This document shows, piece by piece, positions 1-64,000 of a stretch of 64,000 nucleotides of DNA. The number at the start of each line of letters is the position of its first letter. Position 1 is the stretch's first letter. The notes beneath the pieces were generated by a model. It ran no database searches. It was given only the letters and a program-made list of their open reading frames with translations, and was not told the origin of the DNA. The translations under genes were made by a program, and so were the position numbers. Source of the DNA: Kudoa neothunni (lineage: Eukaryota > Animalia > Cnidaria); NCBI GenBank assembly GCA_964304625.1, contig OZ199838.1, forward strand, positions 3,648,075 to 3,712,074, in the 5' to 3' direction.

Positions 1-154
1 TTAGACCAATAGTTTTTTATGTAGATTTTATTTATTTTTTATGTCATTATTTTTTATTCAAATAACTATAATTATAAAACAATAATTCTCGGATTATTTG
101 TGGGAAGCTAATGTCAAATTGATTTGATGTACCGCATTATAATTATGTTGAATC

Positions 155-176
155 ATATATATATATATATATATAT
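155..176. repeat. (TA)n microsatellite
   Basis: Run of atatatat... seen directly. Confidence 0.9.
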
Positions 177-331
177 AATTATATATGATTATATGGGAGA
201 TTAATGTTGTTAAATTTACGCGATAAATTCCTGAACAACTATTCAACAAAGAATTAAACTGACCTTAAGGAGAGCGCCGTTATCACTATTTTAACAGCTT
301 TGCTGGCAGGTTGGGAGTGTTTTTTTGGAAA

Positions 332-3300
332 ATGCTACAAGATGGGATTGAGTTAAAAGACGAGAATCTTCATATTGATAAGGAATTCGAACACAGACTT
401 GAGCGATATATTTCTCGAAAGAAAAACAATCTTGTTCTACAGTTGTTGTCTAGATATCCTCAACTCTGTCGTCATAAATTTCACGTATACATAGCTTTTT
501 TTTGATGTTTCAATAAATATTCTGATACTTTACGAATAAATTCCTATTTATCTTGGTTTCTAGAACCACATGACTCTAGCTCATTTGGCTGCAAAATATG
601 ATAATGTCACACTTCTAGCTAGTGTCATCGCAAATGGTTGTGATTTGGAAGCCACAACTAAACAGGTTGTTCATTTTGGCGTTTTGATTATTTTAATGTG
701 GAATTTTCAAATTAGGAAATACAAACACCCTTGTGCATTTGCTGTGTGAATGGTAGTGTGAATAGCGCACATTTGCTGATTGAGAACAAGGCCACACTCG
801 ATAATCACGATATTGTAGAGGGTAATAGGGTTCGTTTGGTTGATATTGAATTTAGTACGGAAATACCCCTTTATTCTATGCACTTCAACAGCGTTGTTTT
901 GATTTATGCAAAAGTTTGTTAAAAGCTGGATCCACCTATAAATATGGTTTGATGGTAGGCAGATTAAGTTCATTGTGAAAACTAATAAATTGAAAGGAAT
1001 CTCGCTCCATTTTCCAAGACCTCGAAAGTATGCAGAATCTACAGTTGATCGTTGAATTTGCCGAATGTATCAAGGTATGTGAGAGAGGGATTTTTTGTTA
1101 AGCCGTATTAAAAAAAATTAGAAATACTTTAATTATATTCATTTGGCTACCAGACTAAATTTGACTTCACTTCTACGTTACTACTTGCAAAAATACCCAC
1201 ATATTGATATTGATGAGAGAAATAATGTAATTCCTTTTGTTTGATATTTACATCGTTTATGGGGAATTTTGATTAAGGTCGGAATGACTTCTTCGCATAT
1301 AGCAGCCAAAAACAATTGTGTAGATGTTACAAAAGTTTTGATCGAATATGGTGCCGATTTGACTATAAGAGATAATGTGTGTTGGTCCTAATATTAAGGA
1401 GGTTTGTATTTTTAAATTATTTATAGCTGGGACATCTGCCTGTACATCTCGCAGTCAAGTATAACTCTAAGGAAGTGTTAGAACTTTTGATGCCAAATTA
1501 TTTGACTGATATCAACTCACCTGATAATGTATATTGTTTGTTGTTGAATGTTGGTGTTTATATAAATTCGATCTAGCTTGGCTACAGTATTTTACTGCAT
1601 GGTATTGAGTCTGGATTGGAAACTGCTCTAATTGAAGAATTTCTTCGACTCGGTGCCAATGAAACGAATCAACTCAAAGTTTCATCTCCATAATTGTATT
1701 TTTGTTTGATAGCCTAATTTTCAGAAAAATGGAAATACTGCTTTACATCTGGCAGTAATTCATCGACGATTTGATATCGTCAAACTACTTTTGTCCTATA
1801 GTTTCACGGTGGACATTACAAATAATGTATGTTGAATTTATTAGGTGATTCATAATAAAAAGAATTGACTAATATTATTAGGATGGGGTTACTCCACTTC
1901 ATTTAGCAATCAATATTGAAAAAAATAACGAAATGGTGACTCTACTGATGGACTCAAGGGCAAACGTACTGCTTGAATCTCGAGTAGGCGAACAATTCTA
2001 TTTCTCCTCGTAATTTTTTATGATTAGGCGGGAATGAACGCTGTTTTCTATTCACTCTATAATGGATTTGATAACTACTTTCGAATGGCATTGGACCATT
2101 GCAATAATGTCAACTATATTAATAAGGTAACTTGGATATGGCTTGCTATTTTTTGTTGAGACTAAAAGCTGTCGAATAATTAGGATGGTTATGGTGCACT
2201 TCATTTGGCTTGTTCCATTGGAAACTTTGAATGTGTAAAACTACTGGTGCTTCATGGAGCAGAACTTGACATTAGAGGAAAGGTATAACTATAAAAGGTG
2301 TAGTGAATGTGTGGAAATATTTTTCTTATTGATTAACTGATGTTGTGTCCGATTAGTTTGGAGAAAGCCCTCTTCATTGGGCAGCTTGGCGAAATCATCA
2401 CAACATCGCTAATCTACTTCTCGATCACAATGTCGCAGTAGATCTGATTGATGAAGTATGGTTAATGTTGTGTAATAGTATGTTAAAAGCTTCACATTTT
2501 CTCCAGAACAATAACACCCCATTGTATTATTCGTGTATGAAAGGTCATTTTGAAGTTTCAAAACTATTATTAGCTTATGGCGCCAACCCCAATCATATGA
2601 ATAATGTAATTGATATCAAAGTGTTTTAGAGTTGATTTTTGTTTAGGATGGTGTCACACCAGGTATTTGTGCCGTTAGGGGTAACAACAGCAATCTTGTA
2701 AAGTGTTTGGTTGATGATTTTTCAATTGATATCAACTACCGTCTACAAGTATTTAGTGCCATTTTTCGCAACTTTAATGCGATTTCAGGCAGGGCTAATG
2801 AATATTTATTATAATTATTACCATATATTTATCACTATCAATTAATAATAAGTAATTAACTTAATTATGACCATCTTGGTATATGATTTACATGGAAATC
2901 ATGTAGCCATGCATCCATGTAGATTAATTTTGGCGAGTCCAAGATGAAAGTCTTTTTATAAATTTGAAATATGAATGTTTTTGGCGTTAATTAATTTTTG
3001 AAAACCTTAAAATAAAATGAATAAAATATTCTATTAAGCAGTGATTTCAACATTATTTATTCTCGAAGTATTTAAAAAAATTAATTACATTATTATCCAA
3101 ATCATATAAAAACCTCTAAAAATCAAGTTGTTTATTTTTAACAAATTTTAAATTAATTAAAGAATTTTTATAAAACAAGTAATATTGATGAAGTTTGGAA
3201 AAGCGCAAATAAATTGTTTGTTTAAATCTTCATGTATGTTCAATTAAATTAAATACAACTCTATTGAGCTATAAAAAATCTTTTTAGTGTATTAATAAAT

Positions 3301-6300
3301 ATAAATTTTAACGAAATAACATTAATTAAATTTATTTAAAAATATTTAATACTCATAAACGTCAATCGTAAAAATAAGTATATTACAGTCGAACCTCGAT
3401 TATCCGGAAACCGGAAGAACCATTTGATCATATTTCCGGATAAAAGTACCACCCATCACCTTACGACATGTATAAGGTGGCATATATACCAACGCAATAT
3501 TTAAAACAAAAATAGTTCTAGGTTATTTATTAATAAATTTTCCTTTTAAAAGTAGGTTAAGAATTCAGTTCTTATACAAGTTTGTACTATATCTGAACAC
3601 ATGGCAGTATGCATATTAAATAAAAATTAATTATCGATTATTTAAAAAAATAGGTTACTCCTCTGTGGACGTGTAAAAATTGTCATAATTATGTACTGTT
3701 TTTCCTTTATGTCTCCATATTCTTAGTTAATAGATAGTCAACATTTTTAATTTATGTCGCAGAAGATAAAATATTTTATTTCATAAATAATAAAAAATTT
3801 TTCAACCCGCTCTGGCATGATTCACTGTTTATGTTTGATTAACCGGAACCTCTATTCGGAAAGAAAGTCGCTGGGAAAAAATTTTTCAGATGATCGAGCT
3901 TTGATTATATAATCCATTTTTATTTATATCAAGGTAAATTAATTAATTTATGTTTTATAATATTTTATTATATGAATTATTAGAATTAAAATTTTTTTCG
4001 TTTAAAAAATTATCAAAATTAGATTAAAATACCATGAAAGTGATTTTTTATTTTATTTTTAATAGTTTTATCTTTGAAAATAATTTCTAATTATTCCATT
4101 GTTGTAATTGGTCATAGTAACTTTTTTAAGAATAATAAAAAAATAAATTAACAAAATTTTTTAATTTTCTTAAAAAAGTAGAATAGGAGGATATTAAAAA
4201 ATTGAATTTTAATATCTCCTTGTAAATGAAACTATATAAAATGAACTCTATGAAAAAATATCAACGTAAAGCCAAAAATATAAAATTTCGACATCAACAA
4301 AACATCCAAAACTCAGTAGTTGAATAGGTTTAAGAAAATTTGATTAAACATGTTACTGTCACAAGGAAACAACTTAACTTAGTTGATTTCATTTAGGGAT
4401 GCTATTCGTTGATGTATTTCGCAATGTATTGCGGAAATCTTTCTATTGTTAACTTTTTGTTAAATAAAACTTTAGCGTTGGATGAAGTTATTGATGTATT
4501 TACCTAGTTTTAATTGAAATAAATAAAATTAATGTGACTTAGGAGAGATTTACTCCTTTTTCTATCGCTGTTCTTTGTGATAACGCCGAACTATGTTTCC
4601 AATTGTATTCTCTATACAACTACACTTGTTGTAAACCATTTGTAATTAGAATCCGAGTCCGGAGAGATTTTAACCATCTACCTATTTAGACGTCGTTCAA
4701 AATTACCATCACCCATCTTATCGGAATTGCTGGCAGTATCAGAACGTTTCAAGTGCTTAGTAACATGAAGCGTTTCAGGGAAACTCTTGGAACTCCCACT
4801 AAAGTTTACTCTTACCACATATAATTTAAAAATAACGTATGTTTTAATAGTTTGGAGATACAATACTCCATTTCGCAGCCACTTACGGTCATTACAATTT
4901 GTGCAGTCTTATAATCAAGTTGGATTCTACGTTGATCCCAAAAGAAAATTGCGTATTTTCCAAATTTAACCACATGGGGTAGCCAATTTTTAACTTTATT
5001 CGTTAGAATGGTTTTAAAGCTATTCACTGTGCTATTATTTCACAAAAACTGGATGTGTTTAAGCTACTCCTCAAATATAACGACAATATTCAATGTGTCG
5101 ACCAATATGGCAACAATTTTGCTCATCTAAGCGTACTCCGTTGTTCTAACAAAATAACAATGGAGCTGTTAAAACATGTGGAATTATTTGAAGCTAGAAA
5201 CTATCAAGGTCTTACCCCGAAAGCAATGTTGGCTGCCCTGGATATTTTAAAACGCTTGGGTCTCTCCTTCTTTAGTAGTGGAAAAGGAGTAGATTTTAAC
5301 TACAATCATGACCCCTCTCTTGAACAACAAATTACCACCATCACCCAAGTGGATCTCAAGGTTTTTTTAGAAAGTTTGTATGAATACTTGAGTGTGACCA
5401 ACTTGGCCAATTTCGCCAACTATTTTCTAATCCCAAAAGATATCAGTGTTTGCCTCCGAATGAAACACTCAAACAAATTTATCTCTAACAAAACCTCAAT
5501 CGAATATACTCATTGTGTCTTTGATGATGAGATGGCTCAATTTATCGAGTCACATCTTCACAGCACGCGACTCTGCCAAAATCAATCCAGTAGCGAGAAT
5601 CATGGTTGGATTTACAGTAGAATTCCAAATGAAATTGATTCGGTTACTGCGGCTATTAAACCATCTCTTCTAATCACTAACCAGTATTTATGGTATAAAG
5701 TGGTATATTAAAAAATATTGTGTTCGATAGGGATAATTTGATGCTGGAGTTGGCTGGGTGTGGATTGGTTGCATTCTACAATGGACTGATTGTGATTATA
5801 CCTCATCAACCAATGGAAACTGACCATGTCGTTGTTAGTATTAAAAAGTTGACCCACTCTACTCGTTATGAATCTGAGGTTAGCAAAGAACATTCTTTTT
5901 GCAAACGATTGAGCAATTTTCTGGAGGTTACTGTTACAGAGGGAAGTTTTCGAAATGTAATAACTTGCTACGTGGGGTTCAATAAAGAATCCCTTATAAT
6001 TAACACAACCCAAAGCTTCAATCACGAATATGTGGGTTTGTTGAAAGAGGTTGATGCAAATGGTGACGCTTGGTCGTATGGCACTTTGGCGTCTAAAAGT
6101 ATATTGATTTTCTTCACATCACAAACTCCTCCAATCGTGTATAATCATTCTGTTTAGATGCATCCAACGAACTGAAACAACTATCCGCATTGTTCAATGC
6201 TAACAACCGATCAAACAAATTTTTATTTTATAATTTGGAATTTCGTGAAAAAATGTGCTGTTTTGTGTGCTACCAACCGTGCTTCAAACAACTCCGATCC

Positions 6301-7186
6301 AAGACCCTCTCCTTACCGGACAGCACTAACTTTAATGTCAAAATTATTCCTTCCAATCGCATTAGATTCGATAAAAAATATTCATCCACTTTCAGTGATA
6401 TTATTCGAGTGGAACCACTGCATAACTCAGAAAAAGAACTCACAGCTGTGTTTAGTGTGATACTGAATGTCTCCGATCCTAATCTTACACCATCATCCAT
6501 CTCAGACTACAAAATATTCCGATACGACTCAAACTGCTCCAACAACTATTGGACCCTCAGCTCACGAGATTATGTTACTGGCATCAATAGGAATGTTATT
6601 GATATCAAAATTGTATTTAATAAAGCATGCTAGTAATTTGGTGATGTTTGTGACTGCAGCGATAGTTAATATTTTTAGTGTATGGATTTTTTGTGACGGG
6701 GGCAGGCTGTCGAAAAATCATCAACTTCTTGTGAACCGGTCGTTCACCAAATCCATCAATTTCTGTTACAACACTCTCACCAAGCTCACCATTATGCGGA
6801 ATCGAAAATGGCTAAACAATGCTTTAGTTATTTTTGAATTTTCTTTTGCGTTGTCAACCGAAAGAAAACCATTTGCTGATCTAAATCAAAAAGAACTTTT
6901 TCTCATTTTCACCAAACAACAAGATATCACACTGATCTACGGTCAGCAGCTTCAAATTGTCGCCCTTGTTGATGGGAAATCAGCCGGATTTATTGATTGT
7001 AACAACCGATATCTGCCATATATTAACTATTTTGCGGATCCTTGGTTGTCCAACACTTTCAACTGCTATCTGACTCCAATAGCATTCTCTGAAGAATCGT
7101 CCAACCTCGAAATTCAATTTCTTGACCCAGAAGTTGACAACGAAACCAAGTGCTCACCTATTGCTAGCTTTTTAGTTTCTCTCTAA
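332..7186 (+). CDS. Ankyrin-repeat protein (about 20 ANK repeats) followed by a ZU5-ZU5-UPA-like region; ankyrin-like, 24 exons
   Basis: Manual GT-AG splicing gives an open frame of successive repeats (NGNTALHLAVIHRRFDIVKLLL, DGVTPLHLAI, FGESPLHWAAWRNHHNIANLLL, NNNTPLYYSCMKGHFEVSKLLLAYGA). Downstream segments are ZU5-like (LAGCGLVAFYNGLIVIIP; TFSDIIRVEP; KACYVWIF). One long intron at 2749-4396. Stop at 7186. Start ATG 332 is inferred. Confidence 0.85.
3386..3907. mobile_element. pogo/Tigger-like non-autonomous element in the long ankyrin intron
   Basis: Left end TA|CAGTCGAACCTCGATTATCCGGAA; degenerate inverted copy TTTTCAGATGATCGAGCTTTGATTA|TA. Confidence 0.6.
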
Positions 7187-8619
7187 TTCAAATGGTTTTA
7201 AATGATTGAATAATTGTTTTTATGTTTGGTTTCGCTAAAAAAATTTAAAATCCAACAAACTATTTATTATTATGCACACATTTATTTCGTATTTGTATTT
7301 TAAAGGATTCAATTTTTTTCATTTTTAAGTTTCCTATTTAATCGTCGAATTTTTATAAAATAAACGTCGAAAATTACGATCCCTATATATAACCAATGTA
7401 GTCCTAGCAGTTGGCTGGTTTTTATGCAATCCCCTTTAGACTATTGGAGATGGTGCAAGATTGAGCTGGTCCAGTTTTAATCATTATTTTTTGCGCGTAC
7501 TAAAACATACAAAGCTGTTTAATATATTAGAATTGCATAAACTAAAGCCAAAAATTAATTATTTACACTCAAAATCAAAATGTCCCGAAGTAATTTTAAA
7601 AATATTTCTTTATAACAATGTAACCATTATTATTTAATATTTTTGTAGAAATATTAAATTGTTTTCATTCCCTTTGATAAATTAAAGAGATATAAAAATG
7701 ATTAATGCTTTTCAAAAATTTTATCAGCTTAAGTTTTGTTTTTTGAGATATTATTTAAGCCGATATATGATATATATTAAAGTGTCTTTATGGACCGATC
7801 TTACATCTCTTTGGAGGATCCTGTGAAATTATTCTATTATCTTATATTTTTATCTGCTAGTTTTGTTGGTTGTTTTATTTTTGTTAAAATTAAACTTGAT
7901 TAATGAATTTAGAGAACAAGATATAAAAAGAAAAATTAATGATAGAATTGACGAGTCACGTGATCAACATTATAGAAAATGTTGAGTCTTAATATATATC
8001 TAAATCTTTCAATAAAAAAATATTAAATATTTACTTAAATTTAAATTTCGTAAATTTTTTTAGTTTGAAAAAAGTGTGTATAATTGGACAATGATTATTA
8101 CAATATTTGTTTGAATGGCGTGATAAATTCAGTTTTATAAATTTATTATATTACGTATTTTAATTTATTTATTTATTTCACCCAAATTTTCATCTTCCAT
8201 GCAACATAAATCAAAAGCAGACAAAAGATTGTTTTAGCGAATGATAACCAGTTTGACCATGGAAAATAAATCGGTTGTCAAATGTTTATTATTTATTGTG
8301 TTTATCTTTTGTTGTAATAGTTTAATACAAGCTATAGTTATTTTAATTGCTTTAGCTCGGGTAATAGTTAACAACAACCTCATCTTCCAGAGTCCTATAG
8401 TAGGTTTTTATTGCATTTTTTAGATATGAATTTGCATTTGTTTATTTTAGACTAATTTTCCTATTGGAATAAAAAATTGTACGAAAAGTTTGAAAATTTA
8501 TCATCAAAATTGGTTTGAAGCGTTTTTGAAGCAACATTGCAAAAGAAACTATGTAGACAAACTACAATTATTTTACAAACTCTCACTTTTATATAGTGCT
8601 ATCACAAAAAAACTATGCT

Positions 8620-9400
8620 TCAAGATTATGTATCATTTGTGAGATTCTTTCTCAAAAGAAAAACTTTTTGCAGGTACTTTGCAAATTGTACCGCCAACCA
8701 GGGTAGGTGAGAATTGTTTTTGGTTTATCAGAAATATTTTGATATAGTATTCAGTATGGACAACGAATGTTTAACATGCCGCATAATAGTCAAATGCTTT
8801 CTCTGAGATTGTGTAAGAATTAATTTAGACCCCTACCACTATCATGGGAAGGATGGCATCCTCCAATTTCTCTGCTAGTTATTCAGATTTCGTATGCAAC
8901 TTTGGGGCCTCAAATATTACACAAAATATTTATGAGCATAATTTGGTAGTACACGTAGATAAATGCCTCTAACGTAGTAATTTTAGTGTGTGGTGTTAAG
9001 CAGATACTTTGCTAAAAACGTTTGGAAATACAATCGTTTTATGTCTTCTTACCAATTCTGTTCCGCTATGGGAGCTTGCTTAAATCCACAGATCGAAAAT
9101 ATAACTTTGTAAATTGTTTCTATCTGCATTCTTTTCAACCATTTTTAGATTTTTGCCTTAGAAATGCTTCAAATAATATTAATCAATTAGAATTTACTTC
9201 GTTCCGACCTCAGCTGATTATTTTGATATATATATTTCCTAGTCCAAATTTATACATTTCGAAGTTTCATACCTAAAATAATTTTTAATTGGCTTTAAAG
9301 TTTCAGACGGTTTAATAAAACCAACGACAACTTGGCAGCTGACTTTGAAACAGGATAATCGAAATAGCATGGAATTTTGTTCCATAATTTAGATTAAATC
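8620..9400 (-). mobile_element. Possible decayed DNA-transposase fragment (hAT-like)
   Basis: Coding-like composition with broken frames and weak resemblance to a hAT C-terminus; no clean motif. Confidence 0.2.
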
Positions 9401-10905
9401 CGTACGAAAGTAATATTACCATTATATTAAGTTAACGGCAAAGAAATTAAATTAATTATTACGTTATTGTAATATTCTTGTTAGAATCAGAAATAACAAT
9501 CGTAGCAAACGATACCACAGGTTAAATAATAATGGTCACATGCCATGTAATAATATAAAATACAGTGTGCACGCCATTACACATAGTATAAATTGTACCA
9601 ACACATTTCAGTTAATAAATTGGTAATTATAAATCATGTGACACTTGAAAACACCCTTTGGAGCACATTTTTATTGGCGAGTTATTCACAATTCTTTTAA
9701 ATAAAATTAATAAATACGAAGTGCAAAAATTAAGCTTTAAGAAATAATTTTTCAACGTTAACGCAGCTTTTAATTCGGACATGATCGTTCCCACGTTAAA
9801 TCTCTCGTTTGTTTACAACAACTTCTGAATTTCCTTATTCTTCGTATATTATAAAACATTTGTTATTTAAAAAGACCTAACTTATTTTTTACCATAATTA
9901 ATTGAGTTTAGAATGGGTTTATGTGCGATGTATTAAGATGTTATATTTTGCAGACCGAACAAACTTTTTCCTCATATCACGATGATTGAAATGAGAATTT
10001 GACAATTATTTTTTATGCAAAAATAAAATTTTTAGTTTATATATATTTTTGGAATATTTACACTAAGAAGAAAAAATGTTACGACCAAAATAGTAAAAAA
10101 ATCCGAGCACGAAAAAGTTAAATATTGTTCAACTTTTAATTTCGACATTTTAATGAAGATGGTGACTACTTGCAGTACAAATAGACATTATATTTAATGA
10201 ATACGTTACTTAAAAAAATATTAACAATTATGTTCGTCCTAAAATTTAGAATAAAGCAAAAATAATAAAAAGTATAAAATAATTGATCTTTAATCTTTTA
10301 GATATAACATTATTTCAGACATTAAATAAATTAAGTTGACCTTTTATGACAATAGATGAAACAATTATTTGATGATGTTAATCCCATTATTTTCAAAAAT
10401 CTATTAATTTAAACTTAAAAGGTTAGTTTCATGATGTCAAAATAATTAAATACATCCAAATTTAATGAATATTTTAGTTTTTCAATAGTATTGCTATTTG
10501 AATGTCCAATTAGCCCAAAAGTGTTATTTTGTTCAATATTGTTTTGAAATATATTTCAGAAGAATATTAATTAAAATTTTTAAAAATAGTTAATAATTGT
10601 TGACAATTAAATTGTATCCCAGATATAACTTTTTAACGTTTCAAAAATTTTTTAGATACACACGTTTAATTTTACTAAATTATCCAAAAAATCAAAGTAA
10701 TGATATATTTTAAAACATTTTTTGCAGCAGAATTTTGATAAAACGATTAATTAATGCAAAGTTGGTTGTTAATGATCTAGATCGACATAACTCTTAGATT
10801 ATAACGATATTGTTGTCATCGATATAATTATGTTTTCATTTTTTTATTAAAATTATGCGATATATAATATAAAATGTTTATTATTCATTTTACTTTCAGG
10901 AGAGA

Positions 10906-12470
10906 TGAGAGCATTTCAATTCAATTTTGATATATTTTCTCTCAAAGGTATAAATAATATATTTTACGCTTTAATTGTAACATGGTTTAATTTACTGATG
11001 GATCGCGAACTTCTGAAATACTTTCAATGAATTATCTAATGGTAAAAGCCGGTGAGTTAGAGATTATCGGGAAAATTTCGATTTTATAAATTTTTAGATA
11101 TTAAATTCTTATCAGATAAAATATGAGACAGATTGAATTTGGTACGACGTTTAACGAAATATTACAAAAGTATATGGAACCAGATTAATAAGTAAATATT
11201 CTTTCGAAAATATTCTTTTGTTTATATATCTGTAGATGAATTATTATTATTATAGACTCTTTCTCATGATTAAAAAATATTTTTATAGTTATGTAGAAAA
11301 CCGAAATTAACTTCGCATAAATTTACGAAAATTCCCGCATTGTACATAATATATCAAGTTGATTTATTGGAGAATATTTTTTCTGAATAAAGAAACTTCA
11401 TCGATATTTAAAAGTATTAAATTAATCATTACTTAAATAACCTAGTTATCTTGTATCAATACGAATTTTTGATAAGTCTCTTGAAACCATACTCTGACTT
11501 AGCCGAAAAAAAATATTTGTGGGAGTGATTGTTTACATATTAAGTAGAAAGATAAATTAGGCGTAATTATGACAAAGAAGGCTTTCTTTGCAGCTTGTAG
11601 TCAAACTTCTAAAATCAGTAACTCAACCAAATTTTTAGTCATTTTCCTATTATCACAATGCTTACAACAAGTCCCTTTTTCAAATCTAACAATAGTGGTA
11701 ATAAACGACAATAAAGTTACGAATAATTATATTCATAGAATAATGTAACAAATGAGTTTGATAATTTTGCCGCTCAAATCCAACAAAAATATATCGGCGG
11801 ATTTGTGAGTCTTCAGAGCCATCTATGTTCTCAGAAAGATATTAAAGTTTAATCAGCATCAATTAGATTTGCTTAAGCCATGATTTAGTGTGAAGAACCT
11901 ACCAAAAAATTAAACAATTTCGAGATATTTTTAAACCGATCGGTGTCCATTCAAAATGTTTGCCATTATTTCGCTCTTTGTCAGAAAAATGAAAGTTTTT
12001 TAGCATACTACAAATTTTCTTAAATAAATTGTTATAGTGCGTATTTTTGATGCATCGGATCTTAATTGCAACATTCTGGTAACATTAATCATAGAAATTA
12101 TAGTATTAAGGTACTTCTATTTTAAGCTACAAAGTTTCAATTACCTAGACTTGGGGAATGATCTAGTAAAGGATGCCTTTACACGGAAACTATGTTTCAA
12201 CGCTACAAAACCTACAATCAATAACCTGATTGTATATAATATTTATTTTAGTGTAAACTAATATATAAAAGTGCAAAATATCAGTAAGAGCATCCTTAAA
12301 GGCAATAAACCATGTTCTTCTTAAACTATATGGCCCAAACACCAACTCTGAGGTTGGATTTTGTGTGGCATCCTCATTTAGAGATCTAAAAAAGAAACCC
12401 AGGTAACAAATAAATTACCAGTTTAATATCAATTTTTATAGTATTAAACTTTGAATATCTTCTCATGGTA
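10906..12470 (+). pseudogene. Decayed CD39/GDA1-like paralog (copy C)
   Basis: IKYETD/EFGTTFNEIL (1-nt frameshift) matches VKYSTDEFENTLVEKL of copy A. Further exon-sized pieces lie in the same order as the motifs and cysteines of A and B: SIRIFDKSLETIL*L, FVSLQSHLCSQKD, IQNVCHY, DAFTRKLCFNAT, EVGFCVASSF. Stops and frameshifts are present. Confidence 0.5.
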
Positions 12471-12781
12471 TGCAAGAAAATGAAAAAAATATTTTATCTA
12501 CATTTTTACGGTAAACATAACGTAACGACGTGTTCGGTAACCTCCATTTAATTGTATTTTTATGGATGCGCTGAAAATTCATTACACATATCTTGAAAAA
12601 TTTTAGGATCTTGTGGGTTTTCCATGAATGTTAAGTTTACGAGGTCAAAATATAAAATCACCGCCTACGAAATTAAAACAATTAATTGTAATAGGTCGCA
12701 TTCATATTTTATATTTTTTTATTAATAAGCTATCAAACTAACTGTCTTTTAAATTAATCCCATGAGGTATCAAAAAACGAA

Positions 12782-13454
12782 TTACCTCCTTCGATTTTGG
12801 GATGAAATACACCCCAGAGTCGTTTTAAGTGATTTAAACAAAAAATTTGGATTCAATTTATCCATAAAACTTTATATGGTTTGACACATTACATTCAGAG
12901 AAAAAGTGTCATTACTCACATTATTAATGCTCAAAAAATTTTGTACGGCTTAAGTCATAAGTCACCAATTCTTCGGTAACGCACAAAAATAAAAAATTTA
13001 ACTATGATGTATTTTATCTTAATTTCAAACTTAGTTTATTTTTTTAATACGATGAGCTAAGATAGAATTTATTTTGAATAATAAACACATTTTTTTGGTG
13101 TATAATTAAGGAAAAATTATGCCGGGGTGAATTTCACCCCAAAATCCCTAGAGCAATGTTTCTCAACGTGGGGCGAGACAAATTTTTTTGTGAGGAATGG
13201 AAATTGTTAAACGTTTAATGAATCGCTCTGGTGGGGTGCAGAAAATCCTGAGTATTGGTATGACACGGATAATGATGAGATAATTGGGCAGTATGACGTA
13301 CTTTGTAAATAATTTCGCGATTTTCGATATCGCTAATTTTTAAGTGACGATTAACATCACAAAAATTTTATAGAAAGGTGGGACACGAAACTTTTTTTCT
13401 GGAAAAAGTGGGGCGTGACAAAAAAAGTTGGAAGACACTGCCCTAGAGGGTTAA
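12782..13454. mobile_element. piggyBac-like non-autonomous element
   Basis: Inverted ends GATTTTGGGATGAAATACACCCC / GGGGTGAATTTCACCCCAAAATC...AGAGGG|TTAA. Confidence 0.55.
13154..13440. mobile_element. hAT (Charlie-like) MITE nested in the piggyBac terminal repeat
   Basis: TIRs CAATGTTTCTCAAC / GTTGGAAGACACTG; perfect 8-bp TSD CCCTAGAG at 13146-13153 and 13441-13448. Confidence 0.8.
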
Positions 13455-15409
13455 AAAGGAATCAATTTATCAAATCACGTGACCAACATAATAGTCAATT
13501 TTGGGTTGATTCTTGGAGGTTATATTTTTGTTCTCAAATAAAAAAGGAGAAAATTAAAAATCAATCTTTCGAAGTAATGAAGAAATGCACGTAATAATTA
13601 TAAGTTATTTAATTTTGTATATAATGGTGCAAAAATACCATGACATAACATTTTAAAATATACGATGTATCAAAATTAATTATGAATGTAATTTTTTAAA
13701 ATATTCGGGTATTTCAGTAGTAAACATTTGATAACACTGTAATGGGAAATGATTTATCAATTAATTAGGGCTTATGACTTAGTAGTTGGATGAAACGAAA
13801 AAATCTGACTAATTTCAGTTGATGACATAAATATAACTAATAAATTGATTAATTTCGGTAAGAATTAGCTCAACTATTACCTGGTATGACATCATAGTCC
13901 TAAAAATGATTCGGATACGGAAAGAATATATTTTCATTCATAATCGGTTGATATATGTTCAAATACAGATAATGAGTTCTCCATCAATGTTTTAAACTTG
14001 TATGAACATTTCTCTTATGATTAAATATTTAATTAATACAAATTTATTTAATTTTATCGTAATTGGTGTTAAAAGTTCCAACTTATGAATAAATTATTTT
14101 CTAGGTAAAATCCTATTTTATACTAATTTAAATCGAAAAAAGTAAAAATTCAACGATGCTCATAAGAATGATTTATGAATTTGTGGAGGTCAAGAAAAAG
14201 TTTTTTGGGATATTTAAACAAAACCGATTACGTATAAAAAATAATAGAACAAATTATATTTCTAAACAAAGGTAGTTGCCAATTAAAAATATTGTTGCAG
14301 ATGCAAAATATTAAAATATTTTGACATACAATATAAAAAAGTTATTTAATAAATGATTATAAAATAAATAAGAAATAAAATAATTTTTATATTTCCAAAA
14401 AATAAACCATTCACTATATTTTATCTCAATGTAATTTGATATAAACATTTTATGTAAAAATATCATTTGACCGAAAATGAAAGATTATTTCTCAATGTAA
14501 AAATCTTAAGAACATTTTTTTAGTTATTTTCATTTGAGAAGCAATCCTAATACCAATGCTGAATAATAACGAAAATGCAAAGAAAAAGTCACCGCATGTG
14601 TATAAATTACGTACTGTTGGTTGCAAATTTTAGTACGCCATTATTTTTTAAAAAGCGGTAATTCGAAAGGTAAGTAATATCCAAATTTCATTAGTTTTGA
14701 CGAGATTTAATTAAATCTGTATATAGCTTATGTGGTTATGGTAAAGTATATGACTCCAGAAAAACGCCATCATGCGTGCTTTTTTTCTTTTCATTATCAA
14801 TAATAAATCAAAAGAATACTGAGCGTAAATATTGAGCTCAATAAATTACCTCTAAATTTTTTCCTAATTCCTATTCGACTACAATCGGATACGAGTGTAA
14901 TCCACATCGTTTGGCAATAAACACCGAAAAATGGCCGATCATTTTCTTATTTTATCCTAATTAGTACATTAGAACCATTATTTAAATTTTCTTAATATTT
15001 GCGTTCCAAATTTAGCGTAGTAACTCTTCTAAATTAACTTTTCTAATATTAAGAAATAATATGTCGTCTATCTTTATTTCTAAAAGTCAAATTAACTTTT
15101 AAAACATTTATTAACAACTATATTTGTTTACTTTAGTTTATAAATTTTTATTAGTACATTATTATTAGTGAAATAATTTTTATATGTCAATTACTTGCGA
15201 AATTGAAACTAACAATAATTATATTAATCGTACATTGATATTTTTGGTTATAAAATCTAAACAAGATGTTAACTAGAAATATTACAATGCGTATTTTATT
15301 TGTCTGAAGATATTAAATTGGATAACTTTTAGAAATAATAAATCGTATATTTATGATATGCAAGAAACCATCACCTTAAACATACAACAACGTAAAAAGG
15401 CTTAAACAG

Positions 15410-15577
15410 CAGTTAATCAATTCTACGTAATCTCCATCGGATTGGCAAAAAAGTACGTAAAATCAGTTGCCGACTGTGTTATTATATGCTCGCGCTAATA
15501 AGTGCGTAAGATCGGACGTGACCAATTTTCCACACTTTTCTGCGATCCCCGAGGAGATTACGTAACACCGGTCACTG
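15410..15577. mobile_element. Small inverted-repeat element (MITE-like)
   Basis: ACGTAATCTCCATCGGATTGGCAAAAAAGT is inverted to ACTTTTCTGCGATCCCCGAGGAGATTACGT; CAGT...ACTG termini. Confidence 0.5.
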
Positions 15578-16219
15578 ATTGTATTATTATTTATATTTTT
15601 GAACAATAATTTAACTAACAAATTATTTTTATTCATTTAATAATGACTTGTTAAAATTAAAAATTGATTTTTATCATAAAATAATTTTATGCGTGACTTT
15701 GAGAACTATCTTGATAATATTGATCCTCTTTTCGGCGATAATTAAGAAAATATAATCAGGCCATTATAAACTGATTATCTTAAAATACCCATGAATTCTT
15801 TTATTGATTTATATTAAAAGAAAAATTTATGATTAATAATTTTATTAATATACGGAAAATATATTACTATGTTGTATTACAGAGAAGTTGGAAATTAATT
15901 TGAATAAATACGTAGTTTTTAATTAATATGGAATATTAAATTCGTGCGTGAAAGTGATAATTGGTTGATAATGAAAGAAAAATATTCATAAAAGTGTGAC
16001 TTTGTAGTCAATATCATTTTTGTTTTTGAAATTAAAAATAAATGACTTAAAAATTCAATTTATTAACAATATTTTCGACTTACTTTTCTATATAGTCCAG
16101 GTTATTATCTGAGTTCGTGACCTTTAATCGTTTTTGAAAAATCTGGTAAAATCGTATACGATACGGAGATATTAATATTATTAGATAAAAAATATTGAGA
16201 TTGGTGACATTTCAATCGG

Positions 16220-19200
16220 ATGTTTCATAAAATATTAATTCTAGCTATATTTGGAGTGGTTTTTCCAAATCTGCACACTTGTGTTAGAGCGGAACGCGAA
16301 TCACATCCTCCAAATGTTCACGTAATATGGATATTGCTTGCATTGTGTGACTCTAACAAAATTTAGTATTTTGTGAATATTGTCTTGGAACTATACACGA
16401 GTTGTATTCGCGTCTATGAGGTTATTATTAGAGGGGAATATGATTATACTATCGAACTAATAAACACAGTTGACCGTAAGATTGATGAGATTAATGATGA
16501 GATGAGTTTAATTTTTGTAGTTCCTGAATATTTTATTACAGTCAAGTATTCCACCGATGAGTTTGAAAATACTCTTGTTGAAAAACTTTGGGAAGCACTA
16601 AAGAGGGCAAATATCCGTACATACGCTGAGAATGTTCAGTTCAATGTAGTTCAAACAAACACCTTATTAATGACGTACTAATAATTTATTCTGTCGGCTT
16701 TTTTCTATTCCAAAATAGTGAAGATATAAACCAACATTATTACGATGCATTTAACAGGATTAATCAGAGAGAGCGATATTACGGGAGCAATAAGGATGAA
16801 CTATTTACACATATGATAAATATCAACACATTTAATAGAGCGGATAAAGCGTGGGCACTTTATTATTTGGCCTACGTAAAAAAACTAGTATGTGCTTTGA
16901 TGAGTCGTGAAAATGATTTTATTGTTCTTAGATCAAATGGAATGACTTTCTTCTATATATTGACGATAATTCTTTCGCTGTTTCCTTAGTAAATATGTCA
17001 TATAGTTTGCCACATTCTGAGTATGCTCTCAAACGAAATGTAAACTTCATTGTCGGTTTTGATACCTATTACCGAGGAATTGAAATATTAAAAAATCGAA
17101 TATTCAACTACCTCAAAGTATTCAGTTTTTTTGTTTTATTACTAAGTTTGATGTCACGAATGGACAACCAGAATGTAACAACGAATGGTAAAATCGTCAC
17201 CCCATGCTACCCTAATAAAGAATATAAACTGGATGATCCAACCACTTTGACTGTGGTCTGTTCGGGATGTGCCATTACAAAAGAAAAACAAGACAGCTTA
17301 AAAGGTTACACACTTACTGGAGAATTCAATTATGAAAAATGCGCAAATATACTGGAAAATCGTGCCTTTCAATACAGTCTCCCGGTCCTTAAAGAAAGGA
17401 GCCTAAATTATGAATGGAGAAATTTTATTTCGTTATTCGAATATCATCGTCAGAAAGTGAGATTATTAATTTAATTGAATAAATAAATAAAATATGTGTA
17501 CACGATTTGATCTTAATATGAACATGTATAGTTGGTTATAGTTCAGCCGGGACAAAATGCACTGGGTAGTCATGTAAGAACAGATAACGTGAAACATTTG
17601 TACAAATATGTGGAAAAAGAATGTATAAATCTATCGGAAGTATTTGCCACCAACATAATTTAATCTTTCATTAAATAACTTTAGGATTCAAGTCCAAGCG
17701 CTTGCTTCAATGCGTTTTATACCTACTATATTTACAATAATAAAATACCTGCAAAGTCTTCCTTTAAAGTGAGATTTGACATTTTTCTGTACTGACGAGT
17801 TTGATTCCTAATTCAATTGCACCACATAATAAAACTAAATTTTCGAATATTGAATCAATTCCCCAAAATATCCTTAATATTATATTTAAATCTAACTTGT
17901 AACTAAAATAAATTTGGGATATGTTATAAATTACAATGCCACATTTTATTTTTATATTTTTTCCAAAAACCATTCTTAAGTGTGAAAAATATATTAAAAT
18001 AAAATTTTAAAGTTGCTGAATAAAAAACCGGTCAATAATCACTCCATTATTTAAATAAAAATTAGCGATAATTTTTCTATTTAACCCTCCAAACATTTTT
18101 GGGGCCCAAATGGACCCCACGCACACTTTAATCTCAATTCACTGCTCACTGAAAACTTTAAAATGGCGATATCCAATCATTATTCTTTAAAAGTTTCTAT
18201 ATATACATAATTTAATTTAAAAATTTGTAATTTTTTGTTTTCTAGGATTTTATATCAAATACTTACAACAAGCAGTTTTGGGATCCAGGAGGACCCCACG
18301 TTTTTATTTCTCAAAAACTTTTATAAAATTATAAAAAATAAAATACTCTAATTTCGTAAGGTTATATCCATTAAATATTGAGAAAAATCAAGGTTTCTGT
18401 TTCCGAAGCGTAACGAGCGAAACCGGTTGCCACCGGTCGTTAGGAATGGAAGAGTTATGTGATGGTTTTCTAACAATTTACGACTCTGATTGCAGTGAAA
18501 TGGAAGATATTATTGAAGAATGTTTCTCTTCATCTACTTATAATAGTTCAAATAATTATTACATCACAAAAATTATTTGTTATGGTCTTTAGTTGTGCTT
18601 TCAAATACAAAAATCAAGAAAGAAAACATCTTAAACAAACCTCTAGGTCTAGCTGCATTTGTAACATCCCGAATTTACGATTTATATGATAGTTTTACCA
18701 TTTTTTTGATGATGAATTTTTCAATTTTGCCATTACTCACACTAATAAGTTTAGTGCTTTTCTTTACGGATGCAACTAGAAAATTTAAATATAATGGAAT
18801 TTAAACCATTCATAGGAATTCTTAAATATACTCCAATCTTTAAATCTAAAATGGAGTCTCTTAAGTAATTGCGGAGCTTGAATAAAGGACATCGTATACT
18901 TCGTAGAGTCATGTCGCTTTATAGATTCATCCAAGTAAACAGAAATATTCACTTTGATGATTGTGAGACAAGGGTTTGCGATGAGAAGTCGATAAGTTTT
19001 TCCCGGTGACCGAGATTTTCAACAGGTTGAAAAATATTTTGCCGATGTGTCTAATTCCTCTGCTCATCTTGCTGTTGATGAACAATTAGTTTCATTGAGA
19101 GGCGGGTGACCCATTACGCAGTATATTCCCACCAAACTTGCGTTTTATGTCATTAAATTTTTTTCTTTTAACTGATCCTCATCATACCAATAATACACGT

Positions 19201-20844
19201 AACATCTTAGTTTATCTTTGAGGGAACAATGACCAGATTATCAAATGTGTTGGTGAAAAGGCCAGTAAAAACTTTTGTTGCGATAATTTTTACAATTCGG
19301 TTCCATTGGCAAACAAAATTCTTAACCTAGTTTTAATCATTCTGGAGACAATCCAAAATAATAATGGGGATATCTCATTACTTTTTAAAGTTAGGGAATA
19401 GGTGTTTTTTGGTTCAATTTTCCTAAAAAGGACGTGGTCATTTTATTGGCGACGCCCCCAAACAATGTTAATTTATGCCGTGATCAGACAAAAAATCCGC
19501 AAGTTATCGTCGATTATAACAAAACTAAGGTTATGCGGATACATTAGTTAGTATTCCGCCTACGATAAAGAGAGGTATATTTTCTGCGCTCGGTTCTCTG
19601 ATATAATAATAATAATGAACAAATGTTATTGTTGCTCCAAACATCGCTGCAACAATCATTTGAGAATTATTTATTACAGATGGAAACAGAAAATAACCAG
19701 TAAAATTTATTTAATTACATATTATATTTTTAATTATTATTTTTGAGACTTTTTAGCATAGTTAAGAAATATATTAATTATTAATCCATATTTTATTATA
19801 AGTGATTGGCCTCTATGTGAGTTCGCAACGGTGGATATACCAAATTTTTTATGAATATCAGTTAGGTAATATTGTATTTTATGTCATCTTAAAAAATGTT
19901 ATTAAATAATTATAAGAGTCGGTAAAATCAGAATCATTTTGTTACAAGTGAACGTAGGTATTTTCAGATGTTATTAGAATTTTGAAAGGTCCACTATCTT
20001 GTTAGTATCTAGAAAATGCTGTGAAAATATCATATAATATATTAAAATATAATTTCATTAATATTTAAACTCGTAGAATTAGTAAATAAGTCTTCGTAAC
20101 TCATCGACTATAATTGCCACGCAAGTAAATTGTGATTATTTCGTTATTGCTCGAGTAAAAAACTTGTTAAAAGACTATAATTATAATTCATAATATTATG
20201 TATCAAAATAAGTAATAAAAATCTGGGGTCCTCCTGTACCCCAAAACTGCTTGATGTATAGTCGTTTTTGGCATGATTGGAGGTTTAAATAATCGTCTTT
20301 ATTGATGAATAATTTATATTATAGTACAATATTGTATTAATGTTATTGTTTGTGATTTTGTAATGTTATTTTTTTATATAAAGAACCCTTTGGTTTCTCT
20401 ATACAAGGTAGGTCTTTTCGGCATTTTTTTACTAAAAAATATTTTAAGAATGCTGAATTACATTGGGACGAATTTATCATATACGATAAACTTGGTTATA
20501 AATTAAACCAAACTCTTATTCGTACACCAGTCCTTCCTACTGCAGAATATAGATGTTTCTACAATTTGGGTCCTTGCAATTATGATTCTAATAAGGATAA
20601 AGAAATGGATAAAAATAAGGATAAAGATGATAAAGATATGGCGTTAATAATATTCATAGAGTAAGTGAACAATTTTTTTACATATATAAATTTTTTTAGA
20701 TATTTAAAATTTTTGTGGAAATATCTTTTAGCAGCGATCCCGGCTTCACTTCTTATTTGGGGAGGTATTCAACTTTACTTCAAGTGTAAAAGAAAATCCA
20801 ATGTGAAAAAGGTTAGTGATAGTCAAACAAAGATTGATGAATGA
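16220..20844 (+). CDS. Divergent CD39/GDA1 (ecto-NTPDase)-like membrane protein, copy A; catalytic motifs degenerate
   Basis: Intact spliced frame: hydrophobic N-terminus MFHKILILAIFGVVF, then YFVNIVLELYTSCIRVY (ACR1 position), RADKAWALY (ACR3), LLYIDDNSF (ACR4), TPCYPN, YTLTGEFNYEKC, ACFNAFYTY, AELHWDEF (ACR5), C-terminal TM LLAAIPASLLIWGGIQLYF and a basic tail. Exon structure is colinear with copy B. Confidence 0.75.
18085..20284 (+). mobile_element. piggyBac transposon with decayed transposase, inside an intron of copy A
   Basis: TTAA|CCCTCCAA ... TTGGAGGT|TTAA; subterminal inverted repeats near 18264-18300 and 20222-20258; motifs MSLYRF..IHFDD, AVDEQLVSLRG, CDNFYNSVPLA, PQVIVDYNKTK with stops and frameshifts. 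Confidence 0.9.
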
Positions 20845-21454
20845 ATGCTAATACCTAATATTCATGCTTACCTTAACAAAATTTACAAACTATTATCACG
20901 TTTTCGATGGAATATTTGTCCTTATGAATAAAGCAAATGTAAAAATATTACAATGAATGCAATTTAATAATCAATAAGTTGTTTCATGCGGCTATAATCA
21001 TTTACCTATCATGAAAATTTTAAGTATGTGATCTCTCACTTAATCGGCTTCTACGACCCAATAATAATAATAATAATAATGGTAATAATTCTTACGATGA
21101 ATAACTTAATGATAATACCGGAGACAGCCATCCTTGAGCATAATCGTAATACAACCTTCGAGACCGCGTTATGATATGATGCTAAGAAAATTTTTATGGA
21201 TACGTAATGTACTTTTTGTTCAATACAAAAACTCGATTTTTCGACATCCTCTCAACTAATTTTAATTTCACAATTTTTAAATATTTTTTGTATTATCATT
21301 TAACGGTATTACTCGCGATATATCATTCCCTTAATGAAATTAAAATTTATGTCAATTATGACCAGGTATTGCAGTTTTCGATTAAAATCGTCGAATTTTT
21401 TAAAAAGTTTCTGTTTATTTTGGCGCAGGCGCACTTGTTTTTTATCCGAGTCTG

Positions 21455-23140
21455 ATGGGCAGAAATAGAAGAGATATTTGTAGTTACGCCCTTGAATGGG
21501 AATATTTGAGGTGTCAGACGGTGATTTAATTTGCAATTATTGCAAGATAAAACTATTTCCACAACAAAATCGATGTCAAGAACAATTTAATTCAAAAAAG
21601 CATAACTCTGAAATCTGCGTTTGAAAAGGCCTCCACTCTTCCAAACATATTCTTTAGGAGTATTGAAAATGGTGATTCGGAAATAGATTTGGTATCTGTT
21701 GTCGCATTTGATGGACTCCCGCTTTCGTCAATTGACAAAAAAGTTCTTTGCCACAATTTTTATCGAAATATTGTTGGTCATCTCGTACTTCACCATACGC
21801 TCGTTCACTGATACATAAATACTTACCTATTTTGTTCGAACGTTATATGTTTGCATTGAAAAATACTTTAAAGGCTCGACGCTTTCCATTGATCATTGAT
21901 GAGTCGCCCGACTCTAAAAATAGACCTTTGTTTAACATTTTGCTATGTTACTTTGATATAGAGAACAATACAAAAAGAATCATCATTCTTGATTCAAAAG
22001 CCTTAAGCGAACGCAACACAGTTATAATTACGAGCGAAGTTGCGGAATTACTCCAAAAACACGATATTAAATTAATTGGAAAAATTGTATGGTTATCGTA
22101 TCCTATTCGGCATCATACATGAAAAAATATTACAAGAGCATAGCTCTAATGTATAATCTTATTGTTCGAGTTGCTTACTTTTCACATTTGATTCATTCTG
22201 CAATGGTCAAACAATTGATTTGATCTTCATTAACATAAAACGATTTTGTATGAAGTTTTCATCTCTTATTGCTAAGAACAGATAGACTAAAACCAAATTC
22301 CTACACTTTCTTCAGAAAAATGATTCAGAATACACAAAATCAGTTCCAGGCGTGCTTGATATAAGATGTTACAGTTTGTATAATTGCGTGCTAACTTTTC
22401 AAGAATATTTTCTAACAATAAAACAATTTATTGTAGAATCTAAACATAGTTCTGTTCCTAGATTTACCACCTTGTTTGATCTGTCTGTAACGTCGTTGGG
22501 TGAAATGTCAATTTATCTAAAACTTATTATCAAGTTTCTCTCTCCATTATATGAATTTTAAATTACAAACCGAATCTAATGATTCTATTGGTATCTCGAG
22601 TCTCTCCGACTGGACAAACTCAAACTACAATATATCTTTAACAACGCTATTAAACAGCAGTAATCTTACCTCTTTCTTTTTACCAAAGAGAGAAAGTTAT
22701 CCAAAAAATTACCGGATTTCATGAATTACTCTTCTATCAGCTCAAGAATTCAATCAATAAACTAATTGAGGGATGCGTTCTATCGATTGGTTTTTTAGAT
22801 AAAATAGAGAACTTAGATTTTTCTCTGAAGGGATGCGTTAGAGATGTGAATCCGAGAGATATTCAATTGTTTGTTCCTAGTGACAAAAGAGGAGACCAAT
22901 TTCAGAATGAATGATTGTGATTATCACAGGGTAATATAAATACGGTCATTGTAGAATCTTGGAAAAACATACATCACAATATCCAGTATCTCATCTCTCG
23001 CACAAGATTTGTTATCAACCTCCATATTGTGCATATCTGTCGAAAGTAGCTTTTCGTAGATAAAACATATGTTTACCCTCGGCCGAACATACTGATTGAA
23101 AGGTGCAAGATTCTTTCAATTCTTTATTACAACGTGTAAG
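21455..23140 (+). mobile_element. Decayed hAT-superfamily transposase
   Basis: N-terminal CxxC (LICNYC), LIIDESPD first catalytic Asp, FSHLIH, C-terminal SVESSFS dimerisation-like motif; many stops. Confidence 0.75.
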
Positions 23141-23389
23141 CTCACCTGAATCATCGCCAAAACTAGACATTGAGCAAACAATAAAACCAATACTAATTAC
23201 ACAACAATAACTAATGGGAACTAAGTGTTTAGATGTAGCCCTAAGAGAATGTTAGATGGGTAGAGATGATGTCACACAATTCAGAATTAGATAAGTAATA
23301 GCATATTATGCTTATAAATATGCATAAATGGGTTTACATAATTTCCGAGGCACGGATAAATTATTACTCACCTAACAGTGGTACACTGT

Positions 23390-24393
23390 AAAAAAATATA
23401 CAAATTGAAAGAGAAAGGGGGAATATTACAATATCGAATATTTTAAATCTTTGTGAAATCCAGGTAAGTACTTTAGGGGTGAAAAATTCTGCTTTTATGA
23501 CCCTGGCCCGAATGATATTCAACGCATTGTAATTTTAACAACAAAAGAACATTGAACGTTTAAATAATTCAACGGTAATGGTAGCAGATGGAACTTTTGA
23601 TATCGTCCTAAAGAGTTTTTACAGCTCGGTACCCTTAATGAAAGCATCTTAGACAAATTTTTCCCTCTGCTTTTTGTTTTAATGAAAAGCAAAAATCCAG
23701 AATTTTGTATTAATTAATCAAGTTAATATATAAATGCCACATAATATAATTATGGATTTTGAATATGCATCTTTTGATGCTTTTAAAGAAGCATAAAAAT
23801 TTTCAACTATCTAATTTTGCACTTTTCGTTTAAGACAGTATGTTTTGAGGAAATTACAAAAGTTTGGTATGAAAACAATTTACAAAAATAATGTGGAATT
23901 TAGACTTCTAATCAAATCTTTTACTTTGTTGGAATTCGTTCCTGAGGAAAATTCTTTAGAAGAGTATGAAAAATCGAAGATAGAATCTAGGAAAGTAAAT
24001 TAAATATCATTAACTCCATTTCTAGATTATTTCGAAAACAATTTCCTATATGGACGCAAGTATCCTTAACGGCTTGGAACTCGTACAAAAGAGTAATGGA
24101 AAATCTATCATTAACCTCGAACAATACGGAAAACTTTCACAAATGTTTTAAAGCATTATTCGAACAATCGCATTCAGGACTGAATAATTTTGTAGAAAAG
24201 CTGCAACAATGTCAAAACGTCAACGAACAAGAAATATAATTTCCAATAGATAATCCATTTAATGGTTCCACTACGAATAAAAATCATGACAAAACGAATA
24301 AAATAAGAGTGGCCTGCGAAAATTATAAGCGCTACACTACGGATTATTTTATATTAAAACATTGGCCAAACTGTATAATTGGTGTATAGATTA
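23390..24393 (+). mobile_element. Decayed Mutator/MULE transposase
   Basis: YDPGPNDIQRIVIL, VADGTFDIV, MDFEYA, CTFRLRQ (CxFH-like), TSNNTENFH motifs with stops and frameshifts. Confidence 0.8.
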
Positions 24394-25470
24394 GAATAGT
24401 TATTTTATGTAATTATGTTAGTTTGCAATAAATAATTGGTTTTTCTATGTTATTCAAACCTATCATAACATGGTCAACAGGGAACGTTGGGCGAAATTTC
24501 GCCTCACTAAAGCATGCCAGAAAAAATCAAAATCTTGAGCTTCAATGGAGTCAAATGATCGAAGATATAGTGTAGGGTGGGGGTTTGATTTTGGATACAC
24601 GCTAACTCTCAATAAAAAATGTGTGTTTGTATTATTTATTTTCGAACGAGATTCTTTTTGTGGCACTATATAAATAACTATAAAGAAAACAAGTTTTGTT
24701 ATACATGTATAGTATCTGTTCTCATCCCAGGGTACAGACAGACTCTTTAGGCACGTAAATGGCTAATGAGTTTGTCAATTTTCTATTATTAAGTGGGGAT
24801 ATAATAAATTTAAAAATGCGCCCCGGTTCATTGGGCTTATGTGTCCCGAAACACCTCAAGAGTGTTCCCGATGGTCTGTATATATTGAAATCAATAAGAC
24901 CCTACAACTCAGGGGATAGTTTTTGCGACAGGAATTCTTGGTCGTTCGAATTTTTGAAATAAATTTCCTTCCCTCTCTTCGGCGAGGCCTAACAAAAAGA
25001 TAGTACCAACATTTTGTCACATTCTTGTTTGGTTTCGTGCACAGATGGTATTTTAATATTGTGACATTAGAGCTGCTGGCCTCCGTAACGTTTTCCAGCT
25101 CTTCTACTAATAGTTTTATTTTTTTCCAAACATCAATCTTCTGAAATATCCCCATACTTCTTTACGCTTAGATCAAAGTCTATGAAAAGAGTTTGTGGTG
25201 AGTCCCCTTTTTATATATTCGAACACACCTCTGTTGTCAGAGATGAGCCCTCCAATATCAAAGGGGCTCTCTGCAGCTAACCACCTCCAGTAAGTACAGT
25301 CAACAAACGGTTATTGCACATTTTTTTGGAGAATCGTAAAGAAGTACGCAATACCCATCTAATAACGCGTGTATGAAATCAAACAATTATCTTCATTAAA
25401 ACAAACTACTTAACATTTATTTAAATTTAAATTCCAACAAAAAATTTTCATACGTATTCCTGTTGCGAAT

Positions 25471-25503
25471 CCCCGGTTGAAAACTACTGCATTAGAGGGT
25501 TAA
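25471..25503 (-). mobile_element. hAT terminus joined to a piggyBac-type terminus
   Basis: CCCCGGTTGAAAACTACTG|CATTAGAG|GGTTAA. Confidence 0.55.
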
Positions 25504-26555
25504 GATAACGAAATTGTATTAATCTCATACACATTAATATATAGGGTTGATGTTAAATATCGAAATCTCTTTGCAATCATTATATTGGGTCTAGTTAATA
25601 ATGCTTATTTCCATAATGTATTAAATAATTAGAAATTAACGTATATATTACTTATTATCTCTATAATATTGGGTTTGGCAATGGAAGATCATCCCCGAAT
25701 CGTTACAGTAATTTTTTTATTATTTACTAATACACAATTAATGTACAAATAAATGTTATTAATTAAAATAAATATTAAATTTTTGGGATTAACGAATAAA
25801 TTCAATTGGTTAAAATGCGGAATAGTGGTCAAATTTTCAGATTACAGATTATAATTAGTTTGATTATTAATCCTATATTTTTAATCCCAAATTAGCGTTA
25901 TAATTATGCTAATATTTTTTCCAGGAATGACTTATCTTCACTCAATATATTATTTTTGATATTATGGTTACGCATTTGCTACAATTGAACACCTAATGCT
26001 TGTATAAAATACGAATTCTTTTTTCTTATAGACAGATTTAACAATAGGCAATCGCTAAGGATGAAATATGGCAATTCAACAAAATTAAAGTTGTCCAACT
26101 TAAACTCTACAACATAATGCATGCTTTATTTGAGCCAAATTAATTAGTGGTATAGCCTGTCGAAAGAATCGCGAAGACTAGGAGTTCTCTGCATTAATAG
26201 ATTACTGCAAGTGCTATTGTGATGACAAATAGGGGTTGCTAAAAGTACCGTACTGATGAGTGACCCAACATTGATTAATACTCAATAAAATATTCAGCGG
26301 GTTCGTTTTTGTACGTTGTCGCTAATTTGGATAACGACCACTATGATACATTCCTACCATCAATTATAATAGAAACTAAAATATGATTAGCTTAATAAAA
26401 CAATTCATTTATTTTTATTAGCAATATAAACAAGATTATTAACATATTATGTGAAAAAATCCTATTAATATTATAGTAAGCTCTATACTTGGCGGAGATA
26501 ACAGATTGATAATAGCATTAATTTGTCGTCTTAACTAGAAACTGTTCAATTCCAC

Positions 26556-28523
26556 ATGTTTCTATTATACCTTTTTCCGATTATAATTGGGTTAGTTCTA
26601 ACGGACGATTTGTACAGGGTTAGCCAATTGCGAGATACTCCAACCCAAAATATCTATGTACTAGCTTGTTGGTTGTACAAAATATAAATTAGGCATACAG
26701 TACTATGTGAATGTGGTTTTGGAGATTTTTAAAAGCTGTATACGTATGTATAAAGTGAATATCATTGGAGACCATAATTATACTATCGAACTAATGGATA
26801 CAATTTACCGTAATATGTTTAGGTGTAGATATGTTGAGGCTAAAAATTATAAATTTGTAGTCCCTGACTATTTCGTCACAGTAAAGTACTCCAAAGGCAA
26901 ATTTAAGACTATCTTGGAAGAAAATATCTTACAAATTCTCCAAAACAATGATATCAAGACAATTGGTGACTATGTTAGAATCAATGTACTCCAAACAGAG
27001 ACGTCCATAATGAGGTTTTAAAAATGGTTCTGTTAATTATTTTCTAATTGATTAAAAGCGAAATTATAAGCAAAAATTATTCCGAAGCGCTTCTTGAAAT
27101 GAATTCCACTCAACCATTTATAGATAAAATAAGAATTATAACTCTTAAGTCAGTCGACAAAGCTTGGGCTTATTACATAGTGACGTTCGAAGAAAATGAA
27201 GTAGGTGCCTTTAAAAAGTTATCTGTAATTTTTAATTTTATTAAGTCAAAATGGAATGACTTTCTTGTCTATGTCGATGAAAATTCATTTGTGATTGGAC
27301 TGCCCAATTTATCGTATGGGTTTGCACATTCTAACTATGCACTAAACCTCAATGTAACGTATATCGTTGGGACGAATTTTGAGTGTTATGGAATCAATAT
27401 GCTAAAACATCGAATGTTCCGTTTGTTAATGGTGTCTTGGTATTATTTATTTTTATTTTTAATGTTTTAAAGGAAAAGCAATTTGAATCCCCAAGTGAAA
27501 TCGTCCATCACCCGTGTTATCCTAATGTTACATTTGAGTTGGATAAGGAAGATGCATTAAAACAAGTTTGCCCTCTATGTTACATAGAAGGGCGTAATAA
27601 CAAAGTCCTAAACAATTACAAAGTTGTGGGGGAATTAAATATAAGAAAATGCATGGCTTTAATTATCAAGGCTTCTAATCATTTTTTTGAGGAAACCCCG
27701 TTGGATAATTGTGGTTATTACAGTTGGTTAAGTTTTATGGAAACCTTCAAAAATTCTAACCAGAGTGTATGACGATTTTTTAGTTACTAACTGGTCAAAT
27801 ATCCATAATCCCATTTTTAAATCAGCATTCTTTAGTTGGTTTTTGCTCAACCGGGACATAATACCTTAAATACAAATGGTTACGTAAAAATTAAAAATAT
27901 TCTTCGTAGCAACATCAAAAAAGAATGCAATATGTCACTGAATGTATTCCTTGTTTATTATTCTATATGTAATATCTAATAACATATTCAGGGTACAGAT
28001 TTTGACGTCTGCTTTTCTGCAATCTATACCTATTTCATATTCAAATATAAAATCGGGACTGATTTATATTATAAGGTTAGATTTATGAATATTTCGTTGT
28101 TTAGTTTAGTTAGAATTTTGAAATATTATGGGACAAGTTTCTTATATACGATGACTTTGGGCTAGAATTGAACCAAACTCTTATTCATAATCCTGGGCTT
28201 CACTCAACCATATACAGTTATATCAGTAAAATATACGAAGAAGAGCTTAATAAATCCAAAGTAATAATAATTCCCGAATTTCCTGATGTATTGCATATTC
28301 CGTCACGATATGTACAGTCGTCATTCATTTTGGAGTAAGAAAATTAATTTTTAAAAGATTTTAATTTACCTATAGGGGGATAAGAGACTTATGGAAACCC
28401 CTTTTAGCACTCTTCATGATTTTTCTTTTATATCTTTTAGTTGTTTCTTGTAAGAGATATAGAAATGAAAACAAAGATTATCTTGAGGTTGGCAGTGGGA
28501 GTTTGCAAGAGATCAACGATTGA
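26556..28523 (+). CDS. Divergent CD39/GDA1 (ecto-NTPDase)-like membrane protein, copy B; catalytic motifs degenerate
   Basis: Intact 9-exon frame: MFLLYLFPIIIGLVL, YYVNVVLEIFKSCIRMY, LQTETSIM, IRIITLKSVDKAWAYY, FLVYVDENSF, GTNFECYG, HPCYPN, YKVVGELNIRKC, DVCFSAIYTY, FEILWDKF, TM LLALFMIFLLYLLVVSC followed by KRYRNENK; TGA at 28521-28523. Confidence 0.78.
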
Positions 28524-29339
28524 GCTTCCAATATACCTTTTCACATTAATGCTATCTTTATACTGTTTCTTGTTATTGTTCTACAATCTAATTATATATT
28601 TTTTACAATCTCTCTATTTAATAGTAAAATGACAGTATTTAAATCAGTTGGTTGGCTAAACTTAATCTTTTTTCGTATAAAATTTTATTTAAAACGTTTA
28701 TATATTTTTCTATTTGGTTTCTAATTATTTTTGAAGAAAGCATATACTCTATTATTTTAAAAGGATATAATTATTAAGTTTTTGTATTAATTATTCCAAG
28801 AACTTAAGATTGAAATATCAACTCCTTTCATTTTGGAGATGACTTCTTATTTTTAAAAAATATTTCGATGAAATTGTTCATTTATCTCGATATCACATAG
28901 GGTCGTTTGAAATGTATCTTGTGATAATGCGACACGCGCGGTATTAGGTAAAGATATAGAATATTAAAAGTTTACAAGTTATTCTCTCTTTAATTATTTA
29001 AATATTATCTTATATGAAAAAAAGCCTAATTAAAGTACATCACGTAGTTTTATAAGCTATACTAAAAGGATCGGGGAAGCGAGACATTACATATTTAAAT
29101 GCTAACTTAATTAAAATTAGAAAATAGAAAATATTACTTCGTAAGATTTAACATTTCGCATATAACAGCCGTGTTGCGATTATAATTGAAATTTATGTAA
29201 CATTTTACATTATATATTTAAAAAATCATTTTATCTAAATTGTGGCAGTTTCTACCGAATCTTTCGCACGTAAAATCTAACATAAACACGAATAAACAAA
29301 GAAAATGAAGAATTCACAGCATGCACGTATACATTAGAC

Positions 29340-29420
29340 CAGTAGTTCTCAAAATTTAATTAAAACTGAACCCTTTTTACATTATTTGTAATATAATGGA
29401 ACCCTTATCTAAATTATCCT
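29340..29420 (+). mobile_element. hAT (Charlie-like) left terminus
   Basis: CATTAGAC|CAGTAGTTCTCAAA; extent of the element unknown. Confidence 0.5.
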
Positions 29421-29762
29421 CTTAAGGTTTTTATAATAAATTTGAATGGCCTAATACTCCTCGTCATAAGCAAAAATTTTATTTGTTACACAATAACCAA
29501 AAGTGTAATAACAAAAAATTATTTTAATAAAGAAAATAATTAAAAAAACACAGTAAATCGGAACAAATTCTTTTTTTTTAAATTGGAGATGGCAGATCGT
29601 TCAATCGCGAGTTGATTTATTTCTGCCTCTTCTTTAGATGATGTTATACATAACTTTTCTAACCATTGCTCCCATTGTCGATAAAATCAATATATTCAAA
29701 ATTATGATTAGTATACAATTATAATTTAAACTAGATCATCTTATTTTTTCGACAGTTCAAAA

Positions 29763-30300
29763 GTGACGGTTCTAACGGCGCTATGTATATTCGACATAGT
29801 ACCCAGTTACGAAAAAGCAATAATAGAGTCTAAAAAGCACATTATAGCAACTATAGAAGAGAAAATAAGTCAGTTGGCTAAAAATGCACTGAAGGAGTTA
29901 AGTAGAGATAGAGATGCTGTCGTACTCAACAGTTTGAGAAAACTAGAGCCCGCCCTAAAATATACAGAGAGCGCATCGATAAGCTAATAGAGGACGAGAA
30001 AGGCCAGGAATATGGAAACTATGCCAACGTCTTGAAGAATTCAGAAATGCTTTTGTGCGATATAGAGAAAGCGCTAGAATTAAACGGAATGGAAGAGTAT
30101 TCTACTGCGATTAAACAAACGTAATTTCTTAGCTCATTGGATTCCACTCACGTAAACCGCCAGAAAGATAATGCAGCACAATTGCGCCTACCATCAATTT
30201 CATTAAAAGAGTTTGGTGGAAAAGCTGGCAGGTGGACATAGTTTTGGGTAAACTTTTAAAATTTGGTTGATTAAAACAGTGATTTAAATGATCATTCCAA
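29763..30300 (+). mobile_element. BEL/Pao LTR-retrotransposon gag fragment
   Basis: LRLPSISLKEFGGKAGRWT*FWVNF*NLVD*NSDLNDHSK resembles the Pao gag (DUF1759) pattern LPxxxLPxFxG..W..FW..F; coiled-coil-like ORF upstream. Confidence 0.7.
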
Positions 30301-30379
30301 ACCCTGACGTCACCTAATTGTTTCTAATGGATAACACCACAATCTAATGGGTTGCTCATACGGTTCCATATTGTTAAAA

Positions 30380-33300
30380 TTAGCCCAATTGTTATCCATA
30401 ATTAATAGATCATCAAAACATTTAATAATTTTACAATATTTTATGAAGGAAGTTTATTCATTATCCACAAAACATACAAGTTGTTTGTAAATCCTTTAAA
30501 AAAATTAATTGAATTTTTTTAGTTAGTTATATTCGGAAAGATCGATTAATCAAGAAAATCTACAAAAATTAATATTATTAAATTAATTCAATTGATCTTA
30601 TATTTAGATAAGTTTATAACCAATTCAAGTTTCTAAGAAGATTGTCTTATGTGGCTGAATTATAAAAAAATTCAATATTTAAACAAAATAGTTGAGATGG
30701 AAAGAAATTCAAGAATGGTCTAATACTCCAAAAAGAAATAATCTTGTTATTACATAATGGAAATGACTATTATTTATCAAATCATTATTTTTATCAATGG
30801 ATTACACCCAGAACTAATTACAAGAAATCTATAAATAAATAATTATAACTACAACATATTGAATCAAATTGTAAAACTTCGTTACTTTAATTAAAATATT
30901 TTATAGCATATATCTTTTCCGGAATTTAATATCATTTCGTCAACTAAATACTTAATCGAAAATATATGGTTTTTATGGGTTACTATGTGAATATAAATAT
31001 GTTGTAATGTACGGACTAATTTTAAAGAAATATATATTATTAATATATTTTTTAAATTAATAAGAAATATAAATCTTTTAATAAATTAAATAGATGCAAA
31101 ATTTAAGACTACCGATGAAGTTTAGAAAATCGGAGGACATTAGCTAATCTTTTTTTTTCAAGCCGGGGATTGCAATCGGGATATTATTGTTGATAAGGAC
31201 AATATTTGTTTGGGGGAGATAATTTTGACGTTCACGCATTGCCGACTATTTAAATCTGCTAAATAGTCAGAAATAATAAGAAAGTCGAACAACATGACAA
31301 AATGTTTTATTAGAAGCACGGTTGTTAATATTATTGGTATTGGATTATTGGATAAATAAAATAATTATATATAGCATTAGTTGGCATAATTATTCAAGGC
31401 ATACATACAATCAGTCATCCAATTGCTGAGGTATACATAAATTAAAATATCGATTAACAAATTATTAGTTGCCGTATTCATCGATCATTAATTATACAAG
31501 AATATTGGAAGCTGGATACATCGTTTGGTTTGATCAATATGTAGATAACTTGAAATCTGACCATATTATTCCCTCGAATATATCTGTAGTTATAAAACTA
31601 CCATAGCAATTTAATTTCGTTGGATAGGTCGATTTGAAAAATGCCATGATCAGATTTTACAGGGAAAAGTTACGGGCTTATTTGAGTGAAGAAAATTTCT
31701 GTAGCGAATTCGCCACCTGCTCCCATACAAATAATAGTGGTAAAAATAGGTTCAAATTATCAATAATAACTTATGTATAAAATATAGTATTAAATGTGAA
31801 TTTTGATTGCTTATCTTGTCATATTATGGTAAGTTCATTGGGATTATTGACATATTTGATTTAATGGTAAGGGTTCAAGTGTCCCCTTATCCAAAATAGG
31901 GGGTTCACAATTTTGGAGACATTTTTCCACCTACATATGTAGACATGCTAGTGTTTATCGCAACAATATGGTAAAAATGATTTTTTGATTTCACTATCTA
32001 ATACCAAGAATTATAGTGTCGTCTTTTTATTGAAACTTTCATGAAATATAACATCGAATCCAGTGCTTACTTGTCTACCTCAGATATGTGTTCTATTATC
32101 GGCAGTTGCACAAAAAAATATCATAATCATAGGAATAAATAAAAAACTTATTTTATTTTAAATAACTATATCTTGCGTAAATAATCACGATAATTTTTTG
32201 TATTGTTGATGATTAGAATAAATTTTTTTTACTACAAACTTTCTTCCCTATTAAAAGCCATCGATTGAATATTTTTTTTGATGCTTGAAATGAAATTAAA
32301 TGATTAAACTGTAATATTCCTTCTTTAAACCTGTAAGAGAAATACAGTGGTGTATTTTTTTTGAATAGGGGTCAAACGCCACTTGTAACAAACTATTAAT
32401 TACTGCCTTAAAAGTTTTTAATTTAACTTATAAAGGAGAGAAAATAAAAAATATTAAGAAATTATTAATATTTATAAATTAAATTAAATATTATAACTAA
32501 CTCTATGCGTAATGGGCTCATCACGTAGTATCGTATGGGATTAATGAAAAATAATGAACGAAGAAACAAATTAAAATAACTAAATACATCTTATATTGTT
32601 CAAAAATTATAAATTATTGCTTCTAACTGGCAATAATGGAAATTCCAAACTTAACAAATTAAATACAGTACGATCTCGATATTGTGGGTTTCGATATAGG
32701 GTAGTTGGCATTTTTATTTAATTTCCGTATATAAAAATTTGAATTTTTCGATGTTAATGATTATTAAATCTAGTAATCTATCCACAAAAATGATATTATC
32801 TTTATTTTACGCAATTTTTGTAAAATTAAGAGTCTTGCTATTGGGTAATGCTTACTTCTAATTTTAATTCGACTAACCCACTAGATCTCACCTTGGGACG
32901 TTCGGCATGGTGAGAGAACAAAGAAGTTTAGATATGAAAATTGAAGTCATTCAATACTATTAGTAAATTAAATTAATATCAAATTTTAGAAAATGACTCT
33001 AGAATGTTATGGAATATCACGTATTCCCTCGTTGTTAGTTTTATTCAAATTAAAAAGCAGAATATTATATTAAATTTTATTGTTTTATAAATCATTCCGT
33101 GGGAATATTTATCTTATTGTATGTATTTTATAAGGTGAATGGGCCAAATAGTTATACTACACCTTGGTTTCATGTGGGTTTTATTGATAAAAATTAGTTA
33201 TATTAAAGTACATTTTTGAATTAATGAAACATAATTTATATTCTGCATTTATAGGCGATATTTTTGGAAAAAACGCATCCGGCAAAATAGACACAGCAGC
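30380..33300 (+). pseudogene. Probable decayed CD39/GDA1-like paralog (copy D)
   Basis: Exon-sized GT-AG-bounded pieces in NTPDase order: IINRSSKHLIILQY (ACR1-like), TISHP, FRWIGRFEKCHDQIL, NFCSEFATCS; heavily disrupted, boundaries approximate. Confidence 0.35.
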
Positions 33301-35240
33301 CGAAACTGTACGTTGGTTTATTTCGAGGTGTTGATAATCGAAATGATTTTTTAATACAAATCATTTTGATGCTTCCTGTGTAAGTAGAATAGTTGTTTTA
33401 GGTTAAGTATATCAATAGGGGGAATAATTGATTTGTGAAACCCTTGTTACATCACTAACGCAAATAAAACTTTATTGAAACAAACAGACATTTATTGAAT
33501 ATTTACACTATATTACAAGCAAATATCAATTTGATAACGAAAGATAATAAAAAAATAACAACTCCAACTTTGTTCGTGTGCACACTGAGCGACCGAAACC
33601 TATGCCGTAGTCAACATAAACCAAAAATAGGTCCAAATTTTTCAATTTAATAGAATAAATTCAATTAGAAAATTACTTTAGTGACAACATTGACACGAAT
33701 AGCGTTATATTCGCTTCCTCTAAAATTAATTGGAAGACTGATTCTGTCCATGGTGAGAATTTTATAATTTCTGGGAAATTTAACGGCCATTCCAACGTCA
33801 ACTACCGTTCCTTACCTATTGGATCATGCAATTTTCGAAAATTTTAAAAATATCTACAAAATTGTCTTATAAATTCATTTAAGAATTAAATTAAAACTAA
33901 AGAGATTGATAAAATTGTTTTATATATCTTAGTAGTGACTTGTTTAATGTTATATAATTGAAGTATAAATATGGAACTTTTATGAGATATTTTGAAGAGT
34001 TGTTTTACACTAGCAGATCTACTAATCACTGATATTGTAGATGATCCTATGAAAGAGAACATCATTCAGTATATAAAGAATATGCATTTAATGGAAAAGA
34101 ATTAAATATCTATTTCAGGTACAATTAATGAAAGAGGATCCTATTTTAACTTTGGTCTGCACAGTCGGAACAAAATTTTCTCCTCTCCCGATTTAATCTA
34201 TGCATTTCTTAATATACGCCTTAAAAATATTTTATTTCATTTCTAATTAAAATTTCAACTAATGGAGTCAGAAAAAGTTTCCAAATTTTTAGTTTTAAAA
34301 TTATTTATACATTTAAATTCACGCTAAATTAAAAATCACGTTTCCATCTCTTTTAAAATTATTCAGAATTTCTCAAAAAATGAAGCAACGTGATTTTTTG
34401 CAATTGATTTTAAAGTCGAATAAATTAACATTTTTGATATTGATTCATTCTTTTAAAATACAAGGGAATTCAATTTATGAGTAAAACTAAGGAAATTCGT
34501 CAAAAAGAAAATTATATCTATGCTCAACACTTAAGTGTAGAAAACTTGGGAAGGATCCGCTTGAATATCTGAGTATTTAGCTTAAAAATACATGTAATAT
34601 TCAAATAATATTAATTAACAATTTATTACAATATGAATAATTTATATATTTATTGTTTAAACAGATATTTACTTTTATATCGCTTTGTTGATAACGTAAA
34701 TTAATTCACTTTCTATCCAATTTTCACTTTTATTAATTTAAGCAAATGAAAATATCTATTAGAATATTATTAAATCAATTTATTTACGAATTATTATATT
34801 TTTAACAAATTAATCAAAAAAAATAAATAATATTTTTAATTTTTTCTCAAAATTTACAGTATAATTTATTTTATCTATTGATTCTATCTAAATGTCGTAT
34901 AACAGGTGTCGACTAATATTATTACTATTAAATTATTACATCTCTAATGCATCATTGCTCAATCAAGTGCATGAATTTTTGAAAAATTATCTAACAAAAA
35001 TTTAGAAAATTGCAAAAAATGTCTAACTCAATTTAAATTGATAACAGAAAAACAAAAAGGAGAATTTATGTAATTTTCTCCTCCAAATACAATGAGCATT
35101 AAAAATTCAACCAATAAATAGTTACGCTTTACAGACTGACATTTTATATTTATTTAAAGCTAATTATAGATTATATAAATTAATATTATACCTTATTAAA
35201 AGTAGATAATTTTACTCAAAATATCACCCTAGTTTATTTT

Positions 35241-35250
35241 GCGCAGGCGC
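35241..35250. promoter_or_regulatory. NRF1-like GCGCAGGCGC element upstream of POP1
   Basis: GC island within ATTTTGCGCAGGCGCAAAAT, ending 27 nt before the ATG, in otherwise very AT-rich DNA. Confidence 0.45.
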
Positions 35251-35277
35251 AAAATAAAAAACCTAAAAAGAACCACC

Positions 35278-37627
35278 ATGGATGAAAATAAATTTATCCG
35301 CGGAATAGCTCCCATGGAGTTTGCAATGAATAGATCACTCGAACTTTACAACCTAGTTCAAGTATTTTGGAGATATAACAATGTCTCGTTATATAGTTGA
35401 ATTTAGCGTCTAAAACGCACATGTTCTTCAAGATTAGCCATTCAAAGATTACCATGTCATTTGAGACGACGAAGTTCCAGTTATAAATCTCATAAGTTGC
35501 CTCTTCGTAGAGTCGGGAAAGCTTTTAGTCATGGAGGTTACAACGTGGTTGCCAAGGTAACCATATTTATTGATTTTTCTTCTGCGAAATAATTTCTATG
35601 TTAAGCGACGAAAAAAGTCTCGTATAGTTCAACTATATGGAAAAAGACGTCGTAGATATTGTCGAATGAAGTATTTTAAAAAAACGTTGCTGTCTCGATC
35701 GAAAACCACGAAAAAGCAAACCTTTTTGAATAGCGGCAAGTTTCTACCATTAACGACTCATCTGTTTTACGCGAAGCGTTTTCGAATGGTTAAATATACC
35801 AATTGGATTTATAGTTTGCCATTCGGTTGTATGTTCAAAACATACAGACCTTCATGCCGCGCACTTTTAGGATATAGCGTTTTGATAGTAAGCTACACTT
35901 AAACAAGTGCTTAATTGATTATTTTTTCCTTTTAAGGATATGAGCTACTTGACGCAGTTTCAGATATGTTCTAATAACAGTGATATTATCAAATTTTTTA
36001 AAACCTACACAGATGATAGAATTGGAAGTGATATTGAAAGTAAGATATGTGCTGATGGGCTGTGTGAAGGGGAGAACAATTCTTTATGCAAATGTAAATA
36101 ATGAAGATACTAGCCGAGCAGTTGCAGGTCCTATCAAATATAGCGTTTCGATTAGAAGTGAGGAAACCAAAATTGTGGATTTGGTGTCATCCTTGCTGCA
36201 CCAAATCAGTTGACAATCTATTAAATGAATACTACTCCGCAAACCCTTACTACAGTTATGAGTTGTTATCAGTTCAGCATAAATTCAATCGGTATCGATT
36301 GATAGGTCCTCAGTCGTTGGAGATACTTTTTGACACTCTTCTCGCTTGTACTTTGCAGAAGTCGACCCAAATTATTAAAGATGAGGATTTGTTAGCAGGT
36401 CAGCTTTGGAATAGTCGAAAAACCGATGGTCGATTGGTGTATAATCTGCTAGTGCAGTTGTCACTTGTTAAAAAACCCAAAACCAACCATCAAAAAGTAT
36501 CTCTCACCTTCAAAAAAACCACTAATCAAAACATGACATCGGCCAATCCCCGTAGTGATATGATTACCTTTCATTCAAAATTCAAAGGCATTATCACTAT
36601 CAACGATCAAAAATACATTCCTGTTAGTGTGGTGTTGAATCACCGGTTTGATCGGTTGCAGAATCATGTGGATATTGTGGTGAGAGATTCGATAGGTGGC
36701 AGGCGTTTGTGGAACGCGCTGCTAAATAGGAATGTATGTGTTGGTGGTTTGCGTGAATTACAAACCTATTTCTATAATTATCATCAGCCTTTATTTCCTT
36801 ACGATTATCCTGATTGTGTTGATTATCGTCAATCCACATTCGATTACTATGTCACTGAATGTATGAAGTTGAAAAAGAATCAGCGAATGCCACCTCGAAG
36901 ACGCATCAACTTTACCAATCTGCGCCAAATAGAACACGAATCACTTTTGTTCTGTAATAAAAAATGGGTTGACGAATGGAAAGCTGCAACAATCGAATAT
37001 TTAGAAGATTGTTTTCTATCTATTCCTACTCAACTACCTTCAACTTTGGAATTAGATATTCAGAATGATAATTCAACATTAAAGGTTTGTAGAAATGGTT
37101 TTCTTTTGAATAGTTTGGCCGAATATTTCTCCGGGGTAAGTGATAGTACCGTTACCCTGTGTGCGATTAACGAATATACGAGTGAGTGTGATAGTGCTTC
37201 AACATTAGTTTTTGTCAATTTTGATCATGTTAACCTTCGAGGCTGCCCCCAATCGTTGGCCACTATCCACCTGCCCACTTTCCCGGTTTTATCCAGAGAA
37301 ATTAAGGAAAGTGACTGTTTGGATAAAAATTTTAGAAAATATGATTGCTATACTAAAAACCGATTTTCAATCGATATGAATTGGCCTTTTATTATCATTG
37401 GTCAATGTACTGCTGGAAGTTATTCGTATCGATTTGGATATCCTACTGCTCAAGGTTTTATCTCGTTGAAAGCATTGCATTTAATTATTCAACTGGAATT
37501 AACTAAAACCAAAGTTGGTGGTGCACCCGATAGAAACTACAGAAATACAGTCCTTTTACGAAATCGCGGTTCAGATCGTTATTTACGTTCCTACTTCTCT
37601 ATACCATTGCCTAGTTACCAACTGTGA
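35278..37627 (+). CDS. POP1: RNase P/MRP subunit POP1
   Basis: EFAMNRSLEL, IQRLPCHLRRRSSSY, LTTHLFYAKRFRM, DMSY, LWIWCHP, GGLRE, FPYDYPD, RMPPRRRINF, IIGQCTAGSYS; frame anomaly at 36040-36172 (see findings). Confidence 0.92.
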
Positions 37628-38431
37628 TATATTATTGATTTTGTTGTTATTTTAATTCTCGCCCTTCTCTCTACTCTTATTATTATTAATTTTATTCTTA
37701 TTTATTGTTTATACTTTATGATAATTAATGATAATGATAAGCTGTTTTGGTTCGCAAAAATAATATGCAATAGGCCCGATAATAATAGTTTGTTTATAAA
37801 TACAATATTATCATCAATAATATTTTTGTTGTTAGGTTTGTAATATTATAACAAATACATTGTGAGAAGAATCTATTTTTCAATACCTAAGTTATGGAAG
37901 AAATGTAGGGAACGGTAGAGAATTCTTCGTAACTTTTAACATAAACTGATGTTGGTGGGAAGAAAGACGCGTATATATTTAAGATTAGGGGTGGTGTTTG
38001 TTGTTGATATGACTGTTAAGTATAATTTTTCCGTCTTTATGGCCTATAAGATTATCTCGATAATGATGGCTAATCCGTTAGATGGCTCCTTTGACTGTGC
38101 TTATGTGGCTATTTTACCGTTATCTCTTATTAGTATTAAGGTTCTTTTTAGTTGATCTGTTTATGATCAATTAAGGAATTAACGTATATGAGGTCCTAAA
38201 TTGAGTATATCTGTCGAAATAACACCATTTATTTTTAGATTAAAATATTTAACCACAAAAACAATGTCCAACTCATACACATCCGATAATAAGTCAATAA
38301 GATGATCGTCTTAACTCCAAATATTAAGGTAACTATTTCCGCAAAGAAAATCCACATAATTAAACAGGATTTTGTGAGTGAGTCAATTCGCAGTGCTTAA
38401 GGGAGTTTTCGATCGTTACACTTATCAAATA

Positions 38432-39706
38432 ATGCCCACTGACGAATACAACAAGCAATCCCAAAGTAATTTTTATTTCAACATTGTTACTTCAAATAAA
38501 TAAACAAAATATTTGTTCATGTACATAATTAATTGCAATGTGTTTTGTTTGTTTGGAGCTGATAAACGATTACAATTTTTAGATCGCATCCATCGTCATG
38601 AGATATCTGTGACATCAGAAGAGCTTGAGGACGAATCATCGTCCAACGATAAAACCGCATCCAATGATCTACGACTTCAATGTAATATGTGTCCAAGAAA
38701 ATTCCATAAAAAAATTCATCTGTTAAAACACCTCAATATTCACGATGAATCGCGGCCATTGAAATGCGATTTCTGTGGCAAACGATTCAATCTCATGTGG
38801 CACCTCAGACGACATCAACTCATCCATAATCAAGTGAAACCTTTCGCTTGCTCACATTGTGATAAATCATTCTGCACCAAATGCGAACTATCAAGACATG
38901 TCAACTATTCTCACTTTGGTATGAGTTTTTATGTTTGAAAATTACCAATGAAATATTCACGCTGACTCAAATAACTAATCTTTTTTATAAAGTTGCAATT
39001 TTTAACATTTGTTTTAATAACTAATCTAAAATAATTGATTTTTATTTATAATTAATGTTTATGATATGGATCTTACTGTCTATTGTAGGCATAAAAGAAT
39101 ATATATGTGAAGTGTGCAATCGATCATTCACTCTGAAGAGCAACCTCAAAGTGCACCAACGCAAACATACGGGAGAAAAACCTTACAAATGTAATGTGTG
39201 CGACCAATCCTTCTATCAAAGTGGCCATCTTACATATCATCTCAAGAAACATGCTAAAGATAAGTCTTTCTTGCTCGATGAGAATCCAAAAATTTCTTTA
39301 ACCAATACCACTAACTCTATGTAATTTTCTTAGTTATTAGCTTGTTCAATAATCGTTATATTTTTATAATCTGATTAGATCTGATTACAGAAAATACTCC
39401 TTAAATAACGTAAATAATTATTCACCAACATCTACCAAACAAACCTATTTTACCCCACAAAACAACACAGATACCGTCACCACTAAAATCTACAGTTATT
39501 ATAAACCCAAACCAACCCAAGCCCACACAAGTCCCTATTCATACCACTCCATAAATTCGCAATCATTGAAAATGAATGATGAATACCGCTATAGGATACG
39601 CTCCTATTACATGAATTATCGCAAACCGTCTGCTCCCTGTGAGCCAAAACTAGTGGCAAGTAATACTGATGGTGGTGCTATTTGGAGACCTTTTACAGAA
39701 GAATAA
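38432..39706 (+). CDS. C2H2 zinc-finger transcription factor (5 fingers, C-terminal WRPF)
   Basis: 4 exons spliced in frame (38432-38465, 38583-38918, 39089-39320, 39391-39706); five CxxC..H..H fingers with an HTGEKPY linker; ends GAIWRPFTEE*. Confidence 0.85.
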
Positions 39707-39866
39707 ATCAATGACTATCGTTGTGTTATAGTTATCTTTTTAATTCAAATAAAGTTGTTTATATTTTGGGCCAAATATATCGCTTTTTGACATTCTACTA
39801 TCTGTTTTATTTTAAAGTGAAATATTATATTCGGACTGCTTCAGAAAATTTTTAAAACTAATAGCT

Positions 39867-40987
39867 TCTACCGTATAAAGTATAAAACTAACCAGAAATC
39901 CGTGTATGTGTGTGTACGCATTTTTAATTCTTTATAGAGACATAACGCTCCATTTGAGCACACATATGGAAAGATAACATTTTATTTTAACGCAGAAAAA
40001 TACGTAAAAATTTATTAAAGATTTACATCCTACAAAATGACTAAAAACATTTTCACGTGGTATGATTCGTATGATTTGAGTGATATATGCATGCAAACAT
40101 ATAGATCATTTCGTTAAAGTTTTAAAAAGTTAATTTTAAACTTACCATAGTGTTTATTCATTTTTAAAAATATTAAATAAAGTTCGTGAATCAAATTACT
40201 TAAAGTAAGTTAATTAAAATACAATTTAGCACTAACTAGAGTAACTGTATATGAACTTAGTGCGGCACTGACGTACAATCAGAACAAAGTCGGTTCCTAC
40301 AATTTGACCTACTAATTGGTTTTTCTTTCAACATCTTTTCATATCTCTTAATATCACAAAAAATAACATTAAATAACTAAAATTCAGATCAAAAAATAAC
40401 TTTAAAATCCTAAGCCGCACGCACATATTCGGATTCTCATGTAATTTACATTTTATTTAGAAAAAGATCAAAATTCGTTTACTTTTTGTGTTAAACATAG
40501 TTATTTACATTAATTATTCCAAAATTTGTTTATAATGAATAACAGAGATCTATCAGATAACTCATTAGTTGCCGCGTTTTATATATTAATATATTAATGC
40601 GTTACAAAATTAAAATAAATTAAAGCAAACTCATGTGATATTTATGTTTATATTTTTGTGAACGTACTATGTAAAACATAACAATTAACGGTCAAGAAAC
40701 CTAAGTAGATCATATGTTCACATACCAAAGTTTGGTATTTCAGTAGATTGTAAATATATGGCGTAACATGACAATTTATAACCAAAAACTAATTAATGAA
40801 TATTTATTTTTAGATTTTACACCATTTTTATATTAGTTAAATAAATATTACTTTATTTGTGTAATCTTTGTTCTATTTTTCCAAATACTCTTAATTTACT
40901 TAAACTTAAATGACTTTGGCATGCTCAAGGCTTTAGTCTACTTCGCGTGGGCAAGGAAGCCTATGCGAAGGGGGGCTTTTGCGCTAG
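39867..40987 (+). mobile_element. Putative non-autonomous Helitron
   Basis: 3' 12-bp GC hairpin CTTCGCGTGGGC-AAGGAA-GCCTATGCGAAG (40941-40970), 13 nt before CTAG|T; candidate 5' TC end followed by a short GTGT tract. Confidence 0.5.
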
Positions 40988-41059
40988 TATTTTATAAAAA
41001 AAATTAATGTTAATTAAAATGCTTACATAGAATTGTCATATTTTTAATATATAAATTTA

Positions 41060-42504
41060 TAGGGTTTTTCGAGCTTTAGTGACACCATGTCAAGCATTAA
41101 TGACATCATGTCAAGCTTTAGTGACACGTGCGTAATTTAAGCTTATAATTACGTTCACATTGTAAATTAATCGAATAAAAATAATATGAGTGGTATAAAT
41201 TTAACATTACACGTTAGTTTAATATTTGTGAACTTTAAAAACAGATAATAGCGACGATTCTCAAATGACAACTCGAACCAAATTTAAGAGACAAAAACAA
41301 TAAGTGACCGAGATAGGAAAATGATTGCTAATCAGTGCGAATTGGGTTACAGCAACGCCGTCATCGCTGAAAATGTTGGAATTAAGCGACAAACTGTTGC
41401 TTCAATTGTAAAATCGTATCTTCTTGATGGGAAAGAAAAGTCATTAAAAAGGGGTGGTGACTTTTCTTCAAAACTCAATGAAGATCAAAAGTTGCGTATT
41501 AGAAGTTGGGTGGATGAGGACGCCACCATTACCCTTAAGACTCTTCGTCAAAAATTATTAGACGAATGTGGCGTGAGTGTTAGCGTTAGCACAATAAATA
41601 GATGCCTTAAAGAATTCCATTATTCTTTAAAAATGCTCACCATTGTTCCTGAACGAAGAAATCTGACGATACAGTGGAAAAACGTTTTGTGTACGCCCAA
41701 GAGTTCAATTCAAAATTGCTTGAGGCAGAAGGCAGCAACTTTGTTTTTATTGACGAAGTTGGTTTTAATGTATCGTCACGTACAAGACAGGGTCGTTCGC
41801 TTGCTGGTACATCAGCATATGTAAACGTGAAAGCCGTCAAGTCAAGGAACATATCCGTCATCGCAGCGATGAATAAGTATGGCATGGTGCTATATAAAAT
41901 AAATCGAAGACCAGTAAATGGCGAAGATTTTAAAGAGTTCCTCATTGAGTTGGCAGATTTGTGCCGTTCTTTGGAAATTGAAGATCCATGCTTCATACTC
42001 GATAATGCAAGGATACATCATTATCGGGGACTTAGCGAAATTTTAGCAACGTTACAACTAACGTTGATGTATCTACCTCCGTATTCACTCTTCATGAATC
42101 CAATTGAAAATGTTTTCAGCAAATGGAAAAACCATGTTGTGAGAGGACATGCGAGAAATGAAAGCGACCTTTTAAATTTAATAGATGATGGTTTCAAAGT
42201 TATTTCCACCAACGACTGCTCAAATTATTATCGAAAAATGCTTCGATATATCAGCAGATGTTTGAACCGAGAAATTATTTTAGAATAAGTATAAATTATA
42301 CGATAGTGTTTGGATATCTTTTTCAAATTCCCAAAATTATTATTTGTTGTTCATTCGAAATTTAAAGTAATATTTTCGTATTTTTTTACCTAATTATATA
42401 GCTATCTTAAATACCGTGTCACTAAAGCTTGACATGATGTCATTAAAGCTTGACACGATGTCACTAATGCTTGACATGATGTCACTAAAGCTCGGAAAAC
42501 CCTA
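41060..42504 (+). mobile_element. IS630/Tc1/mariner-superfamily DD34E transposon, near intact
   Basis: TA|TAGGGTTTT...AAAACCCTA|TA termini with long TIRs; HTH ORF plus DDE ORF (FIDEVGF, ILDNARIH, LPPYSLFMNPIE; 34 residues between D and E). Confidence 0.95.
41186..42288 (+). pseudogene. DD34E transposase with a probable 52-nt intron and two -1 frame breaks
   Basis: ATG AGT G|gtataa...acag|AT AAT gives MSDNSDDSQMTTRTKFKR; breaks near 41290 and 41662. Confidence 0.75.
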
Positions 42505-43209
42505 TAATAATTGTTTACTTTATGTTTAAAATTAGAAACAATGATAATCATTAAATTGCATCAAGAATATTTGAGAGAATAAAGAATTATACGATTCAAC
42601 GTTATTATGCGCCGCCACACAAGCTACATTAGCTAAAAAACCAAAAACATCGTAAAATAAAACTTTACTATAAATTTATTTGGGAGTAACATTTAAAATA
42701 AAAATATTAGTTTTAATCTGAGCAACGAAATTAAGCAACTTCAAACTACCTGATTCAGTAATCTACACAAAAACACACGGAAGATAAAGTCATTAAGTTT
42801 TTTAATTTGTTTGTAGAAAAATATAAGTTCGAAATATTTCACACCGATTTTTATTATATTTATGCAAATAATTGTAAACTCGATTAAATATGTAATTCAT
42901 TAACACGGCGTTTAGGTTTGACTACAACGGGTTCTGGAAAGCGAGAAATTGATAACGAATGCTTTGTTTTTAATAAAGGTTTGATTGAATTATACTTATT
43001 AATTGATACTAATCCAAAAAGTATTTGTCTGGATTGCCACATACCCCAACAGTACTCAAATAATTTGATTAAATCGTGTATTGAACTTTAGTTAAAATTC
43101 AGTTTAGTTTAAAGTATATAATAATTAATTTCAGAGTTATTTGGTCAAATATATTTTTTCATAATAAAACGACAATCTGATCCGTCTAGAAATATAATTT
43201 TCCATTCCT

Positions 43210-43696
43210 ACTCTAGATTGTTCGAACGTCTAATATGACCCTCTCCATTAAATAGATCTCTTATTGAGAGGCAAACACACAAAACAATATGCACATAACC
43301 AAACCACAGCTCTAATTACAGAAACAAAACTTGGCGCATTGTAATTGGTGGTCAGACTGCTGTTTCAAAGTCGGTGGGTCTCTATCCCATATTTGGGAGC
43401 TGTTGTTATACCGTACGCTCGCTGAGAGATGGGGTGCACCAGCAGAAAAATTCGCGTGAATAGGGGATTGAACCTCCGGAACCCATCGAAAGGCAAAGTA
43501 ATTTGCATTTCCCGCAGAGCCAACGTCCTTAAAGGGGTAGGGTTTGGGGTGGTGGTCGCCCTGAGACGTGGATGTTTAGTTTAATGGGTTAAAGTCCCAT
43601 ACTACCGCATATGGATAAGGGGCGGGGTTTCATGTTACGTCCTGCGGTACCTACAGCGTTAATTGAAGAGGTCTGCTCAGCCAGATTTCCGCAACC
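43210..43696 (+). mobile_element. GC-rich structured segment, probably the 3' end/UTR of a non-LTR retrotransposon
   Basis: Several hairpins; TTTAATGGGTTAAAGTCCCATACTACCGC resembles (from memory) 3' tails of R1-like elements; related motif at 63783. Confidence 0.4.
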
Positions 43697-44319
43697 TAAT
43701 AATTTGCGCCAGGGGTTTTACCTTGTAAACAAAGACAAAAAAATCTGTTATTCATCAATTCTCTTTTAGTGGGATAATTCCTACGATGTGCGAAAAAATT
43801 CATTTGAATGAACCTTGTGGTGCAACTAACAAAATGTACTATAGTGTCTACAATCTCAAACCTAATCAATTTTATTGGACTCATTTATAACAATCAGCAA
43901 TTACATTAACTACGATTCCAATGAAATTCTCGCCACATTGTAAACCAACACCTCAAATTGAGAAACATTAGAAAACGCGCCGATAATGGCTGTCATGGAA
44001 TACCTAAAGCGGTTATTGAATCATTTTTATTGATCAATCAATTTATCTTAGCCACGCATCAACATATAAATATCGAAAAATGTAAACTGATATCATTCCA
44101 TGTTTACCAAATAAAATGTGAAGCGTACCGATATTTCAAATTTTAACCAATTATTAAAATTAACGACCAAAAATATATTTTAATAATCAAAGCTTAAGCA
44201 ACCATTATTACTACTAGTGAGAAAAAATTTATATAACAACCATTATATACCACTCAAACAACTAGAAATAAACAGATAGAGAGACACTCTGAATAACTAT
44301 AAAAGTGTCCCACTTAAAA

Positions 44320-47227
44320 TTAAACAGGTGTGTAATCAAGGGTGGATTCAAGTTTCTTGGAGATTTCTAGTTTGCGAAGGGCTTTCATGAAATCTTCTTG
44401 GATGGCATAATTTCTTTCGGCTCTGAAGGCGCAAAGTCCTTCATTAGAGTTAACAAACTGATTCAAACTCGAAAAAGAATACCGGCTTCAGTACAAACAT
44501 TTCTAAGATCGGCTCCGTTAAAACCCTCGGACATCTTAACCATAGCTTCAAAATCTAAAACCACAAATGAATTAAATATTTGAAATCCAAAAATAACCAA
44601 TTCTCCCTTGAATATTCATTTTTCTCGAATAGATTTTCAAAATTTCAAGTCGTCCAAATTCATTAGGCAAGTTTATATCTTAATATCCATTATAAAAATT
44701 TCATTTTTATTCTCAAGAAACTTACGAATTTTCCTGTCTATTCTTCCCGGTCTCAACAACGCAGGATCAAGTGTATCGGGTCGATTGGTTGCCATGATAA
44801 CTTTAATCTAATAGTTGTCGTTACATGTGATAAATCTAAAAAAGCATTTCAAATTGCACATACTTGACCCAGTTCATCGAAGCCATCCATTTGGTTGAGC
44901 AGCTACATTGACATTTCAATAAAAAACAATTTTTTGTGATAGTTCAATGTAAAATTACCTCCATGAGAGTTCGTTGAATTTCACGATCGGCTGAAGAACC
45001 TTCGGAGAATCTTTTTCCTCCTATAATGCAGTTGATCATATTAGTTAGAATACATGACTCATGAGCAGTAATAATACCAATAGCGTCTATTTCGTCCATG
45101 AAAATGATACACGGCTGGTGATCTTTTGCATAAACTAATAATCCACACAGATTAACATAAGCAAATAAAAATAAATTATAGTCTAATTACCAAACATTTC
45201 TCTTATTAATCGTGCACTTTCACCAATGTATTTATCAACAATAGAGCTAGACACTACCTATAATAATAATAATAATAATAATTAATAATAATTTTCAATT
45301 TGAACATTATGTTAAATAATAAAATGTAGCTTGAGGAAAGAAGTACCTTTAGAAAATTACAATTGAGTTGTTTAGCAACAGCTCTGGCAAGTAGTGTTTT
45401 ACCGGTTCCTATTAAGAGAAAATATAATCAGTAACGACAATCTATAACACTCTACGACGGTGGTGCACAAACTTTTGAAGCCTCGAGTCAAATTTTAACT
45501 TACGAAAACTTCCAGAGGCCAACAGGTTTAAACTAAAGTTATAACCCACATTTTGGATAAATTTACGAATTTTGAATCGCAAAATTCAAAACTGTTCATA
45601 AATAATAAGTTTACTAAATGTTTTAAATTGAATAAAACAACATTTTTCTTTCAGGCGTCATTAATTTTCTATTCTCATCATAAAGTTTTGATTAGAATTT
45701 CAGTCATTTTAGCTTGGAAATAAAATAAAAATAAGCTGGATTAAATATGAGATACATTGTGGATGAGAAAAATGGATGTGTGAAGTGCAGTTTAAATCGC
45801 CCTTTACTATGTGCTTATTAACAGCTCTAATTGATGTTTATCCTTTGCGTCAAAGTCTTTTTACGTTTTATTTTTCTTATAAAAACCTTCCGAAAATTTT
45901 GATTTTTACGCACAATACAAACATCTTATTATTTCTCACCGTTTATAAAACGTACTTTAATGATAACCTTATTTTAACTAAACTTAAACTTCGGGTCAGC
46001 AATGTCAAGCGGATTTTTAAATCATGAATCCATCCAGTCCTGTATGATTTTCTTCTCCTCCATACATACTCAAGAAGAAAAAATTAAAATTAGTACATTA
46101 ACTTCGATTAAAAAACGTTTTTTCTATGTTACATGATGAAGTGGCTATTAGAAATAAATCATTTTGCTTATTTAGAGGCTTTTTTGATGGTTCGCATATA
46201 ATAAAAACTCAAATAAATTTTATTAATAGCTTCATTAGGTATTCTCGATATATTCAATGTCGAGAAAAACCAACTGAAGTTAAATAGTCGAATGCTTATT
46301 TCGCTTCATTAAAGTATATCATAAATCTGAACTTAACTAGGGGTTATCGCGGGCCACAAAAAAAACTCATTGAGAGCCGGAGTTTGTGCACCCCTGCGCT
46401 ACAATATGCCATAGAGATAGGATTTACTCAGGAATACACTTACCAGGTGGGCCATACAAAAGACAACCTCTAGGAGGTTTGATACCAACTCTAGTGAACA
46501 GAGATGGATTCAGCATAGGTAGTTCGATCACTTCTTTTAGTTGACGAACTTGTTCAGCCAAACCACCAATCTCTTCAAATTTCACGTCGCCAGGATCCTC
46601 TTGGGTCATCGAATACACCATAGGATCAACTTCTCGTGGTAAAAGTCGCATAATGCTGTAGGTCATTTGATCCAAAGTAACACGATCACCAGGCTCTAAT
46701 TTGTTTCCAATCAGCTAAATAAAATAGGTAGGTTGAGCTAATTCAAAACCATCCAAGTGACTAGGTACAGATGATTTTATTCCGACCACGTATCTAGGAC
46801 CATTCATAGTTTTCACTACATCTATTAAAATAACATAAAACTTAAAATATATCAACATGATAATTACATCGGTCGCTTGAAATACATTTAAGCACCTCAG
46901 CAACCAACTAAAAAACATCAATTCACCCAATGCATCAGAAAACATAAAACAAATAAATCAATATACTTGACTGCCCGTCAATATAGCCCTAACATGACGC
47001 TCTAGAACAATAAATCCTTTTTTAGCTTCTTTCACCAACTCATTCACTAGAAAAAATAGTTTATTTCCATAAATACACTTCAAATGCGACAAGATTAGTT
47101 GTAACTGCATACTGTTTTTGAGTTTGGATAACTCCGTTTGATGCTGGTGCAGTTTCTTGCGATAAAACTGAATGGCAGTGGTTCGACTTGAGTCTTCTTG
47201 AATGTTAGCTGCAGTAGTAAGCGACAT
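44320..47227 (-). CDS. PSMC6: 26S proteasome AAA-ATPase Rpt4 (subunit 10B)
   Basis: [31 protein letters not shown] Walker [56 protein letters not shown]; ends [11 protein letters not shown]. Confidence 0.97.
45458..46396. mobile_element. hAT non-autonomous element in a PSMC6 intron
   Basis: TIRs CGGTGGTGCACAAACT / AGTTTGTGCACCCCTG; degenerate 8-bp TSD CTCTACGA / CGCTACAA. Confidence 0.75.
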
Positions 47228-47293
47228 AATAATATCGGCATCTACCGGGTAATATCGTTTTTGGTAAGAGTTCGCTCGTGATTCGCTGTTGAA
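47228..47293. promoter_or_regulatory. 66-bp divergent intergenic region (bidirectional promoter candidate)
   Basis: Lies between the PSMC6 ATG (47227, -) and the inferred TUFM ATG (47294, +). Confidence 0.65.
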
Positions 47294-48879
47294 ATGCTCC
47301 GATGTTTAAGTATTATTTTTGAATTTTTTATTTTGACGTTAATGAATTGATTAGGAACTGCCGTCTCTCATTTTCAAATTGAAACTCAACCTGTAAACAA
47401 TTTAAACGGTATGCCGGCACCAAATTTAAATTTAAAAAATAAACATGGATATTTTAATTTTTTGTTTTTTTATTGTGTAAATATTCTCTAATAGTTCGTT
47501 TTCTGTCGGAAAAATTATTTGTGAGAGACAAACCACATTTAATTGTTGGGACCATTGGGCATGTGGACCACGGCAAAACCACCTTAACAGCCGCTATTAC
47601 CAAATGTAACTCTATTTATTATTTTATCATTTTATTATGGATTGATTTATTGATTTTTAAAACAGATCTTGCCTCAAAAGGATCAACTCAATTTCGAGCG
47701 TACGACCAAATTGATAAAGCTCCAGAAGAAAGATCTCGAGGTATAACCATTCACTCTACTGTGGTTGAATATGAAACTGATAAACGTCACTATGGTCACA
47801 TTGATTGCCCTGGTCATATTGATTATGTCAAGGTAATTTATGCTGGGATAAATACTAATGGTTGATTGATTGATTGATTGTGGTCTGTAGAATATGATTA
47901 CTGGAACCGCTCAAATGGATGGATGTGTTTTGGTGGTAGCTGCTACTGATGGCACAATGCCTCAAACTAAAGAACACATTCTACTATCCAAACAAGTATT
48001 TATATTTTTATGTGGATTCTTTTATAGTTTTTGATATTGGATATACTTGGGATTGAATTTTAGATTGGAATCGAAGATTTTGTGGTTTATATCAATAAAG
48101 TTGACCAAATGGCAGAAAAAGAAGTGTTAGAACTTGTCGAATTGGAAGTCACCGAACTGTTGAACAAATACGGCTACACTAAGGAACCAGTTTTTATATA
48201 TGGATCAGCGTTGAAAGCACTCAAAGGAGATACCAGCGATATTGGTCTGCCATCTATTGAACGTTTACTGGATGCTATGCAAAAGAATATCCGCGATCCT
48301 GTGCGTGAATTGGACAAACCATTTTTGATGTCGATCGAAGATTCTTATACAATATCTGGACGTGGTACTGTGGTAACAGGAGCTGTAATTAGAGGTCAAC
48401 TAAAAAAAGGAGAAGAAGTCGAATTGGTTGGATTCAGTGACTCTAAACGACGAGTCACTATCAACGGTATACAAATGTTCCACAAAGACCTATCCTCTGC
48501 TCAAGCTGGAGATAGTTTGGGTGCACTTCTCAAGGGAGTGAAACGTGAAGATATTCATCGTGGAATGGTCCTTGCTGCACCCGGAACTGTAACACCACAT
48601 CGAGCTTTTAAATCTCAAACCTATATTCTTAAAAAAGACGAGGGTGGCAGACATACGCCGTTTGTAACAAAATATTCACCTCAAATGTTCTTCCGAACTG
48701 CCAACGTTGCTGCCTCACTTAAACTACCTGAAGGAGTTGAAATGGTGGCACCAGGCGATGATACCTCTCTCGAAGTTAATCTCAAATGCCCCATGGCTAT
48801 CGAACAGGGACAACGCTTCACATTGCGAGAAGGAAATCGCACGATTGGAACTGGTGTGGTCACACAAATTATTGAATAA
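47294..48879 (+). CDS. TUFM: Mitochondrial elongation factor Tu
   Basis: Spliced presequence MLRCLRTAVSHF...VRFLSEK; [46 protein letters not shown]; five GT-AG introns. Confidence 0.97.
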
Positions 48880-49226
48880 TTTTTGACTTTTACTTCCACT
48901 CTATTTATTAGATTCGGTGGATGTTTTATTTGTTGATTATACGCTATGACTTACCCTAAATTGTTTCATTATAACTGTTATTTAAAATCACTAACATTTT
49001 ATCTATGTTAATCGTTTTTATTTCTATTTCCAAGGTTAACACAATTAGCGCGAGGATTTTATCGTTTATTTTGTGTGGTGACCGATTACAATTCTCTAGT
49101 AAGGTTATAACTTATAAGCTTAATAAGCTCAATAAACTAAATAAGCGCTTTGTGTATCTTTGATTTTAGTATTTAGCATCCATATCTTTTGTTCCAGCAT
49201 TAACGTGTGCATTTAAACATTTAAAA

Positions 49227-49563
49227 CGGGGGTTCTTGAGAGTTTTTTAAAATTTACCCCCCCCCCTCTAATTTGAAAGCTAAATTTATGTGTAATAAAG
49301 ATTGTATACTTATTTAAGTATTATTAGGCTACAAATCTAAAAGATAAATGAGGCATAAAAGATGGAGAATGATAATAATTTTATAAATAGTTATTATTAG
49401 AGAACTACTCCAATAATCGTTTTAAGAATCGTTGTCAACATCTTAATTGAGGTTGTTAGCCTTCAGTAATGAACTCCTTAGTTACATAACAAATCACACT
49501 GTGCAGAACTTGCTAGTATCCAATTTTGATGTCACTTATTTTGCCCTTTGTTGAAAACCCCTG
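49227..49563. mobile_element. hAT-like MITE
   Basis: CGGGGGTTCTTGA / TTGAAAACCCCTG ends with similar flanks ATTTAAAA / CTCTAAAA. Confidence 0.5.
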
Positions 49564-50456
49564 CTCTAAAAATTTCGTCTCATCACAGCTAACGTCTATT
49601 ACTATATCTTTGTCGGTTAAGACATTAATTTTTTATGGTTAACATCTGAATAAACTTTAACAGGTTCTTGAATATTCAAGCGAGTAATTCGACTCTCTTC
49701 GCTTAGTCAAACTAAAGTTCATACCTTTTTTCTTTGTTGCGAACGTATGCTCTGACAATAGTTCAGATAATACTTACCCGCATAATTTCCTGTTAAAATT
49801 TAAATGAAATATAGAAAATCCTGCATCTTTATGAAACTCCCTGCTTGAATTTTCTTTAGATAGTTTTAAAATGTTATGTTGAATTTTATTTATTAAAAAA
49901 TAATACAAATTTTAATTACGAAAGACACATTAAAATGAATTAAAAAATGAGGAACAATGCAAATTCAACGAATGTAATGAATTTTTGCGCATAATCATAA
50001 CATGTTCCATAAAATATTTAGGTTAAAATATAACTCTTTGTAGTCTAAAAGTAATCATACATAATTTAAAGGATGGGAAATTAACTTTAAAAAGCTATTG
50101 AAGGATTATTGTTTTGTATTATCGAATAAATCATTATTGGCATTATTTGTAATTATATAATTTATTTTTCTATTTGAAAAAAATATATATACTAAAACTT
50201 AATCTATTGTATCTTTTATAAATCTTTATCTTGAAATATTTTTAGGTGTGGACTAGTTTTAAACATGGGAGTTAACATTACAATTATCGCGCTTGCGCGA
50301 TTTTATTGGAAATATAAACAATTAAGTTTTTTTTAAATTTAGAACGGATAAAAAAGGCTAAATAAATCGTTTATATCACATATATAAAATACACATTAGT
50401 GTTGAGACGTATGTAAATTATTTGGATAATATTTTCACTCTATTTTTCTTTTAAAC

Positions 50457-50870
50457 CAGCGGTTCTTAATCTAGAGTCCGTGAGTAGTTGTAATAAAATT
50501 TGAATCCAATTTTATCAACATACATTAATTGTTATTAAGCATATTTTATGATTGACGCAATTATTTAAAATATATAATATACCCTTGCCTTATTGTTTCT
50601 TATAAAAATTTAATACGTGTTACGAAATTTCCTTGTTTCACAATTTATTTAGTATAAGGATCTATAAAAATAAAATTCGTTTAGTAGGTGATTTCATAGG
50701 AACTAAAATGATTATTCCTTTTGCATCGACCTATTTTTGCGAATCTAAGTTTTCCAATGCTGGTTACCGTCCATATAAATTTTCAAAATCAGTTGTGTTG
50801 CTGTTTCAAATACTTTGAGATATTTCCATGGACATATTGATAAAATTCATCTACAAAAAGCTCATTAGAT
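50457..50870 (+). mobile_element. Charlie/Buster-type hAT deletion derivative
   Basis: CAGCGGTTCTTAA terminus and IIPFASTYFCESKFS dimerisation motif. Confidence 0.7.
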
Positions 50871-51339
50871 ATTTTTTTCATGTTTATTATTTATATAAGA
50901 AATATGTTTTTGCATTAAATTCACAATTAATAATAAAATAATTCCTCATTTATCAATTTTTTATTTTTATAAATATAATTAATATTAAAAATAAAGATTT
51001 TATGTAACAAAAATATTTCGATTATTATTAAAACATTTTATACTTAAATATTTTTAATGGATTTTACTCTCAAACATGTGTGTATGAATTCAATTGATTT
51101 TATTGAATATTTTAATTTAATATATTATGCATCGTTTCTATATATTGTTAAAAAAATTACTGAGAAAGATTTAAAAGTTGTTTATTTTATTAACACAAAA
51201 TAATTCGTTTCTTAGTGATTAAACATTTTTAATGTATATTTCAAAACCAAACCATTATATGGTTAATTTACATAATAAATATTTAATTTAATTGAGGAGG
51301 GATCACATTTGATATCTGCCAAATTAATCATATAACATT

Positions 51340-51836
51340 ATCGAGATTAACGGCGGAGTTAATTGTTTGTTTGTAGCCACTAACTCTAATACCGCCCATG
51401 AGGAATAACGGCTCACAAACACGATATATAAGGATTAAATCGCTATTTACAAACAACCACATAACAATGATTGCAACAAAAAAGACATTCAATACAATTT
51501 TCAGTGAAGAGAAAAATTATCTTATAGAATGTGGCATTCTTTAATAGCCTACTAGTTGAATTAAACGTGGTGGAATCAGATTTTCGATCTACAGAAAACA
51601 TTGGCGATGTTGTGCAGTCTTGTGGGAAAGTAGTCTCCATTTTTGACTGTACGGTCTTCAAAAACATGAAATTTAAAGTTAACAACTTCATGGGGTTGGT
51701 TTATTATTGGTTAGTGGGTGTAAAAACCCTTAGCTTGATCACTATTACTGGTCACTCTCCTCAGACTATCACTAACTAACCATTACAGGGCTTCCCGTTG
51801 GAGGTCCAAGATTCATGTCTAGAGCCAACGAAAAAA
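51340..51836 (+). mobile_element. Possible 3' fragment of a non-LTR retrotransposon
   Basis: Degenerate Cys motif SCGKVVSIFDC, then a structured tail GGTTAGTGGGTGTAAAAACCC... ending in an A-run. Confidence 0.3.
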
Positions 51837-52471
51837 TTGTACGGCTAAGCATGTTTGTACATAATGTATGGATTCCAAATGATCATAATCTCTCTCGACA
51901 ATGCATAATATGTGCAATCGAAGCCGAAATAACTCTATTTAATAAATAGATATTTGATGAATTTTAGTGAAGATTAATCTATGTTTTCAATCTACTATTT
52001 ACTATTTATTAGTATATGAAATAAAAATGATAACTTATTCCTCTTTCATTCGTGAATAAATTATTATTCCGTTTAAATTTTAAATGGAACAACGTACAAA
52101 ATTATAAAGAATTTACTTTTTAATGGGAAAGATAAACGACATTAAAGGATTTTAAAATTGATGAATTATTAAAAATTGTATTATTATTTTTAATTAAATT
52201 ATATGGCAAGTAAGAATTAAATTTTAATTAATGTCAAGGTTACGTTATTTAGATTTTTTGTCCAATTATTTAAAATTACATATATTGTGCTATAAAATAG
52301 CGAATTTGGCTTGTTTTTTAAATTAAAGGCATCGATATCCAATGAAATTATTCCCATTCCTAGATTACAAACAAGCCTCGTTCAAATTGTTATACAAATC
52401 TCCTACTATTTATTGTGTTTCGCTAATTACATTTCAGAAAAGAAACTATTTCGCATTTTAGTAAAATAATA

Positions 52472-55400
52472 TTAAATTTCGACATCGCTATTATTGTTAA
52501 TGGAACTTTGATGTTGACTAATAGGAGCTTTGCCTGTAGTAGTGGTAGTTTCTAGTTGAGTCGGATCATTCTCATTATTGGAATATTCGTGGCTATCATC
52601 CTTGTCTTCTAGAGGCTGTGAGCATGAAGAATCGTCATCAGATGATGAAATTTGGGTAGTGGCCTGAGTAGCCTGGATGAATTGGGAGACGATTTCTCGA
52701 CCTTGTAAATCTTTGTTTTTCAGATTTCCCATCCAAAACGCTTCACCACAATGATTATTTTCCAACATATTCTACCAAAAGAAACAGGTGAGTTGATCAA
52801 ACATACAAACAAACTAATTAGTATTACTTTGACACCAAAAACTAACTGTTCAAGATTTTTTTTAAGCAACGGCACAAAAGCTGCAAGTGAAATATCCTTG
52901 GTTGCCTAAATAGATGGCAAAAAATATTATTAAAAAACAATCCTGCTTTGATTTATTTCCAATAGCCAACATTGGAAATTCAAACTTACTTTGGCATGAT
53001 GACAAATATGATGAAGCATTCTTGTAAAGTGTTGTAATTTACGAATGCAAGCTAGAAAAAGATCCTAAAATAATTATAACAATTATTTTTAAAATCTAAT
53101 AATCACTTTATAGGTGAGGAAATCACAACTGAAGAATGAAACCACTTTTTTGTTGAAAACATTCACAATAGCGGTGCAACCCTAGGTGGGGTCAAATTAG
53201 TATTTTATTACCTCTGACAACCGGCTACTTTTACACAACTTCTTAGTATGTCTTTATCATTATTGACCTACGTATATATGAATGTTAATGCTGGATTAAA
53301 TTTACTAATCAATCACCTTAACAATATCCACAAGTTTTGAGGTTATTTCGATATACTTTTCAATCTGTCGCACGTTGTGATTGACATCCAAAGGAGGGTC
53401 ATCTACATCGGCAGGAGTGGTAACTTTTGAAGCCAATTTTTTCGTTCGTGACACGAGGTTAGAAGCGAATTGATCAAGTTGTTTTGAACAGGTAGATATG
53501 GCGACAGCAAAAAATATAGGAAAGCTCTTGCTAAAACACCTCACTTAGTTTAAAATTGGACGTACAACGAAATCCACTTGTTTAAGATGGGCATTTCATC
53601 GCAGGTTGGTTTATTGGAATGACTCCAGCTGACAAAAGTATCGGTGAGATGGGTCAAAAAGGTGGCATCATTTATGTAATCATATTCCAACGTTTTTCTA
53701 TCAAAAACAAAAAAATAATAAAATATAACACGTTAGATAAAATCCAAAAGCATTTGATGTAACTGTTTAATTACAAAAGGTATTTTTTGAGTTTTAAGTT
53801 TCTGACTGTAGCTGCAGATGAAGTGAGAATCAAACGCTGTCCCAATTTGTCCTTGAGTGTATTCTCTACAATAATAGATCAAATCATCAACACTATTCTC
53901 TACTAGCTCATTATGAGAAAGTACCAAGAGTGGTAGAAATGTAAAATCCTTCAACATTGAGAACATTAATAATGTCGAGATAATCCAAGATCTTTTCGAG
54001 TTCACTCTGTTTTTTAATTTGTCCTTCAATAGATTGGCATCTACCAAATGAAGCAATAACTATAACTAAAGATTGTCCCAAGCGTTTTAAAATACAAATA
54101 ATCGATGTTAAGTGAATCTGTAGACAGGGACTTAATTTTAAAACATGAAATCATCCACGATGCCACCTCTAGTATGTAATCAATCAAAGAATGTAATTTT
54201 GGGTTTTCCTAATGTAATATGAGTTTAAAGTTTTGTAGAATTTCCGTCCATTATTTATCGATTTCACTTACATCGTCACATTCAGTCAATTCACTCAGTT
54301 TATAATAAATCAATAAAATTGAACGAAACATTTGAGTATTTTCATTTGTAATTCGACCCGATTCCATACACAAACATTGTCTGCTGTAACATAATATGTA
54401 GTGAACTGACTCCAAAAGATCATCGCTTTTTAGAGCTTCCTAAAAAAGCGTATAAATAAGTCTAGATTTATTCTGAAGGGATTGTAATTATATTCAGCTA
54501 AACTCTGCTCTATTTTCAACTTTGTATGAAAAAGATTTTAATTTCAACGTTCAAATTTTGGAGTAATTTTAGACCACCTAATGTATGTTGTTCGACGCCA
54601 AATTTTGAAGAGATAAAAACGTATTAAAAATATTTTGCTCGTTGAACATACTTGAACAAAATAAATTATAAAATCTACATACTTAATAACAATAATAATA
54701 GAATTATTTAACAGGGTAGGAATAAATAAATAAAATGGCAGCATCAAATTATTCAATCTTTAATATTAGTCCTTAATTTTAAAACTCACTATGTACCTGA
54801 TCAATATGGTCCAAATATTGCGATATTACAACTATCGAGGGGGTGCTAAACAAAAGTTTTCATCTTACCTTATAAAATACAAAAAAATTACTTTGGAAGG
54901 ATTGATTTGATTTTTCGAAGGTAATCGATTAATCGTTTGGTGTCTGATGACTCAATTTGGTTGCCCTAAATAGTGGCATATAGATTTTTGGTCAGACTAC
55001 AAATTAGAAATCACAAATTTTGGAATTTTTTTACGATGCCCTTTTGCTGCAGAAGATACTCTTTTGACAGCGCCATCACTAGTCTTTTCGGAATCAGAGG
55101 AGAAATATGGATAAGTCTGCATGAAGAGAGTATGGATTGATAGATTTTCTAATTGGAGGGCATTTAATAAATATCTAGTATTATAGCGGCGAATGTCCGA
55201 TTATTAGAAAATAATTAAAAATTCGAAATTGCACTATTACTCAATAATTTCACATGTGGGAATGTTAAATCTTTCATCCATATATTTTCTAATTCTGATT
55301 CAGTCATTTACTTGAACTTATTTTTCTCAATTTTTAATGAATAATTTAAATAGATAACATCGTTCAGTTCTACCGTGTTCCCTGAATATAGGACAGGTCT

Positions 55401-58400
55401 TTATTTTTCGGTTAAATTTTATATTTGCGACACAAAACTTCTATGCATTACCGGGCTTACATAACAAAATAAAAATACTTTTTTTAGATAAAAAAATTTT
55501 TGTTGAAACAAACATGCTATGAGACATAATTTAACGAATATGTGGGTTTTTTCTCTAACAATGATGATAAAAATACAAAAGCTGCGTTTTATGAGTATTA
55601 TACTTTGAAAATTTTTATTATTTTTAACTACCCATTAAAATTCCATTCTTGGAGGTATTTTGTTATATAGTTAAAACATCCATATTTTGAATATTTTACT
55701 AGGTGTTATTTTTAGGGTAGGTCTTATACTAGAAACTAACTCAAGAATACCATTGGATCTTGTAATCGATGTAGATCTTATAATAGGTAAAACATTGTAT
55801 ATGGATTAATGATGGAAAAATAGAATCCATTAACGCTTTATGGGCCATCTTGGGTTCTATTGAGCCGTCTATGCATTACGTAAAGCTTTACTTATGATAA
55901 AATTCGAACTTCTATTCCCAAATTTCACGTATATTCATAAAATTTAGTTTTTTTTGTCTATTTTATTTTTTTTATTAATTTAATCTTAATCCCATTATGG
56001 ATTAATTTGAAACCGCTGTTAAAAACCTGATGTATTGTAAAATTAGAAATCCGAATTTTAGTTAATCTGCTGCTCAATTTGGAGCGTATTTGTATTTGTT
56101 TGAAGTAATTAAAATATCATCGAATTACGAAAATATAACGTCAGGCGTCAGGCGAACTTAAGGATTTCTTAGAATATATAAATGCATTAGATGAAAGTTC
56201 AGCTGATGGATTAAGTAATGAGCAAATTTTTTCTAAAATTCTTCATCATCATATGATCGATATTTTTTAATCCATAGGCTCTGATCTATAAGCCTAAGGT
56301 GTTCCAAATCATGAGCGCAACAAAGTGGTTCTCACAAAGGGTTAATTTGATTCAAATTATGTGAATATATTTAATAAATTAATCAAACAATCACTAAAAA
56401 AACAAATGCTATAATTCAGTTATTTTTATGATTTTCCGTTCTTTATTATTATTATTATTATAATTACTATTTGGACCCTCAAAATTAATTTTAAACTCCT
56501 GTCATCAAAAAAAGAGATTGTAACCCGTTTTTAAATCGAAACGATGATTTAAAAAGTGCATATACCTTAAAAATAGAAAACAAAGTTAATAAATACAAGA
56601 GTTTATCGGTAAATAATTTAAAATTAAATATAAAGGGAAAACATAAGAAAATTCATGCAAAAACACCTCTTAAAAGCTAATTTTTATATTTGCTTTATTA
56701 CAATGTAAAAATTAAATCACTTAACTTAAAAATCGGGCATTCACTCACTGAAACGAATAAATATGCTTACTCAGCAGTATATCTGCTAAACATCGATGGT
56801 AGGTAAAAAATTGTGTTATATGAGTGGGATCGATAGTTTGATTATTATTGTGGTAAAAATTGATCACCTATAGAAAAATGATTTCGACCAATGTTAACTA
56901 AAGTTTAATACCTCAATTAACCAGTTGATTCCAATTAAACACGCAATCAAATTTAGAAGAATTTCATTATCCTCCAAGTCATCATCACACAAACGCTCAA
57001 TTGTAGGTAACAGAATAGGCATATCTACATTGAGATATGAATGTAATATTTATTGGTAAAGCAAATGTGTGTGTACTTGTGAGTTTCAAAAGAGGGGAAT
57101 CGGTGGAGATGGTTACATACTTATGACAGTTGACCAGAAAAGTTAATGTTTGTGGAAGTATGACAAACAATGAGTCCACCGAGTCAATTGTATCAGGTTG
57201 CAAAAGACGGAAGGTCATTTGAACCACATCCCACACCAGGTTTTCTTGTGTCTGTGAAGACAAAGTTACAAGTTTTCGATTTGGATTATTGTGACTGTCC
57301 ATAGCAATCAAATAAGGGTTTACAAGACCATCCAATCGATTGCTAACAATCGAGCAAGTATCATTAAGAAGATCGGTATTCGATTGGGAATCGGTGGATT
57401 GGAGTTTTTTAGTCAAACAGCCCATAAATTGAGTCAAATCCTCTTGATCGTTATCTCTCGAAAATTCGAAATACATTTTTATGCAATTGTTTAAGAGTTT
57501 GCTGTTGTTGTTAGTGTTTCTATACAAAACATGCAGTCAATAAACATACAAAAAGTTACGTCGACGACGTCAGGAAATCAAGCAGCGTTTCTACCATTGC
57601 TATACACCCTTTAGATGCATAGCTGGAAGTCCTATTTAAGATTAAAATAGTTCTACATTCAGTTGATGTTACAATCCATGGATGTAAAGTTGTTTCTCTA
57701 TGAAAAATGCAAGTAACTCTTCCAAATCAAGTTGGTTCTAAAGTGACCAAATTAAGTGCAAGACCTCCCTCAACCCAAAATCCCATACTATATGGTCATC
57801 AACGCTATCCACTGAAAGCTGATAATGACATAAGAACCGTAAAATCTCATCAAAAGTTAGTATACTGAAGTCATAAGGATCGTAAACAACATTCTAATCG
57901 AGAATCACATTAGTAGTAATAGTATCTCACCAACTATACCTTTATTAGCTCGATAACACTTGTTTCAAGTAACAAAGGTGGATTGGCTTGATAAATTTGA
58001 CGCAATGCTTGCATATGAGCGCGTGCCGATGCATCTTTTGATGTTAAACCTCGCACAAGCATCAATCCAATAAAATACTTAATAGAACAAATTTCAAAGT
58101 TGCGCTCACAGACAACTATTATTTATTACTCGTTTACATTCTGCAGATAGGTTACGATAGAAATTATGACATCCCATCAATCCACTAGTGTTTAATGTGT
58201 GATCCTTATTGAAACACCACACCAACATTAGCTGAGAGATTGTCTGGTGTTCACAATCAAAAAACTATAACAACCATAAAAAAATTAATAATTGAACAAG
58301 TGTTGATGACGGATTCACCTCTGAGAGTAGTTTAAACACAAGCTCAACTTTAGATTTTGAATCTTCTGAATTAAAATCAAACAAATGCAGAAGATTAGAG

Positions 58401-60034
58401 CTTTTTTTCAATGTTTCCTCTACACACATAATCATCAATAGAATGAGATCGATTTCTGCAAGCTCGTAATTAGGTGTGGTTGAGATTTGCTATGGTATTT
58501 CTTTTTAAAATGCTTCACATACAACGATAATTACATTCTTCCAATATTTCAACAGTTTTCCACAAATGGCACTTCTACTTATGATAGAAACAATACCGGA
58601 CATCCATTTACTGTTGACAGATTCTCTAGAAACATTAATTAATTAATTAATTAAAATGTGACTAAAGGAAAGCAAAAAGTATAAGTTTGGCCAAAAGTAA
58701 ACAATAAGTAAAAGTGCGGCTGATTATGGTTAATACATTTGGTAAGAGATCCAGAATGAACATTTTTGAGTGATAAAATCCAGTATCTATGAGAAAAATG
58801 ATTTTATTGAAATAGGTGAGATATGATGACAAAAACTTTAGAGAGATCAGCTTCAGTTGATCCTGTGGTGGAGTCGATAATAACCTCCAAACACAAACTC
58901 ATCAGATGAGGAGATTTATTGGCCAATTTCATAAATTTGGATCTCACCTACCAGAGATATCAGCGACTTTCTAATAAATTATTGGATTGCCTGTGTAAAC
59001 ATTTCAGGGGTCAATTTAAGTAATCCTATAGTTTTAATGGCGGTAGCTAAAAAAGTCTCTTCCATTGCACGGGCTTCATCGGTTAGATCACTATTTAAAG
59101 ATTTAGGGATATTAGGAGGTAAAATAGGGGGAATTTCTAAATTCTTACAGTATTTTACAGGCGAAATCATCATGAAACCGCTGATCAAAAATATCACAAA
59201 GCGTCATTAGTAAGTCCTGTTTTTGAGGGGTAGACAACACATTGAAAACGCCAAAAAATAAATTAAGAAATTTCTACAAGACACACATGCATAGATAAAC
59301 ATTAAACAATCCCCAATACAAAATACATCTCCATTGTTAAATGTTGACAACCAGCGAAATTGTGAAATGATCTGAAGTGGTAAAGCCTCAAATTTTGACG
59401 GTGACTTCTTCATCACTTTAGCCATTTGATTCAGTACCATTTCTGCAATTGGGAACTGCGAAAATTCAAATTTACTGCCGAAAAATCTGTGATAATTTTA
59501 CTTGAACAGACGGTACGTCAATTAGAATCTGAAACAATGACACGCTACCCACACCACTGGCGTTGTTGCTATCAAATTTATATCAGTTCACATGCACCAT
59601 AGAATCAATTACTTTTGTTCTGTTTCCATTGGAGACAGAAATGCCAAAAAACTAATTCGATAAGAATATTAAAAATGCTCTATTAAAAAATAACTTTTCA
59701 TCTTTTTCACTGATCAATTTCTTGAGATAATCACGCATTTGAAGTTGCAACTAAAAATCAATATTAAATTGACTGGATAAGTTAATTAGCTACTTGCTCA
59801 TCCTTTTGAAAAGAAACTATAAGTTTTGGTTTCAATTGTTGTATCTCCCCCTCTAATTTAGTTTAGATGTGTATAAATTCACAATTTGATGTGTATATGT
59901 GTGTTAGGAAAATACCTGATTTCCACTGATTCGCATTGGAATCAAAGTGAATACCGTTGTTCTGGAGTATACTAACTGATTAAGGGTTGTAGTAATAAAG
60001 CAATGAATACAAAATACGTACCAAGGGGTGTCAT
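52472..60034 (-). CDS. FANCD2: Fanconi anemia group D2 protein
   Basis: [12 protein letters not shown]; [12 protein letters not shown] (K561-equivalent codon at 57693-57695); C-terminal [29 protein letters not shown] plus acidic tail; many short introns; start inferred. Confidence 0.93.
55372..55797. mobile_element. Tc2/pogo-like MITE in a FANCD2 intron
   Basis: TA|CCGTGTTCCCTGAATATAGGAC and degenerate inverted ...CTTATAATAGGTAAAACATTG|TA, with repeated GGTCTTAT subterminal motifs. Confidence 0.45.
55834..56341. mobile_element. piggyBac-like MITE in a FANCD2 intron
   Basis: TTAA|CGCTTTATG ... CACAAAGGG|TTAA. Confidence 0.45.
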
Positions 60035-62227
60035 AGTTTCGTGAGTGTTCGATAATCCGCGCCAAAATTATTGTAACACCTACATCAAACCCTTTCTCTC
60101 TAAATTTTGACCCTTATCAATTTTCTGCGAAAAGAATCCATATTATTTAATTATTTATTTGTAAATATTAAAATTTTGTGAATTTTTTATAGTAATTTTT
60201 GCACCAATTATGAATTACTTAGCCCATATAGATGAAATACAATTTATTGGTATTGATTCATTCTTAAATTTTGTGAATCTCCCACAAATTAATATAAGTA
60301 TACACACATGTAATATTGATTGTACGGAAATGGACAATTAATAGAAATAGCGCATGAGCACAATTTATAATGGTATAGTTTAATTATTTAATGTGTTTTT
60401 AAATATACCTCAAAAAATTTTAAATTCGATTATACTTACTAATTATTAACACATATGATAAATAACACTGAAAATTTAATTTACGATCGTCGCGCGCGTA
60501 TTTCCTTACATGGAATAAAAACACAGATTAAATTTATCTAATGAGAATTTGAGCTACAGTTGTGCTTCGATATTGCGTAATTTAGTTTTATTAGCATTAT
60601 GTGATTTAATTCACTAAATCCAACATAAAAATCATATTCAGTATGCTTAAATGGATAGTTTTACGAAAAAACAAAAATTTTGAACAAGCGGATACAAATC
60701 AAATTAGCATAAACCTTGTGTCTCGCTATCGCTACCGCTATTGCGTAACTCATTTTTTTTATTTCAATCCCTTTAATCTGATGAATGTACTATAAAAAGC
60801 ATAACAAGTTCTCATATAACTAATAAAGATATAATAAAAAAATTGATTACTATAATTTTTTGAAGTCTATATCGAGTTCTAATGATATTACTGTAAAATG
60901 TTTCAGTTTACCAATTTATATTAACTTCAATATTGTTCGATAATTTAAAATAGGTTATTTAAATCTATTTAGAAGTTTTTTTAAACAAGACGAAACTATT
61001 TATTGAAACATTACAAAATTTTGAAAAATATTTAAACTTCAAAAATATATAGATATTAAAATAATTTTTACAATTGGATGGTTTCAATGCGAGAAAAAAA
61101 TTAATATCTAGTTTTATTAATGATCTAAAAATCTTGTGTTATTACCAAAGATATTGGAATAAAAGATTTCAGTGGGAATCGAGAGTTAGTTTAATAATTG
61201 CAGAAGGCGTTACGGTCTGAAAAACTCAAATCGCACGGAGAAGAGCGCTCATTTTAAATATATTTATCTATGGTTGAGACATTTTACCGAGATTTTGTCA
61301 AGATACAATCTGGGATACATGTACATATTTGATTTGTATGAACAACTTATTTAGATTACGTCCACTATTAAAAATTAACACAGTGTAAGGGTGTAAATCA
61401 ATTCAAAAGCGTGCTACGATGTTTATCACTTCTACAATAACCCAAGAAAAATTTTAATTACACATAATAATAAAATTTTTTGAAAAATCGCTGTTTTACG
61501 GGAATTAGGGAGTTTTCAGTTTAGTGCCATTCGCAAATGAATGTGTGATTATCTTCATTTGTATTTTATCAAATTCTCAAAGATGTGGACCCGAGATTCA
61601 TTCAAGTTAATAGAAAGATTTTTATTTAATTACAAAAGTGCTCATATTGTCCTTAATCGGTCGATTATTTCGAATACATCCAGCTCCTACTTCTATCAAA
61701 AACATTACTTGTGTGGTGCAACCAATTTATTTGGGAATAATTCCCCCCTAAAAAACCAATTAGAGAAAAATATTTAAGTATGCCGTACTCTATTACTTAA
61801 ATATGTTAAAATAAATTGGGGAATCGTTACAGTTAAAAAATTAATAATTAAGATATTAATCAGCCTATTTTCAAACAAAAATAATTGATTTGTTCTTCAT
61901 TTTTATTAAAAAATTAGCAAGATAAAACTTTAACGTAGTGTGATGATGAAATACCATTAAAAGTAATAAATAGAAAAATTTTAATATTCATATGTGTAGA
62001 TAATAATATTATTTTTTGGAAAAAAACGAAATTTTACATTTAAATTAAGATGATCAAGGTAAATATTCTTTTATAAATGAAAATCCTGATCTCATACACA
62101 ACGATGAAATCGTTACAACGTTTTAGGTATAGATCTTATAAATCCGCGAAAAAACGTATGTCATTGAGAATCCTATTAAATTATTTTCTGCACATCAAGT
62201 TAAGGACGTTTTACGCGAAATTACGAT

Positions 62228-62912
62228 AAGGGGAGTATACGCCTCACCAAATTTAGCCTTTTCCACATGCCCGACATTCCCGATTTTATTCAACACTTGT
62301 TTTACACTATTTTTAAATATTGAATGTACAGAAAGAACTCAAAAATCATTATCTTGAAAATTATGACATCTGCCCTTCGGACTAAATCGGAACGCGCACA
62401 CGCTCGTGCTCATTTTGGTTTTTTGGGTTTTCCGTTGTTTTCAGCTCAATAAGATCATTAAAACAACTTTTATACAACTAGTTTCTTTTTATTATTTTTA
62501 AATCAATTTAAAACAAAAGCCTATTTATGTTATGCTGTATATACTTTAAAGGTTATAGGAAGAAAATGCAATTTGTATATGTTAGATTTCAATTCCTAAA
62601 ATAAAAAATTTACTTTGAAATTTCAAAAAATTAGTTTTAGTTTATGTAATTTTTTTATATCTTGATAATGGTTGTTAACGAAATGATCATGAAAATACAA
62701 TAGCATGTGATTATATGTTTTTTTATTGTTATTTATATAAATATTTAATAATTACATTTTTTTAATTTTAGAGCTAAAAGACACCTTTAGGTATCAATTT
62801 TGTAATTACGTCTACAAAATACATTATTACTCATACCACTTTAATGTTATTACGTAACATAAAATGGCGAGTGAGAATATGACATATTATTTTTTAACAA
62901 TATACTCCCTTA
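62228..62912. mobile_element. Possible Kolobok-like non-autonomous element
   Basis: TAAGGGGAGTATAC is inverted to ATATACTCCCTTA; TSD imperfect. Confidence 0.3.
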
Positions 62913-63774
62913 TTACCGAAATCACCAATAAATTAATAATAAATTATAAAGAAGATGAGTTATTACGCAATATCGAGACACAGCTGTATCTTAGAGACCT
63001 AATTTCTGCCAAACTAAAAAATTAGAATGCGTATGACCTGCAGTCTGTAACCTCAAAAATATTTTGAAGTATAATTGTAAAAATAGTCACATAGGAAAAT
63101 TTCTGGATATTTTAAGTAAATTTTAATCGTAAACAGCATGTATGTTTGCGCCATATAAATTTTGAATTCCGGAATTTCTTGTTCACAAGTTTTATAAGGA
63201 TTTGTTTTTTTAGAATCTGCTAACAAAAATTAAAGTCCAACCTCAAACTTCGACCAAAATCCGTTCTAGAAATGTGTCCGAGCTCCGAATAATTTTTACC
63301 CATGCAAAATAATGAAAATTAATTTAATCCGTTACCGCAAATCAAATAAATGACTATTTTTATTCTTATTTATGAAAAAACATGCCTACGCCGTGTTTAA
63401 AAAATATAACAAATAAATTTTAATAGTAATAATAAAAATAAAATAAATATTTTTTGGTTGTCATACGATAGATTAAGAGGTTTCTCTTTAGTTGGCGCTC
63501 TTACAATTTGATTGAATGACTCTTCTTCTAGAATTTTGTTTCTTATCTGTTCTTTTCCAACTGGATTTGTTCTTAATACTTTTACTATATGTGTTTGAAT
63601 TCAGAAGTGTTTCTGACTCAAACCCTTGGTCAAACGACGCTCCGAGATGGCTCTGATTTTTTGGTTCCCAAGAGCGAAATGATGGGTCAGAAATAATTAA
63701 ATATAGTCAAAACTAGAAACACCCTAGTATTATTTACAATGTAAACAGTCACATTCGTTTATTTTTATTTGTTG

Positions 63775-64000
63775 CAGGCTCCCAGAGCCAACTCCCTTGA
63801 AGGGATAGGTAGGGTTAGCCGTGTACCCTAGAAAGGACACAGATTTTTAGCAGGCCAAGCTGGTTGGATTAAGCGAGATATTGTGATGATTGCCTCCCTC
63901 CACTGACTTCTGCACTACCTGAAGGAATGACCATTCCATTATGGTGGTTATTCATGGCGTTATCTGATCTTATGATGATTCGCCGGGTGTCTATTCCGAG
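63775..64000 (+). other. Second copy of the structured GAGCCAAC-hairpin-TAGG motif
   Basis: CAGAGCCAAC TCCCT-TGA-AGGGA TAGG ... GTGTACC...GGACAC AGATTTTTAG; GC-rich to the window end. Confidence 0.45.

What the first reader, a model, noticed from the sequence alone, without database searches (positions are those of the whole stretch)
10906..33300. Tandem cluster of catalytically degenerate CD39/NTPDase-like surface proteins
Seen: two intact, same-strand 9-exon genes (16220-20844 and 26556-28523) with colinear introns, a hydrophobic N-terminus, a Cys-rich ectodomain and a C-terminal TM plus basic tail, flanked by two decayed relatives in a transposon-dense region. Known: CD39/GDA1 enzymes have this topology and Cys pattern (PC.P, G.GN...C, YCFS..Y, SFLCYG) and need ACR1 DAGS, ACR2 ATAG.R, the ACR3 Glu and ACR4 DLGGAS. 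Here the equivalent positions read ELYTS/EIFKS, QTNT/QTET, DKAWA and YIDDNS/YVDENS. Inference: the fold is kept but the active site is lost, giving a birth-and-death family of pseudoenzymes that could act as adhesins, nucleotide decoys or variable surface antigens at a host interface. The ORF track does not show this family.
Basis: partly seen in the sequence, partly recalled or inferred. Interest (0 to 1): 0.85.

Follow-up and report, generated by a model that had tools for sequence, protein, structure and literature searches.

The report
Dead CD39-like surface protein gene pair
Two neighbouring genes of a probable fish parasite (a myxozoan, likely Kudoa) encode membrane-anchored proteins that descend from the ATP/ADP-cleaving enzyme CD39 but lack every catalytic motif, and they belong to an unannotated family of at least 33 such genes; whether they are expressed is unknown.

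Summary
The core observation holds. Copies A (16220-20844) and B (26556-28523) are intact 9-exon plus-strand genes of 528 and 532 codons. All introns are GT-AG, the intron phases are identical, and four exon lengths match. Both have a hydrophobic N-terminus and a C-terminal membrane span with a basic tail. They are 41% identical.

The region is dense in transposons; a 2.2 kb repeat sits in intron 7 of A. I could not find the two "decayed relatives" by any method.

CD39 descent is supported only by profile-profile comparison. Exon 5 of A, B and one metagenomic relative matches a GDA1_CD39 alignment at the expected place (P 0.0026; 0 of 100 shuffles). Exons 4, 5 and 7 link A and B (P 4e-4, 3e-13, 9e-4) to at least 31 further paralogues. 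The exons of those paralogues match CD39 in the same order (ACR4-5 P 0.0024; exon 5 P 4e-5; exon 7 P 0.016).

Pfam, phmmer and PDB sequence searches found nothing. Fragment folds give only a weak NTPDase1 match. No canonical ACR motif exists anywhere in the window. The N-terminal lobe (ACR1-3) mapping rests on reading by eye.

Spliced models were not joined for any search or fold. The scan has noted this family before on other DNA of this genome (11 first-reader notes).

The parts
16220..16321 (+). Copy A exon 1: start codon and hydrophobic N-terminus (likely signal peptide)
   Evidence: ATG at 16220 and GT donor at 16322. The best 17-residue Kyte-Doolittle mean is 1.99.
16367..16674 (+). Copy A exon 2: region read by eye as former ACR1 (VLELYTS) to former ACR2 (QTNT)
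   Evidence: AG/GT borders; the exon ends in phase 2. It is 44% identical to B exon 2. The direct hhalign to CD39 is not significant (P 0.21, 23 of 100 shuffles reach it), although it falls on template columns 38-143.
16719..16875 (+). Copy A exon 3: carries ADKAW, read by eye as former ACR3
   Evidence: Borders. The motif is shared with B and, as ADKVR, with the metagenomic relative L001. There is no significant profile match.
16932..17117 (+). Copy A exon 4: former ACR4 (YIDDNS) and ACR5 region
   Evidence: 186 nt in both copies. hhalign to the family's ACR4-5 exon gives P 4e-4 over its full length. That family exon matches CD39 ACR4-ACR5 with P 0.0024, reached by 0 of 100 shuffles.
17172..17456 (+). 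Copy A exon 5: cysteine-bearing core (PCYP, VC..C, G.FNY..C)
17532..17639 (+). Copy A exon 6 (QPG.N ... EC)
   Evidence: 108 nt in A and B, and 36 codons in L001. There is no significant profile match.
17685..17768 (+). Copy A exon 7 (CF.A.YTY, counterpart of the YCFS helix of CD39)
   Evidence: 84 nt in both copies. hhalign to the family's exon 7 gives P 9e-4. Directly to CD39 it gives P 0.056 at columns 348-382, reached by 3 of 100 shuffles.
18079..20289 (.). Repeat element of about 2.2 kb with sub-terminal inverted repeats, inserted in intron 7 of copy A
   Evidence: At least 40 copies at 72-87% identity lie on three contigs, and an inverted 48-nt self-match lies near both ends.
20449..20660 (+). 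Copy A exon 8 (W.EF.IY ... LNQTLI, then a low-complexity acidic/basic stalk)
   Evidence: Borders. It is 51% identical to B over the first 35 residues.
20700..20844 (+). Copy A exon 9: membrane span, basic tail, TGA stop
   Evidence: Hydropathy maximum is 1.78. The sequence was read and the stop is at 20842-20844.
26556..26657 (+). Copy B exon 1: start codon and hydrophobic N-terminus
   Evidence: Hydropathy maximum is 2.16.
26701..27014 (+). Copy B exon 2 (VLEIFKS ... QTET)
27059..27200 (+). Copy B exon 3 (VDKAW)
   Evidence: The 45-nt intron that follows is in frame and has no stop, so exons 3 and 4 read as one 140-residue ORF.
27246..27431 (+). Copy B exon 4 (YVDENS; keeps F.CYG at the ACR5 position)
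27473..27766 (+). Copy B exon 5 (HPCYP, VC..C, G.LN...C)
27836..27943 (+). Copy B exon 6
27992..28075 (+). Copy B exon 7 (CFSAIYTY)
28114..28334 (+). Copy B exon 8
28376..28523 (+). Copy B exon 9: membrane span, basic tail, TGA stop
   Evidence: Hydropathy maximum is 2.89. Borders.
21412..26359 (.). Intergenic stretch made largely of three dispersed repeat families (about 21412-23142, 23389-24507 and 25804-26359)
   Evidence: Each stretch has many copies at 75-87% identity elsewhere in the genome.

Best explanation
A and B are a tandem pair of old paralogues, 41% identical. Each encodes a type I membrane glycoprotein: signal peptide, an ectodomain of about 470 residues, one C-terminal membrane span and a short basic tail. 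The ectodomain descends from the GDA1/CD39 (NTPDase, actin-like ASKHA) fold. All nucleotide-phosphate-binding and catalytic motifs (ACR1-4) have been replaced, so the proteins most likely do not hydrolyse nucleotides.

They form a divergent two-gene subfamily of a lineage-restricted superfamily of at least 33 genes in this genome. The genome fits the myxozoan fish parasite Kudoa neothunni. The same genome keeps at least one canonical CD39 gene elsewhere.

Shown: the gene structure, the intactness of both copies, their paralogy, their membership of the superfamily, profile-level similarity of exons 4, 5 and 7 to CD39 in the right order, and the absence of ACR motifs.

Inferred: the CD39 fold of the N-terminal lobe, the loss of activity, surface exposure, and a non-enzymatic role. 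The sequence that replaced the old cleft (W-N-D.L.Y.D[DE]NSF, ADK) is the best-conserved part of the subfamily, which suggests the role is ligand or host-molecule binding.
For: Gene models. Both genes have 9 exons, all introns are GT-AG, the phases are identical and there is no inner stop. On ungapped exons pN is 0.39 against pS 0.73, so the copies were kept by selection for a long time.

A third subfamily member from another organism (contig L001 / protein P0002) keeps the same introns and motifs at about 39% identity.

Superfamily. An exon 5 profile finds 33 places in the genome, most with open frames. Exon 5 of A/B/P0002 against 29 paralogues gives P 3e-13, exon 4 gives 4e-4 and exon 7 gives 9e-4. 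Non-cognate exon pairs give P 0.18-0.76.

CD39 link, tested against a 31-sequence GDA1_CD39 alignment. Family exon 5 scores 35.1, P 4e-5. Exon 5 of A/B/P0002 alone scores 27.1, P 0.0026. The family's ACR4-5 exon scores 24.7, P 0.0024. None of 100 column shuffles reached these scores (shuffle means 11-13, sd about 2). Exon 7 gives P 0.016. The matches fall on template columns 187-247, 239-314 and 347-379, that is, in gene order. They pair PC.P, G.fN..C, the ACR4 strand-loop-strand, the ACR5 F.C.[GS] and the C...Y helix. The tool's own hhalign against a 5-sequence CD39 alignment gives P 0.0075 for exon 5, again pairing PC.P.

Longer single ORFs of paralogues align colinearly to CD39: L020 P 0.0044 at columns 74-283, and L036 P 0.02 at columns 7-178 including the ACR3 G..G.Y.

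There is no ACR motif in any frame of the window. A canonical CD39 gene with all ACRs lies at C2:7278507-7279569.
Against: No sequence-to-profile method sees CD39. Pfam exon by exon gives nothing. PF01150 over the six-frame genome misses the window. phmmer against 1.84 billion proteins gives no CD39 hit. Profile searches of PDB sequences give none. The atlas feature search was blank, and the shape search returned only low-TM rows with no CD39 family.

For A and B alone, exons 2, 3, 4, 6 and 8 give no significant direct match to CD39. The N-terminal lobe and the ACR1-3 mapping therefore rest on reading by eye and on paralogues.

The full-length spliced protein was never searched or folded. There is no RNA evidence.
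Confidence: 0.65

Rival explanations
1. A and B are lineage-specific membrane proteins unrelated to CD39. The shared short cysteine motifs and hydrophobic patterns are chance or convergence.
For: All direct sequence searches are blank. Fold matches are not significant. Most exons of A and B give no direct signal.
Against: Three different exons of the family match CD39 at P 4e-5, 0.0024 and 0.016, in the right order and on the known landmark motifs. Shuffles never reach the two best scores. A and B are tied to that family at P 3e-13. Among PDB chains only NTPDase1 survives the second structural look.
Confidence: 0.13
2. They are CD39-fold proteins that still bind or cleave nucleotides or another phosphate ester, using a remodelled site.
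For: The replaced cleft segments are the most conserved parts of the subfamily: W-N-D.L.Y.D[DE]NSF has 10 invariant positions in three sequences, and ADK is also shared. They are rich in Asp, Asn and Ser, which could bind a metal. B keeps F.CYG at ACR5.
Against: Both glycine-rich phosphate loops are gone. D-x-G-G-x-S reads Y-I-D-D-N-S and no D.G[ST] loop exists in any frame. From established knowledge of ASKHA phosphotransferases and NTPDase structures, these loops hold the beta and gamma phosphates through backbone amides.
Confidence: 0.08
3. The genes are silent relics or mis-modelled ORFs with no present function.
For: There is no expression evidence. A carries a 2.2 kb repeat in intron 7. 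The published annotation of the likely source genome had almost no RNA support (PMC12239612). A database-wide search that reads every protein returned no predicted product of either gene.
Against: Two copies at 41% identity, with saturated synonymous sites, both keep 9 exons, all splice sites and open frames. A relative from another organism keeps the same exon borders.
Confidence: 0.1

Closest known systems
GDA1/CD39 nucleoside phosphatases (Pfam PF01150), e.g. rat NTPDase1 (PDB 3ZX3) and NTPDase2
   Same: Exon-level profile similarity runs in the same order as the CD39 sequence: the ACR4 hairpin, the ACR5 F/L-C/G-x-G, PC.P, G..N[YF]..C and the C[FL]...Y helix. The cysteines that pair in NTPDase lobe II (PC with G..N..C; K.C with YCF) are kept in A, B and L001; the pairing is inferred from known NTPDase structures. 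Both are extracellular and membrane-anchored.
   Different: None of ACR1-4 is present and the Pfam threshold is not reached. The topology is type I, with a cleavable-looking N-terminus and one C-terminal span. That differs from the two spans of NTPDase1-3/8 and from the N-terminal anchor of NTPDase5/6. The C-x4-5-C loop disulfide of NTPDases is lost in A and B, although many paralogues keep it (C.....C.F[SA]).
The canonical CD39 gene of the same genome (G000 C2:7278507-7279569)
   Same: Same genome and same short-intron gene style. It shares the Y[YF]..[IV] start of the ACR1 exon, G.GNF..C and QCF.SAY (comparison by eye).
   Different: It keeps DAGSTGS, ATAGMRLL, GVLEGVYQW, ELGGAS and SLLGYG and scores 119 bits on PF01150. 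A and B score nothing.
The other members (at least 31) of the CD39-like family in this genome (e.g. C1:10169073, C3:10351475, C3:10358527)
   Same: Homologous exons 4, 5 and 7, degenerate ACRs, and a signal-ectodomain-span-tail layout.
   Different: Most others carry a Thr/Ser/Pro-rich stalk before the span and begin the ACR1 exon with YG.[IV]L. Only exons 4, 5 and 7 can be linked to A and B. Exons 2, 3, 6 and 8 have diverged beyond HMM reach.
Expanded pseudoenzyme surface or secreted families of other parasites (inactive trans-sialidase-like proteins of Trypanosoma cruzi, ROP pseudokinases of Toxoplasma); from my own knowledge, not tested here
   Same: An enzyme fold multiplied in a parasite, with catalytic residues lost and fast divergence between copies.
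   Different: A different fold and a different phylum. No localisation, expression or host-interaction data exist here.

Membership tests
GDA1_CD39 (PF01150) nucleoside phosphatase family | Reaches the Pfam gathering score for PF01150 | tested here: not met
   No hit at E<=10 for any exon ORF of A or B. A six-frame scan of the whole genome with PF01150 at E<=10 hits only C2:7278507-7279569 and C1:885630. The test was run exon by exon only; the joined protein was not tested.
GDA1_CD39 (PF01150) nucleoside phosphatase family | ACR1 phosphate loop D-x-G-[ST]-x-x-[ST] | tested here: not met
   No such motif in any of six frames of the window. The by-eye counterpart reads LELYTSC in A and LEIFKSC in B.
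GDA1_CD39 (PF01150) nucleoside phosphatase family | ACR2 A-T-A-G-[ML]-R | tested here: not met
   No motif in the window. The by-eye counterparts are QTNT, QTET and QPNS. The alignment itself is not statistically supported.
GDA1_CD39 (PF01150) nucleoside phosphatase family | ACR3 with the catalytic Glu (G-x-x-E-G-x-Y-x-W) | tested here: not met
   No motif in the window. Which residue sits at the Glu position is inconclusive, because exon 3 gives no significant alignment. The by-eye counterpart is ADKAW.
GDA1_CD39 (PF01150) nucleoside phosphatase family | ACR4 phosphate loop D-x-G-G-x-S | tested here: not met
   hhalign places Y-I-D-D-N-S (A) opposite d-m-G-G-A-S; only the Ser is kept. B reads YVDENS and L001 reads YFDDNS.
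GDA1_CD39 (PF01150) nucleoside phosphatase family | Profile-level homology of the C-terminal lobe (ACR4-5 region, cysteine landmarks) in colinear order | tested here: met
   Exon 5 of A/B/P0002 gives P 0.0026 (0 of 100 shuffles). Family exon 5 gives P 4e-5, family ACR4-5 exon P 0.0024 and exon 7 P 0.016, on columns 187-247, 239-314 and 347-379. Exon 5 gives P 0.0075 against a second, smaller CD39 alignment. The support is moderate, not overwhelming.
GDA1_CD39 (PF01150) nucleoside phosphatase family | Two-lobed ASKHA (actin-like ATPase) three-dimensional fold | tested here: inconclusive
GDA1_CD39 (PF01150) nucleoside phosphatase family | Divalent-cation-dependent hydrolysis of nucleoside tri- or diphosphates | not testable with these tools
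   Needs a purified ectodomain and a phosphate release assay.
Degenerate CD39-like membrane protein family of this genome (unnamed; noted by the scan on other pieces) | Homologous exon 5 (HPC.P ... C ... F.G.[FY][ND]...C) | tested here: met
   hhalign of A/B/P0002 against 29 paralogues with the window's copies left out: probability 98%, P 3e-13. An exon 5 profile built only from A, B and P0002 already finds paralogues at E 0.003-0.06 genome-wide.
Degenerate CD39-like membrane protein family of this genome (unnamed; noted by the scan on other pieces) | Signal peptide, ectodomain, single C-terminal span, short tail | tested here: met
   Hydropathy maxima lie in exons 1 and 9 of A and B. The same layout is read in paralogues L008, L010 and L013. 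A and B lack the Thr/Ser/Pro stalk of most paralogues.

The most novel reading that the evidence does not exclude
The CD39 ectodomain fold has been turned, in myxozoan parasites, into a large and fast-diverging family of catalytically dead surface proteins of at least 33 genes. The remodelled former nucleotide cleft binds a host molecule or nucleotide without cleaving it. The family would then serve as the parasite's variable coat, adhesin set or purinergic decoy at the fish-tissue interface.
Probability: 0.2. Interest if true: 0.8.

Novelty: new variant of a known kind. Interest (0 to 1): 0.55.

Why it matters
Myxozoans are highly reduced cnidarian parasites of fish. Their published gene sets are small and were predicted mostly from protein hints (PMC12239612), a method that misses orphan families like this one.

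A family of at least 33 unannotated membrane proteins built on a dead CD39 scaffold would be one of the larger gene families of a genome with about 5,300 predicted genes. It would also be a candidate for the parasite's surface.

CD39 enzymes control extracellular ATP and ADP, which are danger and clotting signals in vertebrates. A non-hydrolysing copy at a host interface is therefore a concrete, testable idea. In the paper library I could search, no paper links Myxozoa with NTPDases, and none describes a pseudoenzyme branch of this family.

Tried and rejected
- **Pfam on each exon ORF:** only chance hits.
- **PF01150 over the genome:** finds the true CD39 genes only.
- **phmmer of A exons 4-5 against 1.84 billion proteins:** two hits. 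P0002 is a real exon 5 relative. P0001 is a tandem-repeat gene on a 157 Mb chromosome of an unrelated large genome; it partly matches residues encoded by the in-frame intron, so I rejected it as spurious.
- **Protein atlas, by features:** blank.
- **Profiles of exon 5 and exon 4 against PDB sequences:** no NTPDase.
- **Family search with the exon 5 alignment in the 5.8-billion protein set:** nothing. The metagenome contig scan also found nothing.
- **Iterative HMM linking of A/B exons 2, 3, 6 and 8 to paralogues:** failed.
- **A profile of nine paralogue ACR1 exons against CD39:** not significant. It drifted to ACR4, the internal duplicate of ACR1.
- **The domain-I ORF of L036:** it has no close paralogue, so no profile could be built from it.
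- **First alignment for folding (A5):** MAFFT forced the exon 5 rows onto the exon 4 rows, so I discarded it. A6 and A7 were used instead.
- **Structure searches:** wide VIA and atlas gave helix-pair noise.
- **Decayed relatives in the flanks:** not found by four methods.
- **dN/dS:** synonymous sites are saturated (pS 0.73), so only the pN<pS contrast is used.
- **Joined spliced protein:** The only cross-exon operation was counting codons and stops across exon borders in a script, with nothing joined printed, saved or sent on.

Full report
**What is in the sequence**

The window is AT-rich, at 24-35% GC. Reading the DNA by hand gave two plus-strand genes with nine exons each.

- Copy A: 16220-16321, 16367-16674, 16719-16875, 16932-17117, 17172-17456, 17532-17639, 17685-17768, 20449-20660, 20700-20844.
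- Copy B: 26556-26657, 26701-27014, 27059-27200, 27246-27431, 27473-27766, 27836-27943, 27992-28075, 28114-28334, 28376-28523.

Every intron is GT-AG and the phase pattern is the same in both. Exons 1, 4, 6 and 7 have identical lengths. Introns are 38-75 nt, except intron 7 of A at 2680 nt. The coding lengths are 1587 and 1599 nt, each with a single terminal TGA.

tblastn shows the two are colinear over all exons. Exon-by-exon alignment gives 202/491 = 41% identity. On the four ungapped exons pN is 0.39 and pS is 0.73. Synonymous sites are saturated while replacement sites are not, which an unconstrained pair would not show.

Exon 1 and exon 9 hold the only strongly hydrophobic stretches. Exon 9 continues into a Lys/Arg-rich tail. 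This reads as signal peptide, ectodomain, one membrane span and a short tail.

**Surroundings**

Intron 7 of A is filled by a repeat of about 2.2 kb (window about 18079-20289). It has sub-terminal inverted repeats and at least 40 copies at 72-87% identity across three contigs. The 5.5 kb between A and B consists largely of three further dispersed repeat families. 'Transposon-dense' is therefore right.

I could not find the two 'decayed relatives' said to flank the pair. The following gave only scattered, non-colinear hits at chance level in 8000-16150, 20900-26450 and 28600-36000:

- tblastn with every exon at E<=1
- HMMs of all subfamily and family exons with filters off
- motif scans in six frames
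- blastn with 9-mers

I inspected these hits.

**Which genome**

The genome held for this window is 40.26 Mb in 4 contigs. Earlier notes of this scan name the myxozoan Kudoa neothunni.

The published assembly of that species has three chromosomes plus a circular mitochondrial genome. It has 30.4% GC, a median intron of 49 bp and 45.6% repeats. Its gene predictions were made from protein hints because almost no RNA reads mapped (PMC12239612).

All of this fits what I see, but I did not prove the identity. It would also explain why no annotated product of A or B exists in the protein collections.

**Relatives**

phmmer with A's exon 4-5 reading frame against 1.84 billion proteins found one real relative, P0002. 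It is a 112-residue ORF on a 1085-nt metagenome contig, L001 (ENA ERZ4740390).

L001 carries the end of exon 2 and then exons 3, 4, 5 and 6, with introns at the same places. It is about 39% identical to both A and B. It has one frameshift in exon 4, on a contig of 1.7x coverage. The second hit, P0001, is a tandem-repeat gene of an unrelated large genome and I rejected it.

Within the window's own genome, exon 2 finds only A and B. An exon 5 profile of A, B and P0002 finds six weak further places at E 0.003-0.06. After adding those places, the profile finds 33 places on three contigs, most with open frames.

Reading these loci shows genes with the same layout. Most have a Thr/Ser/Pro-rich stalk before the membrane span.

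With the window's copies left out of the family profile, hhalign links the exons of A and B to the family as follows:

| A/B exon vs cognate family exon | P |
|---|---|
| Exon 5 | 3e-13 (probability 98%) |
| Exon 4 | 4e-4 |
| Exon 7 | 9e-4 |
| Seven non-cognate exon pairs | 0.18-0.76 |

A and B are thus an outlying two-gene subfamily of a family of at least 33 genes. Exons 2, 3, 6 and 8 could not be linked.

**Is it CD39?**

Direct searches say nothing:

- Pfam on exon ORFs
- PF01150 over the six-frame genome, which does find a canonical CD39 gene at C2:7278507-7279569 with all five ACRs
- phmmer
- profiles against PDB sequences
- the atlas feature search

I therefore built a 31-sequence non-redundant GDA1_CD39 alignment from proteins returned: plant apyrases, short bacterial-type apyrases and a myxozoan one. 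I compared exon profiles with it by hhalign, using 100 column shuffles as control.

| Exon profile | Score | P | Template columns | Shuffles reaching the score |
|---|---|---|---|---|
| Family exon 5, without A and B | 35.1 | 4e-5 | 239-314 | 0/100 (mean 11.3, sd 2.4) |
| Exon 5 of A, B and P0002 only | 27.1 | 0.0026 | 239-354 | 0/100 |
| Family ACR4-5 exon | 24.7 | 0.0024 | 187-247 | 0/100 |
| Family exon 7 | 18.0 | 0.016 | 347-379 | 5/100 |
| Exon 7 of A and B only | 14.8 | 0.056 | 348-382 | 3/100 |

The matched columns are in gene order. They pair the landmarks one expects:

- the ACR4 strand-loop-strand (IdmGGAStQIaF)
- ACR5 (SkSfLglG, against F.C.[GS])
- PC.P
- g.fNf..C
- the YC...Y helix

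The tool's own hhalign against a 5-sequence CD39 alignment gives P 0.0075 for exon 5, again pairing PC.P. For exon 4 it gives only P 0.24, although on the same columns.

Longer single ORFs of three paralogues also align colinearly with CD39:

- L020: P 0.0044, columns 74-283.
- L036: P 0.02, columns 7-178, with G..G.Y opposite the ACR3 G..EG.Y.
- L022: P 0.055.

Many paralogues keep C-x5-C-N-F-S, the counterpart of the short loop disulfide and A-F-N-G of NTPDases. A and B have lost it (the comparison with NTPDases is from my own knowledge of their sequences).

For A and B alone, exons 2, 3, 4, 6 and 8 give no significant direct match. A profile of nine paralogue ACR1 exons does not either. The homology of the N-terminal lobe is therefore not demonstrated here.

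**Structure**

Because spliced models were not to be joined, only exon-level pieces could be folded.

This agrees with the profile result, but on its own it is not evidence of a shared fold.

**The active site**

No canonical ACR1, ACR2, ACR3, ACR4 or ACR5 pattern occurs in any of the six frames of the window.

B has YVDENS and L001 has YFDDNS. The block W-N-D.L.Y.D[DE]NSF is the most conserved of the subfamily, with 10 invariant positions in three sequences. B keeps F.CYG at ACR5.

The counterparts proposed for ACR1 (LELYTS / LEIFKS), ACR2 (QTNT / QTET / QPNS) and ACR3 (ADKAW / VDKAW / ADKVR) are plausible by eye. They are conserved within the subfamily, but they do not rest on a significant alignment.

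In NTPDases and other ASKHA enzymes, the glycine-rich loops of ACR1 and ACR4 hold the phosphates, and an ACR3 Glu activates water (established knowledge). Loss of all of these makes hydrolysis very unlikely. That is an inference, not a measurement.

**Most likely reading**

A and B are a tandem pair of type I membrane proteins whose ectodomain descends from CD39 and has lost catalysis. They have been kept under purifying selection, and they belong to an unannotated, lineage-restricted family of at least 33 genes in a probable myxozoan parasite.

The best-conserved sequence is the one that replaced the old cleft. I therefore think a binding role for that cleft is more likely than a purely structural role. 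There is no evidence on what it binds, where the protein sits or when it is made. My confidence in the whole statement is about 0.65, and in CD39 descent alone about 0.8.

**What was left out**

- The joined spliced proteins were not built for any search, alignment or fold. All searches were done exon by exon and by reference.
- One script counted codons and stop codons across exon borders, without printing, saving or sending any joined sequence.
No reads were laid, so expression is untested.

**Earlier notes of the scan**

Eleven first-reader notes on this genome describe CD39-like genes with erased motifs on other pieces, and one describes this same stretch. Follow-up notes name the organism and speak of a surface-protein family of about 60 genes.

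My count of at least 33 exon 5 homologues and my reading of the paralogues agree with them. I did not examine their nested-intron claim. Introns 7 and 8 of A and B have ordinary GT...AG ends.

Noticed in passing
window 18079-20289: A dispersed repeat of about 2.2 kb with 48-nt sub-terminal inverted repeats (about 18264-18311 and 20211-20258) and at least 40 copies at 72-87% identity. It is probably a non-autonomous DNA transposon. It sits inside intron 7 of copy A without breaking the gene model.
   Followed up: partly
window 41321-42288: Two overlapping plus-strand ORFs. One has Tc3-type helix-turn-helix domains and the other a DDE_3 transposase domain (E 1e-25). Together they look like a Tc1/mariner-type transposase split by a frameshift or an intron.
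   Followed up: no
window 36101-37627 and 48082-48879: Ordinary housekeeping genes lie downstream: a 508-residue ORF with POPLD and POP1 C-terminal domains (RNase P/MRP subunit POP1), and an ORF with EF-Tu domains 2 and 3.
   Followed up: no
window 5055-7186: A run of four plus-strand ORFs of 145-239 residues with no Pfam hit. This may be a multi-exon orphan gene.
   Followed up: no
G000 C2:7278507-7279569 (L003) and C1:885630-885728 (L005): The genome keeps a canonical GDA1/CD39 gene with all five ACRs (119 bits on PF01150). A second weak ACR1-only hit lies on C1. The locus L003 also contains a masked stretch read as N.
   Followed up: partly
L036:2043-2546 (G000 C2:8808461-8808964, minus strand): One paralogue encodes the whole ACR1-to-ACR3 region in a single 168-residue exon. 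It keeps G..G.Y at ACR3, with Met where CD39 has the catalytic Glu. It has no close paralogue in the genome, and it may be the best bridge between the family and canonical CD39.
   Followed up: partly
L017 (G000 C3:2039165-2042428), from about position 2240 of the locus: A paralogue continues into a long perfect-repeat stalk of Thr/Glu/Pro-rich units (about 11 residues each, over 300 residues) before the end of the locus. This is a mucin-like extension much longer than in the other copies.
   Followed up: no
L001 positions 335-521: The metagenomic relative has a one-base frameshift inside exon 4. On a contig of 1.7x coverage this could be a sequencing error or a real break.
   Followed up: no
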